DNA of 55,140 nucleotides from a virus (taxonomy: Duplodnaviria > Caudoviricetes): positions 1 through 55,140 of the IMG/VR virus record IMGVR_UViG_3300009488_000001. One strand, written 5' to 3'. Below, piece after piece: positions 1 through 55,140 of this stretch (within the stretch, counting starts at the first letter, position 1; every line of letters begins with the position of its first letter). The translations under genes and the position numbers were made by a program. The notes below the pieces were generated by a model. That model was not told the DNA's origin, did no database searches, and saw only the letters and a program-made list of their open reading frames with translations.

Positions 1-123
1 AGAAGGAAAGAGCGAAGTAGAAAGAGCCGGGAATGTTGCCAGAACGTTAAAGAATTTAGCCAAAGAACTAAACATACCTATAATTGCATTAGCTCAGTTA
101 GTTAAAAATGCAGAACGAACATC
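1..123. repeat. Terminal direct repeat (copy 1); circular-assembly overlap
   Basis: 1-123 is identical to 55018-55140 and lies inside the DnaB ORF. Confidence 0.97.
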
Positions 124-484
124 ACCACCGCAAATAAAAGACATTTTATGGTCTGCCGAGATAGAGCAGGCATCCGATAATGTTATTTCATTATGGCAAC
201 CTGCCAGATGGCTACCTAATGGATCAACCTGGGAATATTCAGACTCATTACATTTTAACTTTGCAAATAGCGAAAACAGAGGTATTACATTTGTTTCATT
301 TCTTAAAGGGCGTAATATTGGATTAATAGAATTTCTATTAACGTTTAAACAAAATACTACAAAGTTTTTAGATTACATTGGGGATATGGTAGAAGAACAA
401 AATCAAGACATTGAAGATGTGGAGCCTGTTACGAATTTTTATGAAAAAGAAGAAAAGGAAGAAAACAAAACACCTCCATTCTAA
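2..484 (+). CDS. dnaB: Replicative DnaB-family helicase, C-terminal part (continues from 54008 across the junction)
   Basis: Frame from base 2 reads LKNLAKELNIPIIALAQL...SAEIEQASD...KGRN (DnaB H3/H4 motifs); stop TAA 482-484. Confidence 0.92.
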   Translation, partial: EGKSEVERAGNVARTLKNLAKELNIPIIALAQLVKNAERTSPPQIKDILWSAEIEQASDNVISLWQPARWLPNGSTWEYSDSLHFNFANSENRGITFVSFLKGRNIGLIEFLLTFKQNTTKFLDYIGDMVEEQNQDIEDVEPVTNFYEKEEKEENKTPPF

Positions 485-560
485 CAATAGAACCAGACAA
501 TAATTTTTACAAACAAACAGATATTAATGATGTGCCTTTTTAATAACTAAAAACAATATT

Positions 561-1094
561 ATGAAAACAAACGAAATCGCAGATATAATAATGAGGTCAT
601 TGCAAGAAAGAAATTTTATGATTTATGCTACCTCTATATCTGTTGATGGATTGGCTGAGATGGACGTTGTAGGGATAAATAGAAATGAATATACCTATGA
701 GTTTGAAATAAAAAGAAGCCGTTCTGATTTTAAGGCAGATTTCAAAAAAACATACAAGCATTATAAGCTACAAAATAAACTACACACAAAGAATTATAAC
801 AAATGGATTAAGGGCAAAAAAACAGACATAATCGAACGTTCAATACAGATACCAAATAGATTTTATTATGTGTGCGAAGAAGGGCTCATAAAATTAGATG
901 AAATCCCAAAATATGCAGGATTGATATATATAAAAAACAAACGGGATTATGTAGAAATAAAAAATGCTCCATTGTTGCACAGAGAGAAAGTTACGAAAGC
1001 CATGTACAAAGGGATTTCGGGAATATTTAGTCAAAGATTTGTTTATGGATGTAGTTACTTAAATTATATTAACAATCAAAAATTGAAATTATGA
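561..1094 (+). CDS. PD-(D/E)XK nuclease-fold protein, MmcB-like
   Basis: EMDVV...EFEIKRSRSDFKADF...PNRFYYV...GLI motif pattern. Confidence 0.55.
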   Translation: MKTNEIADIIMRSLQERNFMIYATSISVDGLAEMDVVGINRNEYTYEFEIKRSRSDFKADFKKTYKHYKLQNKLHTKNYNKWIKGKKTDIIERSIQIPNRFYYVCEEGLIKLDEIPKYAGLIYIKNKRDYVEIKNAPLLHREKVTKAMYKGISGIFSQRFVYGCSYLNYINNQKLKL

Positions 1095-1501
1095 AAAGAA
1101 ACATTTTATTTCGCGGTAAAAGAATTGATGGCCGCAATAATTGGGCTTATGGTTCATTAATAACCAATGGCGAAAAATGTTATCTTATTAATCCTGATAA
1201 TCTGGAAATAGGATGCAATAATACTATCGGCAATACATCAGTACAGCCAGTTATCCCCGAAACAGTCGGACAATTTACCGGATTAAAAGATAAAAATGGA
1301 GTTAACATATTTGAGGGGGATAAAATCAATGTTGGGGAAATATGGCACGGAGATATGGTGGAATCTTCATATATTGGTGTTGTTAGCTTTTGTGATGGCT
1401 GTTGGTGGGTAGCTGACAAGGAAGTAATTGGATCAGAATTAGATTCAATTAGTATCATAAATGGTAATATGAAAGTAATTGGGAACACATATACTAATTA
1501 A
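1091..1501 (+). CDS. YopX family protein
   Basis: ILFRGK start, ETVGQFTGLKDKNG..IFEGD, VIGN end. Confidence 0.9.
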   Translation: MKRNILFRGKRIDGRNNWAYGSLITNGEKCYLINPDNLEIGCNNTIGNTSVQPVIPETVGQFTGLKDKNGVNIFEGDKINVGEIWHGDMVESSYIGVVSFCDGCWWVADKEVIGSELDSISIINGNMKVIGNTYTN

Positions 1502-1507
1502 AAAGCC

Positions 1508-1984
1508 ATGACAGAACAACAATTTAACAACCAATTCTTCCGTAAAGGAATGAACGTAAAACTAAACAATGGCGAAATTAAGCCGATTATAGCCGTTGAT
1601 TTTGAAAATGGGGACATAGATATAGGTAATAACGTTTGGGTTCCTTATTCGAAGTGTGAGGTGTATTATGATGAACTTTTAGACTTGTTTAGAGATATCG
1701 TATGTACGTATTTCAATCTCGATATTGAGAAATTGAAAGTTAGATACAAAAAAGGCGATTACGCTCCTGCACGTACTTTAATTATGATATTAGCTATTGA
1801 TTGTAGAAAATATACTCAATTTCAAATAGCTCAATACTTAGGATTAAAGCAGCCATCTTCTATCTCGATTACAAACAGAACTTTAAGGGGGTATCATCAC
1901 ATTAAACATCATTTAAGAGAAATCAAAATTGAATACGGTCACCTAATTAAAAACATCGAAAAGTATAAATGTTTCAAAACCTGA
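1508..1984 (+). CDS. Protein with C-terminal DnaA domain IV-like helix-turn-helix
   Basis: IVCTYFNL...ARTLIMIL...TQFQIAQYLG..QPSSI resembles the DnaA C-terminal HTH. Confidence 0.55.
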   Translation: MTEQQFNNQFFRKGMNVKLNNGEIKPIIAVDFENGDIDIGNNVWVPYSKCEVYYDELLDLFRDIVCTYFNLDIEKLKVRYKKGDYAPARTLIMILAIDCRKYTQFQIAQYLGLKQPSSISITNRTLRGYHHIKHHLREIKIEYGHLIKNIEKYKCFKT

Positions 1985-2024
1985 TAAAAGTCATTGTTTT
2001 GTGTATTATTAATATTTAATTTTG
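1982..2024 (+). promoter_or_regulatory. FNR/CRP-like box plus -7 promoter element
   Basis: TGATAAAAGTCA (1982-1993), 23 bp, TAATTTTG (2017-2024). Confidence 0.7.
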
Positions 2025-2028
2025 AAAT

Positions 2029-2244
2029 ATGACAAGGACAAAAAAAATATACGGATTTCGATTAGGTGAAAATATTCCTAAATGGAAAGATAGACGCGGA
2101 AGAAATGGAGGTAAAATTATAAAATTTATTAGACTTAAACATTGTAATAAATTTCAATTACTTATTAGTAATGGAGATATTTTAACCAGCGAATATTTAT
2201 TGCAGGATGATTTTTATAGTCGCGGACTGGCAAATGAATATTAA
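2029..2244 (+). CDS. Hypothetical protein, possibly leaderless
   Basis: 71-aa ORF whose ATG sits at the predicted transcription start. Confidence 0.5.
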   Translation: MTRTKKIYGFRLGENIPKWKDRRGRNGGKIIKFIRLKHCNKFQLLISNGDILTSEYLLQDDFYSRGLANEY

Positions 2245-2246
2245 CC

Positions 2247-2289
2247 TGACAAAAGTCATATTTATTAACAAATGATATAGCGATATTTG
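2247..2289 (+). promoter_or_regulatory. FNR/CRP-like box plus -7 promoter element
   Basis: TGACAAAAGTCA (2247-2258), 23 bp, GATATTTG (2282-2289). Confidence 0.7.
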
Positions 2290-2311
2290 TATAAACTAAT
2301 AAATTGAAATT

Positions 2312-3337
2312 ATGAAAATTTACAAAAGCACAGACACAATTGAAAACTCAGCACTGATAACGTTGATTTACGGTGAGCCAGGGATAGGCAAAACCTCATT
2401 AAGCTATACGACTAACAAGCCGTTTTTATTCTCTTGCGAAGGTGGCGCAAATAGAGCCATTAGGAACGGGGATAGCGGAATGGTTGAACGGTTTGAGGAC
2501 ATATCTACCTTTTTAGATTCTGGACAATCTGACAATTACGACACTTTTGTACTCGATCCGGTAGATCATATATTAACAGTTCACGGCGCAGATTACGTGG
2601 GGCGAATGGATAAAAAAGCAGTAAGGCGTGGCGGTCAATTAACATTGCAGGGATACGGCGCATTAAAGAGCGCATTTGAGGCACTTGTAAACAAAATGCG
2701 AAGCAAAGGTAAAAACCTTGTACTGATTGCACACAGTAAGCAGATTACCAATAACGATGATACTATTAAGTATATTCCAAAGGTTACCGGGAGTAGCTAT
2801 GATATGTTAATGGAGATTTGCGATCTTGTTGGCTATATTAAAAGTGTCAACAATGAACGGACAATAGACTTTAATCCCTCGGATGAACATATAGGCAAAA
2901 ATACCGGGGAGCATAAAATATTAAAGATTCCGCACTACACGGATGATAGCTTCCAGATGTTTTTACAGGGCATTATTGACACTACCAATAACAAGATAAG
3001 CTCACTTTCAGAATTACAAAAGAAAACTATTGAGGCTATCAAAGTAGCTAAAAAAGAGGTTGACAGTATGGATTTCGAAGAGTTGCAAAAAGCAGGGTTT
3101 GACGAGTCGATATCTGTACAAATGAGCCTCTATAAAGATAAGCAGTTGGGGAATCATATTTTAGACATATTGGAGCAAAAAGAAGCGGCAGAAGATTTCA
3201 ATAATGCAATATCAAGTGTTTCTGGCTTGAAAAAACCATTTATAGGCGTATGGAGGGAAGTTCAAGAGATGGCAAAACGCAAATCCCTTACTTATGACAA
3301 GAATACTAAACAATTTAGTGATGTTATCAGTAAGTAA
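2312..3337 (+). CDS. AAA_24 / Sak4-like ssDNA-annealing ATPase
   Basis: Walker A YGEPGIGKTS, Walker B FVLDP, LVLIAHS, CDLVGY; next to an exonuclease gene. Confidence 0.8.
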   Translation: MKIYKSTDTIENSALITLIYGEPGIGKTSLSYTTNKPFLFSCEGGANRAIRNGDSGMVERFEDISTFLDSGQSDNYDTFVLDPVDHILTVHGADYVGRMDKKAVRRGGQLTLQGYGALKSAFEALVNKMRSKGKNLVLIAHSKQITNNDDTIKYIPKVTGSSYDMLMEICDLVGYIKSVNNERTIDFNPSDEHIGKNTGEHKILKIPHYTDDSFQMFLQGIIDTTNNKISSLSELQKKTIEAIKVAKKEVDSMDFEELQKAGFDESISVQMSLYKDKQLGNHILDILEQKEAAEDFNNAISSVSGLKKPFIGVWREVQEMAKRKSLTYDKNTKQFSDVISK

Positions 3338-3941
3338 AATAGAGAGTTATAGGATGTATAGGTCTCTGGATATAGATGTTGATGGGTGGGAGATATCTAT
3401 AGAAGACATTATCCAGAGACTAAGAGGACAAGATGACCATAGAACTGTCGAAGAGATAGATCGGATGCAGTTTGGGTCAGACTGTCACTATATACTTGAA
3501 ACTGGATGTATCCCTGAAGGATGGGGGGATTTATCTCCCGATGATAATAGGTCTTTTTATCTGAATGAGCTATTAAAAGATAGTGTGAACTACGATGATT
3601 GCATTAAGGAGGCCTATACAAATACGGATATATCTGGGATAACCGTTTCCCTTAAAATAGATGCCATTGATGGAATCATTGCATATGATCATAAATTCAG
3701 CGCAAAGCCACAAAAGAGAAGTAAGTTTGAGGATTCGATGCAATGGAGATTGTATTTATTGGCTACCGGACTAGACATATTTATTTATAACACATATCAT
3801 TATGGTAAGGATAGACAGAAAAGCCCGTACATAAGAAATAATAAATTTACTTTCAACTCTTATAATGGAATGAAAAATGATTGTGAATACTGGGTTTTCG
3901 AATGTGCCTCATTTATGAATTTACATGGAATAAAAACATAA
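3321..3941 (+). CDS. PD-(D/E)XK exonuclease, partner of the Sak4-like ATPase
   Basis: LSVSKI, FGSDCH, KIDAI...DHKFS, SMQWRLYL; start placed at ATG 3321. Confidence 0.7.
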   Translation: MLSVSKIESYRMYRSLDIDVDGWEISIEDIIQRLRGQDDHRTVEEIDRMQFGSDCHYILETGCIPEGWGDLSPDDNRSFYLNELLKDSVNYDDCIKEAYTNTDISGITVSLKIDAIDGIIAYDHKFSAKPQKRSKFEDSMQWRLYLLATGLDIFIYNTYHYGKDRQKSPYIRNNKFTFNSYNGMKNDCEYWVFECASFMNLHGIKT

Positions 3942-4052
3942 GGAGCAACCAAGGAAATTGATTTTTTACAGAACTTAAAAATAGCATAATTAAAATAATT
4001 ATTGTAACTTGTTAATTCATAATTAGATTTAGTTTATTAGGTAATAATTTAG

Positions 4053-4079
4053 AGGAGCCACGATGGTGGCTCCTTTTTT
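4053..4079 (+). terminator. Intrinsic terminator
   Basis: AGGAGCCAC-gatg-GTGGCTCCT followed by a T run. Confidence 0.8.
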
Positions 4080-4181
4080 GTGTTATAAAACATTTATTTG
4101 CATTTTTATGCGTTTTTATTTGGTGTTTAGCTTTTTTGTGCTTATCTTTAAATTATATTAATAATTTAAAACTTTGCAATT

Positions 4182-4490
4182 ATGAAAACTTCGACTTTCG
4201 AAAACAGAACAAAAGACATTAACAAATCAACAGTAGGGTATCAATTAGCCAAAACATTACTTTCTGGTGGCTCATATTTAAAAGGTAAGCCAATGGTAAG
4301 ACCTTGTTATACTTCTGGTCGTGGACGTTTCACGTCAAACCAAAATCATACGGTTGATACGATAATGTGTCTACAAATAGCTGGGCTAAAAAGAGATATT
4401 GATTTTAAATTAACAAACGATGCACCGAGAGGCAGCGCAACGGGCAACCTAATCACTTTAATCAATCGCAATAAAATGATAAAAAATTAA
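4182..4490 (+). CDS. Hypothetical phage protein
   Basis: 102-aa ORF after an AT-rich leader with a TATCTTTA -7-like element. Confidence 0.65.
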   Translation: MKTSTFENRTKDINKSTVGYQLAKTLLSGGSYLKGKPMVRPCYTSGRGRFTSNQNHTVDTIMCLQIAGLKRDIDFKLTNDAPRGSATGNLITLINRNKMIKN

Positions 4491-4561
4491 TCCTCCGAGT
4501 TCCTGCAAAGTCTCGCAGGATTTGCCGACCCGATACCTGCCAGAGGATCGGGTTTTGGTGG

Positions 4562-4662
4562 TATATAACATTGAGAATATGCGTTGACAGGGGAACGATT
4601 GACCCCTGAAAGTATGTGATAAACTTACAAGCCCTGTTTGCGCATATTTATTTTATAGGGCG
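4562..4662 (+). repeat. attC-like imperfect inverted repeat
   Basis: TATATAAC, arm GAATATGCGTTGACAGGG (4575-4592), arm CCCTGTTTGCGCATATTT (4632-4649), then TTTATAG (degenerate GTTRRRY). Confidence 0.45.
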
Positions 4663-4670
4663 TCTTTATC

Positions 4671-4874
4671 ATGGGAAATAACAGAATATTAACAAAACGA
4701 GAGATTAGGAACGAGTTATTTGGCATTCTATCTATGTGTGATGCTTTTTTAGAAGAAGGCAGCATGGTTGGAGGTAAACGAAAAGAAGAAATGATTAAGT
4801 ACTTGCCGAAGCAAATCGCATCACAAATAATGCAACTTCAAGACTTAATTGATGAATGTATTTTGGGTGGTTAA
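4671..4874 (+). CDS. Hypothetical protein (cassette-like)
   Basis: 67-aa ORF directly after the attC-like site. Confidence 0.55.
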   Translation: MGNNRILTKREIRNELFGILSMCDAFLEEGSMVGGKRKEEMIKYLPKQIASQIMQLQDLIDECILGG

Positions 4875-5092
4875 ATGCTCAATGATTGGTAAATAAAGCC
4901 ACCTCGCGCTGAAATAAACGTGGGGTTTTGGTAGTATGAAGCATTTACTAAAATGGAGGTCAATAAGCAAATTGCTAGCCGGTAATGCTACCTCAATAAG
5001 AAAAGAAGCAATACCTAACAAGTATCGATATAAACTAAATCGTTTATTCAGTCTTTTAGAGGCGTGGGATAAATGGCAAAAAACTGTTTGAT

Positions 5093-5350
5093 ATGGATTA
5101 TCAAAAAGAAACACCAAAAGAAATTATTGATATACTGGAAAGAGCAAAAGTAAAATATTTCGGAATAGACTATTATGCATTTCCAGAAACTTTTGCATCA
5201 ACAACAGGCCCTCATGGAGGTATTGGCGGCGCTTCAATATCAACCTTTACCGTAGAGGCTTATGTGTGTGATGGTGTTGGCCCGACAGTTTATGTGTGTG
5301 ATGGCAAATATAGGTTTACAAAAGGTAAATATAAATCACGTTGGCATTAA
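5093..5350 (+). CDS. Hypothetical phage protein
   Basis: 85-aa ORF with FPETFASTTGPHGGIGG motif, in a tightly packed operon. Confidence 0.6.
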   Translation: MDYQKETPKEIIDILERAKVKYFGIDYYAFPETFASTTGPHGGIGGASISTFTVEAYVCDGVGPTVYVCDGKYRFTKGKYKSRWH

Positions 5351-6025
5351 TTAATATGGACTTAACAAAAATAGACAATATTGAATTTGGAGAAGTTACA
5401 GAAAACGACTCCCCCGACTTCGCAGATGCTTTTATTTCAATCGCTGATTACAATGGCGAAGAAATGACAGAACCACAATTGAACGAGATAAACAAAAACA
5501 CAGAATTTGTGCATGAAAAGTTAATTGAACATTTATATTGATAATATGAAACCACAAGATTTAAAATTAGCCCAATTAAAGGCTATTCCATTAGAGGAAT
5601 ATAATAATAGTGGATGGCATAAAAAAGGAGGTACGATATGTGATATTATATATGAACGTGATTGCTACGAACCCACTTGTCATAAATGCATTTTAGATAC
5701 TCCCGATTCAGTAAAAGATCGTATTTCAGAATTAGAACAAAATAAAAATAAAAACCCATGAACTTTCACATAACCAAAATAGAATCAAACTATCTCTTCC
5801 ATACTCTTCAAATTCAGAGATTGAATAATATTGAGGAAGCTAAAAAAAGAATTGACGTTGCTCTTGATAATTGGATACATGAAGATATTATGGTTTTTGC
5901 CAGCCGCGAAGAATTAATGAGGGATGTTAAATTGGCTTATTTGATATATGCGGAGGCTGTTAGGGATTATGATTGTTAATGGCTTGGATATGGCGCATTG
6001 TCACACTAAATTAAATTGAAATATA

Positions 6026-6247
6026 ATGAATTGGATTAATAAATTATTTAGTAAAAAGAACGATAAACAGTGTAATATACACAATGTTGTACATAGCATT
6101 ACTTGCGGTGAACGTGATGAAAATGGATTTGCAGATACTTATGTGAATGGCAAAAAAACTAATGTGAAGCTATTACTTTGGAACAAAAAAGAAGTAGAAC
6201 GATTACAGAAAATAAGTGAAGAAATACACAATAAAAATAACGAGTAG
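6026..6247 (+). CDS. Hypothetical protein whose start lies inside an attC-like element
   Basis: 73-aa ORF; the element's right arm encodes QCNIHNVVHS. Confidence 0.55.
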   Translation: MNWINKLFSKKNDKQCNIHNVVHSITCGERDENGFADTYVNGKKTNVKLLLWNKKEVERLQKISEEIHNKNNE

Positions 6248-6314
6248 CATTACACACAATTAGTAAATAAACCACCATCTAAATGAGATACACCCTAAAA
6301 AATATAGTTGATAT

Positions 6315-6725
6315 ATGAAAATCTACGTTAAAAAAACAATCTCCGGTTTAGTTCCTGCATCAAGAAATGAATTTGATAAACTCCAGGATGCTAAATTAAA
6401 AATGGGTGAATTTTATGAAGTTGAAATTAAGAAAAAAAGAAACGTAAAATTTCACAGAAAGCTGTTCGCTCTTTTTAATATCTGCTTTGAGAATCAAGAA
6501 CAATTTGAAACATTGGAAGATTTAAGAGCATGGATAACTATTAAGGCCGGATATTATAAAGAAATTAAAACGCCTACCGGAGTCTTTTATATGCCAAAAT
6601 CTATTAGCTTTTCAAAGATGGATGATATAGAGTTTGAAGAGTATTATAACAAATGTATCATTGTTGTTATGAAATTTATTGGAGTTGAAAGAATGGAACT
6701 AATAGAAGAAATAAATCAATTTTGA
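6315..6725 (+). CDS. DUF1367 / NinB-like protein
   Basis: KKRNVKFHRKLFAL...R.WITIKAGY...PKSISFSKMDD.EF. Confidence 0.85.
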   Translation: MKIYVKKTISGLVPASRNEFDKLQDAKLKMGEFYEVEIKKKRNVKFHRKLFALFNICFENQEQFETLEDLRAWITIKAGYYKEIKTPTGVFYMPKSISFSKMDDIEFEEYYNKCIIVVMKFIGVERMELIEEINQF

Positions 6726-7728
6726 TATGGAAAACCTAAAGCAAATAATCATAAGAGGCATCAAAGCCCGGCGAAAACTAATCCAAAAGAAGTTATCAAA
6801 ATGTGACTTGCCAGGAATTGACCAATTAATGATTAATTTAGAATATTGCCTGAGTAAATCGGATTGTGATTATTCCGCTATGATAATTAAATTTGGTGAT
6901 GCTATTAAAAAGATGTTACCGCCAAACTTTCGCAAACGATATTTGAATGAGGTTAAACTTTTAAATTTATAGATATGGAATACGAAGTTTTTTATAATGA
7001 CGAGGTAATAGAAAGTATAGAATCCGATATAGGGATATTGATTGGAGATTTTGTGCATACAGACAGGGAAGGGTGTTTACAAATATCCAGTAGGGAATTT
7101 ATAAAACGTAAAATTACTAATGAATATAGCTGTTATGAATTTAAAATATATTGTAGATTGGTTTGTGAATAAATTTTATTTTATATATACAATGCTATAT
7201 GCTTTTAAAAATTTAGACAGACACAGTAAAATAGATGCTATATTTATGACACTGCTTGGATGTTGTTATTTATATATGTTTATTGAATTTTTAACTACAC
7301 TATAATTAACAAATAACGATTGTGAATTTTGTTTATATTTTAAATTTATAGATATGAAAACTTTTAAAACAAAATGTATAGATGTAACGGTAAGCATTAC
7401 CAATAAAGAACATTTTCTTACATTAAAACAAACGCCTGAAAACACCGGAATGTTTGGAAGCAAAATAGTGATTGAGCAATTTGAAAAATAGAAAGCGTTT
7501 TAAGCAAACGATATATTAAGCTGCCATTTAGAATTAGGATTCTTATTTAATTCTAATTAACAAAAGAACTTGAAATAAAATGAAACCAAGTAAATACAAA
7601 TGCGTCCGTTGCAATAAAATAGTAGAGCGATTAAGTAGTAATAAATGGATTAAAAGTTATTGCGAAAAGACAGGTAAAAATGTTAGACTTCAATTAATCG
7701 TAAATGAAACCTTCTAAATGTTCATATA

Positions 7729-8073
7729 ATGATAAAGCACAAAAAAATATATTGTGATTTCTTTGGATACACTGAAGCTGATTTCATTCCGTGTGAGTGC
7801 TGTAATATGGGTGTTATTACAGATGTTCACCATCTAAGCAAAAGGGGAATGGGAGGAAGCAAACATAAAGATATTATATATAATTTAGTAGGTGTTACCC
7901 GTGGATGCCATGTCATCATGGACAACAATTATGAACTAAATGAAAAATTAAGAATCAAGCACAAAAATCTTGTAGACAGTTTTGCGACAACTCATCCAAA
8001 ACAATTAGAAACATTTCTTAAAAAATATCCCAATGAAAGGAAAAACTTTGAATGGTTAAAACTACAAGAATAG
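7729..8073 (+). CDS. HNH nuclease-like protein
   Basis: CECC...DVHHL..RGMGGSK..D...NLV...R.CH. Confidence 0.75.
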   Translation: MIKHKKIYCDFFGYTEADFIPCECCNMGVITDVHHLSKRGMGGSKHKDIIYNLVGVTRGCHVIMDNNYELNEKLRIKHKNLVDSFATTHPKQLETFLKKYPNERKNFEWLKLQE

Positions 8074-8396
8074 AACTAAAAGGATTACCAAAAATAAGCC
8101 TTAACGAATGGTACGCCGGAACTCATTGGAATAAGCGAAAGACTACTAAGGATAATTATAAATGGATAGTAAAGAGCCAATTTAAAGGAGTCTTTCCAAA
8201 AACTAAACAATATGATTGTGAGTACTATTTTGAGTTCAGAATACGGCCCCTAGATGTCACAAACACGGTATCTATGATCAAGATGATTGAGGATATTATT
8301 TTTGAAGATGATAATTACAAAATTGTCAACTCAATAAGCATCAATTCACAAAAAGGAAAAGAAGATAAAGTAACAATTATAGTAAATGAATTATGA
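8052..8396 (+). CDS. RusA-like Holliday junction resolvase
   Basis: SLN..Y...HW..R...K; LDVTN...IKMIED....DD acidic pattern. Confidence 0.7.
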   Translation: MVKTTRIELKGLPKISLNEWYAGTHWNKRKTTKDNYKWIVKSQFKGVFPKTKQYDCEYYFEFRIRPLDVTNTVSMIKMIEDIIFEDDNYKIVNSISINSQKGKEDKVTIIVNEL

Positions 8397-8634
8397 AAAA
8401 CGAATACAGCGAATACGATTTAATTATTTACCCAGATGACCCGGACACTGTAATATTTAACAGATGAAAGACTTTTGTAAAAAACATAAACCCAGATCCA
8501 AAACAATGAGATACATTGAACATTCTAATTGGCTGGATAGGATGGATGCCCGAGGAAGTAAACAAACTCAATGCCCTAAATGTGAGCGGTGGCTGTTTCC
8601 TTGTGAAATTTAATTTGAAAATAATCCGGGAACC

Positions 8635-8677
8635 TGATAAATATCATATTTTTTATAAATTAGTAGTTGTAATTTAG
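8635..8677 (+). promoter_or_regulatory. FNR/CRP-like box plus -7 promoter element
   Basis: TGATAAATATCA (8635-8646), 23 bp, TAATTTAG (8670-8677). Confidence 0.6.
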
Positions 8678-8707
8678 TGGCATATTAATAATTAAAAATT
8701 TAGCGGT

Positions 8708-9082
8708 ATGAAAACTTTACAAATAACCGAAGGCTTTAAGGTAGAGGTAGACTCACGCATCGAAGATGTAGAAGCTAAATATATTGTGCCAACAAAAGAT
8801 AGGCCAGTATTTAAAGCGTGCTGTGATTATATTGGGAATATAGGTGGAATTTATAAGGATCATCTCGTGGGGAATTGCTGTAGCGACACCTTTGGATTAA
8901 ACTACAAAGACTCAATTAATGGATTACACGAATGGATTTTAGATAATAAAAGTATAATAGAAGAGTATCCTAAATGCAAATTTGATCTTTATTTAATTGA
9001 CGGCACTATTGAACACGAACAGGCAAAAGAAGTAAAAGTGTATTCGATTAGTGCAAGGAAAGCAAAAAAATTGTTATTATGA
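8708..9082 (+). CDS. Hypothetical protein
   Basis: 124-aa ORF downstream of a boxed promoter. Confidence 0.65.
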   Translation: MKTLQITEGFKVEVDSRIEDVEAKYIVPTKDRPVFKACCDYIGNIGGIYKDHLVGNCCSDTFGLNYKDSINGLHEWILDNKSIIEEYPKCKFDLYLIDGTIEHEQAKEVKVYSISARKAKKLLL

Positions 9083-9755
9083 AAAAATATAAACGATATG
9101 AATATTGGGAAGCACTGGTTATCGTGCGGTTATATCAATTATTTTGTTTTCCATATTACGAATATATGTGGTGGGATAAAAGATTGAAGTTAATTATAAC
9201 AGACGAAATATAATTAATCCGCAAGTTTCCGCTAAATTCTTGCGGATAGCCGGATGCTTTACGAGGTGTCCGTCTTTGTGGGTGAAGGACATTAATAACT
9301 TAAATTTATAATTATGGTACACAAAGGACAGCGAAGAGTAAAACCAACTATATGGAATAGTAATAACCGCAAATCTACACGAGGCAGAAGGCGACAATTT
9401 ATTCTATTGAATAACGGCAAAACAATAATGATACAACATTCTGCATGATATTGCTTTATAATCACATATTAGGAGTTATTGGATATATTGTCTCAATATT
9501 TACACTAGATACTACAAGGAAGGCAGTATTTGAAACTCCAAAAAAGATCCATATTTTCGGGGACAACCTTAAATATTGGATGCAGTATGATGATTATGAA
9601 TACATGCTGCCGGAAGCGGCTGCATAATACGCTTTGGATTCTAAAAAAATAAAAACATCCAAAGGAACCGTATAAGAAAACCCCACACTGAGATAAATGT
9701 GGGGTTTGTGGGTGAAAGATTGTTGGGAATGGGGTTTAATTAGATGTTTTGATAT

Positions 9756-10448
9756 ATGGAAAAAGGTTTTATAACAAATCAAACCTTATTTGGGAAGCCT
9801 GAAATAATAGGTTTTGGATCGTCAGATTTTTATGTACAAGAGGTAGGTCGCAATTTTGCGAATGAAACTATTGTAAAGAATCATTATAGTAATAAAGTGT
9901 ATAATGGCACGTATATACATTTGGGCATTTATATTAAATCTGAATTGTTAGGAATATTACAATATGGATATGCTATGAATCCGTCGAGTTGTGACAGTGT
10001 AGTAAAGGGGACGGAGCAGGATCAATATCTTGAATTAAATAGAATGTGGCTTGATGATAAGGCAGCGCGCAATAGTGAAAGTAAGGCAATAAGTTATTCA
10101 ATTAAATATATAAAGGGTAAATTGCCACGAATAAAATGGATACAGTCATTTGCAGATGAAAGGTGTGGTTTTTTTGGAATTGTTTACCAAGCCTGCAGTT
10201 TTAATTTTTATGGTGAACATGAATCTGTGTTTTGGGAGCTTGAGGGTGAAATTTTCCATAATTCAATAAAAACTAGCAGAAAGGCGGGTAAAAGAGGATA
10301 TGATTTATTAAACAATCCCATAAATAAAGATAAAATTAAAAGTGAGAAACTCCGCCAATTTAGATATATTAAATTTATTGATTCCCGATGGAAAAAGAAA
10401 TGTTTATTAAAAGAAAAACCATATTTAAAATATTATAATGGTGATTAA
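9756..10448 (+). CDS. mom: Mom-family adenine modification protein (GNAT-like fold)
   Basis: IVKNHYS, LELNRMW, RNSES.AIS, SFADERCG..GIVYQAC.F motifs like Mu Mom homologues. Confidence 0.8.
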   Translation: MEKGFITNQTLFGKPEIIGFGSSDFYVQEVGRNFANETIVKNHYSNKVYNGTYIHLGIYIKSELLGILQYGYAMNPSSCDSVVKGTEQDQYLELNRMWLDDKAARNSESKAISYSIKYIKGKLPRIKWIQSFADERCGFFGIVYQACSFNFYGEHESVFWELEGEIFHNSIKTSRKAGKRGYDLLNNPINKDKIKSEKLRQFRYIKFIDSRWKKKCLLKEKPYLKYYNGD

Positions 10449-10487
10449 TGCATAACTCAAACCACGGTCTACCATTAAAAACATAAG

Positions 10488-11087
10488 ATGAAAAACAGAA
10501 ATATAAAACATTCAGATCATTGGCTAACTCCCAGGATATTTTTCGACAAGTTAAATGAAAAATACAATTTCAATCTCGATCCATGTCCTGCTTATCATGA
10601 TATTAGAGAATGGGACGGATTAAAAATTGACTGGGATAGCCGTAATTTTATCAATCCTCCATATTCACAGAAATCAAAAGAGGCATTTGTAATTAAAGCC
10701 ATACACGAAAGTAAAAAAGGTAAATTATGTGTGATGCTTTTACCTGTAAGCACTTCGACTAAATTGTTTCATGAAATCATCCTGCCAGAGAAGCCAAAAG
10801 TAAAATTCATAAAAGGCAGATTGCCATTTATCGGACAAAATGAAAAGGGGCAAATTGTTAATAGCGAAAAGCCAACACAGGAATTAATAGAATGGACGGA
10901 TGAAGAGGGAGAAATTACGCTGATTTCCAAACATGTTAAGAACTCGGGACAACACGATTCTATGCTAGTTGTGTTCGATGGTCGCAGCGCCTCAGATAAG
11001 GCAAAATTTCTTATAGATAGATTTATAAAAAGAGATGTAAGGGGCTGGATTGTGGCTATTCAAAATAAGCAGGGTAAATTATTTTAA
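10488..11087 (+). CDS. Phage DNA N6-adenine methyltransferase (Dam family)
   Basis: W.TP, FNLDPC, DGL..DW, catalytic NPPY, VMLLP, GRL.F. Confidence 0.88.
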   Translation: MKNRNIKHSDHWLTPRIFFDKLNEKYNFNLDPCPAYHDIREWDGLKIDWDSRNFINPPYSQKSKEAFVIKAIHESKKGKLCVMLLPVSTSTKLFHEIILPEKPKVKFIKGRLPFIGQNEKGQIVNSEKPTQELIEWTDEEGEITLISKHVKNSGQHDSMLVVFDGRSASDKAKFLIDRFIKRDVRGWIVAIQNKQGKLF

Positions 11088-11266
11088 GATGAAAAGCAAA
11101 CTACATAACGATATCGAGCGGTGCAGATTCAATATTGCATTAAGCAAAAGAGAAGAAAGACAAGCAGACATGTTTATGGTCAGATTGTGGAATAATCCTG
11201 AAGATATGAAAATAGTCTTTTGGGTTAATATGATGGTTTGTAATCGGGGGAATTAAATTTATAGCT

Positions 11267-11866
11267 ATGAAAATATTAGTCGGATTCGAAGAAAGCCAAG
11301 CGATAACAATTGAGTTAAGAAAATTAGGTCACGAGGCTTTTAGTTGCGATTTAAAAGAATGCTCCGGAGGGTATCCGGAGTGGCATTTTAAAGACGATAT
11401 TTATAATGTGATTGGTATGGGTTGGGATATTATAATAATGCATCCACCTTGTACTGCGATAGCCGTTTCAGGTAATGGCACATATGCTAAAGGTAAAGCA
11501 AAACACCATTTAAGGCTAGCCGCTATTAAATGGACTCAAAAATTATGGCATGACTGCACAGAAGTGTGTAGTAAAGTTTGTCTTGAAAATCCACAAGGAG
11601 TACTTGCGACAAATACAGATTTGCCAAAACCTCAGTATATACAACCGTGGCAATTTGGGCATACAGAAACTAAAAAAACAGCTTTATTTTTATATGGGCT
11701 ACCGCCACTTAAAGAGACTAACAATGTGAAAATAGAAATGGATAAATTACCTGATAAAGATAAGCATAAAATATGGTATGCTTCTCCAGGGAATGACAGA
11801 TCAGAGTTAAGGTCAAAAACCTATATTGGAATTGCAAAAGCAATAGCAGAACAATGGACTAAATAA
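11267..11866 (+). CDS. Short C5-cytosine methyltransferase-like protein
   Basis: LVGFEESQ, HPPCT catalytic motif, ENP, IQPWQFGH..TKKT, RSKTY.GIA.A.A.QW. Confidence 0.82.
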   Translation: MKILVGFEESQAITIELRKLGHEAFSCDLKECSGGYPEWHFKDDIYNVIGMGWDIIIMHPPCTAIAVSGNGTYAKGKAKHHLRLAAIKWTQKLWHDCTEVCSKVCLENPQGVLATNTDLPKPQYIQPWQFGHTETKKTALFLYGLPPLKETNNVKIEMDKLPDKDKHKIWYASPGNDRSELRSKTYIGIAKAIAEQWTK

Positions 11867-11883
11867 TATTGTAATGTGTAATT

Positions 11884-11924
11884 AAAAGCGGTTAATATGC
11901 GTATAGTGTATTAACTGCTTTTTT
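11884..11924. terminator. Bidirectional terminator between convergent arms
   Basis: AAAAGCGGTTAATATGC...GTATTAACTGCTTTTTT between convergent genes. Confidence 0.75.
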
Positions 11925-11927
11925 ATT

Positions 11928-12197
11928 TTACAACCATTGTATTTTATTGTTAGTTATATAATAATGCGCGTGGTATGGTCTTTCGCCTACCCAATTGCCA
12001 ATCGAGGGTCTTAATGTTATTTTGCCATTCTGTTCCGTCATTTTCCATTCATCGAGAGGTGTTACAGTCTTGCCGCCACAGCCACATGCACATAAATGAA
12101 TAGCAATCTTATACTCCTTTGAAATATATAGGATTCCCTGCTTTAGCTCTTCCGGGATGTGCTGATGGTGTTCTATACTTAATTTGTGTGTTTTCAT
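11928..12197 (-). CDS. DUF6527-like metal-binding protein
   Basis: G.LYIS.EY..AIHLCACGCG.K.VTPL...TLRPSIGNW....AHYYI..N.I.W. Confidence 0.75.
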   Translation of the reverse strand: MKTHKLSIEHHQHIPEELKQGILYISKEYKIAIHLCACGCGGKTVTPLDEWKMTEQNGKITLRPSIGNWVGERPYHAHYYITNNKIQWL

Positions 12198-12211
12198 GTC
12201 TTAGTTATTAT

Positions 12212-12451
12212 TTAAAATAAGTAATCATAAGCATCTGGCCTGTCTCTTTTAATATCTTCAGGTGAAATTATTTCAAACTTTCCATCCTTATCTTTTTGTT
12301 TTCGGTCATATTTATATGGACTGCACCCTTTGCAACTACACGGCTTTCCCTGTGCTTTATAACAATAATGTTCCTCTTTCTTTAATCCCATAGCCTTGCA
12401 TCTCTTTTTGTGCTTTAGGTTTGTTATTTTTTGTCTCCTGGCTTTGTTCAT
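12212..12451 (-). CDS. Hypothetical basic, Cys-rich protein
   Basis: 79-aa ORF with GKPCSCKGCSP. Confidence 0.6.
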   Translation of the reverse strand: MNKARRQKITNLKHKKRCKAMGLKKEEHYCYKAQGKPCSCKGCSPYKYDRKQKDKDGKFEIISPEDIKRDRPDAYDYLF

Positions 12452-12957
12452 ATCTTAATTGGTTCAATTAAATATACCTTGACAATACCATTATATTTTA
12501 ATAACGATGTTAAAGGATATTGGATTATATCTTCATATCCTTTATTGGGATCGTGAACTATATTATAATCTTTATCTATTACTACTGCATGTTGTTTTAA
12601 GAATCCATCACTCAAATTAAAATAATTGGGACTAAGAACTGATGCAAAAAATAATCCATTCACGCCCTTCTTTTTATATAACTTTCTTGGTGTCATGATA
12701 GCTGGGAAATGCCACCCTTCTTTTTTTCTACATTCTGCAATCGGACACGATAGCCTTGTGTAATTTTTATTGTGTAGCAATCCTCGATATTTATATCCAT
12801 TTTCAAATAAAAAATCAAATAATATTTTCCACCATTTATCTCCATATTCTAAAAAATGAGGAACGGCATGTAATTTTAGATTAAACATTGTTGCGATAGA
12901 TGCTCTCATAGAATCGCCATTATCTTTATCTATTATTTCCTGATAAACTTTGTTCAT
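12448..12957 (-). CDS. Papain-like fold phage protein, Cys apparently replaced by Ser
   Basis: GDSMRASIA...VPHF...HAVV...HDP. Confidence 0.45.
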   Translation of the reverse strand: MNKVYQEIIDKDNGDSMRASIATMFNLKLHAVPHFLEYGDKWWKILFDFLFENGYKYRGLLHNKNYTRLSCPIAECRKKEGWHFPAIMTPRKLYKKKGVNGLFFASVLSPNYFNLSDGFLKQHAVVIDKDYNIVHDPNKGYEDIIQYPLTSLLKYNGIVKVYLIEPIKI

Positions 12958-13066
12958 ATCTTATATTATTATTTATCCAAAGTTAATGAATTTATCTCTA
13001 CTGCATGACAATTGTATCTCCCATTATTTAATGAAAGTTAACACAGGTTTTAAATGAATGTTAGGA

Positions 13067-13416
13067 ATTAACCTAAAAACATCTATTCCATTTCTGCATT
13101 TTACCCAACATATACGACCAAAGGCATCTCCAACCAATCATTTGTAGCCTATAAATATGGGATCGTCCGTTGTCATGTCGGGACAGAGCGGACACTAAAA
13201 TTCGGCTTATGATAGTCGTGTGGGTTCCTATCTTTTTAAATTGTCTGGATACAATTAAGGCTTGACTTCGAACATAACCCATTAAACAAGAAAAACCCGA
13301 CCTATATAGAACTGCCCCACAAAGATTGGCAAAGGTCGGATTCGTTATGTAATAATAGAAATGTTCAATAATCATCTTTATGGCTCTTTAAGGTGCGTTC
13401 TACTTCACCTGCATTA
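13067..13416 (-). ncRNA. Candidate structured non-coding or leader RNA
   Basis: Follows a TATCTTTG promoter (13428-13421); several hairpins; no convincing ORF. Confidence 0.4.
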
Positions 13417-13466
13417 ACCACAAAGATAGTCAATGATTAGTTTAAATGCAAATTACATATACATAC

Positions 13467-13715
13467 TTAAAAGTCCTCCATTAAAATAGGAAACCCTTTG
13501 TCATATACTTTTTCCAGATTTTCGATAGGCGCAGAGGCTTCGCTTTCTGGGAAACAAATATTTTCCCCCAATTCAGGATCGGCATAATGATTTTCTGAAA
13601 GCGTCTCGGCTTCAATTTTATTAATAGCCTCATCTTCTCTCCACATAATTACTTTGTTTTCTAATTGCTGTTCGCTCAATGAGTTGCAAAACTTTTTTAA
13701 ATCACTCCAGTTCAT
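13467..13715 (-). CDS. Hypothetical protein
   Basis: MNWSDLKKFCNSL... inside track ORF 13467-13784; likely internal start. Confidence 0.55.
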   Translation of the reverse strand: MNWSDLKKFCNSLSEQQLENKVIMWREDEAINKIEAETLSENHYADPELGENICFPESEASAPIENLEKVYDKGFPILMEDF

Positions 13716-13725
13716 AATTTTTATT

Positions 13726-13911
13726 TTAAGATTCAACAATTTCAATATCTTCAACATCGAACACCATAAAATCGGCATCGCCAATAATAACTAATCCTGG
13801 CTTTTCGCAACCTTCAGGATGTTTAATTTCTACGGCTGCGCCATATTTACCTTTATGGGGATGATCCCCGATTACTTTTACTTTCTTTCCTATGAAGTCT
13901 TTTAGTTGCAT
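13726..13911 (-). CDS. Small SH3/KOW-like protein
   Basis: IGKKVKVIGDHPHKGKYG beta-barrel pattern. Confidence 0.5.
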   Translation of the reverse strand: MQLKDFIGKKVKVIGDHPHKGKYGAAVEIKHPEGCEKPGLVIIGDADFMVFDVEDIEIVES

Positions 13912-13939
13912 GATTTTAATTTTTATTATTGATTAATAT

Positions 13940-14332
13940 CTATATATCTAAATTTTGCATTGACAATTCGCCTTTGGTTGCTATCGCTAAATCCAAGAAT
14001 GTTTTTATACTTGTCTCTTTGTTAGATTGCTTATTGTACAGATATATACCACTTTCAGTAAACCCAATATTATAATTATTTGATAAATTATATGAGCTTG
14101 GATATTTATCTTTCTTTACGTTCTCAAATATTACTTTCTTTTCTGCTTCCTCGATAGCTTTATATTTATTCCAAACCATATACTTTAATACTTGCTGATT
14201 CAGAAAATTATTGCATCTGATAATGGCATTAAAACATAGTCCTTTAAATATTATTCTCTCAGTACTTTCATTGACTTTAGGTATTAAGCTTTCAACAAAT
14301 TGACTTAATGTTTGTAATTTTTCTATTTTCAT
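13940..14332 (-). CDS. Hypothetical protein
   Basis: 130-aa ORF in the minus-strand operon. Confidence 0.6.
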   Translation of the reverse strand: MKIEKLQTLSQFVESLIPKVNESTERIIFKGLCFNAIIRCNNFLNQQVLKYMVWNKYKAIEEAEKKVIFENVKKDKYPSSYNLSNNYNIGFTESGIYLYNKQSNKETSIKTFLDLAIATKGELSMQNLDI

Positions 14333-15248
14333 GGCTAATTATTTTTATCATTTGCCGACCCAATAATGAATAACATCAGTATTGAACATGCTAATGATAA
14401 CTGACTTATCAAAGCTATAATTGCAACATAATTGAATATCGAGATAATTAAACATATTATACCGGTACTAATAAATATTAAAAATAATATTGCCGCTATT
14501 ATGAATATTGTATTTTTCATTTTAATAGTTTTATAAAGTTTAATCATGCCTTGCCATTTTAAGTAGAGCAGCGCATCCAAATCCTGCAACAAAAGCGTTG
14601 CAATAATTTATAATAGAATTTTCAATAATTATATACCCAACTATATTCACTACTATCAATACAATTAATATAATTATTCTAATTTCCTTTTTCATAACTC
14701 AATTTTTATTAATTAATCAATAGACTCATCTAAAGTCAGCATATAAATAAAGTAGTGTTCCAATTATGGCAGCAGATAAGCATCCTATTGCAGAACATTT
14801 ATTTACAATGAAGCTCTGTTTTTCCCCACTTACCCAATAGATCGTATTCATTGCACCAATAAAATAATTAAGTATAATTAAAAATATAACCATGTCTTTA
14901 ATTTTTATCAATTAATATTAGATTATTAAGCCCATATACAAGAGCTTTCTTTTTCTTGGACACAACTACTATAATCATCTTTTCAGGTGAATTATAGTTG
15001 CCTATGCTTGTTATAATCCCGGATTTGTTTGTGTTTGGGATTAGTGCTTTTTGGTTTAGTAGGTTTTTCATGTTATTAATTTATGTTGTTGCTTTTTTGA
15101 TTAATCTTATTGCGTTTGTAATCGCTTCTTTTATCTGGAATTCAACATATTGCTTTTGTATGTCTGATAGTGGCGTTCTTTTATTTATCCACCCAACTCT
15201 TCGCCCTGCATCTTCTGTTATGCTAAAATCTTTAATTTTTTTCATAAT

Positions 15249-15428
15249 CTATATTTCTATGGGTTCATCGTCCCAGGTTAATGTTTTACCTGTTAGTTTT
15301 TTGATTGATCTGGAAAGTAGCGCTAAACATCTACCTTCATTTTCTATACTCCACCAGAAATCTTCTCTTTCTGGACATGTAGTTGATATAATTTCTTTTC
15401 CGTCTTTATCTACTGCTAGCCATGCCAT
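15249..15428 (-). CDS. Small hypothetical phage protein (MAWLAVDKDG...LTWDDEPIEI)
   Basis: Hand-translated 59-aa ORF below the track cutoff, co-oriented with neighbours. Confidence 0.6.
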   Translation of the reverse strand: MAWLAVDKDGKEIISTTCPEREDFWWSIENEGRCLALLSRSIKKLTGKTLTWDDEPIEI

Positions 15429-15617
15429 AATTAATAAGGTATTGGTTTGTAATATTCATCTTCACTTAATGTATCCACGCACGTATTACATGCATTTAGA
15501 TTGTTTTCGACCTGATATCGGCATAAACTACATACATCTATTACATCGGCGCTATTTCTGATTATTTCTCCATACTTATTCTTTGCCATAACTTCATTAT
15601 TTTAATTAAACATACCC

Positions 15618-15691
15618 CAAAGTTCAGAATAATCTTTTTACGGAACTATGATAAAAGTCATGTTTTGGTAGTTTTTATTGTTGTAGGTTTG
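15618..15691. promoter_or_regulatory. Divergent promoter pair sharing one FNR/CRP-like box
   Basis: TGATAAAAGTCA (15649-15660); TAGGTTTG (+, 15684-15691) and GAACTTTG (-, 15625-15618), each 23 bp from the box. Confidence 0.72.
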
Positions 15692-15718
15692 AAGTATAAA
15701 TGAATTAAATTATATATT

Positions 15719-16063
15719 ATGAAAAAGATTTTAGGAATTATTGTAATGGTGCTTTTATGTAACACTATTGCACAATCGCTATTTTTTGGAGGGATACCAT
15801 ACACATGGACTCTCGGCGGTAATGCCATACGTGATGGTAAAGAACAGTACTATCAAGTAAATGACTCTATTAAGATAGCTATTATCAAAGAGACAGTAGG
15901 GGGAGCTAATTACGATAGATATGTTATATTTGAATGTCAAAATGGCGAATATAAACAGACAAGCGCAGACTCTTTTGTATCCATGTTTAGCAATAAATTA
16001 GGGATGTTAATGTATATGCGAAAGGAGTATAATCGATACAGATACAATAAACCAGTTTTTTGA
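15719..16063 (+). CDS. Secreted protein (moron-like)
   Basis: Signal peptide MKKILGIIVMVLLCNTIA|Q; own promoter; opposite strand to neighbours. Confidence 0.7.
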   Translation: MKKILGIIVMVLLCNTIAQSLFFGGIPYTWTLGGNAIRDGKEQYYQVNDSIKIAIIKETVGGANYDRYVIFECQNGEYKQTSADSFVSMFSNKLGMLMYMRKEYNRYRYNKPVF

Positions 16064-16086
16064 GAGGAGGTGTTTATTTATAAGCA

Positions 16087-16129
16087 TGGCAAAAGTCATT
16101 GTTTTCAATCAAAATTAGAATTAACTTAG
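16087..16129 (+). promoter_or_regulatory. FNR/CRP-like box plus -7 variant
   Basis: TGGCAAAAGTCA (16087-16098), 23 bp, TAACTTAG (16122-16129). Confidence 0.5.
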
Positions 16130-16236
16130 TACTTTAAAATTAGGATAATCTACAAAATCACAACGGAGTTAAGAGACTCAGCAAAAGAAGGGAGTTATTA
16201 TGAAATAGCTATTAAGTAAAATGTAAAAACTTTTCG

Positions 16237-16269
16237 AAAAAAGCCCGGTCTAACACTGCCGGGCTTTTC
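16237..16269. terminator. Bidirectional terminator
   Basis: AAAAAAGCCCGG...CCGGGCTTTT. Confidence 0.8.
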
Positions 16270-16506
16270 TATTTATATATTATTAAATTGGAGTTACAAA
16301 TACTATCCCTCGATCCTTTACCCCTTGTTCAAATTCTTCTTTTGATATTTCGCCCCTTATTCCTTTGTGTATGAATACTTGATTATCCGCTATCCTTTTA
16401 CATGTCTTTGCGTCTAACATTGCGTATCAAATTTATTAATTTTTTTGTGACCCACTCAATCAGCATAATTACTAATAATATAGGTATGATTACAATTTGC
16501 ATATTT

Positions 16507-16842
16507 TTATTTCACAACTTTATTATGTGATTTAATAGCCCGTTTGTTTTGTTTAATATGGCGATCTAGATCTTCTATAACCTTATCTATTGCAGTGTCT
16601 CTCACGGTATATCCGTCAACATAGGCGTTAAAATAACTGGATAAGAATATCTCTGATGTTATCAGGAACGTATCGCCTTCTAAATTATTTAAAATAGAGT
16701 CCAGTTTTAATCCAGCCTTTTTGAAAGATTCTGCATATCTATTTTTAGGCTTATATTTTGCATGTACAAAACAAGACCCAGCCCACATCAATAGGAAAGT
16801 AAATAATATTATCAATCCTCTATTTGCTATTGTATTTTTCAT
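16507..16842 (-). CDS. Membrane-anchored or secreted protein
   Basis: N-terminal hydrophobic segment; lies after the lysis genes. Confidence 0.55.
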   Translation of the reverse strand: MKNTIANRGLIILFTFLLMWAGSCFVHAKYKPKNRYAESFKKAGLKLDSILNNLEGDTFLITSEIFLSSYFNAYVDGYTVRDTAIDKVIEDLDRHIKQNKRAIKSHNKVVK

Positions 16843-16889
16843 AATATATAATCTACTGATTAGAATATCACTTACAGATGATTAAATTA

Positions 16890-17189
16890 CTACTTTTTCT
16901 TTAGCCATCCAAATAAGCTTTTACGCTTCTTTTCCGGTTGTATAGAATCATTATCCTGTATTGTTCCATCCCCGGTGAAATTTATTACATTATTTTTTTT
17001 CCCAGGATTGACAGTGTTGTTTATGCTGTTTTTTGGGACTTTAGCAATAGTCTCATACGCAACTATCAATTTGTCATATCTCTTGTTCATTGGGACTAAA
17101 ACAATGAAGTAAAATAGGAGTATATAAAATACGTCCTTTACCATTTCCTTACTGAATATCCAGTTTAATAAATCCTTTATGAGTTTCAT
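16890..17189 (-). CDS. Single-TM lysis-region protein (spanin-like candidate)
   Basis: One TM helix near the N-terminus; downstream of holin and endolysin. Confidence 0.4.
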   Translation of the reverse strand: MKLIKDLLNWIFSKEMVKDVFYILLFYFIVLVPMNKRYDKLIVAYETIAKVPKNSINNTVNPGKKNNVINFTGDGTIQDNDSIQPEKKRKSLFGWLKKK

Positions 17190-17365
17190 ATTATTGTAAC
17201 TTTATTAACTAATTGTGATTAAATGTTAACCGTTTTATTTTGTGTTTGTTGATCTCCAATACTTTATGCTTTTTATGTTTAACAAATGTTTACTTTTATA
17301 AAAACTTTGTTAATATAATTATCGCAATTGTTCCCGATAGTACTATAAATAGCCACCATTGAACG

Positions 17366-17581
17366 TCATGTTTTCTCATTACTCCCCAATTTACTTTCGG
17401 CAATGTTTTGTATCTGCTTTGGGGCAAATGCCGCAACTAACAATAAGAATGCTATTGTGTAATCTATCTGGTTTTGATAAATCATAAACCCAATTGCGGC
17501 AAATGCAAATAGCAGTGTTAAAAATGACTGCAACCTGATACTTGACTTATTCCCTTTGTTATCTTCAAAATATCCACTCAT
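17366..17581 (-). CDS. Holin
   Basis: 71 aa, two TM helices, G.KSS.RL motif, adjacent to the endolysin. Confidence 0.7.
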   Translation of the reverse strand: MSGYFEDNKGNKSSIRLQSFLTLLFAFAAIGFMIYQNQIDYTIAFLLLVAAFAPKQIQNIAESKLGSNEKT

Positions 17582-17592
17582 AATATCAAATT

Positions 17593-18048
17593 TTAAATTG
17601 CGTATTTATTATATTTTTGAATTGCTTTTTCTACTGTCCCGGCACCCAAGTAAGTATTGTAATGTTTTTTCCAGTACTCCGCCCATCCTTCAACATTTTG
17701 AGGTATTGCTCCGGGCTTTCTGAGATAATGAATGCGGGTGAGACAAATAGCAAATTTCGTATTATAGATAAGTGATTCGGTAGTAAAGTTTTCAATATTA
17801 CATGCTTTTGATAATCGGTCAACGTTTAATTGCATATCTCTTTTCAGATACCAATTCAAGTTATCCTCAAAAGTCAATGGCTCCATTTGAAATATTCCTA
17901 ATGCCGGGCCTTTGACTTGTTTTATATAATGTCCTAAATTTGATTCAACAGCGCATGTTAACATTATCAATTCGGTAGCTTCTTTTGAGTAGCACCCAAA
18001 CTCTTTTAATGTATCAGATATTAATTCTCTTAATTGATTTGCTTTCAT
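17593..18048 (-). CDS. Endolysin (lysozyme-like fold)
   Basis: T.AVES, GPALGIFQMEP.T, R.HYLR.PG.IP, YWKKHYNT..GAGT. Confidence 0.75.
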   Translation of the reverse strand: MKANQLRELISDTLKEFGCYSKEATELIMLTCAVESNLGHYIKQVKGPALGIFQMEPLTFEDNLNWYLKRDMQLNVDRLSKACNIENFTTESLIYNTKFAICLTRIHYLRKPGAIPQNVEGWAEYWKKHYNTYLGAGTVEKAIQKYNKYAI

Positions 18049-18440
18049 TACTTATGTAGTTCTGTGATTCTCTTAAGTATTTCCTTCTGATCCTCTCTCC
18101 ACTCTAATCTCATTGTCTCTACTTTTGCATCCTGCTTGGTATTTGTTTCTTTATTTTCAGCTTTCAATTCACGTAATGATTTATGTAATTCATCATCTTT
18201 ACTATCAACATAGGTTATATCTGCTTTGTTTTTAAGCTGATTTTCTGAAGATATCTTCTTACTAGCGTTAATATCAAGTCCTAACAATATCCATCCAATG
18301 AATAATGTTAATGTTGCTGTTAGTAGGCTGCCGATTACTCTGGACAAAATCGGCTTCCCCTGTATAAAACTATCGCTGACCATACAAGCATAATTAATTG
18401 TGAAATAATAATTGTATAATCCCAAAAAACTAGACCCCAT
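18048..18440 (-). CDS. TM plus coiled-coil lysis-region protein (start uncertain)
   Basis: One TM followed by a coiled coil; stop overlaps the endolysin start. Confidence 0.5.
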   Translation of the reverse strand: MGSSFLGLYNYYFTINYACMVSDSFIQGKPILSRVIGSLLTATLTLFIGWILLGLDINASKKISSENQLKNKADITYVDSKDDELHKSLRELKAENKETNTKQDAKVETMRLEWREDQKEILKRITELHK

Positions 18441-18724
18441 TTCATCCCGAAACTATAACAAATATCGTGAATGACTACTACTACATAATAGGAGATTGGA
18501 ACGTATATAAATATTTTAATGTATTTAACGGTAATTAATCTTTGGATTATGTACAATAACCCTATTCTAAACAATCCTTCTTTTAAAAAATATAATGCTT
18601 TCATTGCCTTATACAATTCATCAGGTAATGTCTTTTTATAAAACAATACCCAAAAAACCGTTACCAGGGACATTGCCCCGATAACGTAAATAAGAATCAT
18701 TAATGTTTTTCTATTCCTTAACAT
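18335..18724 (-). CDS. Four-TM membrane protein
   Basis: Four hydrophobic segments; start moved to ATG 18724. Confidence 0.6.
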   Translation of the reverse strand: MLRNRKTLMILIYVIGAMSLVTVFWVLFYKKTLPDELYKAMKALYFLKEGLFRIGLLYIIQRLITVKYIKIFIYVPISYYVVVVIHDICYSFGMKWGLVFWDYTIIISQLIMLVWSAIVLYRGSRFCPE

Positions 18725-18809
18725 CTTTTTCTTTCTCCTCTTTTTTTTCATCGTCACCAATGACTGTTACTTTTGGCCCGTCTTTTGGTGGATCTTCTGG
18801 ATGTGGCAT
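18711..18809 (-). CDS. 32-aa Pro-rich, charged micro-protein
   Basis: MPHPEDPPKDGPKVTVIGDDEKKEEKEKDVKE; behind a TATCTTTA element at 18853-18846. Confidence 0.45.
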   Translation of the reverse strand: MPHPEDPPKDGPKVTVIGDDEKKEEKEKDVKE

Positions 18810-19005
18810 AATCTAATAATTTAAAATTAATAATCACCTATCAACGTAAAGATAACTATTTTTTTGACACTTTCTTATCGTAAATAAAAGCCTTCCAAAC
18901 ACAAAAACCTATTAGCATAACAAATCCTGTTATTGTCTGAATCCAAAATAATGATTGTGCTTCCATAACTTTTTATCACAAGTTAAGATAATTTACATTA
19001 ATATG

Positions 19006-20802
19006 CTATTGTGCTAATAACAATTCAATTGCTGTTATCCTATCACTCAATGCTTTGTTCTCTTCGACCTGCATCCAATAATCAACTTCTAATATATCAA
19101 TTCTCTGCTCCAAGCTATATGTCCTTTCTTTTTCCTCCTGTAAATCCTTCCATAATAACGCAATAATAGTAGATGTAACAACGTGGTCCTTTAGTTCTCC
19201 TGTTTTTACGGGTTTCTTAATTACTGCTTCAGGAAATTGTGATTTTACTTCCTGCGCATTAAATCCATGATGTTTGCCTTCTCCATCTTGATTTTTATAC
19301 TTGAACTTAATTGGCTTGATGCATTTAGTTTTGTCACCTACTTCTCCAAGTAGTTCAATCTCTTCTTTCATGGTTGTATCTGACAGCGCTACCAGCTCAT
19401 TATAAAATACAGTATCGGCACTTACGCTTTCTTGTATAATTACATTCCCTATATTACCACTTGTTCCTTCAATCGTAAAGTATGGAAAGCTAGTGGTCTG
19501 AGTCAGACTGATAACAAAATCTTTGCTTGTTGCATCATTAAGATTTCCATTCTTAATAAACCAAGATTGTTCTGTTGTGGTTAATTCAATAGCCGCAAAG
19601 TTATCTGCTGCTGAATTATCTTCAATTTTCAATATTGGATCTTCATCTTTTATATGTAACAATTCATCAGGCGTAGTTTTAACCCCAAAATCTTCATACA
19701 CTGAAATATTAGCATTGTCATTAAACGTCATTGCTAGATTAGTAGCCGCCGTTGCTCCTGTCTTTATATCAGTTACTCCTTCGCCAGTATTTACTATCTC
19801 CCAATAATTATCAATGTCATTATCTACTCTTATATTACCTGTTACGTGGACGTTCCCATTTACTTCTAACTTTTCATCAGCAGCAAGTTCGTCTATTCCC
19901 AAATTACCAGCAATAGAACTGGGGTCTGTTCCTGATACTTCTAAATCTCCACTAACATCCAAATCATTACCAATAGTAGTAGTACCACCACTAGAGGTTA
20001 TGGTGCTGTTTACTTCTAGATCTGCTGACAATGTTAGTTTGTCTGTTGAGTAATCTATGCTAAACGGAATAGATTTAACTGCAACAGGAATATCTAGGCT
20101 CCGTATTAAAAATTGAGTTTCATCGCCTAATACATCCCATCCTGCTATGTTATTAGTAAATCTTATGGCTTGCGACCCAGAAACTATCGGCCTATCTAAA
20201 ATAAGGGGAACGAAGTTTGAATTAGTCAACTCAAGCTCAGAGGTGGTTATTTTGCCGCTTGTTACATCCAAATCATTCCCGATATTAACAGTGCTAGACC
20301 CAGAGCCTATATTGATATCAGTTGCATTTGATGTGTATAGGCTTGCTGTTGTTGCGGTGGTTGTTATATCGCCTCCATTAACAGCAATATCCCCGATAGT
20401 CATATTTTGAGCAGAAGTATTTCCATTAGTTAAGACATTGTCTATAGTTGGATTCCTTGCAGCCGTGTTTGCTGCAACATCTGTATTGTTGCCTACTTCA
20501 ACATCAAAATTGGTGATTTGTGTGGCATCATAATCACCACTTTGTGCCGTAACCACACCAGCGCGACCAAAAACACTAGTTACTAATTGATCTATCCAAT
20601 TAATTTGAGATCCAGTACTTGACAATACCTGTCCAGACGTTCCTTTATCTCCGTCCTTATCTTCAATTGCACCGTCAATCCCGGCATCATCCAAAACCCT
20701 AAGCCCATACACTACCTTACTGTACACAGTCGTAGAATCGGGTTGAGCTGTGCTAAAAAATGGCATACTGGCCAGTAATAAAATAAATAATAATTTTTTC
20801 AT
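19006..20802 (-). CDS. Tail fibre/spike with C-terminal peptidase S74 chaperone domain and N-terminal signal peptide
   Basis: SDTTMKEEI...IKPIKFKYK...GFNAQEV...FPEAV plus coiled coil; EKLEVNGN and ELLHI repeats; MKKLLFILLLASMPFFSTA|Q. Confidence 0.85.
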   Translation of the reverse strand: MKKLLFILLLASMPFFSTAQPDSTTVYSKVVYGLRVLDDAGIDGAIEDKDGDKGTSGQVLSSTGSQINWIDQLVTSVFGRAGVVTAQSGDYDATQITNFDVEVGNNTDVAANTAARNPTIDNVLTNGNTSAQNMTIGDIAVNGGDITTTATTASLYTSNATDINIGSGSSTVNIGNDLDVTSGKITTSELELTNSNFVPLILDRPIVSGSQAIRFTNNIAGWDVLGDETQFLIRSLDIPVAVKSIPFSIDYSTDKLTLSADLEVNSTITSSGGTTTIGNDLDVSGDLEVSGTDPSSIAGNLGIDELAADEKLEVNGNVHVTGNIRVDNDIDNYWEIVNTGEGVTDIKTGATAATNLAMTFNDNANISVYEDFGVKTTPDELLHIKDEDPILKIEDNSAADNFAAIELTTTEQSWFIKNGNLNDATSKDFVISLTQTTSFPYFTIEGTSGNIGNVIIQESVSADTVFYNELVALSDTTMKEEIELLGEVGDKTKCIKPIKFKYKNQDGEGKHHGFNAQEVKSQFPEAVIKKPVKTGELKDHVVTSTIIALLWKDLQEEKERTYSLEQRIDILEVDYWMQVEENKALSDRITAIELLLAQ

Positions 20803-20855
20803 ATTTGTTTTTTTAAATGTTTTTGCAAAGATAATATTATGTTAGATATAAACTA

Positions 20856-22196
20856 TTAAAATTGTTTATATGTTTCTTGAATATTGATATTTCCTCCGCT
20901 AATTGTGAAGTACAATGTTCCGCTTGAATTTATCTCGAATGGTCTTACATCTGATACACTTGACAATATAATATTATCAAACAATTCATTACCTGAAACA
21001 GTCGTGCCTATATCAACTATGACGGTCGCCCCGGATACCCATTCTAAAATAACATCATCTGAAAAAGCATCGGAAGGAATAGCGATTGATTGTGCACCCG
21101 TTACGTTTGTTAACGTTGATAATAAATCTTGCACAATGATAGTTCCGTTTTGTTTATAGTCGCCCTCAATATCTAAGTCGCCGTTTCCATCTAATTCAAA
21201 AGTTGTTGTTCCGGCATTATTTTTACCTTCAATAAGATTATCTGTATCTGTTCCTGATTGATTTTGAACCGTTAACAATCCAGATGTTTGATTATGGGTT
21301 AACCCGTCAGTAAATTCTAATCCTAATTCACCACTTCCAACTTGAGTTAATTTATTAGCTGCTCCTGCATATGTTCCGGGTGTATCTGTCATTCCCAGAA
21401 ATGTTCCAGTACCGCCACCTGTACCACCACCGCCAAATATTTGAAATCTCCAATCTATATAATCAACTAAATTACCAAAAGCATCCTCTGCCAATCGTGT
21501 TTTTGCTTGTACCGCATTAGTATAATTATCAGCAGTTTGAAATATTACCGTTGCGATAGCTGCAAATTCTTTAATTGGCAAAGGACTTAAAAGTAATTCT
21601 CCCAGTTCCGATCTTGCTCCAACTCTTGCATTCGTAATGCTTGAGTAATTATTTTGACCAACAATTATGCCAGACTTAATTCCAAGCGTATTAGATACAA
21701 GCAAATGAGCCAATACATAAGTATTATTTGTTGCTTCCGTTAACGACCATGAACCGCCAGACTCTTCATTCCATGCCACACGGCCTGTTCCAGTTGTAAG
21801 TACTGGAAATCCCGGATTTGTATCGCTCCTCCACGCTGACACACCATCACGATAAAATATCGTATATCCCGTTGTAGATGCAATTGCTGGAATAGAGGTC
21901 AATATATCTTGATTTCTTATAAGACCAGAATCATGCCCAAATTGTGCATCTGCATCTACATTACCCGATCCCTCTGTTTGTATATCAACAATATCTAATC
22001 CTTCAAGTATTTGACATTTATGAAAATCCCAAAGAGCAGCCCACGTATTCCCATTTTGATCGAATGTATGCCGCATATCATTGATATATATTATCGTATC
22101 ATTAACTGCATCCCAATACATTCTACCAATACCAGGGTAATTGGTATAAATATCTCTAACCTGAGCTTCTGTCAAATTAATTCCATCGGTTAACAC
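20856..22196 (-). CDS. Tail-associated protein, downstream part of a probable frameshifted gene
   Basis: Frame is open upstream into the previous ORF; GGGGTGGG linker; FLGMTDTP..Y.G fibre repeat. Confidence 0.65.
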   Translation of the reverse strand: MLTDGINLTEAQVRDIYTNYPGIGRMYWDAVNDTIIYINDMRHTFDQNGNTWAALWDFHKCQILEGLDIVDIQTEGSGNVDADAQFGHDSGLIRNQDILTSIPAIASTTGYTIFYRDGVSAWRSDTNPGFPVLTTGTGRVAWNEESGGSWSLTEATNNTYVLAHLLVSNTLGIKSGIIVGQNNYSSITNARVGARSELGELLLSPLPIKEFAAIATVIFQTADNYTNAVQAKTRLAEDAFGNLVDYIDWRFQIFGGGGTGGGTGTFLGMTDTPGTYAGAANKLTQVGSGELGLEFTDGLTHNQTSGLLTVQNQSGTDTDNLIEGKNNAGTTTFELDGNGDLDIEGDYKQNGTIIVQDLLSTLTNVTGAQSIAIPSDAFSDDVILEWVSGATVIVDIGTTVSGNELFDNIILSSVSDVRPFEINSSGTLYFTISGGNINIQETYKQF

Positions 22197-22243
22197 TCCG
22201 TCTAAATAATAAAAATCATGTGTCCCTTCAATGCCATCCCAGA

Positions 22244-23173
22244 TTAACGTATCTCCATCAGAATAGTTTTTAATCCATCTTGATAATTATAAAAACTATT
22301 ACCAGAAGCTGGAATGACTTTCATTGTTCGATTAAATGAAGTTGGGAAAATAATTGTATTGGTTGGGTCAGACCATCCTCTTACTGCATTTATTTCTGTA
22401 GTTATTTCTGATGGTACTATATCAACTATAATAGAACCAGAATCATTGTCTATTGTTTTTACTGCTCCAATTATTACAGCAAATTCTCCATTGTCAGGTC
22501 TTGTATTTGTTAATGTCCCAGGTATATCTGGTGAAAGATACAACAATAAATCAGGATCATATGTATCTGTATTTAATTCTTTTACTTCGCCGGATTTCGT
22601 AACATATCCTATTTCACCTATGCCGATATCATGAGTCACTACACCAACGAGGGTGCTCTTACGCCTTTCTTTTGCATCTGCTAATCCTATTGTAACTTTT
22701 CCATCTTCTACACCAGTAGGATATACTACAGAGCCATTAGTAATTGGATTACTTGTATTATTTTTAACTTGAATCCAACTTTCAAATCCTATGCTCAAAG
22801 CAATATCTGATTCCTCATTATGGAAAATTAAACTTCCATCTATTGAATCATAATAAAGTTTACCCTCATCCCATGTTAGATTGGATATATCTGTACTAAA
22901 CAATAGCGAATCTATTGGTACTCCTAATAAAAGAGCATTGTTTTCCAAATATTGCAAACTTACCACATCAGAGCCATTTATGGGATCAGTAGCGTTCATG
23001 TATTTATGAAGCCCCGGATTATCTAAATCTGGAACTATCATAGTATCTGGACTTGATAAACTGCCGGAATGCAGAAGGCTATCAACTCTCAGATATTCGA
23101 TTTTATCAAATTTTTGAGAATATCCAAAAACAGTTATAAGCAACAATAATGCTATTAATTTTAATTTTTTCAT
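22244..23173 (-). CDS. Tail-associated protein, upstream part, with signal peptide
   Basis: MKKLKLIALLLLITVFGYS|Q; I.NGSVVY, GYVT.SG.V, LYLS...PG.LT motifs of phage spike proteins. Confidence 0.65.
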   Translation of the reverse strand: MKKLKLIALLLLITVFGYSQKFDKIEYLRVDSLLHSGSLSSPDTMIVPDLDNPGLHKYMNATDPINGSDVVSLQYLENNALLLGVPIDSLLFSTDISNLTWDEGKLYYDSIDGSLIFHNEESDIALSIGFESWIQVKNNTSNPITNGSVVYPTGVEDGKVTIGLADAKERRKSTLVGVVTHDIGIGEIGYVTKSGEVKELNTDTYDPDLLLYLSPDIPGTLTNTRPDNGEFAVIIGAVKTIDNDSGSIIVDIVPSEITTEINAVRGWSDPTNTIIFPTSFNRTMKVIPASGNSFYNYQDGLKTILMEIR

Positions 23174-24336
23174 GATATATCGTTTAATTGAAACAGTACT
23201 TTTACTCTTAAAACAAATCCCGGATCTCCCGAAAATGTGAAATATATTCTACCCGAAGCGTCAAAACTATTACGGGTATTACTCATAATAGGAATTGGAA
23301 TTGTTGCGCTTTTATATATAATTGCCTCCCCTATTTCATCGCCTCCAATAGTATATCCCACTTTAACAATTGTCTGATCCGGTATTGATGAACCGGCGGC
23401 TAAAAATTGGATATTACTTGTTAGATACCCGGCAGGTTCTGCTATGTCAAAATTTGCCGAAATCGTATTGCTGTTAAATTCGTCATGCCATGCCATATCG
23501 TCTGTGCTTTCGATTCCTAAATTATCAACATTTATACCTATTGTGTTTTTTTCTGTTAATCCTATTGATACCTGAACAGATGTGCTACCCCCCACTATCT
23601 CCATTTCTGCACCATCTGGCTTGATATATTGAATATCGTTAATAGTAAATATATCAAGGCTGCTGGCAATGCCTAATTTTGTCGCTAAATAATCCGGGAT
23701 GACATCAGTTTGGAAAGTTCTACCACTAAAATAAGAGGCGGCAATAGTTGTTAAACTTTGTGAGCCTTCCAATATTTCATTATCATCAGTATCATTAGGC
23801 AATCTATCAACTGCCTCGATAAAGAAATCCATGAACTTACCAACGCTTGTCAATGCTGCCCAATCTATAAACCTATCGTCTAGGTCTGAATTATTTCTAT
23901 CTAAATTTGTGTATTTTACATATACTATCCGGCCTTTTTCTATGTCCTCGCTTATATCAGATGTAAAGATAGGCTCGCTTGTAAGTTCATCGGCTCCCTG
24001 TGTGGCTGTAAAATACACTGATTTATCCTGATAGGCTGCTGTTAATGTTACGACAAAATTAAACCAGTATCTTGTAGTATCTCCCACCACGCTCGATACA
24101 AAAGATGATACTATAGTTTGAATTAATGCCGGATCGAAAGCCTTTAATGTTACATCTGATGAATCTTCACTTGAGAACTGCAAATACACAACATGACTAT
24201 TAGGGTATTTTTGACAATACTCTTTAGTCGTAAATGCACCCTGAAATCTGTCTTTATGCAGCCGGTTATGTTTATTGGGATAAACTCCCGATAAATCTTT
24301 AAATGTTACACTATTTAATTTTGAATTAGCTAACAT
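23170..24336 (-). CDS. Tail tip/baseplate structural protein
   Basis: Position after the putative hub; beta-rich composition. Confidence 0.55.
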   Translation of the reverse strand: MLANSKLNSVTFKDLSGVYPNKHNRLHKDRFQGAFTTKEYCQKYPNSHVVYLQFSSEDSSDVTLKAFDPALIQTIVSSFVSSVVGDTTRYWFNFVVTLTAAYQDKSVYFTATQGADELTSEPIFTSDISEDIEKGRIVYVKYTNLDRNNSDLDDRFIDWAALTSVGKFMDFFIEAVDRLPNDTDDNEILEGSQSLTTIAASYFSGRTFQTDVIPDYLATKLGIASSLDIFTINDIQYIKPDGAEMEIVGGSTSVQVSIGLTEKNTIGINVDNLGIESTDDMAWHDEFNSNTISANFDIAEPAGYLTSNIQFLAAGSSIPDQTIVKVGYTIGGDEIGEAIIYKSATIPIPIMSNTRNSFDASGRIYFTFSGDPGFVLRVKVLFQLNDIS

Positions 24337-26461
24337 GTTTTTGAATTATAGTTATTACTGCTTCATCTTTTTTATTCTGTTTTTTAATATCTAAAACCCA
24401 TCCTATTGCATCATCTGATAGCTTTATGAGTCCAAGAGGATTAGTATTAAATGTTTCTATGTCCTCAAAATCAAATCTAACAGATACTGTGTGTTTTTCT
24501 GGAAGATAGATAGGGTCGTTTAAATCTGCCGCTATTATATCATCATTTTCAGTTATAGTATATCCTTCACCTGTTGTTTTTAATGTTTGCAATTTCCCTG
24601 AATTTTGAAATCTCAGCTTACTGGATTGAAATTTCTGAAATGCGCCTGAAAATCTATTACTTCCCCTTATTAAATTCCTAGATCCAGTGTTAAATAAATT
24701 TAAACTTCCCTCCTGGAACAAACTAGAGTTATCCTCGATTGTTATATTCTCATCTGTCTCAGCTTTCCAATCCTCGTTAGGCTCTGCACTTCTTTGTGAT
24801 TTGATTACAAAAATACTATTATCTTCTTTTTCGTCTTTTGTTCCGTCGCTTTTTATTGATCGTTCTAATTGAAGTGTGATGCCTCTAGTATCGCCCCTTA
24901 ATTTATCTACATTATTTAGTTTTGCATCTGTCTGTATTATGCTTGTTCGTAGATTTTTAGAATTGTATTCCCCTCTTCCGTTTATTGATTCATATGAAAA
25001 CTCCTCATATCCAGACTCTAAACTTAGATATGCCAATTCAGGCATTAATTCTGATTCAATGTCGTATTTATTAATTCTGTCAGATAAGTCTAAAACAATA
25101 TTGTTATCAAAGAAAAATGAGTATTCTTCAAATCTTATTCTTTCAAATCCTCCTATTGTTTCAAGTGTATATCCAGCATTCCACCGAACCCTTAAAGACC
25201 TTACATAATCTTCAAAACTTAAAGCTAAAGGGTTATTAGTATTTGCAAGCTCATCCCCGCGCAAATTTAGCCCCGACATAACAGATGCAAATTGTTTTTG
25301 ATCTTCTGATAGGTATACATCTCCATTTTGATTGTATGGGGTATCAAGCCTCCCAAAGTATTCTGAGTAAAACGGAAATTGAACGTCTAATATGTGCTGT
25401 GCCAATCTTTCTCCAATTTCATATATAGGGAATGCCTCAATGGTCACAGGTGTAGACGTTACAATAGCCTCTTGATATGTAATATTGACTCTTGTTATTT
25501 CAATATCATGCACCCCCGGAGGCGTGTCCTCATGCGCGCTCCCATATAATACTATTGATTGCCCAGATAATATATTTGTTGTTCTTGCAAATGTAATATT
25601 GATAATCCCTGAGCTATCTCTGTCGTCAATTCTTTGTATCCTAATATCAGAATCAACACTGTCATTATCGTTCAGAATTGCATATCTGAATTCAAACCAG
25701 CCATCATTTAGTTGCTCAGGTATATTTATATCTATCTCAATGCTTACAGTCAATGTCCGATCTTCTGTAGAGCTTAAAAAGAAACCCATCTCTTTGTGCA
25801 ATACTTGATTTGTATTGAAAACAGTTGAATGTGACTGTATACCAAAATCACTCAATATAACACTTTGATTTATTTCAAAAATCTCATCTGTGTCATTTAC
25901 CACCCATGTATTAGTATCTGAATGTTCCGCAGAAGCAAATGCATTTATTTCACCAAAGCGAAAATCTTTTAACAGGTTAGGATAATCAACAATATTATAT
26001 CCTCCTATTGAAAATAATTTAGTTATATCTATTGAATCTTTTTTCCTGTTATTTAGTTTAGTCTGAGTCGAACTATTAATCGCTTTAATCTGAACACCGA
26101 ATGCAAAATTTAAAACTTTGACTATCTTAAAGAAACTAAAATTAACTTTAAATCGGCTTGGCATTTCTATATACGCCCGTGTAGATTCTTTATACCATGA
26201 TATAACAAGTGTACATTCAGCATTAAAGCTAGATGATTCTTTCAATTCTTTTAATAGTTCTGCCCCATTACCTACGAATGTTAAACTATCAGATACAAAT
26301 GAACTAAACACACCCCCTATTTCTAATGATCGTTTAATACTTATTGAACCTTCTGCCCATTCCAACGGTTCCGGCTCACAAATTATATTGCGAGATTGAC
26401 TAAGCAGCTTAAATTGATACTTAGGCGGTGTGTTGCTCTGTATGTCTGAAGGCCATGTCAT
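24326..26461 (-). CDS. Tail tip/hub protein
   Basis: 711 aa directly after the tape measure gene; EP.EW....R...GV start, RFE...FF, NG..EYN. Confidence 0.6.
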   Translation of the reverse strand: MTWPSDIQSNTPPKYQFKLLSQSRNIICEPEPLEWAEGSISIKRSLEIGGVFSSFVSDSLTFVGNGAELLKELKESSSFNAECTLVISWYKESTRAYIEMPSRFKVNFSFFKIVKVLNFAFGVQIKAINSSTQTKLNNRKKDSIDITKLFSIGGYNIVDYPNLLKDFRFGEINAFASAEHSDTNTWVVNDTDEIFEINQSVILSDFGIQSHSTVFNTNQVLHKEMGFFLSSTEDRTLTVSIEIDINIPEQLNDGWFEFRYAILNDNDSVDSDIRIQRIDDRDSSGIINITFARTTNILSGQSIVLYGSAHEDTPPGVHDIEITRVNITYQEAIVTSTPVTIEAFPIYEIGERLAQHILDVQFPFYSEYFGRLDTPYNQNGDVYLSEDQKQFASVMSGLNLRGDELANTNNPLALSFEDYVRSLRVRWNAGYTLETIGGFERIRFEEYSFFFDNNIVLDLSDRINKYDIESELMPELAYLSLESGYEEFSYESINGRGEYNSKNLRTSIIQTDAKLNNVDKLRGDTRGITLQLERSIKSDGTKDEKEDNSIFVIKSQRSAEPNEDWKAETDENITIEDNSSLFQEGSLNLFNTGSRNLIRGSNRFSGAFQKFQSSKLRFQNSGKLQTLKTTGEGYTITENDDIIAADLNDPIYLPEKHTVSVRFDFEDIETFNTNPLGLIKLSDDAIGWVLDIKKQNKKDEAVITIIQKHVS

Positions 26462-29391
26462 TGTAATCTATTTGCGTAATTTTGTGAATAATTGCTGTCT
26501 CTACTTATTAGAGAAGGGTTCTGTCTTTTGTTCCTATTTATCGCCCTTTCTATTCTTTTTAATCCTTTTGCATTTGATTTTTGAAGAGCTAATGTATCAA
26601 AGTTGATAATATTTACATTATTCCCTCCTGACGCTCTCATTATTGCCTCTGTTTCTTTGTTGTTGTGAACAGTTGCGCCTTTGAATTTATTTCCTGAGAA
26701 CAACGTATCGGTTTCTGCCATATATGATTCCCCACCTTTTGTTATTACTAATTCCCTCGCTGCCATTCCTGTTGGTGAATCTCCTGCTATAAAGGTATCG
26801 GGTGTTCCTTTTTTACCTTTATGAAATTTAGGTACTTTTTGTGCTACAACCAATGCCGCCTGAACAGCCGCCGAGCCAATAACAAAGGGTATTTGAGCCA
26901 ATGCAAGTGGAGCCAATGCCGCCGTAAGAGGATTAGCTAATAAAACCGCCGCAGTTGCTTTTATTTTAAATACGGCTTCTGCCGCCTTTATTGCAATTCC
27001 TAGCAACGAACTTGTCTTTTCTGCTTTTGCCTGCTTAACTCTTAAATCGTTTTCCTTTTTTGCAAATTCTGCCTCTATTTTTGCCCTTTTGTCGGCATCA
27101 TCTCCGGCTATTGCTAGTTTTTTGTTTTTTTCTTCTTCTAATGCTATTAATTCATTCTCTCGACTAACCGCCCCAAATTCTGCGATTGCTTCAATTCCTC
27201 CTATTATCGCATCTCTCCGTGTATCTTGTAAATCCTGTTCTAATTCTTTTTTTGTCTCTGCCACTTCTTCTGCCAACTTAATACTTTCATCGGCAGCCTC
27301 TTTTTCTTCTTTCCCCTTCTCGTCCAGAAACTTTCTAGTTTGCTCTAAACTTTTTGCATCATCCTTAACTTGCTGTTCAAATTTTAAAGTATCAAGATCG
27401 GCGGCGGCGTTTAGTTCATCTTCTGCGAAATCTGCACTTTCCTTAAGAAATTCATCTGAGGCTTTTTTCTCCTCTTTTAATCTTTTATTTATTGATATTT
27501 TATCCCTTGCTTCTTTTTCTATTCTGACTTTATCGGCTGCGTCTATTTCTGCGTTGGCTGCCGCCTCTGCTGACAGTAGAAGTTGATCGTTTTGGTCTTT
27601 TCTTCTACTTACATATTCATCCCATAATGCAACGGACGATTTTAAATTAAACCCTAAATCCTGAAACTGTTTAAGTATTGTTTTTTCAAGGTCAATATCA
27701 AATTCCTCAAAATCAAATAAATCAAGCGTATCAAATACTTTTTTTGCCTCAGCTCCTAATTTTACAACATTAGCGGTAAATACCTGTGTTATGATATCCC
27801 CTCCACCTCTTATTTTATCTAAAAGACTTCCCGCTTTGTTTTCTACGGCAGTCATAGACGTGACAGTGTCCTTGAGTCCTTGTATTATCGCCCTGGCAAA
27901 TCCTGTTTCTCCAATAGAAAGTACAAAACCATCCCATGCACTTGCTAACAATACCATGTCGCCCGCCAAATTATCTAATTGTATGTCTACAATTCCCTGT
28001 AATTCATCTTCTACTCCGATTAATCCGTCCCTTAGCTTCTCCGCACTTTCAGCACCTTCTAAGAATCTATTAAAGGCGGCTACACTTCTCTTGTCTGTTA
28101 ATTCTAAAGTCTCATTAAGTGATATCCCGTCCTCTCTGAGTTTTATTAAGGCTGGAATTAATTCTTCAAAGCTACTTACACTACCGCCCAATGCCTTAGC
28201 TAATGTACCGCCTGAGTCGGCAAGATTTAATAGTATATTTCTGGTTGCTACGGATGCCTTATTTGCTTCAAATCCTGCATCTCTTAAATTGCCTAATAAT
28301 GCGACTGTTTCTTCAATTGAGAATCCAAACGCTTTGGCTACTGGGGCAACATTTGATAATGCCGCTTCATAATCCTGAAAGGTTAATGCACTTTTCGTGG
28401 TAGCTACTGCGAGAACCGAGGCCACTCGTCCTGATTCTGTTGCGTCTAATCCAAATGCCCTCAGTGCAGATCCTGCAACCTTTGCGGCGGTTGCTAAATC
28501 GCTTTCTGTTGCTGCCGCTAAGTCCAATATTGCCTCTGTAGATGCAAGTATTTCTGATTGCTCAAATCCTAATTTAGCTAATTCTTTTTGCAGTCCTGAA
28601 ACTTCTGAGGCCGTAAATTTGGTTACTCTTCCATATTCTAAAGATGCTTTTGTTAAATCTTTTATTCCTTCAACATTGGTTCTTAGTATTGCGGCGGTTT
28701 CTGATTGTGCTTTCTCAAATTTAACAATAGTACTAAATGAACTTTTTAATACTGCTGCGAGTGCTGCAACTCCACCCACCAATCCAAGAGCACCTAATAA
28801 TGATTTTGCACTTTGTTTGATGGCTCCACCATAATCTCCTACTTTGCGCTGACTCCTGCCCGTCTGTGCATCGAGCTTTTTTAACGCAGCATCTTGGCGT
28901 TTGATGGTTGCTGTTAATTCTTTTCCTCTTTTACTTGTCTCTCTCTCTGTTTCGCTTAATGCTTTAAACTTGGCTATATTCTTACTTAGAGATAGACTAA
29001 TGGCATTATATGAGCCTTTAAGTGCGCTATTTGCCAATACCTCCTGCCTTGTAGCTTTTGTAGATGCTTTCGCCGCCTCCGTTTTGGCAATAGTAGCCTT
29101 CTGTACTTGCTTGTATGCTGCTGTCACCTTTATTTCGGCGGCTTCCATTTGCTTATCTAGCTTGATAAGCTCCCGTGTTGTTGCGTCAAGTTTTTTAGCA
29201 GATTTATTATTTTCGGTTTGTGCTTTTTTAACGGTATCTATTGTTACACTAATTGACTTTAGGGACTCTACGAATTTCTGAGTCGTTACCAGCATCCCAT
29301 CGAGAATTTTGTCGGTAGTCTGGAGGGTTGTGTTAAACTTCTCTAGCTTAGTTATCTCCTTATCGCTCAGTATTTCGTTAATCTCCGGCAT
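26458..29391 (-). CDS. Tail tape measure protein (TP901-type)
   Basis: 977 aa, Ala-rich helical; R.VGDY, TKFTASEV...ELAKLGF, LDLAAA, DNLAGD...L.SAW. Confidence 0.95.
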   Translation of the reverse strand: MPEINEILSDKEITKLEKFNTTLQTTDKILDGMLVTTQKFVESLKSISVTIDTVKKAQTENNKSAKKLDATTRELIKLDKQMEAAEIKVTAAYKQVQKATIAKTEAAKASTKATRQEVLANSALKGSYNAISLSLSKNIAKFKALSETERETSKRGKELTATIKRQDAALKKLDAQTGRSQRKVGDYGGAIKQSAKSLLGALGLVGGVAALAAVLKSSFSTIVKFEKAQSETAAILRTNVEGIKDLTKASLEYGRVTKFTASEVSGLQKELAKLGFEQSEILASTEAILDLAAATESDLATAAKVAGSALRAFGLDATESGRVASVLAVATTKSALTFQDYEAALSNVAPVAKAFGFSIEETVALLGNLRDAGFEANKASVATRNILLNLADSGGTLAKALGGSVSSFEELIPALIKLREDGISLNETLELTDKRSVAAFNRFLEGAESAEKLRDGLIGVEDELQGIVDIQLDNLAGDMVLLASAWDGFVLSIGETGFARAIIQGLKDTVTSMTAVENKAGSLLDKIRGGGDIITQVFTANVVKLGAEAKKVFDTLDLFDFEEFDIDLEKTILKQFQDLGFNLKSSVALWDEYVSRRKDQNDQLLLSAEAAANAEIDAADKVRIEKEARDKISINKRLKEEKKASDEFLKESADFAEDELNAAADLDTLKFEQQVKDDAKSLEQTRKFLDEKGKEEKEAADESIKLAEEVAETKKELEQDLQDTRRDAIIGGIEAIAEFGAVSRENELIALEEEKNKKLAIAGDDADKRAKIEAEFAKKENDLRVKQAKAEKTSSLLGIAIKAAEAVFKIKATAAVLLANPLTAALAPLALAQIPFVIGSAAVQAALVVAQKVPKFHKGKKGTPDTFIAGDSPTGMAARELVITKGGESYMAETDTLFSGNKFKGATVHNNKETEAIMRASGGNNVNIINFDTLALQKSNAKGLKRIERAINRNKRQNPSLISRDSNYSQNYANRLQ

Positions 29392-30025
29392 CTTCTTTGG
29401 GTTTTTTAGTGTGTGCCTCGATTAAATTCTTTTCGAGGTTTAAAAAATATAATAATTTTACCCTCTCGCTGTATTGTTGCGGTGTCTGCAAATAAACACG
29501 ATTAACTTTATCTAAGAATGTATATTCCTTTTGTGGCTCAGGCGTTTTGTTATTTGGGTTTTCCTCTGGGAATATCTCTATAAACTTGTCATACCTTCTC
29601 TCTATCTCTTTATCTAATCGCTTGACATCTCCAGCGGTTTTTATTTCATGTCCCGTAAGCTTTTTAACTGATTCCAGATATTTATCCAATCGGTTATTAT
29701 GTTTTTTATATTTTCTATTGGCCCAATTTAATAACGATATTGAGCGAGGAATAAAACTCATATTAACAGCTATTCCAGCTCTTGCAATTTTTAATTCTAA
29801 GTTTTTGCCCCTTATTATCTCCTTCTCTTTTTCATGTCTCAGATTATCGCTGCTATCACCACCATTAATTTTATCAACTATTTCCCTCGTCAATTTTTCT
29901 CTTTCTTCCGCCCACCATTTAATAGGAAATGGATTGTACCATTTTTTCAAATGACTGGCACTGTCTTTTTTTTCTTCGAGCTTGAAGACATTTAATAGCC
30001 TAATATCATAAATGGTTTTTATCAT
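29378..30025 (-). CDS. Hypothetical protein, possible tail assembly chaperone
   Basis: Immediately upstream of the tape measure gene. Confidence 0.45.
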   Translation of the reverse strand: MIKTIYDIRLLNVFKLEEKKDSASHLKKWYNPFPIKWWAEEREKLTREIVDKINGGDSSDNLRHEKEKEIIRGKNLELKIARAGIAVNMSFIPRSISLLNWANRKYKKHNNRLDKYLESVKKLTGHEIKTAGDVKRLDKEIERRYDKFIEIFPEENPNNKTPEPQKEYTFLDKVNRVYLQTPQQYSERVKLLYFLNLEKNLIEAHTKKPKEDAGD

Positions 30026-30459
30026 CTGAAAACTGCTCTTTTATAACTTTGTCCTATTACTTTGTTTGTTAATCCTCTCGCCTCTAGTTGGTCTTTTTTG
30101 GGTATTCCAAAAATCGGTTTCCCATAATCATCCTGTAATATGTTTGTTTTCTCGTCATCGCTACCTATCAAATATTTAGGAAAATTAATATCTAAAAACA
30201 TGCTCCTTTGAAACTCCCCACTTAAAAATAAGTCTGGTTTTGGTTTATTTTGTGCTTTTGCATATGCCGGTGTTAATAATATTGATTTTGTTGATTGATG
30301 CACCAGCGCATTATCTTTAGAATCTCGACTAAGCAACATTTGTTCCCGGTTAATATCAATAATCTGATTATCTACCGACATTATCGCCTTTTCAACATTT
30401 ACAGCGATATTATTAACCCACTGTTGCGATCTTTTTGCTATGTTCTTTATCTGTCCCAT
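30022..30459 (-). CDS. Neck/tail-completion-like protein
   Basis: DINREQM, Y...K, DLFLSGEF..SM, IFGI pattern of morphogenesis proteins. Confidence 0.55.
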   Translation of the reverse strand: MGQIKNIAKRSQQWVNNIAVNVEKAIMSVDNQIIDINREQMLLSRDSKDNALVHQSTKSILLTPAYAKAQNKPKPDLFLSGEFQRSMFLDINFPKYLIGSDDEKTNILQDDYGKPIFGIPKKDQLEARGLTNKVIGQSYKRAVFR

Positions 30460-30835
30460 TAAACTTTTTAATCAATTTTCCAATAAATGATTCAGGTTTG
30501 TTTTTAACCTGGTTAATTCTGTCTGCCTCTTTCATAAACTTACTCAACATCTTATTAATAGTCATCCCTTTTTCTACATAGCTTTTCCCGGTCTTATTAA
30601 CAAGTTGTTCTATTTCATCAAGAGTAACAGAACTATTCATTGATGCTCTTAATATTTTTAATTCAAGTACTCCTTTGTCAAACGGCTGTTTAAATATTCG
30701 TTTAATTTTAACGGATATCTTCACTAATTGCCTTCTGACTTTTCGCGGCACAATATTAAGGGATGCCATTGTATCTGACTTTTCACGTTCTTTTAAACGT
30801 GATTCTATTCCTAATACTATTTCTGTGTTTGCCAT
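30413..30835 (-). CDS. Hypothetical protein (start uncertain)
   Basis: Basic ORF following the terminator at 30.85 kb. Confidence 0.4.
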   Translation of the reverse strand: MANTEIVLGIESRLKEREKSDTMASLNIVPRKVRRQLVKISVKIKRIFKQPFDKGVLELKILRASMNSSVTLDEIEQLVNKTGKSYVEKGMTINKMLSKFMKEADRINQVKNKPESFIGKLIKKFNGTDKEHSKKIATVG

Positions 30836-30841
30836 ATGATA

Positions 30842-30869
30842 AAAATAAAGGGGGTTATTCGCCCCCTCT
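30842..30869 (-). terminator. Intrinsic terminator after the major tail gene
   Basis: Minus strand AGAGGGGG-cgaataa-CCCCCTTT-ATTTTT. Confidence 0.75.
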
Positions 30870-30872
30870 GTT

Positions 30873-31040
30873 TTATTTTGTAGAAGGTAGCTCGCCACCT
30901 ATTTTTACAAAAACATCTTCGGGCTTTCTTTTATCCCCTAATTTAACTAAATGCTTTTTAAATTTATCAAAAGGCATTTTAGCGCAACATTGACCAATAC
31001 TGATCTTGTTTTTGTCTTTAATTCTCTTTATTTTCTCCAT
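30873..31040 (-). CDS. 55-aa basic protein after the major tail protein
   Basis: Hand-translated MEKIKRIK...GGELPSTK; start overlaps the upstream stop. Confidence 0.55.
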   Translation of the reverse strand: MEKIKRIKDKNKISIGQCCAKMPFDKFKKHLVKLGDKRKPEDVFVKIGGELPSTK

Positions 31041-31933
31041 TATGGCTGTGCTTTAATTAAATTAGAAGCATAAATATAATAAGTCACATCGTCATCAGTT
31101 GCCTGAATATCCGCATATTCAAGTAATACAAAAGGTACCGGAGTAGTGCCGATATCTTTTTCAACGGTTAAATCATATTCTCCAAATCCTATCTCTGTAG
31201 CTGCGGTTACGCCTGGGTCGCTGGCATTAGTTTTGATGATAGTAAAATCTGTTGCGGTGAGTCCCAATAGAGGCGTTCCGCTTCCTCTTTTCAATACCTT
31301 AACGCGAATTATTCCTGTTCCTATAATATATGGAACTGTAATTGTTTGAGATAATCCCACAGGAACAAGCATTCGTATATCATCAACGCTTTGCTCTGAG
31401 TCCGCAGATACAAGGTTTTCAAATTCCCTAATTGAAGAGAAGAACACAAATATTTTATAAGACTGCTGTTTGGTATCTGCCATCGGCAAATTGCGTCTTA
31501 TATAAATCTTACCTCTCAATCCCTTGATGGTTCCATCTGATTTCATCGTTCCGATACGGGTACCGTCTTTTAACTGTAAGGGAAAATCAAATGATTGAGC
31601 ATCAATTTGAAGTAGTGCTTGTTGTTCTGCAAGCGAAACTTGCAAATATCCTACTAATTGAGGAAGTGGATTATCGGTTATTTCACTGATACCTAAATTG
31701 CTTTCCTCAACAACTGGATCGGCGGTATTGTTTTCATAGCCTCTTCGAATATCAAGAACATTTCCTGACATTCCAGTTGCTATGGCTGCGAGTATTTCAT
31801 GTAATTTTGTCTCTGAAATAAATTCAGCATCCGTAAATACTGTACCGATATCGGTAGCAATAAGAGCGGCGACCTTATCCCATAATTTCTCGCATGAGTC
31901 GAGTCCTGTCCAGACTACTGGTTTGCATCCCAT
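31040..31933 (-). CDS. Major tail (tube) protein
   Basis: 297 aa after the head-tail joining genes, followed by a terminator; Ig-like C-terminus. Confidence 0.65.
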   Translation of the reverse strand: MGCKPVVWTGLDSCEKLWDKVAALIATDIGTVFTDAEFISETKLHEILAAIATGMSGNVLDIRRGYENNTADPVVEESNLGISEITDNPLPQLVGYLQVSLAEQQALLQIDAQSFDFPLQLKDGTRIGTMKSDGTIKGLRGKIYIRRNLPMADTKQQSYKIFVFFSSIREFENLVSADSEQSVDDIRMLVPVGLSQTITVPYIIGTGIIRVKVLKRGSGTPLLGLTATDFTIIKTNASDPGVTAATEIGFGEYDLTVEKDIGTTPVPFVLLEYADIQATDDDVTYYIYASNLIKAQP

Positions 31934-31937
31934 AATA

Positions 31938-32474
31938 TTAACATTTTACTATATTTATCAATAAATCATTTACTTTAAATTTAAGAGCGTCCAAAGGATC
32001 ATTTAATACCTGTTTTTGTGAGCCTTGAACCGATTGCGTTCCCCAATAAGGAAATAATTCAGATCGTGGATTAACCTCTTGTATGCCGAGGCTGCTGACA
32101 AATTTAGAGTTTATAATCTCTTTTTTTAAGAGACTATAAATAGGATAAATAATACCTTTAAACTTCTGATCAAATCGATCCTGTGTTGACATTGTTTTAG
32201 TAGTCTTTCCAACTATCCAAATATTAGCCGATACAGAATATTGCTGATCGTTTACGGTTGTTTCTGAGTATTCAGGGTCAATTCCAAGTATTACCAATGG
32301 GTATTTTTCAAATTTTCCTGCTGGTGATTTATCCCGGCTCATTAGTTCGTCGGCTATTGCCTGGTAGTGACCGTAACGATAATAAGGTTCCTTATTATTC
32401 GCTGTGTCATATAAGGCTCTGACCTTAGCAACTATACCACCAAAAACTTCGGCAAAAATCTCTGAATCAATCAT
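31938..32474 (-). CDS. Tail terminator / head-tail joining protein
   Basis: Synteny; YGH...KYPLV.L...R....FK..IYPIY. Confidence 0.55.
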   Translation of the reverse strand: MIDSEIFAEVFGGIVAKVRALYDTANNKEPYYRYGHYQAIADELMSRDKSPAGKFEKYPLVILGIDPEYSETTVNDQQYSVSANIWIVGKTTKTMSTQDRFDQKFKGIIYPIYSLLKKEIINSKFVSSLGIQEVNPRSELFPYWGTQSVQGSQKQVLNDPLDALKFKVNDLLINIVKC

Positions 32475-33049
32475 ATTCCCATAAAATTTACTTGTTCTTT
32501 AATCTGAAACACCCATTCTGGATATGTGTCTTTATGTTCATACATGAAATTATAACAGCTTGGAATATTGCCCGGCTGTGAAACTTGTCCATATAATTTA
32601 ATCATATCAAAATAGGCTTTATATGCTTTTGCCCCGAAACCAACATTTTTAGCGTTTTCCATATTGGAGGCTGCGCCCCCTACATTTGTAACTGTTGATT
32701 CATTTTCACGACAAAACCAATAAAACACCCAGTAAGCGTTCAGTGATTTTTTTTCAGCATTAATAAGACCATTCCATTTTACCGCGATATCATTCCCTGA
32801 TGGATTTATAAACCCACAATTTGAGCCATCTACTGTGTATTCTTTTCCCACTACTATATCCTGGATTCTTTGCGTAGAACTTCCGGGATTTTCAGTATCA
32901 AATGCCAATACTTCAGTGCCTAGCTCATAACCAAACAAATCAAATACAACATCAGGCTCGTATCTATCAATATAAGACTGTATTGTATCATCATCATTTG
33001 CAGGGATGTTAATCTCCTTAATAAGATATGAATCGTCTATCAAACTCAT
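32471..33049 (-). CDS. Head-tail adaptor protein
   Basis: Synteny after the capsid; LIDDSY...I.IP...YI..YEP...W.GL. Confidence 0.6.
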   Translation of the reverse strand: MSLIDDSYLIKEINIPANDDDTIQSYIDRYEPDVVFDLFGYELGTEVLAFDTENPGSSTQRIQDIVVGKEYTVDGSNCGFINPSGNDIAVKWNGLINAEKKSLNAYWVFYWFCRENESTVTNVGGAASNMENAKNVGFGAKAYKAYFDMIKLYGQVSQPGNIPSCYNFMYEHKDTYPEWVFQIKEQVNFMGI

Positions 33050-33321
33050 TATTCAAGTTCTTTTAACTTCTTGTTATATGCCTTAACAACTGTTTTTCTT
33101 TCATCGTCTTTAAATTTCTCTAAAGATTCAATTGTTGTACATAGTTGTATTTCCTCGATAACCTTTCCGGCTGTCGGAATAACAGGGACGGGATTAACCG
33201 CCTCCTGTTTATCTTCAATAAAAGCATCTAATTCCTCGTTGGTAATTTCCAGCTTTTTGCAAATTAACTCAACAGCTTTTCGATGCCTTCTTTCTTTTTT
33301 AATATTTATCATTCGTTCCAA
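33049..33321 (-). CDS. Small head-module protein
   Basis: 90 aa ending ERKTVVKAYNKKLKELE, typical of post-capsid small proteins. Confidence 0.55.
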   Translation of the reverse strand: MERMINIKKERRHRKAVELICKKLEITNEELDAFIEDKQEAVNPVPVIPTAGKVIEEIQLCTTIESLEKFKDDERKTVVKAYNKKLKELE

Positions 33322-33743
33322 ACTTTAAACTTTTGAAAATCGATAGTAGTAGTCCCCGTTCCGGTTCCTGTAAGCTCAGTTTTATAAAACCGATACCTGT
33401 TTAGAATAATATTACTAATCGTTTCTGTCGCTGTCCCATCGGTAGAATTAACTGTAGAACCGATTTGCGTCCACGAATCATCAGAAAATTTTTTCCCGAA
33501 AAGTTTAATAGCAATGTTAGTATGATTTCCTGCAAGAGAATCAAGGCTGACCTGATAATCCTGTGTTGCCGGAATTCCCCTCGCAGCATCCCATTGGAAC
33601 CACATTACCGTTGTATTGGTTAATATATAATTAGTATTAATTGTTTTAAAGTTTTTACTCGCTTTAATTCCAAACGTTGCTTGTTGTCCACTGGCTGCAA
33701 ATGCTACAAATGCTATAACCAGAATTAATAGAAACTTTTTCAT
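33309..33743 (-). CDS. Putative head decoration protein with signal peptide
   Basis: MKKFLLILVIAFVAFAASG|Q; beta-rich; paralogous to the N-terminal domain of 33745-34740. Confidence 0.55.
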   Translation of the reverse strand: MKKFLLILVIAFVAFAASGQQATFGIKASKNFKTINTNYILTNTTVMWFQWDAARGIPATQDYQVSLDSLAGNHTNIAIKLFGKKFSDDSWTQIGSTVNSTDGTATETISNIILNRYRFYKTELTGTGTGTTTIDFQKFKVWNE

Positions 33744-33744
33744 A

Positions 33745-34740
33745 TTAGTTTCCTATTGGTGACATTATTACCCAAAGAGCACCATCATAAACAACAGTCA
33801 CAACTTGCGCTGAACGTATATCATTTGCCGAAATAGCTCCTTTTGCTCCATTGTATTTATTAATGGCTAAAGCACCGGCACCATCTACATCTAATGTAGC
33901 TGCACCTGTATTTGCCGATTCTGCAATAAATGTAACCATCGTACCTTCAGATACTGTCACGTCAGTAGTAAAGTCAATCGTTATAGCATCGGCAGTTCCA
34001 GCTACGGCAGTGGCATCAGCAAAGTTATATGTTGATGATTGCGCTAATCCTGTTACATTAAGTGTACCAGCAACAACAGTATTACCAGTAGCGCCAGCAA
34101 CCGTAAACTTATCAGTGTTTATGGTTATATCTGAAGTAGCACTACCGATCAAATCATCACCAGCACCGAGCGTTACGCCTCCGTTTGCTGTAATTAGTCC
34201 CGAGGCTGTAATAGCGGCAGCAGTTGTCGTCCCGGTCACTCCGAGAGTTCCACCAACTGTAACATTTCCACTATAAGCAGCACTGCCGGCAGCAAATTCA
34301 CCCCCGGTATTCCACGTTTTAATTTCAATTCCGGATACTAATGTCTGTTGGGTAGTCCCTGAAGCTGTAAATAAGATTTTTATAAATCTATACTCCTTTA
34401 CAGTATCAACTGGATAATTAAAATCCGTAGCTGTCCATGTTGCTGCAGCACCAATATCAGCATAAGTATCATCGGCAAACTTTTTACCTGAAACCTGAAC
34501 TACTACACTAGGTGTACCACTAACATCCGTTAGGTCAATCCAAATATCGTAAACCTGAGAATTAGGCTGTTTATTGGTTATCTCTATCCAATAAGTCTCA
34601 CTCTCATTTATCGTATCCGAGGCGTCAAGCGTAACATCTACATAATTTTTGTCCGGCTTGATTATCTCCGATCTATTCTGCGCAAGCCCTGTTACTCCGA
34701 ACAGGAACATTGCAAATAAAATATAAATATATCTCATCAT
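33745..34740 (-). CDS. Putative head fibre/decoration protein with signal peptide
   Basis: Start moved to ATG 34740, just after the capsid stop; MMRYIYILFAMFLFGVTGLA|Q; G/T/A-rich fibre repeats; NTGAATL.VDG.GA tip domain. Confidence 0.65.
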   Translation of the reverse strand: MMRYIYILFAMFLFGVTGLAQNRSEIIKPDKNYVDVTLDASDTINESETYWIEITNKQPNSQVYDIWIDLTDVSGTPSVVVQVSGKKFADDTYADIGAAATWTATDFNYPVDTVKEYRFIKILFTASGTTQQTLVSGIEIKTWNTGGEFAAGSAAYSGNVTVGGTLGVTGTTTAAAITASGLITANGGVTLGAGDDLIGSATSDITINTDKFTVAGATGNTVVAGTLNVTGLAQSSTYNFADATAVAGTADAITIDFTTDVTVSEGTMVTFIAESANTGAATLDVDGAGALAINKYNGAKGAISANDIRSAQVVTVVYDGALWVIMSPIGN

Positions 34741-34741
34741 C

Positions 34742-36097
34742 TTATTGTCCAGAATCATTAATTGCTTCAACATCGGTAGCGATATCATCGGAATAAATAA
34801 TTGCTGCCTTATCCCTAACACCAAATGCCAAACGAATTTTAATAACAACAGTTTTTTGACCTTCTGTTAAATCAGTTCCGTTAAACCCAATCTCCATAGT
34901 CATATCCTTACGGCTACCTATGATTAATTGCTTTTGTTCTGATACTGAAAGGGTATTCACTGCCTGAGCAGTTGAGGGGATTATGCGCATTCCAAAAACA
35001 AATGCAGGATTTCCCAATGTATCCCACTTAACGCGGCGATCCAATACCGAATTATCGTTAGCATCTTTCAAAGAAGCCATATTATCAATATCGGTTGGAT
35101 GCATAGATACAACATTGGGACGGTATTTGTTCGCCTCACATTGTAATTTAGCCTTTGAAATAAGATCGATAATATTTGCGCCTTCAACAGTATCGGTAAA
35201 CGTAGCTGTTGCAAAATCGGTGTGATTATTGGCAGTATAAAGACCTGCAATATCAGTAGTTCCGTTTCCGGTAGTGCCTAATATTTTAGTATCTATCTGA
35301 TCCAATATCTTATCCGGTGCGGTGATTGCGATTTCATCCATTACCTCGTCGAGGTCGTCCAATGTTTCATCAGAAAGGGTGAAATAAGTTGCAAGATAAA
35401 ACGCTTTGTATTCGATTGTCTTAAGTAAGAAACTTGACTTACTTGAGGCTGCACCTTCTGTTTTTGTTCCTGCACCATCTTCGTAACTGTAAACAACCAA
35501 TACAGACATGTTGGCTTTCTTAATGCCTTTCTTAGGCATCCAGTCCATTACATGTGGATAAATTGTCAAAGGAATACCAACGCGGTTAGGATCAAGTTCA
35601 GTAAGGCGAACTAAATTCACCTCACTCTGTACAATATTCGACTGAAGCATATCAACAGCCGCCTTGATTGTAAATGTTGGCGATTTTTGATTTCCTTTGT
35701 TAAACCACTCGATCAGCGATAACCTTTTACCGCAATCATCATCTTTCTCAGTTAAGAAAGTTTCTGATTTTTCCATGATGGAAGCACGAACCGCATCCTT
35801 GAAAGATAATGGCTTTTCATCTTGTTTTTTGCCATTCTCCTTCATCGCAGCAAGTTCAGTTCCCTGTGTATCCAGTGCTTTATTTGCCTCTGTAAGATCT
35901 GTTTTTAAAGTATCAACAACGTCTTTCAGCGCTTTCATTTCGTCATTGGAAAGATTGTCGGCTATCGTTTTATTGATATCTGCTATCTCCTTATCCAAAT
36001 CAGCTTTTGTAATAACCCCTTTCGTAGAGTTGTCAACTAATGCCTTAATTCTGGGTTCGAGTCCTTCTATTAACTCTTTTCTTTCTTTCTCGTCCAT
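34742..36097 (-). CDS. Major capsid protein (HK97 fold with N-terminal scaffold domain)
   Basis: 451 aa; coiled-coil N-terminus, EGAA, SDETLDD, GNGT...G, MHPTD...LKDAN, RLAFGVR...A. Confidence 0.93.
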   Translation of the reverse strand: MDEKERKELIEGLEPRIKALVDNSTKGVITKADLDKEIADINKTIADNLSNDEMKALKDVVDTLKTDLTEANKALDTQGTELAAMKENGKKQDEKPLSFKDAVRASIMEKSETFLTEKDDDCGKRLSLIEWFNKGNQKSPTFTIKAAVDMLQSNIVQSEVNLVRLTELDPNRVGIPLTIYPHVMDWMPKKGIKKANMSVLVVYSYEDGAGTKTEGAASSKSSFLLKTIEYKAFYLATYFTLSDETLDDLDEVMDEIAITAPDKILDQIDTKILGTTGNGTTDIAGLYTANNHTDFATATFTDTVEGANIIDLISKAKLQCEANKYRPNVVSMHPTDIDNMASLKDANDNSVLDRRVKWDTLGNPAFVFGMRIIPSTAQAVNTLSVSEQKQLIIGSRKDMTMEIGFNGTDLTEGQKTVVIKIRLAFGVRDKAAIIYSDDIATDVEAINDSGQ

Positions 36098-36100
36098 AAT

Positions 36101-37075
36101 TTACGAATTTAAAAAATTTGTTTCGTTTAATAATTCATTCCATGTTTTTTGAGTGCCTTCGGGCGGCTCATTATCTTTCCCAGTGCCTTCGGGCGGCTGG
36201 TGTTTCATTTGCTGTGTAACAATGGCTTTACATCCAGGGCATTCTACATATCCCATCCCCGATTCCTTGACAGATAAATAGTCAAATTCATTACTGCATT
36301 GCTGACATATTACATCATTTGATTTTGATTCATTGTCAAGTTGCCCGGTTGCGTGATTACTTCCAAATAAGACTAAACTGCTTTCGAACACGTTTTTGGC
36401 CTGTTTTATTCCCCAGAAATATAATATATCATTTTCAAAATCATCTTTGTTGGCTATGAGCTTTATAAGTTCGTCATAATTATCTTTATATTTAACATCT
36501 TCTTTTTCTTCACTATCCAATGCAAAAACGATATCAACATATTGCATCCTAACACTCGCCTCTATAGCGTCTCCACTGTCTAGCCATGCTTTTGCCTCTA
36601 CATTTATAATTTTATCTTTTCTAACCTTATATATCAAAACTTCAGTATCGCCATCGTAAGGCTTTCCTATCAAACTAAATGGCACAATGGCAGTAAACAT
36701 TTGTACGTGTTCTTTTCTTGCAATTGTTGCAAGCAATTCTAGTCGGTGATCTGCTACTAGGTAATTTTTACCCTGCCTGTCTGTTATGGTTTTATTCCAC
36801 AATCCATCAATGTGCAAATCAGAATGCGCATCTAGTATTCTAGTTGAATTTACGGCTATATAATAGTAATTATCATCAAAAGTTATCCCTTTTGTTTGAG
36901 TGCTTAACTTTGAATAGTCAAGGGATTTTGCTGTTATGCCTAATCCTTTCTTGCAGGATTTTAATATACTAGCTTTCTTTTCGGCTATTATGATATCCTT
37001 ATTATCTCGCAGGGCTTTGAACATCTCTGGCTTAGAGGTGAACGTCCGATTTAATTCTTTGCAAAAATATTTCAT
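36101..37075 (-). CDS. Prohead protease with zinc ribbon
   Basis: Between portal and capsid; DAHSD.H, DH, SVRMQY, ESSLVLFGSN; CxxC..CxxC; duplicated PPEGT. Confidence 0.7.
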   Translation of the reverse strand: MKYFCKELNRTFTSKPEMFKALRDNKDIIIAEKKASILKSCKKGLGITAKSLDYSKLSTQTKGITFDDNYYYIAVNSTRILDAHSDLHIDGLWNKTITDRQGKNYLVADHRLELLATIARKEHVQMFTAIVPFSLIGKPYDGDTEVLIYKVRKDKIINVEAKAWLDSGDAIEASVRMQYVDIVFALDSEEKEDVKYKDNYDELIKLIANKDDFENDILYFWGIKQAKNVFESSLVLFGSNHATGQLDNESKSNDVICQQCSNEFDYLSVKESGMGYVECPGCKAIVTQQMKHQPPEGTGKDNEPPEGTQKTWNELLNETNFLNS

Positions 37076-37165
37076 AGCCTTTATTTTAAAACAATATCCC
37101 TATTGTTGACTTTCTTTAATTTATCTCTTCTCAACTTTTCAATCTCTTTTTTTGTCAACTTCTTT

Positions 37166-38536
37166 TTATTCTTCGCCTCCATTTTGATTGATTTTATTTG
37201 TTTTTTCCCACTGAAATTTATAAACATCGCCATTATCGACTGATGGCTGCTCTATCAATGATAAATATGTATTTAACCATATTACATTATTGTTATATGC
37301 AGCCTCGGCAGTTCTCCCATTCAGTCCTAATGCAATAGCTTTGTCTTTGAATGCATCAGCAAGAGCCGGGATATGATCCCATTTGGTCTTAACCTGAAAC
37401 CCGTATTTGAAAGTATCCAATCTAAATGACCAATAATCATCCTCGTCACTTGTCATTGGGATTGTGGTATCTTGATATAGCCGCCTTACTGATTGGATTT
37501 GGTTTTCATAGGTTGCGCCCTCTATATGAGTTTTAATTAGTTCTGGAGGCACCCCCATTTCATTACCTACCAATATTGAGTTATTGCTGAACTCTTTGTA
37601 TATGCCTATTTTGCCACTATCCAGTGCGGTGTTATGCACTTCTAATGGAAGCTCCGATAGAAGAAATGGTTTTTGTCCTCTGGCTAATCCATAATTTTTC
37701 TTATATGCCGCATCCATCTCGCCCTTTTCGGTCGGGGTTAATCGCACTTGGCCTGTTCCATCTTTTTTGCCAGATGAAATAATTATCTGAGTCCCCCTAG
37801 TTGCCAATATGGTATTCATCGCCTCGAAGCATAATTGAATATTGCTTATAGGCTTCTTGAGTACCTCCAACTTAGATATCCCCATTATTGTCGGCGAATC
37901 ACTTGAAAAGTTTACTTCGTTAAAATGGAGTATGATATTTGGATCGAAATGGGCAACCGGGTTACGATCGGTTAATGCGTAGTCGCTTATAATTCCTTCG
38001 ACGGTTGTTTGGCTATATAATTTACCTGTTTGCTTTACGCTTATGAATTGTGACGGGAGATTGTATAATGCCTGGATATTAAGTAAGTCTATTTTTTTAT
38101 CCTTCCCAATTGGCAGAACTGCCTTTACGTAGCTATTCCCAAATACTTTTAAATAAAATGTCTTTTGAAAATAAAATTCTTTTGCTGATTGAAGGGGATT
38201 TGGTCTTAATGCCAGTAGCTCGTATGCTTTTTGTATTCCGGGTTTATTCTCAGTCCACGGTATTTCTTCACCTGTATTAACGTCGATTGCCACCTTTCGT
38301 CCATTACTTGATGAACTTGCTAATAAGTTAATGGCGGCTTTAACGACTGGATTTTCACGCGCAGCCTTTTCAAAGTGCTCAGGCTTACTTAATGCTATCC
38401 ATGCGGGTTTATCTGCGTAGAATTGAGGATTACCGAACGCATCCGTAGTATTATAGTTGAAAGAACTAGCACTTTGAGCGGCTTTTAACCGTACAAGCCC
38501 AACATATGATAATGTATTATCTAGCCATGTCGACAT
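37166..38536 (-). CDS. Portal protein (HK97 family)
   Basis: RPNPLQS..EF, FGNSY, ILHF, GISKL, GVPPELI, TYEN. Confidence 0.92.
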   Translation of the reverse strand: MSTWLDNTLSYVGLVRLKAAQSASSFNYNTTDAFGNPQFYADKPAWIALSKPEHFEKAARENPVVKAAINLLASSSSNGRKVAIDVNTGEEIPWTENKPGIQKAYELLALRPNPLQSAKEFYFQKTFYLKVFGNSYVKAVLPIGKDKKIDLLNIQALYNLPSQFISVKQTGKLYSQTTVEGIISDYALTDRNPVAHFDPNIILHFNEVNFSSDSPTIMGISKLEVLKKPISNIQLCFEAMNTILATRGTQIIISSGKKDGTGQVRLTPTEKGEMDAAYKKNYGLARGQKPFLLSELPLEVHNTALDSGKIGIYKEFSNNSILVGNEMGVPPELIKTHIEGATYENQIQSVRRLYQDTTIPMTSDEDDYWSFRLDTFKYGFQVKTKWDHIPALADAFKDKAIALGLNGRTAEAAYNNNVIWLNTYLSLIEQPSVDNGDVYKFQWEKTNKINQNGGEE

Positions 38537-38583
38537 ATATTTGCAAATATATTTATTACAAATATATAATAAATTTAATTATA

Positions 38584-38595
38584 TGACAAATATCA
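38584..38595. promoter_or_regulatory. FNR/CRP-like box upstream of the portal gene (non-standard spacing)
   Basis: TGACAAATATCA; nearby TATATTTG (-) elements at 38566 and 38551 are not at the 23-bp spacing. Confidence 0.45.
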
Positions 38596-38686
38596 TTGTT
38601 TTTATGAATTATTTTTTGATAGAATATTGGAGTGCATAAAAACCCGACTATTTTAGAGCCGGGCCTGTTGGAATGATTTGTTTAAA

Positions 38687-38941
38687 TTACTTTATTGGGG
38701 CAGATCCACAAGCACCTTTTTTCTTTCCCTTAACGTCCTCTGGCGTTAGATTAGGTTTAATTATCTCAATTCGACCCTCATCGAACCATCGTCCTTCTTT
38801 GAAATCGTAATCTTTATTGTTCTCGCAGCTGGGCTGCAATAAGTATTGATCACATCCTGTTAGGTATTCAGAATAGCCAGTTATTACGCCTCTAAACCCA
38901 GTGATTTTGTCTTTTGCTTCATTCCCTAATGTAAATTGCAT
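38687..38941 (-). CDS. Conserved small phage protein
   Basis: LG..AKDKITGF.G.ITG..EYLTGC.QY.LQP...WFDE.R. Confidence 0.75.
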   Translation of the reverse strand: MQFTLGNEAKDKITGFRGVITGYSEYLTGCDQYLLQPSCENNKDYDFKEGRWFDEGRIEIIKPNLTPEDVKGKKKGACGSAPIK

Positions 38942-38977
38942 AATTAATAATTTTATATTAGTGCATAATTGCCATTT

Positions 38978-40165
38978 TTACCAAACTCGGTCTTTTGCTG
39001 CTAAAACATATCTCATGACAACCAGATCGTCAGGTTCATGACCATCCGGTTCAGGGATTATTTTCCCATTTGGATCAACTTTCCAAAACCACATCTCACA
39101 ACCATTTCTAAATGTTGTACTGCGAGGTGTGCAAAATAGATTATATCCTTTTACTAATTTAATACCTTCTTTTTGTCCTCCTGGTTTCTTTGTTATTCCG
39201 TAGATATTATACCCGTACTTTCTCAGGTCTAATATTTCTTTTCGCCCGGCACTGTCCGCAATGATTAAATGACCTTTTGGGAATTCTACTTCTTCCATTT
39301 TGTCAACAATACTCATTCGCTCGGTTCCTTCTAGTTTTTCAGGCAACAGATTATTTTCCGAAAATACAGTATCAATATATAGATTTGCACCATCCATCCA
39401 CATATTAACTAAATTGGTCGGATCTGGACTTAATCCATAATCCTGGCCTGAAGGGATGCGGCTAGCCGTTTCTGGCAAGTCCTCCATATTAAACATATCA
39501 TAACTATAAATAGCCCGCTCTGAATATGTTCCAGTCTGTCCAAGTCCATAAACATTATACCATTGAGTGTCATGTTTACGGCTCTCAATCATATTTATTT
39601 CAGATTGAGGACACGCTTCATTGTCTCGGTATGTAGTAATAATTAGTTCTGATTCCTGGATGCCATTTTCATCTCTGAGTTTGGGAATTTCAGTGTGTGC
39701 CCAAAATTCATAATCGGGGTTGAAATCTATATAAACATCTTCGTGTGTTCGCCCTATGTATGTACTTGCAACCGTCCAACCTACTTTGTTAGCCTCGTTA
39801 ATATATAAAATATCCCTTCTTTTACTTTTCCCGGAATTACTACCTTTTTTTGGATTGTCTTTTATATATCTGAATTGTATGGTAGATTGTCCCCATTTGA
39901 AATACTTGTCTTTTTGGTTATAGTAGTCTGCCATAAAATCCATTCCGTTCATGGCAAACATATCCGTATAATCTTTTATTACTCCATCCAATAAGTTGTC
40001 GTAAGTATCGGACATTATTGTAATTAACCGGCGTTTTTCTAAGGCTTTTTCGAGTAAGATTAATGCTACTGCCCAGTTTTTCCCTGACCCGGATCCCCCC
40101 TGAAGTACTTTAATCCGCTTCTTTACATTTTGAATTTTCCAGTATGTAGAAGTCTTTAGTATCAT
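38978..40165 (-). CDS. terL: Terminase large subunit (PBSX-like)
   Basis: Walker A QGGSGSGKN, Walker B LYINEA, DFNP, G.DYG...DP, ADSA, C-terminal D...D..RY. Confidence 0.93.
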   Translation of the reverse strand: MILKTSTYWKIQNVKKRIKVLQGGSGSGKNWAVALILLEKALEKRRLITIMSDTYDNLLDGVIKDYTDMFAMNGMDFMADYYNQKDKYFKWGQSTIQFRYIKDNPKKGSNSGKSKRRDILYINEANKVGWTVASTYIGRTHEDVYIDFNPDYEFWAHTEIPKLRDENGIQESELIITTYRDNEACPQSEINMIESRKHDTQWYNVYGLGQTGTYSERAIYSYDMFNMEDLPETASRIPSGQDYGLSPDPTNLVNMWMDGANLYIDTVFSENNLLPEKLEGTERMSIVDKMEEVEFPKGHLIIADSAGRKEILDLRKYGYNIYGITKKPGGQKEGIKLVKGYNLFCTPRSTTFRNGCEMWFWKVDPNGKIIPEPDGHEPDDLVVMRYVLAAKDRVW

Positions 40166-41178
40166 ATATTAATCCATCCAGTCCATTATCGTTTTATTAT
40201 CCATAGAACTATCATATACACAATATTTAGTTGCGGATGGATGCATGTTTGCAATGTTTCTTTTATCGGCATCGCTTAACACAATCATTATGGGATGATC
40301 TTCACTGTCGTAATATGTGTCTCCTATTTTTACTTTCATGGCCTTATGATTTATGTGCGGTTTGTTTTCTGGGTTTGGAATGAAGCTAATCGCAACTAGC
40401 CTATGAACTTGAAATCTCCTTGTCCATTTTATTAAATTCTGCTTTAGTTATTTGCTCTCTGGTTATATCTAAAACATCCCCCACATTGCCTTGTATTTCT
40501 TCGCCTTTGTGATTGTAATATTTATCATTCTCTGAGAAAATGCATATTCCAAGCATTGCACTCTTTAAATCGGTATAGACATGAGGTAAATTCTGCCATT
40601 CGGATACTTCTGCTTTCCACCACAAATGCCCTTTAGTGTATGTGCCTAACCTTTGTATAGTTATATGCCCACACGATTCTTTTATCCGGTAATCTGATTT
40701 TTGTTTAGTCATGGCTCTATAGTTAGTTTTATTGTTGTTTTGTTTTTTGACATTACAAAATACATTTAGTTTTTAATGCTAATTGCGGTAAAGATGCATA
40801 ACCTACCTGTATTGTATCGAAAAGATATTGTTTTATTGATAGCTCTATATTTGTATAATGCTTTCGTTTTGGTACTCCCAAAATATACAATCCGTTGTAA
40901 TCATACGTACTATCGCAATAATGAATTGGCAATGGATTTCTATTCCGCGATATATTAAAGTCAGAAAGATTCATATCCCGATGTGGCACTCTTCCGCATA
41001 ATTGGTCAGGCATAAACGACTTTCCCATCTTGGAAACCCAAATATGTATTTCGCCGGGCTTTCTTTTCACCCTCTCTATGGTCAATAAAACGGGGGTATC
41101 TATTTTTAATTCATAATCCGATTTCATAATCTCAATTGTTATAGTTAAATTTATATTCAAAGATGTTTCCTTTGTTAT

Positions 41179-41493
41179 TTAATTAAGTGGTATTAATTCA
41201 GATTGAGTATCATAAACAAATCTATATTTATGAACAATTGAATGAGTTAAATACGGATTTGTAAATACATTGCCTTTGATTATGCAACATTTTATATCTT
41301 CCATTTTAGCTGATCCGAAGTCGTGTGAATCGCCGTAAAAAGTAAAAATATTGGCTTTAAGATTATACCATCCTCCTCCTTTTACCCTGTCTTTGTCAAT
41401 TACTAAATCTTTATGGTAAGTGCATTTTGATAGTATTAAACAGTCGCCAAGTTCGCTATCGGTTTCTATTATAAATTTTGGAAATTTGTCCAT
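41179..41493 (-). CDS. Hypothetical protein
   Basis: 104 aa with H..L...GGGW...YGDS.DFG motif. Confidence 0.6.
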   Translation of the reverse strand: MDKFPKFIIETDSELGDCLILSKCTYHKDLVIDKDRVKGGGWYNLKANIFTFYGDSHDFGSAKMEDIKCCIIKGNVFTNPYLTHSIVHKYRFVYDTQSELIPLN

Positions 41494-42666
41494 AACTTTA
41501 CTTTCTTTTATTAATGATAGTTTTCATTACTGATTCATCAATATGACTTGCTTCATCAATACATATTTTAGAAGCATGATGTCCGTTATCCCTGGCGATA
41601 TCACTACAATCCACCTCCCCCTTGATCCGCTTAATAAATTTACATCCCATATATTCAAACGGGAATTTTCGCCTTTTGAGTGCGTTAAATGGGAAATGAT
41701 GTGCTTTGCAGATATCTGTTAAGGCTCCCCAAATTTCATAGAGATTTTTTTCGGGGTTGTGGAGTATTATTCTTTTTTGTTTTTGCGGCATGATTATTTA
41801 TTTTTAATTACTCCCGTACACTTAACCCACTTCCAGAATCTATTTACTTTTCTAAAATGCTTGCATTTAATGCAGCCATCAGCCCCTATTTGTTGTCCCG
41901 TATTCAAAACCATGCATTGAGTTAAGCATCGGTATCCTACATCTAGATTACGCGTTTTGTATTTATATTTATTTAACTTCATTGTATTGTAATTTTAACT
42001 ATTAGCAGTCTCCCAATTTTCACCATCATTACCAGTTACCTGTTCTTTTGTACATCTACTACACTTTATCTTGCGATGTGATGGATAAATGGGGTTTTGA
42101 TTTGTTATTATATAATCATGTATATTAAATATCACACACAATAATACGTGAAGCAAATTTGTTCTTTTTTTTGTGTTGCTTTTTGTATTCATATTTTAAA
42201 ATTAATGCCACTTTATTTTCTTTTACCACCAAAACCGGAAACCTCGAAAGGAACCCGGTTGGATTATCCGCAGAACTTAGATTAAAATTCTATCTCTATA
42301 TCGTTATCACTTGTATGATTAATCCAATGTACTGAATTGCATCCCTCTCCGTTTTTATCCCATACATTAAATGAGCTATATTCTTCATGTCCTGGTTTGT
42401 GCATTCCTATTTCATACATTAATGACTGCAACTCTTTGCCGAGCTCTGCTATTCGTTGTTTTTTTTCTTTAATGGTTTTCATATTGAATTTTTAATATGA
42501 CACTAATATAATGTGTTTATATTTAATATCCTACTTAAATAATGAAAATAATGCAATAATATTTATTATTTGGGTGGGTTTTTGGTAGGCGGCCAATGGT
42601 TCTATTCCACATTGGAGTGGCTTTTCTTTGTTTCACCCGTGGTAGGTGGTCATTATTCCATTAGAT

Positions 42667-43158
42667 TTATTCTTTTTCATCGCCATTCAACGGCTTTCCG
42701 TTGTCATCAAATTGTTTTGAGCCGTTTTGGAATACTATCTGAGGGGTTTTATTATCAACTTCTTGCTTGTCTATTAATCCTAAATCGCGGGCTATAATGT
42801 TGTCTTTTAATAATCCAGCAGCGGCTCCCTCAAACTTCTGAGTCCTTATTACATCACGTATGCGTGTAGCGATTGCAAAATAGTCTTTATACGATTCATT
42901 CTTATCTGAGCAATAATTATCATACGTTTGTCTTTCTACATTCAAAAATATATACAACCCTGTCATGGTCATTGCGCGCATTTTTGGAACTGAGAATTTT
43001 TTTCCGCCTTGCACTATTAGCTCTAATAGTGGATTATCGAGACACCATTTGAAATACTGGCACGCTGCATCCCATAAGATTTCCGGAGTTTCAAATATTT
43101 TCCCTCTTCCATGTGTCGATCTAGCTTCCCAGAAATTATTATACAGTGGAGCTGCCAT
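42667..43158 (-). CDS. terS: Terminase small subunit (P22 gp3-like)
   Basis: MAAP..N.FW..RS.HGR..IF..PE.LW.A...YF.W; RAMT..GL; QKFEGAAAGL...NIIARDLGL.DK. Confidence 0.92.
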   Translation of the reverse strand: MAAPLYNNFWEARSTHGRGKIFETPEILWDAACQYFKWCLDNPLLELIVQGGKKFSVPKMRAMTMTGLYIFLNVERQTYDNYCSDKNESYKDYFAIATRIRDVIRTQKFEGAAAGLLKDNIIARDLGLIDKQEVDNKTPQIVFQNGSKQFDDNGKPLNGDEKE

Positions 43159-43774
43159 GATTTTTAATTAATTCAGTCATCCAATTTTTATGAAACGTGT
43201 ATGTTTGCTTATTGTTTTCATATAAATACTGTTCAATCCTTGCGTTATCACTCATGTTTCCCGATCCTTCAAATACATAATACCCCCTGTTTGTTTTTAC
43301 TGCCAATACTTTAGCGTGGTTATGAGCGTATATATGAGAGGTATTTTTATTACTATCTGCAAAATCTTTTAACATTATAGCCCATTCTTCAGGTTTTTTA
43401 GTTTGATTAAAAAATGATGAAATTACAAAATGAGCTTTTTTGATCCTTCCTGTGATTATGAGATCAATTAGGCTAGTTACAGTTGGCTTATTAATTCTAT
43501 AAACAGCCAAATATAAGTCCTCAATTATTTCTGTTTCTAATAAATGCAGGATTAATGCGTATGCATTGAATTGCTTTTCTGTAATTATCCGATATTGCTC
43601 GTTGGGCAACGGCTTAATACATAAGTCCGATAACTTTTTGGCTTTTAATAGATGGACTTCATTGTTTTTTATTATGCGCTTTTCTGCTTTCGATTTGACC
43701 AAAGTTTCATCCATCCATATCTCTTCTTTATCGTCCAAATCGCTAATACTTATATTTTGATCCCATCCATCCAT
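43139..43774 (-). CDS. PLD-family (single HxK) nuclease-like protein
   Basis: HNHAKVLAV...EGSGNMSDNARIEQY. Confidence 0.7.
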   Translation of the reverse strand: MDGWDQNISISDLDDKEEIWMDETLVKSKAEKRIIKNNEVHLLKAKKLSDLCIKPLPNEQYRIITEKQFNAYALILHLLETEIIEDLYLAVYRINKPTVTSLIDLIITGRIKKAHFVISSFFNQTKKPEEWAIMLKDFADSNKNTSHIYAHNHAKVLAVKTNRGYYVFEGSGNMSDNARIEQYLYENNKQTYTFHKNWMTELIKNHGSSTV

Positions 43775-43790
43775 ATTTCAAAGATACGCA

Positions 43791-43824
43791 AAAAAGCCGG
43801 ATAACGCAATTAAGGTTATCCGGC
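43791..43824 (-). terminator. Intrinsic terminator
   Basis: Minus strand GCCGGATAAC...GTTATCCGGC-TTTTTT. Confidence 0.8.
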
Positions 43825-43856
43825 ATAATATCACAGAATCACGACAAACTGCAATA

Positions 43857-44288
43857 CTAAAAAGTTAATTCCCCTAACATATGAGATTTTACCATCTCCC
43901 CATAAACCACCATATTAATAATATAATCCTGCATGTGGCTCGAAGTTGTTCTTTTGCTTCCGTATTTTTTGAAATCTTCCCACTTGCAAAAACCGACTGT
44001 ATTTTTGTCTGATTCTTTGCTATCTAGTAACCATACACAGCTTGCTGTTTTTGGCATCCAATGGTCAGCCATCCTGTAAACTCCCTCGGATGTGTACATA
44101 TACTGGCTGCCTGATTCTGATTTGTGGTCAACTTTGAAATTAATACCAGAAACATCCACCCAACTAGCAACTGTACAATCAAAAAAATTAGACTCGTTGA
44201 CTTTGCTTTTAGATATCAACTCGCTAATACTTGCATTGACTGTCTGCTGTTCTTGTCCGATGATGTTTTTTGTAGTTGAAATTTTCAT
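43857..44288 (-). CDS. Hypothetical protein with own promoter and terminator (moron-like)
   Basis: S.SGSQY.YT.EGVYR.ADHW...ASC.W...GFCKW.DF. Confidence 0.7.
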   Translation of the reverse strand: MKISTTKNIIGQEQQTVNASISELISKSKVNESNFFDCTVASWVDVSGINFKVDHKSESGSQYMYTSEGVYRMADHWMPKTASCVWLLDSKESDKNTVGFCKWEDFKKYGSKRTTSSHMQDYIINMVVYGEMVKSHMLGELTF

Positions 44289-45470
44289 TGTCGTGATTTT
44301 TAATTTATCTCCTTTATTGTAATATAAAGATACAACTATTTTTTGGACATTGCACTATGATTCACGGAATAAAGGCTGTTTTTTACGATATTATTCCGTG
44401 CTCCCTTCAATATCCTTTGAACTATATTTTATTCCGTTAATTGTTATCGGCATTTTAGATTCTATTTTTTCTAATCTTAATATCGTTTCGCCATATTTCC
44501 TATTTATTAAACACTCTAATAGCGTATCTCCAGGAACTTTGTAATATTCTCCATTGATACAAATAGCATCACTCAATAAGGCGTTTAGCATTGTTTTTTT
44601 ATCTAATCTGACAGAACATTCAAGTACGATTTTTGTTTCTTGTAATTCTATATTATCTGTTAAATCCATTATCTACTTTATTAACTTCGTAAACATAGCC
44701 TTTGGCAACCCTATCTCTTGACCATCTACGGATATTTTTATAAATATTGTGTCTTTATCTTCTCTCGTGCTTAATATCTCATGCGATTGTTCGCCGAGCT
44801 GAGCTATGATAGTGGCCAAGTCTCCTTCCTCTATTTCTTCGCCTGTATTAAATTTGGCCTTGTCTATCCTTAATCCGGTAATTCTCGGAAATGAGGCTTG
44901 GCATTCTGTTGGTTTATGTTTTATATTACAACACATATCTACTTTATTGATTCGTAAGCCTTAACTAATATATCGAAATCGGTTTTTATTCTTTTGCCAT
45001 ATAAATAAAAGCATTAAATTCTCAACTTTGTTAATTTTATCAGCATTATCTAGGCAATGGAATGGTATCCCGTTTTTTAATGCCAATTCCTCCAATACTT
45101 ATCTGAATGATTTTCCTTTGGGTTCGGCTAATTCTTTTTTTAACCATTCCGGTAAACTATCAGCGGCTTTAGCTAATTCAATGTTTGCATTTCTGGCTTT
45201 TGTTGTGTAGTATTCAAATTTTTGTAATGCCTTGCAAACTTTACCTAAATCTGCTATTACTTTGGAGTCTATTATTTCTTTGACTGGTTCCATATCAATT
45301 CATTTTAAACAATTCCATTTTAATGCAAGAAAAATAAAACACATCAGGACACAAATTCTTTATCAAATGTCTTTTGATATCCCATTCGTTAAACTCCTTC
45401 ATCTCTACATCTAACCATGAAGGGGATATGTCTAATATTGATTCTACTCTTTGCATAATTTAAAATTAAA

Positions 45471-45592
45471 TGCAGGGAGGTACTTTCTTCGCTCCCTGCG
45501 TAGCTTTTAGGCTACCATTTTTAAGTTGTTGTTTACTTTTACCTTAGCTCTCTATTATCCCAATTATCATCTGTCGATCCCAATTCAGCCCC
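45471..45592 (-). ncRNA. ssrA: Two-piece tmRNA, coding piece
   Basis: Starts GGGGCTGAATTGGGATCGAC; tag frame (A)VNNNLKMVA* at 45536-45507 with the stop in a GTAGC/GCTAC hairpin loop; terminal GCAGGGAG/CTCCCTGC hairpin. Confidence 0.85.
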
Positions 45593-45625
45593 ATTTATTT
45601 GACTTGCAGGGACGGCGATCGTTAA

Positions 45626-46129
45626 TCACTCCGCCCCCACTAATGTTTTCAATATCCTTCCACATGATATATCCCTGACGTATTGGTATGGCACGTTAAG
45701 ATCTATTGACACCTGTTTTAATGTCCTCGATTCTCTATTAAATACAGCGGCTTTAACCTCAATTGCTTTGGTCTTGGGAATTTTGGTATTTAATGGGTAA
45801 TGATTTATTTCAAACCCCCTACCTTTAGGTATAATTAATCTGCCCTTATTAAAAGCATCCTTCATATTATCAGAATGACTTCCTATAAATAAATGATCTG
45901 GATTTACACATTTAGGATTATCACATTTGTGACAAACATATAATCCCTCTGGCATGTCTCCATTGTAAATCATCCAAGATAGTCGGTGAGCACCAAGTGA
46001 TTTACCTTCAACTTTAATTATACCATATCCCGTCCTGAGACCTGCTTGCCATTCCCAGCATCCTGTTTTTTGTTTTTTAATCTTAGAAAGGAATCTACCC
46101 TTAACTTTCTCGTCTATCATATAATTCAT
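45626..46129 (-). mobile_element. Free-standing HNH homing endonuclease gene between the tmRNA pieces
   Basis: CWEW, GYG, AHRLSW, VCHKCDNPKCVNPDHL..G...DN..D, C-terminal HTH-like segment. Confidence 0.9.
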
Positions 46130-46173
46130 TTTGTGTAAATATATGAACCTTTTTTACAAAAGCAAGTATTTTC

Positions 46174-46237
46174 GGGAGCTAGCGGGAGTCGAACCCGCGT
46201 CCAAACAATATCGCAAATAATTTCAACGAACTAAAAT
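46174..46237 (-). ncRNA. ssrA: Two-piece tmRNA, acceptor piece
   Basis: ...GGAC-GCGGG-TTCGACT-CCCGC-TAGCTCC pairs with GGGGCTG of the coding piece, including G3:U70. Confidence 0.85.
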
Positions 46238-46239
46238 AG

Positions 46240-46313
46240 AGCCTAATAAGGGATTCGAACCCCTGCCCCGATCATTACAAGTGAGCTGCTCTAACCAACT
46301 GAGCTAATCAGGC
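46240..46313 (-). tRNA. tRNA-Thr(TGT), CCA not encoded
   Basis: GCCTGAT TA GCTC AGTTGGTTA GAGC A GCTCA CTTGTAA TGATC ... AGGGG TTCGAAT CCCTT ATTAGGC T; one anticodon-stem mismatch. Confidence 0.9.
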
Positions 46314-46611
46314 TGTTTTGATTTATAAAGATAATCAATTAATACTAAATTATGAAATTGACAAAATCTGACCATCTGCCAGGATGGGATAAAATGCTGC
46401 TTTCTTTACGTGGCACAGCAACCTTTATTTTATCTCTCCACCAAGCACGCCACTGGCAATGGCTAAAATAGATATTTGTAAAAATGCAAATCAAATGATA
46501 ATCATACGTACTCAAATCATTATTTTTACACCTTCCAAAAATAGGAGTAGCCTGTTTTATCGGTTCGCTCCGCTATTTTTGTTCAGTTTCGACCAGATTA
46601 TATTTAAAGAA

Positions 46612-46724
46612 TAGAGAGGGTAGGATTTGATACCTACAACAAGTTCCTGCGATCGTAGCCAACTTAGAGCCTAGCCTGCATTTAGGCAGCTTCCAACAGG
46701 TATGTGTATTTCCACCACCCCTCT
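46612..46724 (-). ncRNA. tRNA-like RNA with an expanded, branched anticodon region
   Basis: Acceptor AGAGGGG/CCTCTCT, D-like GTGGAAATACAC, T-arm GTAGG-TATCAAAT-CCTAC; about 65-nt central domain. Confidence 0.55.
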
Positions 46725-46749
46725 ATTCTATATTTTCAAAGAACTAATT

Positions 46750-46792
46750 CAAAGATAAGGACTAACAACACACAAAACAATGACTTTTGTCA
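46750..46792 (-). promoter_or_regulatory. FNR/CRP-like box plus -7 promoter driving the RNA locus
   Basis: Minus strand TGACAAAAGTCA (46792-46781), 23 bp, TATCTTTG (46757-46750). Confidence 0.75.
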
Positions 46793-46813
46793 TGTTTTGA
46801 AAAATATTTCAAA

Positions 46814-47221
46814 TTAATGTAATCTGAAATTAAACCCAACTGTATATGATAGTTTAGATGTTGAATTATACATAACTCCCAAACTAATCACCTTTACTCT
46901 AATCGCTGCTAACACCCCTAATTGCAGCCCTCTTTTGTTATATCTGGACTTCCCGTAACCCAACATCGGAACAATTGAAATACAGTCCTTAAACTGCTTT
47001 CCTACCATGTAATAACCACACCATCCTAGCTCTTCGTCTTTTGTATTTTCTCCAGTTATTCCAACTATGAGATTGTTTGTGCTGCCATATATTATTACGG
47101 TGCTTGTTTCTAGCCTTGGGGTATATTGGGTTATTACTGATACTCTATCTTTTGATTGAGATATTAGGGCGAAGAGTAATAGGATGAAGAGTAATATGGT
47201 GATTGTTAGTAGTGTTTTCAT
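46814..47221 (-). CDS. Secreted, probable small outer-membrane beta-barrel protein
   Basis: Signal peptide ending ALIS|Q; alternating amphipathic strands; C-terminal YTVGFNF. Confidence 0.55.
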   Translation of the reverse strand: MKTLLTITILLFILLLFALISQSKDRVSVITQYTPRLETSTVIIYGSTNNLIVGITGENTKDEELGWCGYYMVGKQFKDCISIVPMLGYGKSRYNKRGLQLGVLAAIRVKVISLGVMYNSTSKLSYTVGFNFRLH

Positions 47222-47423
47222 AAGTTAATTTTTTAATTCTTTTATTAGCTCAATTTGGGCTAATTGAACAATGTTGTTATATTTTATCAATGCCTCTTTT
47301 TGGTATGGATACATACTATCTGACGAGTCCCTACTCTTATCTTTAAGTATTGTCCATTGCAAACAATTAAGTAACCTATTACTTAATCTCACAATTCTAT
47401 ACAACCTTCTATTATTTTTCATG

Positions 47424-47837
47424 TTAATTTATTTTATATTTAGTTTTTAGCCAAGTTATGAATCCTTTGAATGTAGGCTCAGTGTGTATCCACTCTTCTT
47501 TTATGCGACAAACAGCATCAGTCCATGTTGGTTGTGTTAAATCTATGCTGCCATTTACAGCTTTTATACGCAGTACTGAATTATCAAATGACTTGACAAA
47601 AATACTATCATTATAACACTCCTGCTCATAGACTAAAAACAATCCCAAAGGCACACTTTCCCCCATCTTCCATTCGTCCTTTTCTTTTGTATTTTCCGGA
47701 GTTGCATCTATGATTATATATTCAGGATTAAGAGCGAGCGCAAACTGAATATTACTTGAATCAATATTTAATGGCTCCATTGTTTGCCCCATCACTCCCA
47801 ACGAGCAAATTAATAATAGTATTGTTGTTTTTTTCAT
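47424..47837 (-). CDS. Secreted hypothetical protein
   Basis: MKKTTILLLICSLGVMG|Q. Confidence 0.6.
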   Translation of the reverse strand: MKKTTILLLICSLGVMGQTMEPLNIDSSNIQFALALNPEYIIIDATPENTKEKDEWKMGESVPLGLFLVYEQECYNDSIFVKSFDNSVLRIKAVNGSIDLTQPTWTDAVCRIKEEWIHTEPTFKGFITWLKTKYKIN

Positions 47838-48018
47838 TTTGATTCAGTTTTAGGATTAATTGATTTCAGCCATTGTATCACCTCGTTTATATCAGACATA
47901 TGACTTCTTAGTGCTGTATAATATTCGGTGCTTCTGCCTTTTTTACTTTGGTATTCCTCCAATAAATCAGAATGCTTATTTTGCCACTTGGCTATTTGCT
48001 TATCTCTTTTCATTTCTA

Positions 48019-48417
48019 TTAACTTTTAAGTGAATTAATATCAATTATTTCGCCTGTTTTAAATAGGGACTGATCGTATATCCAATAGTGGTTTTTCACT
48101 AATACCTTGACAGCATTGTATGAAATGGCTCCTACTATAGTTCCACATCCACCAAAACCTCCTAAAAACAATTCATTATTAATTATTTCCAGTTCATAAT
48201 CTGATAGCTCGTCTCTTATTTCTTGGTCTGCATTTTCTCCGAACAATTTAATTAGTGGGCGAAAGGCTAATTTTGACTTAGTTATATTATTAACAAATGA
48301 CATGATATTATTTGTTGTTAAATATTTACGCATTGGTCTCCCCTTAAATACTCTTAGTGTGTTATATGAAGTCAAACTATAAGGCAAATATATTGCCAGT
48401 TGTTCAAGTGTTGTCAT
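48019..48417 (-). CDS. Hypothetical phage protein
   Basis: L..YLPY.L...K...RPL...L.KNH...IDIN.L pattern. Confidence 0.65.
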   Translation of the reverse strand: MTTLEQLAIYLPYSLTSYNTLRVFKGRPMRKYLTTNNIMSFVNNITKSKLAFRPLIKLFGENADQEIRDELSDYELEIINNELFLGGFGGCGTIVGAISYNAVKVLVKNHYWIYDQSLFKTGEIIDINSLKS

Positions 48418-48933
48418 ATCTCAATATTTTTAATAATTAGTTCTCCGTTTGTTGCTTCTGTATTTGACTGAATGTTTCCTATATCGCTGCCTGATTGTAC
48501 CGATATTATTTTTTAAATAGATTCTCGCAGCTAGGTTTAAAACTTCATCTTCAGTATCCCCATAATAAAATAGCTCACTGTACGCATCTTCACTATATCC
48601 CATGCCCATTCCAGCTACAACTCCATTTGTTTTCGTGACTGAATGAATTGATATTTGACTTCTTCCTCTCTGCCTTAATTTTTTTAAAAGTTTTACTTTC
48701 ATCTCTTTTATTGTTATATACCTTTAGGATAGAGAGGTTAAATATTCTTATTGTAAGCTATATTTCTACGCTTAACAAGGTTTTTCATGTATCTTTTTTT
48801 CTCATCCTTATTCAAGTTGACGAGTAGATCAATATCAATATCCAAGGATTTATGAAATTCATCTTTTCTAATATATGATTTATACCAGGAATGACGTATT
48901 TTTGCAATTAATTTATTCATAATCTTCTATATT

Positions 48934-49905
48934 TTACTTATATTTCTCTATATCCCAGTAAAAGCCGTTTTTAATCTCTGCTTTTACTAGTTTTTTGATT
49001 TGCTTTTTGGAGGCGGTCTTAATATATTTTATGGTTTCATCATTGCATATGTAGCGATCGCTATCATTGTAACCATACCAACATCCACTTTTTTTTGCAA
49101 GCGATGAATTAGATGATGTTTTGTATATCCCACCAGTGTATCTATATATCCAAAACAGACCACCGGTACTTTCCATTTCATATACATCTCCCTTAATCAA
49201 TTCAACTTTCTCTTCCCTTCTCTCCCTCTCTTCTTTTACCCAGTCCTTCGCAGATTTAGGAGTTAAAAAGTACTTGAAGTTTTTTTCATTGTACTCTTTA
49301 ATAATCGTTTCCGAGTGAATTTCGAGGTTACTTAACTCTACCGGGATGCACTTATCCCCCTCACAAATATCCACCCCATCTTCAATCTTAAATAGTGGGG
49401 TTAGTTTTTCTGCCCATTTGCCGTTCCAGTTTACCATCCATCCGCCAATACATATGTCTCCATGTTCGTTATATGCCGCATTGCCGTTTCTTATGGTGCG
49501 GATGCTTCCACGGCTCATTCCATTAATTCTCGTCCCCGCTGGATATTCCCTCTCCGCTTTCGCTAATCGGAATTTATTGTATTTATCCTGTAAATTTTGT
49601 TGTTTTAGATATTCTTGGAATTGGAGGATTTGAAACCCTCTGCTCTCATAGAAAACACGATCTGTATACCCTGATATTTTATCACAGTTGAAATAATATC
49701 CTTTTATGTAACCCCACGTAGCACCAAACAAATCTTTTATAAAATCAAATTCATCCTCACTATTGGGTGAAACGGCCTGTTTAACTTCTTTTTTAGGCTC
49801 TTCCAATGTGTTAATAAATATCTCTGTCGATTTCTTTAAACAAGATGCAAATTCCTCTAAATGCTCCTGTATTTCGTTTCGATAATCTTCGATAATCTTT
49901 TCCAT
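48934..49905 (-). CDS. Hypothetical multidomain protein
   Basis: 323 aa; A.REYP.GT, NGKWAE, PLF..EDGVDI.EGD modules. Confidence 0.7.
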   Translation of the reverse strand: MEKIIEDYRNEIQEHLEEFASCLKKSTEIFINTLEEPKKEVKQAVSPNSEDEFDFIKDLFGATWGYIKGYYFNCDKISGYTDRVFYESRGFQILQFQEYLKQQNLQDKYNKFRLAKAEREYPAGTRINGMSRGSIRTIRNGNAAYNEHGDICIGGWMVNWNGKWAEKLTPLFKIEDGVDICEGDKCIPVELSNLEIHSETIIKEYNEKNFKYFLTPKSAKDWVKEERERREEKVELIKGDVYEMESTGGLFWIYRYTGGIYKTSSNSSLAKKSGCWYGYNDSDRYICNDETIKYIKTASKKQIKKLVKAEIKNGFYWDIEKYK

Positions 49906-50169
49906 AACTAATTTAAGTTTACCATTAATTCCAATTCAACAATAAATTCATCAGGTTCTAATTCCTGGGATTTTTCAAACAATTTATCAAAGTCTGATTC
50001 TTTATTTTTAGGCTTGTAATCTTGTACTAAGTTAATGAATGTCAAGAAGATAAGCAAGCCAATTGTATAAAATAACGCTTTGGTTTTTAGCCAGATTATT
50101 AAGGCATGACCAAATATTTTGATGTAATCTTTTGCCGGAATAGCCATGTTTTAGTTTTAGTTTGAATTG

Positions 50170-50243
50170 TAAAGGTCGGAACTATTTTTTTATTAAAACA
50201 TGATAAAAGTCATAGTTTGTGAATTTTTTTATTGTGACCTTTG
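50170..50243. promoter_or_regulatory. Main divergent promoter pair sharing one FNR/CRP-like box
   Basis: TGATAAAAGTCA (50201-50212); GACCTTTG (+, 50236-50243) and GACCTTTA (-, 50177-50170), each 23 bp away; at the genome's main strand switch. Confidence 0.75.
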
Positions 50244-50300
50244 CTTTATTGAACGGTTTGGGTATGGTTTGATTTTTAACGAATAAATAACTAAAACATT

Positions 50301-50594
50301 ATGAGTTATCCAGTATTATTATTAAATGAGCAAATTGATTTACTCGCAGAAGAAATGAGATTTGCTGAAGGAGAAGAATACCAAGACACCCAGAGGAGAT
50401 TGGATGAATGTGCAGCCGCAGTTAAAAAATTAACTATACCTGATGCTAGGAAGCGTTATTTGATTGAAAAAAATAACGGCGAATTATGTTGCCCAAAGTG
50501 CAATATAATATGTGCACTAACGTACAGTGAAGATGATAAACATGGCGACATTATGCATTGTAATACCTGTGGCGAGGATTATGAGATACCTTAA
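50301..50594 (+). CDS. Hypothetical zinc-ribbon protein spanning an attC-like junction
   Basis: C-terminal CPKC...CNTC; inverted repeats inside and after the gene. Confidence 0.65.
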   Translation: MSYPVLLLNEQIDLLAEEMRFAEGEEYQDTQRRLDECAAAVKKLTIPDARKRYLIEKNNGELCCPKCNIICALTYSEDDKHGDIMHCNTCGEDYEIP

Positions 50595-50635
50595 TGCTTC
50601 CTAACATAGAAATAAAAACACCTTTTACTATTATA

Positions 50636-50678
50636 TGATAAAAATCATATTTATCTAATTATTTTATCCCGACCTTTG
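50636..50678 (+). promoter_or_regulatory. FNR/CRP-like box plus -7 promoter element
   Basis: TGATAAAAATCA (50636-50647), 23 bp, GACCTTTG (50671-50678). Confidence 0.72.
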
Positions 50679-50682
50679 AAAT

Positions 50683-51216
50683 ATGGAAAAACAAAAAAGA
50701 CAATTCGATGTTTACCATTTACAATTTATGCAGGATTGTGAATATTTCGGCATTGATATAAATATGCACGTTCAATATCAATACTATATAAATGAATTTG
50801 AGCATAGAGCTTTTTTAAATAGACATAAACATTCGACTATACAATCAGCTAAAAGATTAAAGTTTATGCTCGATAATTTGCCCGATAAGCTATTTAATGC
50901 AACATCATACGCAAAAAGATTTATCAAAAGATATATCAAGACTCATGAACTTAATCTGAGCGGAGAAAATGGAATAGAGGTTTGTTGTGAATTAATATAT
51001 GGCGCAGAGTTGAGGGGTGTTGTAACCATAACAATTGATTCACTCGAAGATAAAATTTGTTTGCTTTCATCAATAGGTCACTTCATTCACTATGATAAAG
51101 ACGATAAAGAAAGGGATTGTCTATTTGATGGAAAAGCAATAAATGAACTTATTATAAACGATGGATATTATGATATTGCCGAGAGTTGCGATTTAGAATT
51201 AGTTCCCAATGAATGA
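50683..51216 (+). CDS. Hypothetical protein, possibly leaderless
   Basis: 177 aa; ATG at the predicted transcription start. Confidence 0.65.
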   Translation: MEKQKRQFDVYHLQFMQDCEYFGIDINMHVQYQYYINEFEHRAFLNRHKHSTIQSAKRLKFMLDNLPDKLFNATSYAKRFIKRYIKTHELNLSGENGIEVCCELIYGAELRGVVTITIDSLEDKICLLSSIGHFIHYDKDDKERDCLFDGKAINELIINDGYYDIAESCDLELVPNE

Positions 51217-51300
51217 TAATAAAATAAAATATAGAATACAGGCGACCTATTTTTTGGCTGCCCTTCTGATAATATTTTGTATCTGTTTAATAATTGCACA

Positions 51301-51612
51301 ATGAAAACAAAAACATACATATCCGATAAAATCTCAGGACTTCCAAAAAGTGAATATAAGGATAAATTTTGGGATGCCTATATGTACTTAATCCGAAGGG
51401 GCGACGATCCGCAATGCCCGATTTATTTTAAACCTTTATTTGGTAAAAAAAATTGGTTCTGTTTTATGGTTGTCTGTATTTGCAAATTGTGTCATTGTCA
51501 GAAAATATTGATGTTGGACAATTGGAAAGAGAGCAAAGGAGCCAGGATTGAACATTTTATTGCTAAATTAATGAGAATTGAAATAGAACATTACACACCT
51601 AAAGAGTTATGA
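51301..51612 (+). CDS. DUF4406 family (nucleoside deoxyribosyltransferase-like)
   Basis: YIS.KISGL...F..A...C..I.ML.NWKESKGARIEH.IA. Confidence 0.8.
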   Translation: MKTKTYISDKISGLPKSEYKDKFWDAYMYLIRRGDDPQCPIYFKPLFGKKNWFCFMVVCICKLCHCQKILMLDNWKESKGARIEHFIAKLMRIEIEHYTPKEL

Positions 51613-52092
51613 CACATTACGGCAAATGTCCCAGATGCAAAAGTAAAAATTATGGACACATATTTACAAATGGAAATCTTATTCCCGAGAACGCTACAGT
51701 TATGTGTTTTCATGGATATTGTGATTTTACTATGAATATTTTAGAATGGAATGCACTTTACCCGCATCTTAAATTTAGTCTTAAAGGATATTAATTATAA
51801 ACCTAAAAAGTGAAGTTATGAAAATTAAAGCAAAATGGGAAATTAGTTATACTAATGGTTTTGTAGAATTTGATCTAGAAGATATGAATTGTCAAACAGA
51901 AGAAGAGTGGAACGCACTTACAGAAAGTGAGAGAGAAGAAAAAATACAGGAGGCTATTTTTGATATGGCTGATTCGCCAAGTATGATACTTGAGCGATAT
52001 AGGACTGAATAATATTTATAATTTGCATTCCACCAAATAATGACTATCTTTGATTACCCGAAAGGGATTATTTTTTGAATTGAAATTTGAAT

Positions 52093-52239
52093 ATGATTAC
52101 AATAGGAGATAAAAAATATTTAACGCCACAAGAGAAAGCCAACATAGAGGGCGTTACACTTCAGACTATTTATAACTGGATTAAGGATGGTAAATTAACC
52201 ACCCGGAAAATGATGGATAAGACTATCATACAAATATAA
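52093..52239 (+). CDS. Small HTH_17 / excisionase-like DNA-binding protein
   Basis: Hand-translated 48 aa: KYLTPQEKANIEGVTLQTIYNWIKDGKL. Confidence 0.75.
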   Translation: MITIGDKKYLTPQEKANIEGVTLQTIYNWIKDGKLTTRKMMDKTIIQI

Positions 52240-52273
52240 TTTCTTTGGCTAAAAACTTTTAAAATCGTTTAAA

Positions 52274-52633
52274 ATGATAATATTAAATGACACAAAACCA
52301 AAAGCACGGAAAACTCATATATGTAATTTCTGTGATGGAACTATAATTAAGGGGGAAATATACGGAAGTCAGACAAATGTATATGATGGAGATATCTACA
52401 CTTGGAAAGTTCATATAATGTGTGCTGAGATAGCGCACATGTTGCGTATGTATGATGAATGCGATGAAGGATTGGATGAAGATACGTTTAGGGAGTGTAT
52501 TGATGAAGAATTTAACGGGGCATGGATAAAGATAAACAGATACTTTTACGAGAGTAGCGATTTTGTTATTCCAGAGTTTAAAGAGAAATTGAATTTTGTA
52601 ATTAATTATCATTTATTAAATTTCAATAATTAA
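52274..52633 (+). CDS. Zinc-binding phage protein
   Basis: KARKTH.C.FC...I.KGE.Y...WK.H..C. Confidence 0.7.
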   Translation: MIILNDTKPKARKTHICNFCDGTIIKGEIYGSQTNVYDGDIYTWKVHIMCAEIAHMLRMYDECDEGLDEDTFRECIDEEFNGAWIKINRYFYESSDFVIPEFKEKLNFVINYHLLNFNN

Positions 52634-53250
52634 TCACACCAACAATAAAACAACCCATAAAACAAAAACAATGAAAAAGGAAACTTTAGAAAAAGCAAAT
52701 GAGCTTGTAGATAGAATACAACAACTACAACAATCATTTGAATGTTTTGAATACATACATGATGATGGCAACGGTGATATTTCTGAACCAATATCTTTAA
52801 TAATCGCATATGATGATGCCGATGATGGACGTTGTCAGCAACATATTCCAATAGATCTTAACGACGAATTTATTGGAATATTAAAAGGTCGAATAATACA
52901 AGGCATTGAAAGAGCATCTGCTGAATTGGAGGCCCTTTAGCCCTGCGAGATACTAACAATAAAACAACCCCACTAAGCAACGGTAAACTATTTTGATATG
53001 GCGAAAGATAAAAAAGTATATGAAACAACTGCCGGACTAGGATATAGGCAAAAGGCATATGTGATAAAAATAAATTATAGTCTGAAAGATTTGTGCACTG
53101 TATTATGCATTGGCGGTGAAAACTTAAATGATGGCGACAGCTTCTATATTGGGCAGGTATCTGATTTAGAAGATTTTTATATGGAGGAATCGGATTTTAG
53201 CATAAGGCAGTCCCCTTTATATAATGAAGTATTCTATGATTTTTTAATAA

Positions 53251-54024
53251 ATGATTAATATGAGTGGGTATTTTAAAATACACAGACAGATATTTAATAG
53301 TTGGATTTTTGCGGATGATAAGGCGTTTAAAATATGGGTGTGGATTATTGGTAAGGCTCGACATACCCCTGGCAATGTTCCATTAAAATGCGGCAAAGGA
53401 ATGATGACAGTTAAGCTAAAAACAGGTCAATTTATATTTGGCAGACATAAAGCTGAAGATGTTTTGTTTTTAGATGGTAGTTTGATTTATCGTAAGATGC
53501 AAAAGATGCAGGATGATAAAATGATAAAAATAGAATCGAACAACCAATATAGCATTGTAACTGTCTGTAACTATGCAGAATACCAAGTTAGTGAAGATGA
53601 CAATCGAACAACCGATGAACAACTAACGAACAACCGATGCACAACCGATGCACAACCGTCGAACACAAACAAGAATGATAATAAATTAAAAGAAGGAAAA
53701 GAAAAGAAAAAGAATTACCCTCCTTATAAAAAAATAGTTGATTATTTTAACGATAAATGCAAATTATTACCAACAGTAAAAACTATAACAGAGGCGAGAA
53801 AAACAGCATTACGTGCCAGGTGGAATAATAACGGTAACGACCAAATAAAAAAAGTTATAGATACTGTTTCGTCAAATAGTTTTTTTTCAGGGGAGAATGA
53901 TCGAAACTGGAAAGCTAATTTTGATTGGATAATGAAAGAGGGTAATTTTATAAAGATATTAGAGGGCAACTATTCAGATGTCACTAACAAGCCTAAAACA
54001 TTTAAACATGAGTCAAGGGTTTAA
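53251..54024 (+). CDS. Replication initiator (replisome organizer-like)
   Basis: GYFKIHRQI..W, GQFIFGR, VTVCNY..YQ, low-complexity linker, W.ANFDW......KILEG.Y; directly upstream of DnaB. Confidence 0.85.
   Translation: MINMSGYFKIHRQIFNSWIFADDKAFKIWVWIIGKARHTPGNVPLKCGKGMMTVKLKTGQFIFGRHKAEDVLFLDGSLIYRKMQKMQDDKMIKIESNNQYSIVTVCNYAEYQVSEDDNRTTDEQLTNNRCTTDAQPSNTNKNDNKLKEGKEKKKNYPPYKKIVDYFNDKCKLLPTVKTITEARKTALRARWNNNGNDQIKKVIDTVSSNSFFSGENDRNWKANFDWIMKEGNFIKILEGNYSDVTNKPKTFKHESRV
53606..53660 (+). repeat. Iteron array / probable replication origin
   Basis: Five tandem 11-bp units: GAACAACCGAT, GAACAACTAAC, GAACAACCGAT, GCACAACCGAT, GCACAACCGTC. Confidence 0.75.
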
Positions 54025-55140
54025 TAAAGATAAAAAAATATCTATAGATTTTATCAACGAACAATACGGTAAAATACCACCACAGGCTGTTGATATTGAA
54101 GAATGCGTCTTAGCTGCTTACCTCCTCGAAAGTATGGCATACGCTTTAAATCCAATAAACCCAGAATGTTTTTATAAAAAGGAACATCAGATTATTTGTG
54201 AAGCAATAAAAGAATTAAACGATAGTAATAAGCCTATTGATTTAATGCTGACAACCAGACAACTGAGAGACAATGAACGTTTAGACGAAGCAGGAGGAAT
54301 AATGTATATAACCGAGATAACAAGCAAAATATCAACGGCTATGCATTTGTCTTTTCATGTAGCTATAGTAAAACGAGAATTTATAAGGAGGGAAATAATA
54401 AGAAAATCATCAGAGATACAAAATGCCGCATTTGATAGCAGTGTAGAAATTGAGGACTTAGTAAAAGCATGTGAGGATCTGGCATTAACCGCAATGGATG
54501 AAGCCCAAAACTCCACTATTTCATTCACGGACACACTGCCAATGTTAGCCGAAAGAATTGAAATAAATCAGTTTGATAATAAAAAACTAACTGGAATACC
54601 TACCGGATTAATAAAGATTGACGAACATACAGGAGGACACCAGAATCAGGACTTTACTATAATAATCGCTTTTGCCTCCGATGGGAAAACAGCACTTGCC
54701 GTTCAGTTGGCAAAAGAGGCCGCATTAAAAAACTTTCCTGTAAAAATATGTTCACTTGAAATGTCTGCAATTCAACTTTCATCCAGAATAATATCACAAG
54801 AATCCGGGGTATCTTCCAAATCAATATTAAGTAAAAAATTAACTGGGACAGAAATACAGGACGTAAACAAGGCAATGAAGGATATGGAGGATTTGCCAAT
54901 ATTTTATGAAGATAGGATTTCGAATAAAATAGCCGTGATTTGCAATTCAATACGGCGTTCAGTAATCAGGGATGGTGTTAAATTGGCTATTGTTGATTAC
55001 TTACAGCTATGTGAAGGAGAAGGAAAGAGCGAAGTAGAAAGAGCCGGGAATGTTGCCAGAACGTTAAAGAATTTAGCCAAAGAACTAAACATACCTATAA
55101 TTGCATTAGCTCAGTTAGTTAAAAATGCAGAACGAACATC
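54008..55140 (+). CDS. dnaB: Replicative DnaB-family helicase, N-terminal part (continues at the window start)
   Basis: Hand-translated MSQGF...GKIPPQAVDIEECVL..., Walker A AFASDGKTALA, SLEM, IVDYLQL; absent from the track because it has no stop within the window. Confidence 0.93.
   Translation, partial: MSQGFNKDKKISIDFINEQYGKIPPQAVDIEECVLAAYLLESMAYALNPINPECFYKKEHQIICEAIKELNDSNKPIDLMLTTRQLRDNERLDEAGGIMYITEITSKISTAMHLSFHVAIVKREFIRREIIRKSSEIQNAAFDSSVEIEDLVKACEDLALTAMDEAQNSTISFTDTLPMLAERIEINQFDNKKLTGIPTGLIKIDEHTGGHQNQDFTIIIAFASDGKTALAVQLAKEAALKNFPVKICSLEMSAIQLSSRIISQESGVSSKSILSKKLTGTEIQDVNKAMKDMEDLPIFYEDRISNKIAVICNSIRRSVIRDGVKLAIVDYLQLCEGEGKSEVERAGNVARTLKNLAKELNIPIIALAQLVKNAERT
55018..55140. 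repeat. Terminal direct repeat (copy 2)
   Basis: Identical to 1-123. Confidence 0.97.

Follow-up and report, generated by a model that had tools for sequence, protein, structure and literature searches.

A conserved FNR-like box at 23 nt from the -7 elements of early promoters in a 55-kb phage matches a motif found upstream of low-oxygen genes in Bacteroidota

In rhizobia, FixK/FnrN 'anaeroboxes' are found at the fixNOQP-fixGHIS (cbb3 oxidase) operons, and the middle promoters of phage T4 carry a MotA box that acts with AsiA, both activator and co-activator being encoded by the phage. Phage early promoters are usually assumed to be constitutive, strong and host-type. Here we describe a complete 55-kb phage, presumably of a flavobacterium-like host (IMGVR_UViG_3300009488_000001; the window is the whole sequence of 55,140 nucleotides), in which almost every recognisable early or middle promoter joins a weak core to the predicted site of a conditional host activator. 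As in T4, the phage has a whole class of promoters in which a conserved box stands at constant distance ahead of the core, where the normal -35 element would be; unlike in T4, we see no phage factor, and the box appears to be the host's own regulon motif. The flavobacterial loci discussed below resemble the rhizobial ones in having a CRP/FNR-family gene beside cbb3 oxidase/maturation genes and a box before them, but they belong to another phylum and another promoter type, and no phage is involved in the rhizobial case. For E. coli, the available text of PMC4505428 gives TTGATNNNNATCAA as the FNR box and FF-41.5 as the model class II promoter; the phage promoters share with E. coli class II FNR promoters the inverted repeat, the TGA-N6-TCA core, the A/T-rich 4-nt centre and a predicted centre at -41.5, and differ in that the core is of the Bacteroidota -7 TAnnTTTG type and the sites lie in a phage genome. 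We put at roughly 80% the probability that the boxes are sites for a host CRP/FNR-family dimer, which would place the early phage modules under a low-oxygen signal.

The box, TGAYAAAWRTCAT, has eight exact sites in the phage genome against 0.04 expected; none of 100 shuffles reaches eight, and the same pattern read backward has no site in the phage. The looser TGAY-N4-RTCA also has eight matches, vs 4.39 expected, a count reached in 5 of 100 shuffles and so not significant alone. TGAYAAAWRTCAT was refined from the loose pattern after the sites had been seen, and was confirmed afterwards on independent DNA (viral contigs and Bacteroidota genomes). With a further box at 16087 that has one mismatch (TGGC), there are nine inverted repeats with TGA-N6-TCA half-sites, the same nine pointed out by the sequence-only reading, whose observation of boxes at fixed spacing is confirmed; a relaxed scan of the phage genome found no further convincing box promoter. 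Besides the TGAY/RTCA half-sites, the spacer and the following base are conserved. All nine boxes have A or C before TGA and T after TCA, whereas the outer T/A of TTGAT-N4-ATCAA is not kept, so that the phage box reads [A/C]TGAY-AAAW-RTCAT; judged by sequence, it is a Bacteroidota variant and not the enterobacterial FNR consensus. The A-run of the spacer is on the sense strand at every box, a constancy that binding by a symmetric dimer leaves unexplained.

The pattern [TG]AnnTT[TA][GA], which has a background frequency of 0.0058 per position in the phage, stands at offset 23 on 10 of the 18 oriented box sides (1982+, 2247+, 8635+, 15649+ and -, 16087+, 46781-, 50201+ and -, 50636+), and on none or one at every other offset from 8 to 40. 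The exact 23-nt spacing reported earlier is therefore borne out. The part of PMC9723704 available places TAnnTTTG at -12 to -5 in Flavobacterium (F. psychrophilum); together with the 23-nt gap, this gives a predicted box centre at -41.5, in agreement with the class II geometry that had been proposed, and a bound activator would there touch RNA polymerase. Compared with the Bacteroidota primary-sigma promoter (-33 TTG, -7 TAnnTTTG), the -7 elements of the ten promoters include three strict TAnnTTTG, five GAnnTTT[GA] and two TAnnTTAG. Seven of the ten cores are thus off the strict form and putatively weak, as expected of activator-dependent promoters, and the phage box promoters should fire well only with the activator bound.

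Two boxes each have a -7 element on both sides and form divergent promoter pairs, as the sequence-only reading had noticed. At the main strand switch of the genome, a role also claimed for it earlier, the single box 50201-50212 is common to the two promoters of the pair 50165..50248, with GACCTTTG at 50236-50243 on the plus strand (predicted start 50248) and GACCTTTA at 50177-50170 on the minus strand (predicted start 50165). Likewise, box 15649-15660 is common to the pair 15613..15696, with TAGGTTTG at 15684-15691 on the plus strand (predicted start 15696) and GAACTTTG at 15625-15618 on the minus strand (predicted start 15613). On the plus strand, promoter 50636..50683 (box TGATAAAAATCA; -7 element GACCTTTG at 50671-50678) precedes the replication module (helicase loader, DnaB), and its predicted start at 50683 coincides with the first base of the ATG that opens a 177-aa ORF, so the transcript would be leaderless; the same holds for promoter 1982..2029 (box TGATAAAAGTCA at 1982-1993; -7 element TAATTTTG at 2017-2024), whose predicted start at 2029 falls on the A of the start codon (ATG) of a 71-aa ORF. 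The recombination genes are headed by a box promoter, as had been claimed: promoter 2247..2294 on the plus strand (box TGACAAAAGTCA; -7 element GATATTTG 23 nt away at 2282-2289; predicted start 2294) precedes a Sak4-like recombination module (2312-3334, continuing to NinB/Orf and RusA). Downstream of plus-strand promoter 8635..8682 (box TGATAAATATCA; -7 element TAATTTAG at 8670-8677; predicted start 8682) is a unit with a Mom-like gene and two DNA methyltransferase genes. Promoter 16087..16268, also on the plus strand (box TGGCAAAAGTCA with its one mismatch; -7 element TAACTTAG at 16122-16129; predicted start 16134), would produce a transcript of some 135 nt with no ORF, ending at a bidirectional terminator at 16239-16268. 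Terminator and sigma-70 scans of the phage were otherwise at chance level.

The ninth box of the sequence-only reading, placed before the portal gene at a different spacing, indeed stands apart. This orphan box (38584..38595, TGACAAATATCA) lies just downstream of a hairpin with a T-run on the minus strand (~38636-38664), and TATATTTG is found on the minus strand at offsets 17 and 32 and not at 23, so its geometry is not class II, which counts against the preferred explanation. Because, at offset 17, it extends into the -33 region of a candidate promoter, it would suit a role in which host FNR represses the promoters, silencing the phage in low-oxygen cells, or in which the sites mainly titrate the regulator; about ten high-affinity sites per replicating genome could conceivably sequester a scarce regulator. 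Such a role is nonetheless most improbable, since host genes induced under oxygen limitation have the same geometry and the weak -7 elements fit activation. The late genes appear to lie outside box control. A box-less promoter on the minus strand (43772..43824; -7 element TATCTTTG at 43786-43779; leaderless ATG at 43774) heads the packaging and structural operon, and is preceded by a 10-bp hairpin with a T-run (43824-43790), a terminator; the hairpin (43796-43824) was read directly in the sequence, being beyond the loop limit of the terminator scan. It had been proposed that both genome arms depend on the box. This may stand for the early modules, which have boxes, but with its own box-less promoter behind a terminator the late operon would be exempt, and not all of both arms would be box-dependent.

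Bacterial genomes contain the same arrangement. An exact-pattern scan with one genome per species returned at least 123 loci; among the matches listed, 79 of 80 titles are Bacteroidota or Ignavibacteria (the other is an archaeal MAG), and 114 of 123 composite sites have a downstream ORF. Among these 114 listed ORFs, 29 are FixS/CcoS, followed by Usp (8), HemN-size radical SAM proteins (5), pyruvate:ferredoxin oxidoreductase (5), cytochrome c (4), Pta (2) and Cu-oxidase plus cytochrome c, NirK-like (2), with one each of GluTR, cytochrome c assembly, ApbE, a FixI-type N-terminus and a Crp-family gene. As in E. coli FNR, the predicted regulon includes genes for high-affinity oxidase, haem synthesis, fermentation and denitrification. 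Five Flavobacteriaceae genomes have 32 general composite sites vs 2 in the backward control, and 15 of the 32 have an AAAA or AAAT spacer, whose sense-strand placement agrees with that in the phage. Across 41 Flavobacteriaceae genomes, we found 100 sites vs 6 in the control, the gap being 23 nt in 77, 22 nt in 7 and 24 nt in 8. Together with the FixS share among the matches listed, this answers positively the question of whether the box precedes anaerobic or respiratory genes in candidate hosts. In F. psychrophilum, oxygen limitation induces cbb3 oxidase and haem synthesis genes (PMC9723704, in the part available). In these sequence comparisons, the phage box accordingly matches the motif of the predicted low-oxygen regulon of Bacteroidota hosts, with the same 23-nt gap. 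The literature searched yielded no description of an FNR-like regulator or its site in Bacteroidota, of an FNR site in Flavobacteriia or of FNR boxes in flavobacterial phages; in the portions available, PMC8510549 lists predicted MalR-like CRP/FNR homologs for a Flavobacteriales MAG without describing the box, and PMC7599459 has FNR merely as a host metabolic regulator.

These genomes also bear on whether the box could be an intrinsic promoter element (extended -33 or UP-like) read by host polymerase with no transcription factor. The box abuts the -33 region, and both the T-rich stretch that follows it and the A-run on the sense strand depend on orientation, which would suit such an element. 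It is extremely improbable all the same: the box is concentrated at low-oxygen genes in host genomes; ribosomal-protein families, expected for a strong-promoter element, are missing from the 114 downstream ORFs scanned among the matches listed; one palindrome serves both promoter directions at two phage sites; and the box with AAAW spacer is absent from nine cultured flavobacterial phages (Danklef_1, Freya_10, FpV9, Calle_1, Ingeline_2, Nekkels_2, Colly_1, Molly_3 and Gundel_1).

Under the preferred explanation, the most likely binder would be a cysteine-bearing FNR-like regulator that Flavobacteriaceae encode next to cbb3-oxidase (ccoS/ccoN) genes. In all five Flavobacteriaceae genomes, the best HTH_Crp_2 gene and the ccoS box are separated by 3-6 kb. 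Among NCBIfam families, the encoded protein matches Fnr best (E 1e-25 to 5e-29, short of the curated cut-off), and like E. coli FNR it has conserved N-terminal cysteines and a recognition helix with Glu and Arg (the E-x3-R pattern), with Ile in place of Ser-212 of E. coli FNR (numbering as in the available text of PMC4505428). Coupled with the low-oxygen genes behind the box, this gene neighbourhood supports the earlier proposal of a host CRP/FNR-family activator. An ortholog is present in 31 of the 41 genomes, and in 15 of those 31 a box is no more than 5 kb away from it. The exact box is found in 26 of the 31 genomes with an ortholog vs 6 of the 10 without, an association so weak that only gene neighbourhood is informative. 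Five genomes with an ortholog but no exact box, and six with boxes (six boxes in one of them) but no ortholog at 40% identity or above, argue against the preferred explanation, and the latter six would suit another host CRP/FNR-family protein as binder, e.g. a Crp-like one of about 360 aa, the signal then perhaps being one other than oxygen, such as a phosphorelay or nitrogen oxides. Some genomes do have Crp-like open frames, 351-385 aa long and with 30-33% identity to the FNR-like regulator, and the one in G044 (C2:164752-165309) sits between boxes at 162830 and 165330. We regard such a binder as unlikely, because the short FNR-like gene keeps its place beside the ccoS box in 5/5 genomes and is near a box in 15/31, and because the regulated genes are the classic oxygen-limitation set.

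No CRP/FNR protein was found in the phage by Pfam search, and a profile of the host regulators against 843 six-frame phage segments gave a best E of 0.96, which upholds the earlier remark that the phage has no such gene. Most phage ORFs have no assigned function, and two have weak HTH matches (1508-1981, DnaA_C-like, E 1e-5, below cut-off; 52087-52236, HTH_17/Cox-like), leaving room for a phage-encoded early activator or repressor whose FNR-like specificity would be coincidental. This we consider very unlikely. The promoters that come into use first upon infection (50201, in both directions) already carry the box, at a stage when a phage protein could not yet be present; no CRP/FNR-like protein is encoded; and the identical box and spacing occur at hundreds of bacterial promoters. 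Other uncultured viral contigs carry 2-5 such promoters each and have almost no proteins in common with this phage, which points to a host factor and not a shared phage factor; the other multi-box contigs have no homolog of either HTH candidate, and we found no candidate activator, CRP/FNR-like or other, shared across box-bearing phages. In this viral scan, 41 of 107 unique contexts were set aside as false positives, as they match the pattern through homology of one conserved protein-coding gene. Megablast of 6 kb of the phage against cultured phages gave no match, and a single-protein locus search with the Sak4-like protein found no relative among viral contigs.

If the boxes are bound by the FNR-like regulator, the low-oxygen signal would govern the divergent early pairs (50201 and 15649), the replication (50636), recombination (2247) and DNA-modification (8635) modules, the small ORF-less RNA (16087) and the tRNA unit (46781). 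Binding, activation, start sites and oxygen dependence at the phage boxes are what we infer, and host physiology would then gate phage development; the weak cores joined to a conditional activator site predict that infection outcome depends on host oxygen status. What appears to be new is a phage using a bacterial box at almost all its recognisable early promoters. More tentatively, and with the odds somewhat against it, this phage and scattered unrelated uncultured flavobacterial phages may be hypoxia-gated, their early programme awaiting an active FNR-type sensor that replaces a repressor. A conditional activator is a risky design for a virulent-looking phage, and the idea would weaken if the regulator is partly active in ordinary growth. 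If it holds, particles, biofilms, sediments or dense blooms are examples of places where infection would proceed, and aerobic plaque isolation would miss such phages systematically; that none of the nine cultured phages has the box would agree with this. Gating of this kind would be relevant to how phage and host populations interact in marine and freshwater niches poor in oxygen, and to the cultivation resistance of some phage groups. The signature (box, 23 nt, -7 element) is usable to find such phages in metagenomes, and the ten natural promoter variants offer a compact set for the study of FNR-type activation in Bacteroidota.

The remaining box promoter, 46745..46792 on the minus strand (box TGACAAAAGTCA; -7 element TATCTTTG at 46757-46750; predicted start 46745), heads a unit with a leader of about 230 nt, a 56-aa ORF, a tRNA-Thr gene (46239-46313) and an HNH endonuclease gene. 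The sequence-only reading had placed a tRNA/tmRNA locus here; the tRNA-Thr and the box promoter hold, but neither ARAGORN nor Rfam at the gathering threshold detects a tmRNA in this unit. A weak permuted-tmRNA match (E 0.051), located at the end of a short stretch, was lost once the searched stretch was lengthened, and the leader (46540-46745) does not fold better than shuffles (z -1.08). BLAST of a 61-nt phage promoter against cultured phages returned noise only (E 0.1-5, unrelated taxa). Within the phage, the promoter of the tRNA-Thr unit shares 82% identity over 61 nt with the promoter at 1969-2029.

By itself, the loose FNR/CRP-like pattern TGAY-N4-RTCA is not significant in the window (8 matches vs 4.4 expected). 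All sites also share a spacer AAAW and a T as the next base, and the refined pattern TGAYAAAWRTCAT has 8 sites (starting at 1982, 2247, 8635, 15649, 38584, 46781, 50201 and 50636) as compared to 0.04 expected and 0 in a backward control; a ninth box, at 16087, has one mismatch. On either side of each of the nine boxes, we looked at all offsets between 8 and 40 for an element resembling the Bacteroidota -7 motif (TAnnTTTG or variants; background frequency 0.0058 per position). Such an element was found at exactly 23 nt in 10 of the 18 box sides, and 0 or 1 times at each other offset. The ten elements are mostly off-consensus, including 3 strict TAnnTTTG, 5 GAnnTTT[GA] and 2 TAnnTTAG. Boxes 15649 and 50201 are each common to two divergent promoters, and box 38584, which precedes the portal gene, has no -7 element at 23 nt. 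The sequence-only reading was therefore right about the box, the fixed 23-nt spacing, the two divergent promoter pairs and the different spacing at the portal gene. The spacer A-run is on the sense strand in all six unidirectional sites, and a relaxed scan of the window gave no additional box promoters. There is 82% identity over 61 nt between two promoters on opposite strands (1969-2029 and 46745-46805), and 74% between the two bidirectional regions (15619-15676 and 50171-50228). Duplication of such cassettes appears to be how the box promoters spread.

According to the available text of PMC9723704, the primary-sigma element TAnnTTTG of F. psychrophilum occupies positions -12 to -5. Together with the 23-nt gap, this would make the 12-nt box span -47 to -36 and centre on -41.5, equal to the position in the model class II FNR promoter FF-41.5 (available text of PMC4505428), and would agree with the class II position (around -41.5) proposed earlier. 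Predicted transcription starts (box end + 36 nt) of boxes 1982 and 50636 fall on the A of an ATG (2029 and 50683, respectively), and two leaderless mRNAs are thus predicted; reportedly, no more than 5.5% of the mRNAs of F. psychrophilum are leaderless (PMC9723704, available text). The full set of starts predicted in this way is 2029, 2294, 8682, 15696, 15613, 16134, 46745, 50248, 50165 and 50683.

We then searched for the exact composite (box, T, 22 nt, TAnnTTTG) in one genome per prokaryotic species and found at least 123 loci. Of 80 titles among the matches listed, 79 belong to Bacteroidota or Ignavibacteria (for the most part Flavobacteriaceae); the other is an archaeal MAG. A downstream ORF (ATG-started, at least 50 aa, within 300 nt of the site) is present at 114 of the 123 listed sites. 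According to Pfam results for these 114 ORFs, 29 are FixS/CcoS, 8 Usp, 5 HemN-size radical SAM, 5 pyruvate:ferredoxin oxidoreductase, 4 cytochrome c, 2 phosphotransacetylase and 2 Cu-oxidase with cytochrome c (NirK-like). Thioredoxin_9, CBS, Rrf2, ornithine/aspartate carbamoyltransferase and metallo-beta-lactamase fold are found twice each, GluTR, cytochrome c assembly, ApbE, FixI-type N-terminus, ferredoxin, PAS and a Crp-family gene once each, and the remaining ORFs belong to unrelated families or have no Pfam match. Judged by these assignments, the genes behind the box are the set expected of an FNR/FixK-type low-oxygen regulon. The proposed check for the box upstream of anaerobic respiration genes in candidate hosts thus found it at low-oxygen or respiratory genes among the matches listed (FixS/CcoS, NirK-like, cytochrome c and HemN-size ORFs). 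Oxygen limitation induces cbb3 oxidase and haem synthesis genes in F. psychrophilum, as described in the available text of PMC9723704.

The general composite TGAY-N4-RTCA-N23-TAnnTTTG has 32 sites in a set of five Flavobacteriaceae genomes as compared to 2 for the backward control, and the spacer is AAAA or AAAT in 15 and ATTT in 3 of the 32. When gaps of 13-33 nt were allowed in 41 Flavobacteriaceae genomes, 100 composite sites were found in 32 of the genomes (6 for the control), with a gap of 23 nt in 77 sites, 22 nt in 7, 24 nt in 8, and another length in 8. According to these gap and spacer counts, the phage uses the modal geometry and the preferred spacer orientation of its candidate hosts.

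An alternative binder would be a protein of the phage itself, for which the window offers two ORFs with a weak HTH (1508-1981 and 52087-52236). Neither a CRP/FNR protein (by Pfam) nor an integrase or a sigma factor was found in the window, and a profile of Flavobacteriaceae FNR-like regulators gave a best E-value of only 0.96 against 843 six-frame phage segments, which bears out the claim that the phage has no CRP/FNR gene. A scan of viral contigs gave at least 118 loci (107 unique contexts among the matches listed), of which 41 contexts were dropped, leaving 66, since they represent one conserved protein-coding gene that matches the composite by homology. We note that this gene, found in many viral contigs (loci L009, L012-L014, L016, L018 and others), is a trap for motif scans. 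Five viral records contain 2-5 exact 13-mers each (0 for the control), with the sites laid out as in the window; one 123-kb viral contig has five sites within a single 6-kb stretch. What the multi-box contigs have in common with the window is limited to YopX, the small terminase subunit, one HNH protein, one 169-aa protein without an assigned function and weak portal matches; they contain no homologs of either HTH candidate. All nine cultured flavobacterial phages examined are without the box. Since these cultured phages lack the box and the box-bearing contigs are almost unrelated, the box is neither a general flavobacterial-phage promoter element nor linked to a shared phage protein. We take it to be a host regulon motif that some phages would have acquired independently.

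As for the host protein, the top-scoring HTH_Crp_2 gene is found 3-6 kb from the ccoS box in all five Flavobacteriaceae genomes; in Flavobacterium covae, the order is the regulator (minus strand), the FixI-type ATPase gene, the box, and ccoS and ccoN (plus strand). There, the ATPase gene is broken up into three frames that overlap or are adjacent (L261 2589-4972), which could be due to frameshifts or a sequencing problem. The FNR-like regulators are about 228 aa long, start with MSKCEQC, and have conserved cysteines and the helix TATES(A/C)IRLLS in common; in NCBIfam, they match the Fnr subfamily best (E-values 1e-25 to 5e-29, under the curated cut-off). As compared to E. coli FNR, the helix retains Glu and Arg, with Ile replacing Ser, and the flavobacterial box lacks the outer T/A that the E. 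coli consensus has; the Ile would fit this loss, although we infer the link between them. Orthologs (at least 40% identity) are found in 31 of 41 genomes, in 15 of the 31 within 5 kb of a box. That the binder belongs to the CRP/FNR family is well supported by these comparisons, but the exact member and its signal are not, because 6 of the 41 genomes have boxes without an FNR-like ortholog and longer Crp-like proteins (351-385 aa) are also present, one of them between two boxes. The latter is a 367-aa open frame between two composite boxes in the bacterial genome G044 (C2:162830-165372), and residues 36-223 show 33% identity to the FNR-like regulator; frames like it (351-385 aa) are found in eight more genomes, and they may represent a second regulator type on the same box.

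At 55,140 bp and about 33% GC, the window represents a complete virus record; it has terminal repeats (bases 1-123 recur at 55018-55140), and a DnaB helicase gene spans the joined ends. Among named relatives, the Polaribacter phages Danklef and Freya come closest, with 43% identity in the large terminase. Plus-strand genes run from 50.3 kb over the ends to 11.9 kb (helicase loader, DnaB, YopX, Sak4-like annealing protein, NinB/Orf, RusA, a Mom-like protein and two DNA methyltransferases), and the genes between 50.1 and 16.5 kb are on the minus strand (small ORFs, tRNA-Thr, HNH endonuclease, small and large terminase subunits, portal, capsid and tail genes). Both arms have box promoters at the main strand switch (50201), and further plus-strand box promoters precede the replication module (50636), a 71-aa ORF (1982), the recombination module (2247) and the DNA-modification module (8635). 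Box 15649 serves a small divergent unit on both strands, and box 46781 the tRNA-Thr unit on the minus strand. The proposed dependence of both arms, the recombination genes and the tRNA/tmRNA locus on a host activator is thus matched by box promoters for the arms at 50201, the recombination genes and tRNA-Thr; it does not extend to the packaging/structural operon, which is headed by a box-less element, or to a tmRNA, which was looked for in the 46781 unit and not found. The packaging/structural operon starts separately on the minus strand, with a 10-bp hairpin and T-run (43824-43790) followed by the box-less element TATCTTTG and a leaderless ATG (43774; a third predicted leaderless mRNA starts on its A). 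Box-less elements similar to TATCTTTG are found at 13428, 20833 and 52045.

As far as sequence analysis reaches, activation by a host CRP/FNR-family protein is supported, and nearly all recognisable early and middle promoters of the phage are predicted to be of the activator-dependent type. A Bacteroidota phage with nearly all such promoters of the box type is new; our literature searches gave no description of one.

Ahead of the portal gene, the orphan box 38584 (region 38584-38664) has a hairpin with a T-run (minus strand) directly upstream and two TATATTTG elements downstream (offsets 17 and 32). This box may serve for repression or have another non-class-II role. In the 46781 unit, a leader of about 230 nt (46520-46745, minus strand) separates the promoter from a 56-aa ORF followed by tRNA-Thr. 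Its folding overall is no better than that of shuffles, and it has a 12-bp closing stem (GAAUAGAGGGG...CCCUCUCUAUUC). The plus-strand promoter at box 16087 is predicted to give an ORF-less transcript of about 135 nt (16134-16270). It would end at 16239-16268, where a strong bidirectional terminator has a stem of 11 bp. The transcript, which has no Rfam match at the gathering threshold, is a candidate phage small RNA.

Other observations include a box-driven unit (9756-11863) in which a Dam-type methyltransferase and another DNA methyltransferase come after the Mom-like DNA modification gene (E-value 3e-65), and an A/T-rich context TTAAATTTATAGATATGAAAA that recurs at gene starts (6944-6987, 7323-7366, 9283-9326 and 11253-11273) and is probably a preferred translation-start context without a Shine-Dalgarno sequence.

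What the first reader, a model, noticed from the sequence alone, without database searches (positions are those of the whole stretch)
45471..46237. Phage-encoded, circularly permuted, pseudoknot-free minimal two-piece tmRNA
Seen: on the minus strand the tmRNA 3' end (GGAC, T-arm GCGGG-TTCGACT-CCCGC, acceptor TAGCTCC; 46237-46174) comes first, and the 5' end (GGGGCTGAATTGGGATCGAC, from 45592) comes 581 nt later. The pieces pair along nearly the whole acceptor piece: GGGGCUG/UAGCUCC with the Ala determinant G3:U70, AGAUGAUA/UAUUGUUU, UUG/CGA, GGAUAAU/AUUAUUU and GAGCUAAGGU/AUUUUAGUUC. After the last helix come AAAA and the frame GTA AAC AAC AAC TTA AAA ATG GTA GCC TAA, giving tag (A)VNNNLKMVA, with the stop in a hairpin loop as in tmRNA helix 5. 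The two pieces total about 185 nt, leaving no room for pk1-pk4. Known: permuted two-piece tmRNAs occur in alphaproteobacteria and some cyanobacteria and betaproteobacteria; Bacteroidota tmRNAs are one-piece with tags ending like YALAA. Inference: an independently permuted, extremely reduced tmRNA that lets the phage rescue ribosomes or redirect tagging with host SmpB. I cannot confirm novelty without a search.
Basis: partly seen in the sequence, partly recalled or inferred. Interest (0 to 1): 0.92.

Follow-up and report, generated by a model that had tools for sequence, protein, structure and literature searches.

The report
Phage two-piece tmRNA split by HNH
A 55-kb phage carries a split, rearranged, pseudoknot-free gene for tmRNA (the RNA that frees stalled ribosomes), with a homing-endonuclease gene between its two halves; it belongs to a small phage family of such RNAs and is not a one-off invention.

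Summary
On the minus strand a tmRNA 3' half (46239-46174) directly follows tRNA-Thr. A tmRNA 5' half with a short tag frame (45592-~45471) lies 581 nt downstream, and the two halves pair as described.

- The 581-nt spacer is an intact HNH homing-endonuclease gene. This may be why ARAGORN and Rfam see no tmRNA, although ARAGORN also failed on spacer-shortened joins.
- The locus is not unique. I found 7 distinct homologous loci in viral contigs (L141, L196, L197, L198, L087, crAss-like cr125_1 and cr114_1). All have the same permuted order and no room for PK1 (36-42 nt from GAC to the resume codon). All keep U-5 A-4 A-3 before the resume codon and encode no CCA. Most are called by ARAGORN or Rfam RF04321, and the crAss-like ones are annotated as tmRNA in GenBank.
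- The window alone has C instead of the otherwise invariant discriminator A73.

The inter-piece helices covary: 96.3% of 109 cells pair, against 41-57% in slid controls.

Verdict: a genuine two-piece, pseudoknot-free phage tmRNA gene, a new variant of a known kind. Whether this copy is still charged and active is open, and independent permutation at this locus is not supported.

The parts
46240..46313 (-). tRNA-Thr (anticodon UGU). Its 3' end directly abuts the acceptor piece, and its 3' processing would create the acceptor piece's 5' end (inferred).
   Evidence: ARAGORN. Rfam RF00005, 62.5 bits. A tRNA or tRNA-like element sits in the same position in L198 and L141.
46174..46239 (-). tmRNA acceptor piece (about 66 nt). 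It comprises P2c' 46237-46228, loop GUUGAA 46227-46222, P2b' 46221-46215, P2a' 46210-46203, GGAC 46202-46199, T-arm 46198-46182, acceptor 3' strand UAGCUCC 46181-46175, and position 73 = C at 46174. No CCA is encoded.
   Evidence: Sequence. RF00023 local hit on the T-arm. Model R1 from 7 relatives scores 61.1 bits, E 4e-13. Pair table.
45593..46173 (-). Intervening segment (581 nt) between the two pieces, absent from the mature RNA by analogy with other permuted tmRNA genes. It measures 65-167 nt in the 7 relatives.
   Evidence: Coordinates.
45626..46129 (-). Intact 167-aa HNH homing-endonuclease ORF inside the intervening segment.
   Evidence: Pfam HNH_3, E 1.1e-12. 50 homologous loci were found in viral contigs, and 2 of them (L035, L038; 54-55% identity) lie directly downstream of one-piece tmRNA genes.
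45471..45592 (-). tmRNA coding piece (about 122 nt). It comprises P1 5' strand GGGGCUG 45592-45586, D-loop-like AAUUGGGAUCGAC 45585-45573, P2a 45572-45565, P2b 45560-45554, AGA 45553-45551, P2c 45550-45541, AAAA 45540-45537, the tag frame, a P5-like hairpin 45515-45500, and a terminator-like hairpin 45499-45472 with a U-rich tail to about 45461.
   Evidence: Sequence. The exact 20-mer is shared with bona fide tmRNAs. Pair table. Top hit of model R2, but weak: 9.1 bits, E 0.08.
45507..45536 (-). Tag reading frame GUA AAC AAC AAC UUA AAA AUG GUA GCC UAA, giving (A)VNNNLKMVA. The stop codon lies in the hairpin loop.
   Evidence: The frame is fixed by homology. It is preceded by U-5 A-4 A-3 as in all 7 relatives, and the last codons align in frame with L141 and L197.

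Best explanation
This is a circularly permuted (two-piece) tmRNA gene of a phage-borne, pseudoknot-free family. A free-standing HNH homing-endonuclease gene sits in the one segment that the mature RNA discards.

Proposed mechanism (the homology and the structure are shown; every processing and activity step below is inferred):
1. The locus is transcribed on the minus strand together with tRNA-Thr.
2. tRNA 3' processing releases the 5' end of the acceptor piece.
3. The acceptor 3' strand pairs with GGGGCUG of the coding piece, giving a 7-bp stem with G3:U70. About 25 further base pairs (P2a, P2b, P2c) hold the two RNAs together.
4. RNase P cuts at G1 of the coding piece, the 3' trailer is trimmed and CCA is added.
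5. Host AlaRS charges the RNA. Host SmpB delivers it to stalled ribosomes, since the phage has no smpB.
6. Translation resumes at GUA, 4 nt after the last helix, and adds (A)VNNNLKMVA.

The HNH gene is a selfish passenger. Relatives of it sit just downstream of tmRNA 3' ends in other phages, and in a permuted gene that position falls inside the intervening segment.

This copy has C rather than A at position 73, so charging may be weakened. I hold the identity as a tmRNA gene at about 0.95, and present-day trans-translation activity at about 0.55-0.6.
For: - Both tRNA-like halves are present and complementary, with G3:U70.
- Rfam tmRNA matches the T-arm.
- Model R1, built without the window, finds the acceptor piece at 61.1 bits, E 4e-13. 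Unrelated tmRNA 3' ends sharing the same 24-mer score 38-53 bits.
- There are 7 distinct homologous loci with the same gene order. 6 of the 7 are called tmRNA* by ARAGORN.
- I scanned 4 of the 7 with Rfam. L141 scored 66.3 bits, L087 61.4 and L024 50.9 on RF04321. L023 did not pass.
- In the anchored table of 9 rows the window pairs at 37 of 37 positions, and the relatives show compensatory changes in P1, the T-arm, P2a, P2b and P2c.
- On an independent MAFFT alignment of the window plus 5 relatives, 96.3% of 109 cells pair. 7 of 19 pairs change on both sides, 0 of 500 shuffles reach this, and slid controls give 41-57%.
- The resume codon lies at nt 57-62 in all 8 sequences, with invariant U-5 A-4 A-3. 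The window's last five codons, including the stop, align in frame with those of L141 and L197.
- The stop codon sits in a hairpin loop and is followed by a terminator-like hairpin.
- The only difference in a second assembly, at 46181, changes G7:U66 to G7:C66 and keeps the pair.
- HNH is identified by Pfam at E 1.1e-12. Homologues lie 16-80 nt downstream of one-piece tmRNA genes in L035 and L038.
- There is a precedent for an ORF in the intervening segment: L105.
Against: - Position 73 is C. It is A in 8 of 8 relatives and in 80 of 80 other phage tmRNA 3' ends listed. [quoted passage not shown]
- The resume codon is GUA, whereas all 7 relatives use GGC.
- The tag is the shortest of the family and ends in VA, not AA. 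6 of the 7 relatives end in AA and one in AV.
- The intervening segment is 581 nt against 65-167 nt in relatives.
- ARAGORN finds nothing, not even on three spacer-shortened joins. Rfam finds only the T-arm.
- The P2 duplex energy is unexceptional for this AT-rich genome.
- The coding piece alone matches the family model only weakly.
- None of 5 whole records of related phages has any tmRNA match.
- There is no expression evidence of any kind.
Confidence: 0.6

Rival explanations
1. It is a recently disabled copy. The locus descends from a working two-piece tmRNA gene, but arrival of the HNH cassette at the 3' end of the acceptor piece removed the discriminator A and the short hairpin that follows it in relatives. 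The RNA is then no longer charged efficiently and the gene is decaying.
For: The window is the only one of 9 family rows, and the only tmRNA 3' end against 80 others, with a non-A discriminator. The change lies exactly at the boundary where the HNH-bearing segment begins. The window also has an odd resume codon and the shortest tag. A73 matters for AlaRS (PMC9976931).
Against: No other defect is visible. All 37 anchored pairs are intact, which is better than any relative. The tag frame is open and in register, and the hairpins and terminator are intact. A very recent loss, however, would leave exactly this picture, so sequence alone cannot exclude this rival.
Confidence: 0.25
2. It is a decoy. 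The two-piece RNA binds host SmpB, and perhaps ribosomes, but is poorly charged because of C73. It would then inhibit host trans-translation rather than perform it.
For: [quoted passage not shown] The window has C73. The phage has no smpB.
Against: A decoy needs no tag frame. Yet the frame, its upstream UAA context, the stop in a hairpin loop and the long P2 are all kept. The relatives have A73 and ordinary tags ending in AA, so the family as a whole looks like working tmRNA.
Confidence: 0.1
3. It is not a tmRNA gene at all. The 3' half would be an attP-like copy of the host ssrA 3' end used for integration, and the 5' half a chance or captured fragment.
For: tmRNA genes are common integration sites (PMC11915505). 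Three of the exact 20-mer matches in bacterial or metagenome DNA are chance hits in GC-rich coding sequence: L011, L012 and L016.
Against: No tyrosine integrase was found in the complete genome. The two halves pair over P1 plus about 25 bp, with covariation. Seven homologous loci show the same two-piece order, tag frame and terminator.
Confidence: 0.03

Closest known systems
PK1-less permuted tmRNAs of viral contigs L141, L196, L197/L199, L198 and L087 (IMG/VR) and of crAss-like phages cr125_1 (NC_055900.1) and cr114_1 (NC_055897.1), the latter two annotated as 'transfer-messenger RNA, SsrA'
   Same: The gene order is acceptor piece, spacer, coding piece. P2 has three segments, with a 6-nt loop (GUUGAA in 5 of the 7) opposite a 3-nt loop. 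Only 36-42 nt separate GAC from the resume codon. U-5 A-4 A-3 precedes the resume codon and no CCA is encoded. Tags are short, and a tRNA or tRNA-like element lies directly upstream in L141 and L198.
   Different: The window has a 581-nt spacer holding an HNH gene, against 65-167 nt in relatives. It has C73 instead of A73 and resumes at GUA rather than GGC. Its tag ends in VA, its 5' D-loop region reads UCGAC rather than UUGAC, and ARAGORN and Rfam do not detect it.
Two-piece (circularly permuted) tmRNA of Alphaproteobacteria, some Betaproteobacteria and Cyanobacteria (Rfam RF01849, RF01850, RF01851, merged as RF04321)
   Same: The gene is permuted and yields two base-paired RNAs. The tRNA-like domain carries G3:U70, and P2 forms between the pieces. 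This description comes from PMC11915505 and PMC9004378.
   Different: Those forms keep pseudoknots or clade-specific structure and usually encode CCA. In the window no Rfam permuted model reaches even E 10. Whether the phage family shares their permutation event was not resolved.
Phage-encoded two-piece tmRNAs of marine phages (Melnitz, pelagimyophages, cyanophages; PMC9004378)
   Same: They are phage-borne permuted ssrA genes. That paper reports 53 of 133 unique phage tmRNA structures as two-piece by ARAGORN. My loci L002, L015, L018 and L019 are of this kind and share the window's exact 5' 20-mer.
   Different: Those sequences match the alpha-type model and have a PK1-sized segment and ANDN-type tags ending in ALAA. 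Melnitz adds a glutamine riboswitch.
Mitochondrial reduced tmRNAs (Rfam RF02544)
   Same: PMC11915505 describes the gene as 'usually permuted'. That these RNAs are strongly reduced and lack pseudoknots is my recollection, not taken from a call.
   Different: They are organellar, many lack a recognisable tag frame, and RF02544 gave no hit in the window.
tmRNA genes interrupted by group I introns that carry LAGLIDADG homing-endonuclease genes (PMC11915505)
   Same: A homing-endonuclease gene sits inside a tmRNA gene in a part that is removed from the mature RNA.
   Different: There the endonuclease lies within a self-splicing intron in the T-loop. Here it is a free-standing HNH ORF in the spacer of a permuted gene, and no intron is involved.

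Membership tests
tmRNA (ssrA), permuted two-piece form | Seven-bp acceptor stem with G3:U70, formed between the 5' end of the coding piece and the 3' end of the acceptor piece | tested here: met
   GGGGCUG pairs with UAGCUCC at 7/7 positions, with G3:U70. The pairs covary at positions 5-7 across 9 rows and in the RNAalifold run on 7 relatives.
tmRNA (ssrA), permuted two-piece form | T-arm with the tRNA-type T-loop, preceded by GGAC and matched by GAC after a D-loop-like GG segment | tested here: met
   RF00023 local match of 18.5 bits, E 3.5e-5. The genome search with RF00023 gave 23 bits. GGAC and GAC are both present.
tmRNA (ssrA), permuted two-piece form | Discriminator A73, followed by an encoded or added CCA | tested here: not met
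   Position 73 is C (46174). It is A in 8 of 8 relatives and in 80 of 80 loci. CCA is not encoded, as in the 8 relatives. A second assembly shows no indel here.
tmRNA (ssrA), permuted two-piece form | Gene order is acceptor piece, then intervening segment, then coding piece, on one strand | tested here: met
   The spacer is 581 nt.
tmRNA (ssrA), permuted two-piece form | Long P2 helix joining the tRNA-like domain to the tag region, formed in trans between the pieces and supported by covariation | tested here: met
   25/25 anchored pairs in the window. For P2b, P2c and the T-arm, 96.3% of cells pair, 7 of 19 pairs change on both sides, 0 of 500 shuffles reach this, and slid controls give 41-57%. 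P2a was counted only in my own anchored alignment, which allows one fitted indel.
tmRNA (ssrA), permuted two-piece form | Tag reading frame with a resume codon in the conserved upstream context, and an in-frame stop | tested here: met
   U-5 A-4 A-3 is invariant in 8 of 8 sequences. The resume codon lies at nt 57 against 58-62 in relatives. The stop lies in a hairpin loop. That this upstream context is a general tmRNA rule is recalled knowledge.
tmRNA (ssrA), permuted two-piece form | Tag ending in a hydrophobic or Ala-Ala degradation signal | tested here: inconclusive
   The window's tag ends in MVA. Relatives end in AA (6 of 7) or AV (L087).
tmRNA (ssrA), permuted two-piece form | Recognition by the curated detectors (Rfam RF04321 or RF00023 gathering score; ARAGORN) | tested here: not met
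   Nothing was found in the window or on spacer-shortened joins with ARAGORN. Of the 4 relatives scanned, 3 pass RF04321: L141 at 66.3 bits, L087 at 61.4 and L024 at 50.9. L023 does not pass. Rfam could not be run on a spacer-free version.
tmRNA (ssrA), permuted two-piece form | Pseudoknots pk1-pk4 | tested here: not met
   Only 4 nt separate P2c from the resume codon, and only two hairpins follow the stop. The RF04321 model does not include pseudoknots (PMC11915505), so they do not define the permuted model.
tmRNA (ssrA), permuted two-piece form | Processing into two RNAs, alanylation, SmpB binding and tagging | not testable with these tools
   No listed sequencing run is on record as RNA. 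No smpB was found in the phage.
HNH homing endonuclease (Pfam HNH_3) | HNH_3 domain in an intact ORF | tested here: met
   PF13392, E 1.1e-12, 47.8 bits against a cut-off of 24.8, in a 167-aa ORF without stops. Cleavage and homing were not tested.

The most novel reading that the evidence does not exclude
The window and its relatives would form a further, phage-borne lineage of two-piece tmRNA that works with no pseudoknot at all, the tag starting 4-14 nt after helix 2. That would show in nature that PK1 is dispensable. In this phage a tmRNA-3'-end-seeking HNH endonuclease has lodged in the only disposable segment of the gene. The [tmRNA 3' end]-HNH-[tmRNA 5' end] order could even be a relic of the tandem duplication of a tmRNA-HNH unit that created a permuted gene.
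Probability: 0.25. Interest if true: 0.7.

Novelty: new variant of a known kind. Interest (0 to 1): 0.45.

Why it matters
This locus shows a blind spot of the standard detectors. ARAGORN and Rfam both miss a tmRNA gene whose intervening segment holds a homing-endonuclease gene.

The family around it has 7 further distinct loci, including crAss-like gut phages. It offers natural tmRNAs with no pseudoknot between helix 2 and the tag. That makes the long-argued need for PK1 directly testable with small two-piece RNAs of about 190 nt.

I found no paper describing this family in the six answered literature searches. Supplementary tables of the tmRNA database paper, which I could not open, may list such sequences.

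The C73 copy is also a natural test of how much the discriminator matters for tmRNA charging. The HNH family found beside tmRNA 3' ends points to a homing target worth assaying.

Tried and rejected
- **ARAGORN.** It gave no tmRNA on the window, on the native 1.1 kb, or on three in-silico spacer-shortened joins.
- **Rfam.** At gathering threshold it found only the tRNA. In E-value mode it found only the T-arm plus chance hits. Rfam could not be run on a spacer-free version, because the tools take only contiguous references and the script box has no Infernal.
- **Exact-pattern scans.** Scans for the window's 28-nt 3' end and for the 5' end plus the start of P2a found nothing in viral contigs.
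- **Relatives found through the small terminase.** The 7 loci hold no tmRNA, and 0 of 5 whole records match RF00023.
- **The 20-mer in species genomes.** It gave 2 hits, both chance matches in GC-rich coding DNA.
- **RNAduplex genome scan.** The true partner is not the best-scoring site, so energy alone does not support the pairing.
- **blastn of the pieces against isolated phages.** The coding piece gave nothing useful beyond the tRNA-like end. The acceptor piece led to the crAss-like loci.
- **Coding-piece model R2.** Default filters found nothing. With filters off the hit is weak but top-ranked.
- **Alignment A2.** MAFFT misaligned P1 of the window, so P1 was not counted with the tool there. 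P2a has two registers and was counted only in my script.
- **Expression.** No RNA holder was listed. The single DNA run, laid as contigs, shows one base difference and no joint that skips the HNH gene. That run may be the sample the window was assembled from.
- **attP reading.** Rejected; no integrase was found.
- **smpB.** None in the phage.
- **Flanking genes of the family loci.** They show little similarity to the window: only L197/L199, at 38-44% identity over three proteins located elsewhere in the genome.
- **Independent permutation of the family.** Not resolved. I held no Bacteroidota genome handle for comparing host tmRNAs.
Full report
**What is in the sequence**

The window is a complete virus record of 55,140 bases with direct terminal repeats. 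Its large terminase is closest to those of Polaribacter phages at 42.9% identity, and most other hits are phages of Bacteroides and Flavobacterium. A Bacteroidota host is therefore likely but not shown.

On the minus strand the elements run as follows:
- tRNA-Thr(UGU) at 46313-46240.
- Two bases later, a 64-nt stretch ending in GGAC, a perfect T-arm and UAGCUCC (46237-46175), followed by C at 46174.
- An intact 167-aa ORF at 46129-45626 that is an HNH endonuclease (Pfam HNH_3, E 1.1e-12).
- At 45592, GGGGCUGAAUUGGGAUCGAC, followed by strands complementary to the first stretch.
- AAAA and the frame GUA AAC AAC AAC UUA AAA AUG GUA GCC UAA (45536-45507).
- A small hairpin with the stop codon in its loop.
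- A GC-rich hairpin with a U-rich tail (45499-~45461).

**What the standard detectors say**

ARAGORN reports no tmRNA. Rfam at gathering threshold reports only the tRNA. In E-value mode it reports only an 18.5-bit local match of the tmRNA model to the T-arm (E 3.5e-5). ARAGORN also fails when I shorten the spacer in silico.

By energy the AU/GU-rich inter-piece duplex is not special in this 33% GC genome. It scores -17.6 kcal/mol against a mean of -10.9 (sd 2.75) over 21,988 windows, and at least ten other places score better. The case for the structure therefore had to come from comparison with other sequences.

**Finding relatives**

The exact 5' 20-mer occurs in:
- 2 viral contigs.
- 10 metagenome contigs.
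- 2 species genomes.

Nine of the twelve viral and metagenome hits are real tmRNA genes and two were not recognised:
- L002, L014, L015, L018, L019 and L020 are permuted tmRNA genes.
- L003 passes RF00023 as a one-piece tmRNA (86.7 bits). L013, L017, L021 and L022 carry a near-identical sequence; I did not scan them with Rfam, and ARAGORN calls no tmRNA in any of the five.
- L016, like both species-genome hits L011 and L012, is a chance match in GC-rich coding DNA.

Phages related through the small terminase carry nothing similar.

blastn of the acceptor piece against isolated phages led to crAss-like phages cr125_1 and cr114_1. Their GenBank records annotate a tmRNA that ARAGORN calls permuted, with tag GNFYVTDYTRIAA.

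A scan for the shared 24-nt 3' motif returned 116 stretches. Of the 80 classified, ARAGORN called 43 one-piece and 25 permuted, and called none at the motif in 12. Among those 12, L141 proved to be a close structural homologue of the window, and Rfam RF04321 accepts it at 66.3 bits. A last scan built on the shared GUUGAA-NUUAUU motif added L196, L197/L199 and L198, all called tmRNA* by ARAGORN. L087 belongs to the family too.

**The family**

Together with the window there are 8 distinct sequences (9 rows counting L026, which is nearly identical to L023). All share these features:
- The order is acceptor piece, spacer, coding piece.
- P2 has three segments around an internal loop, 6 nt on the acceptor side (GUUGAA in the window, L141, L196, L197 and L198) and 3 nt on the coding side.
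- Only 36-42 nt separate GAC from the resume codon, which leaves no room for PK1.
- U-5 A-4 A-3 is invariant before the resume codon, which lies at nt 57-62 of the coding piece.
- No CCA is encoded.
- Tags are 9-15 residues long.

A tRNA or tRNA-like element lies directly upstream of the acceptor piece in the window, L198 and L141. This fits a role of tRNA processing in making its 5' end (inferred).

**Covariation**

In my anchored table the window forms standard pairs at all 37 positions: P1 7, T-arm 5, P2a 8, P2b 7 and P2c 10. The relatives show two-sided changes in every helix. That alignment was anchored on the loops and allows one fitted indel in P2a.

As a less fitted check I used a plain MAFFT alignment of the window with five relatives. 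The pair-counting tool for the T-arm, P2b and P2c gave:
- 96.3% of 109 cells paired.
- 7 of 19 pairs changed on both sides.
- 0 of 500 shuffles reaching the observed values for four of the five measures, and 3 of 500 for the fifth (further pair types).
- 41-57% paired when the partners were slid by 1-3 columns.

RNAalifold on seven relatives without the window recovers P1 and the T-arm with compensatory changes.

**Model-based tests**

A covariance model of the acceptor piece built from the seven relatives finds 46170-46239 at 61.1 bits, E 4e-13; the next hit in the window scores 13 bits. Much of that score comes from the tRNA-like end. Other tmRNA 3' ends that share the same 24-mer score 38-53 bits, and the L081 group scores 60-66.

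The sequence-only model of the coding piece finds the right place first, but weakly: 9.1 bits, E 0.08, and only with filters off.

**What is unusual in this copy**

1. *The spacer.* It is 581 nt and holds the HNH gene, against 65-167 nt in relatives. In cr114_1 the spacer holds a tRNA-His. An unrelated permuted phage tmRNA (L105) has a spacer of about 375 nt with a roughly 120-aa ORF, so genes in this segment have precedents.
   - Of 50 loci encoding homologues of the HNH protein, two of the closest (L035 and L038, 54-55% identity) lie 16-80 nt downstream of one-piece tmRNA genes.
   - Four more lie among tRNA or tRNA-like genes.
   - I infer a homing endonuclease that settles next to t(m)RNA 3' ends. 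In a permuted gene that position is the spacer.
2. *Position 73.* It is C. It is A in 8 of 8 relatives and in 80 of 80 loci, and a second assembly shows no indel there. [quoted passage not shown]
3. *The tag.* The resume codon is GUA rather than GGC, and the tag (A)VNNNLKMVA is the shortest in the family and ends in VA. Its last five codons, including the stop, still align in frame with those of L141 and L197.

The one difference between the window and the other assembly (46181, U66 to C66) keeps the pair with G7.

**Interpretation**

The locus is, with high confidence, a two-piece, pseudoknot-free tmRNA gene of a phage family, carrying a selfish HNH gene in its disposable segment.

Whether this copy is still active cannot be settled from sequence. 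Its helices, frame and terminator are flawless, which argues for function. C73 argues for weak charging, and a recent loss would leave no other trace.

My estimates are about 0.6 for active, 0.25 for recently disabled and 0.1 for a decoy of host SmpB. The phage has no smpB and no integrase.

**Relation to what is known**

- Two-piece tmRNAs are established in three bacterial groups and are modelled by Rfam RF04321 (PMC11915505, passages read).
- Phage-encoded two-piece tmRNAs are in print (PMC9004378, passages read).
- I found no paper on a pseudoknot-free family in crAss-like or other Bacteroidota-type phages in the searches. For those I saw only the listings, apart from the papers named above. 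The database paper's supplementary tables were not available.
- The claim of an independent permutation is not supported for this locus. For the family as a whole it stays open. The family shares the GUUCGUUGAAG strand with a PK1-bearing permuted group (L081 and others), and it shares its 5' 45 nt with a one-piece phage tmRNA (L003).

Noticed in passing
window 46614-46729 (minus strand): In the roughly 500-nt non-coding stretch upstream of tRNA-Thr lies a 115-nt element closed by a 12-bp stem. Its folding energy is -40.9 kcal/mol, z -3.1 against shuffles. No Rfam family matches at E up to 1.
   Followed up: partly
L023 1291-1459 and L024 1022-1189 (crAss-like phages cr125_1, cr114_1): RAGATH-9 RNA (Rfam RF03146, about 154 bits) lies upstream of the permuted tmRNA gene in both phages. 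In cr125_1 it abuts the ARAGORN tmRNA start. In cr114_1 it ends about 255 nt upstream (1189 against 1445), with an annotated CDS between. It may be a processing or regulatory partner.
   Followed up: no
L024 1546-1618: The intervening segment of the cr114_1 permuted tmRNA contains a tRNA-His gene.
   Followed up: no
L105, about 520-905 in the orientation: A beta-like permuted phage tmRNA (ARAGORN tmRNA*, tag ANDSQFALAA) has an intervening segment of about 375 nt with an open frame of about 120 aa. The protein was not searched.
   Followed up: no
L014 (1360-nt metagenome contig): An alpha-like permuted tmRNA (tag ANDNFAPSGFALAA) has only about 28 nt between GAC and the resume codon, so it too lacks PK1. 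ARAGORN misses it, while RF04321 gives 77.4 bits.
   Followed up: partly
L035 1085-1485 and L038 1074-1420: One-piece phage tmRNA genes are followed within 16-80 nt by close homologues (54-55% identity) of the window's HNH endonuclease.
   Followed up: partly
window 46181: The contig of the one public run that holds the locus reads G where the window has A (plus strand). That changes U66 to C66, and the pair with G7 is kept either way.
   Followed up: yes
window 38978-43158: The small terminase (42667-43158, Pfam GP3_package) and the large terminase (38978-40165) are separated by about 2.5 kb holding seven small ORFs of 62-135 aa with no assigned function.
   Followed up: no
L198 (ARAGORN 'tRNA-???', 897-970 on the complement) and L141 3941-3999: Odd tRNA-like genes sit directly upstream of the acceptor piece. 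L198 has one with a two-base anticodon call, and L141 has a 59-nt element scoring 33 bits on the tRNA model.
   Followed up: no
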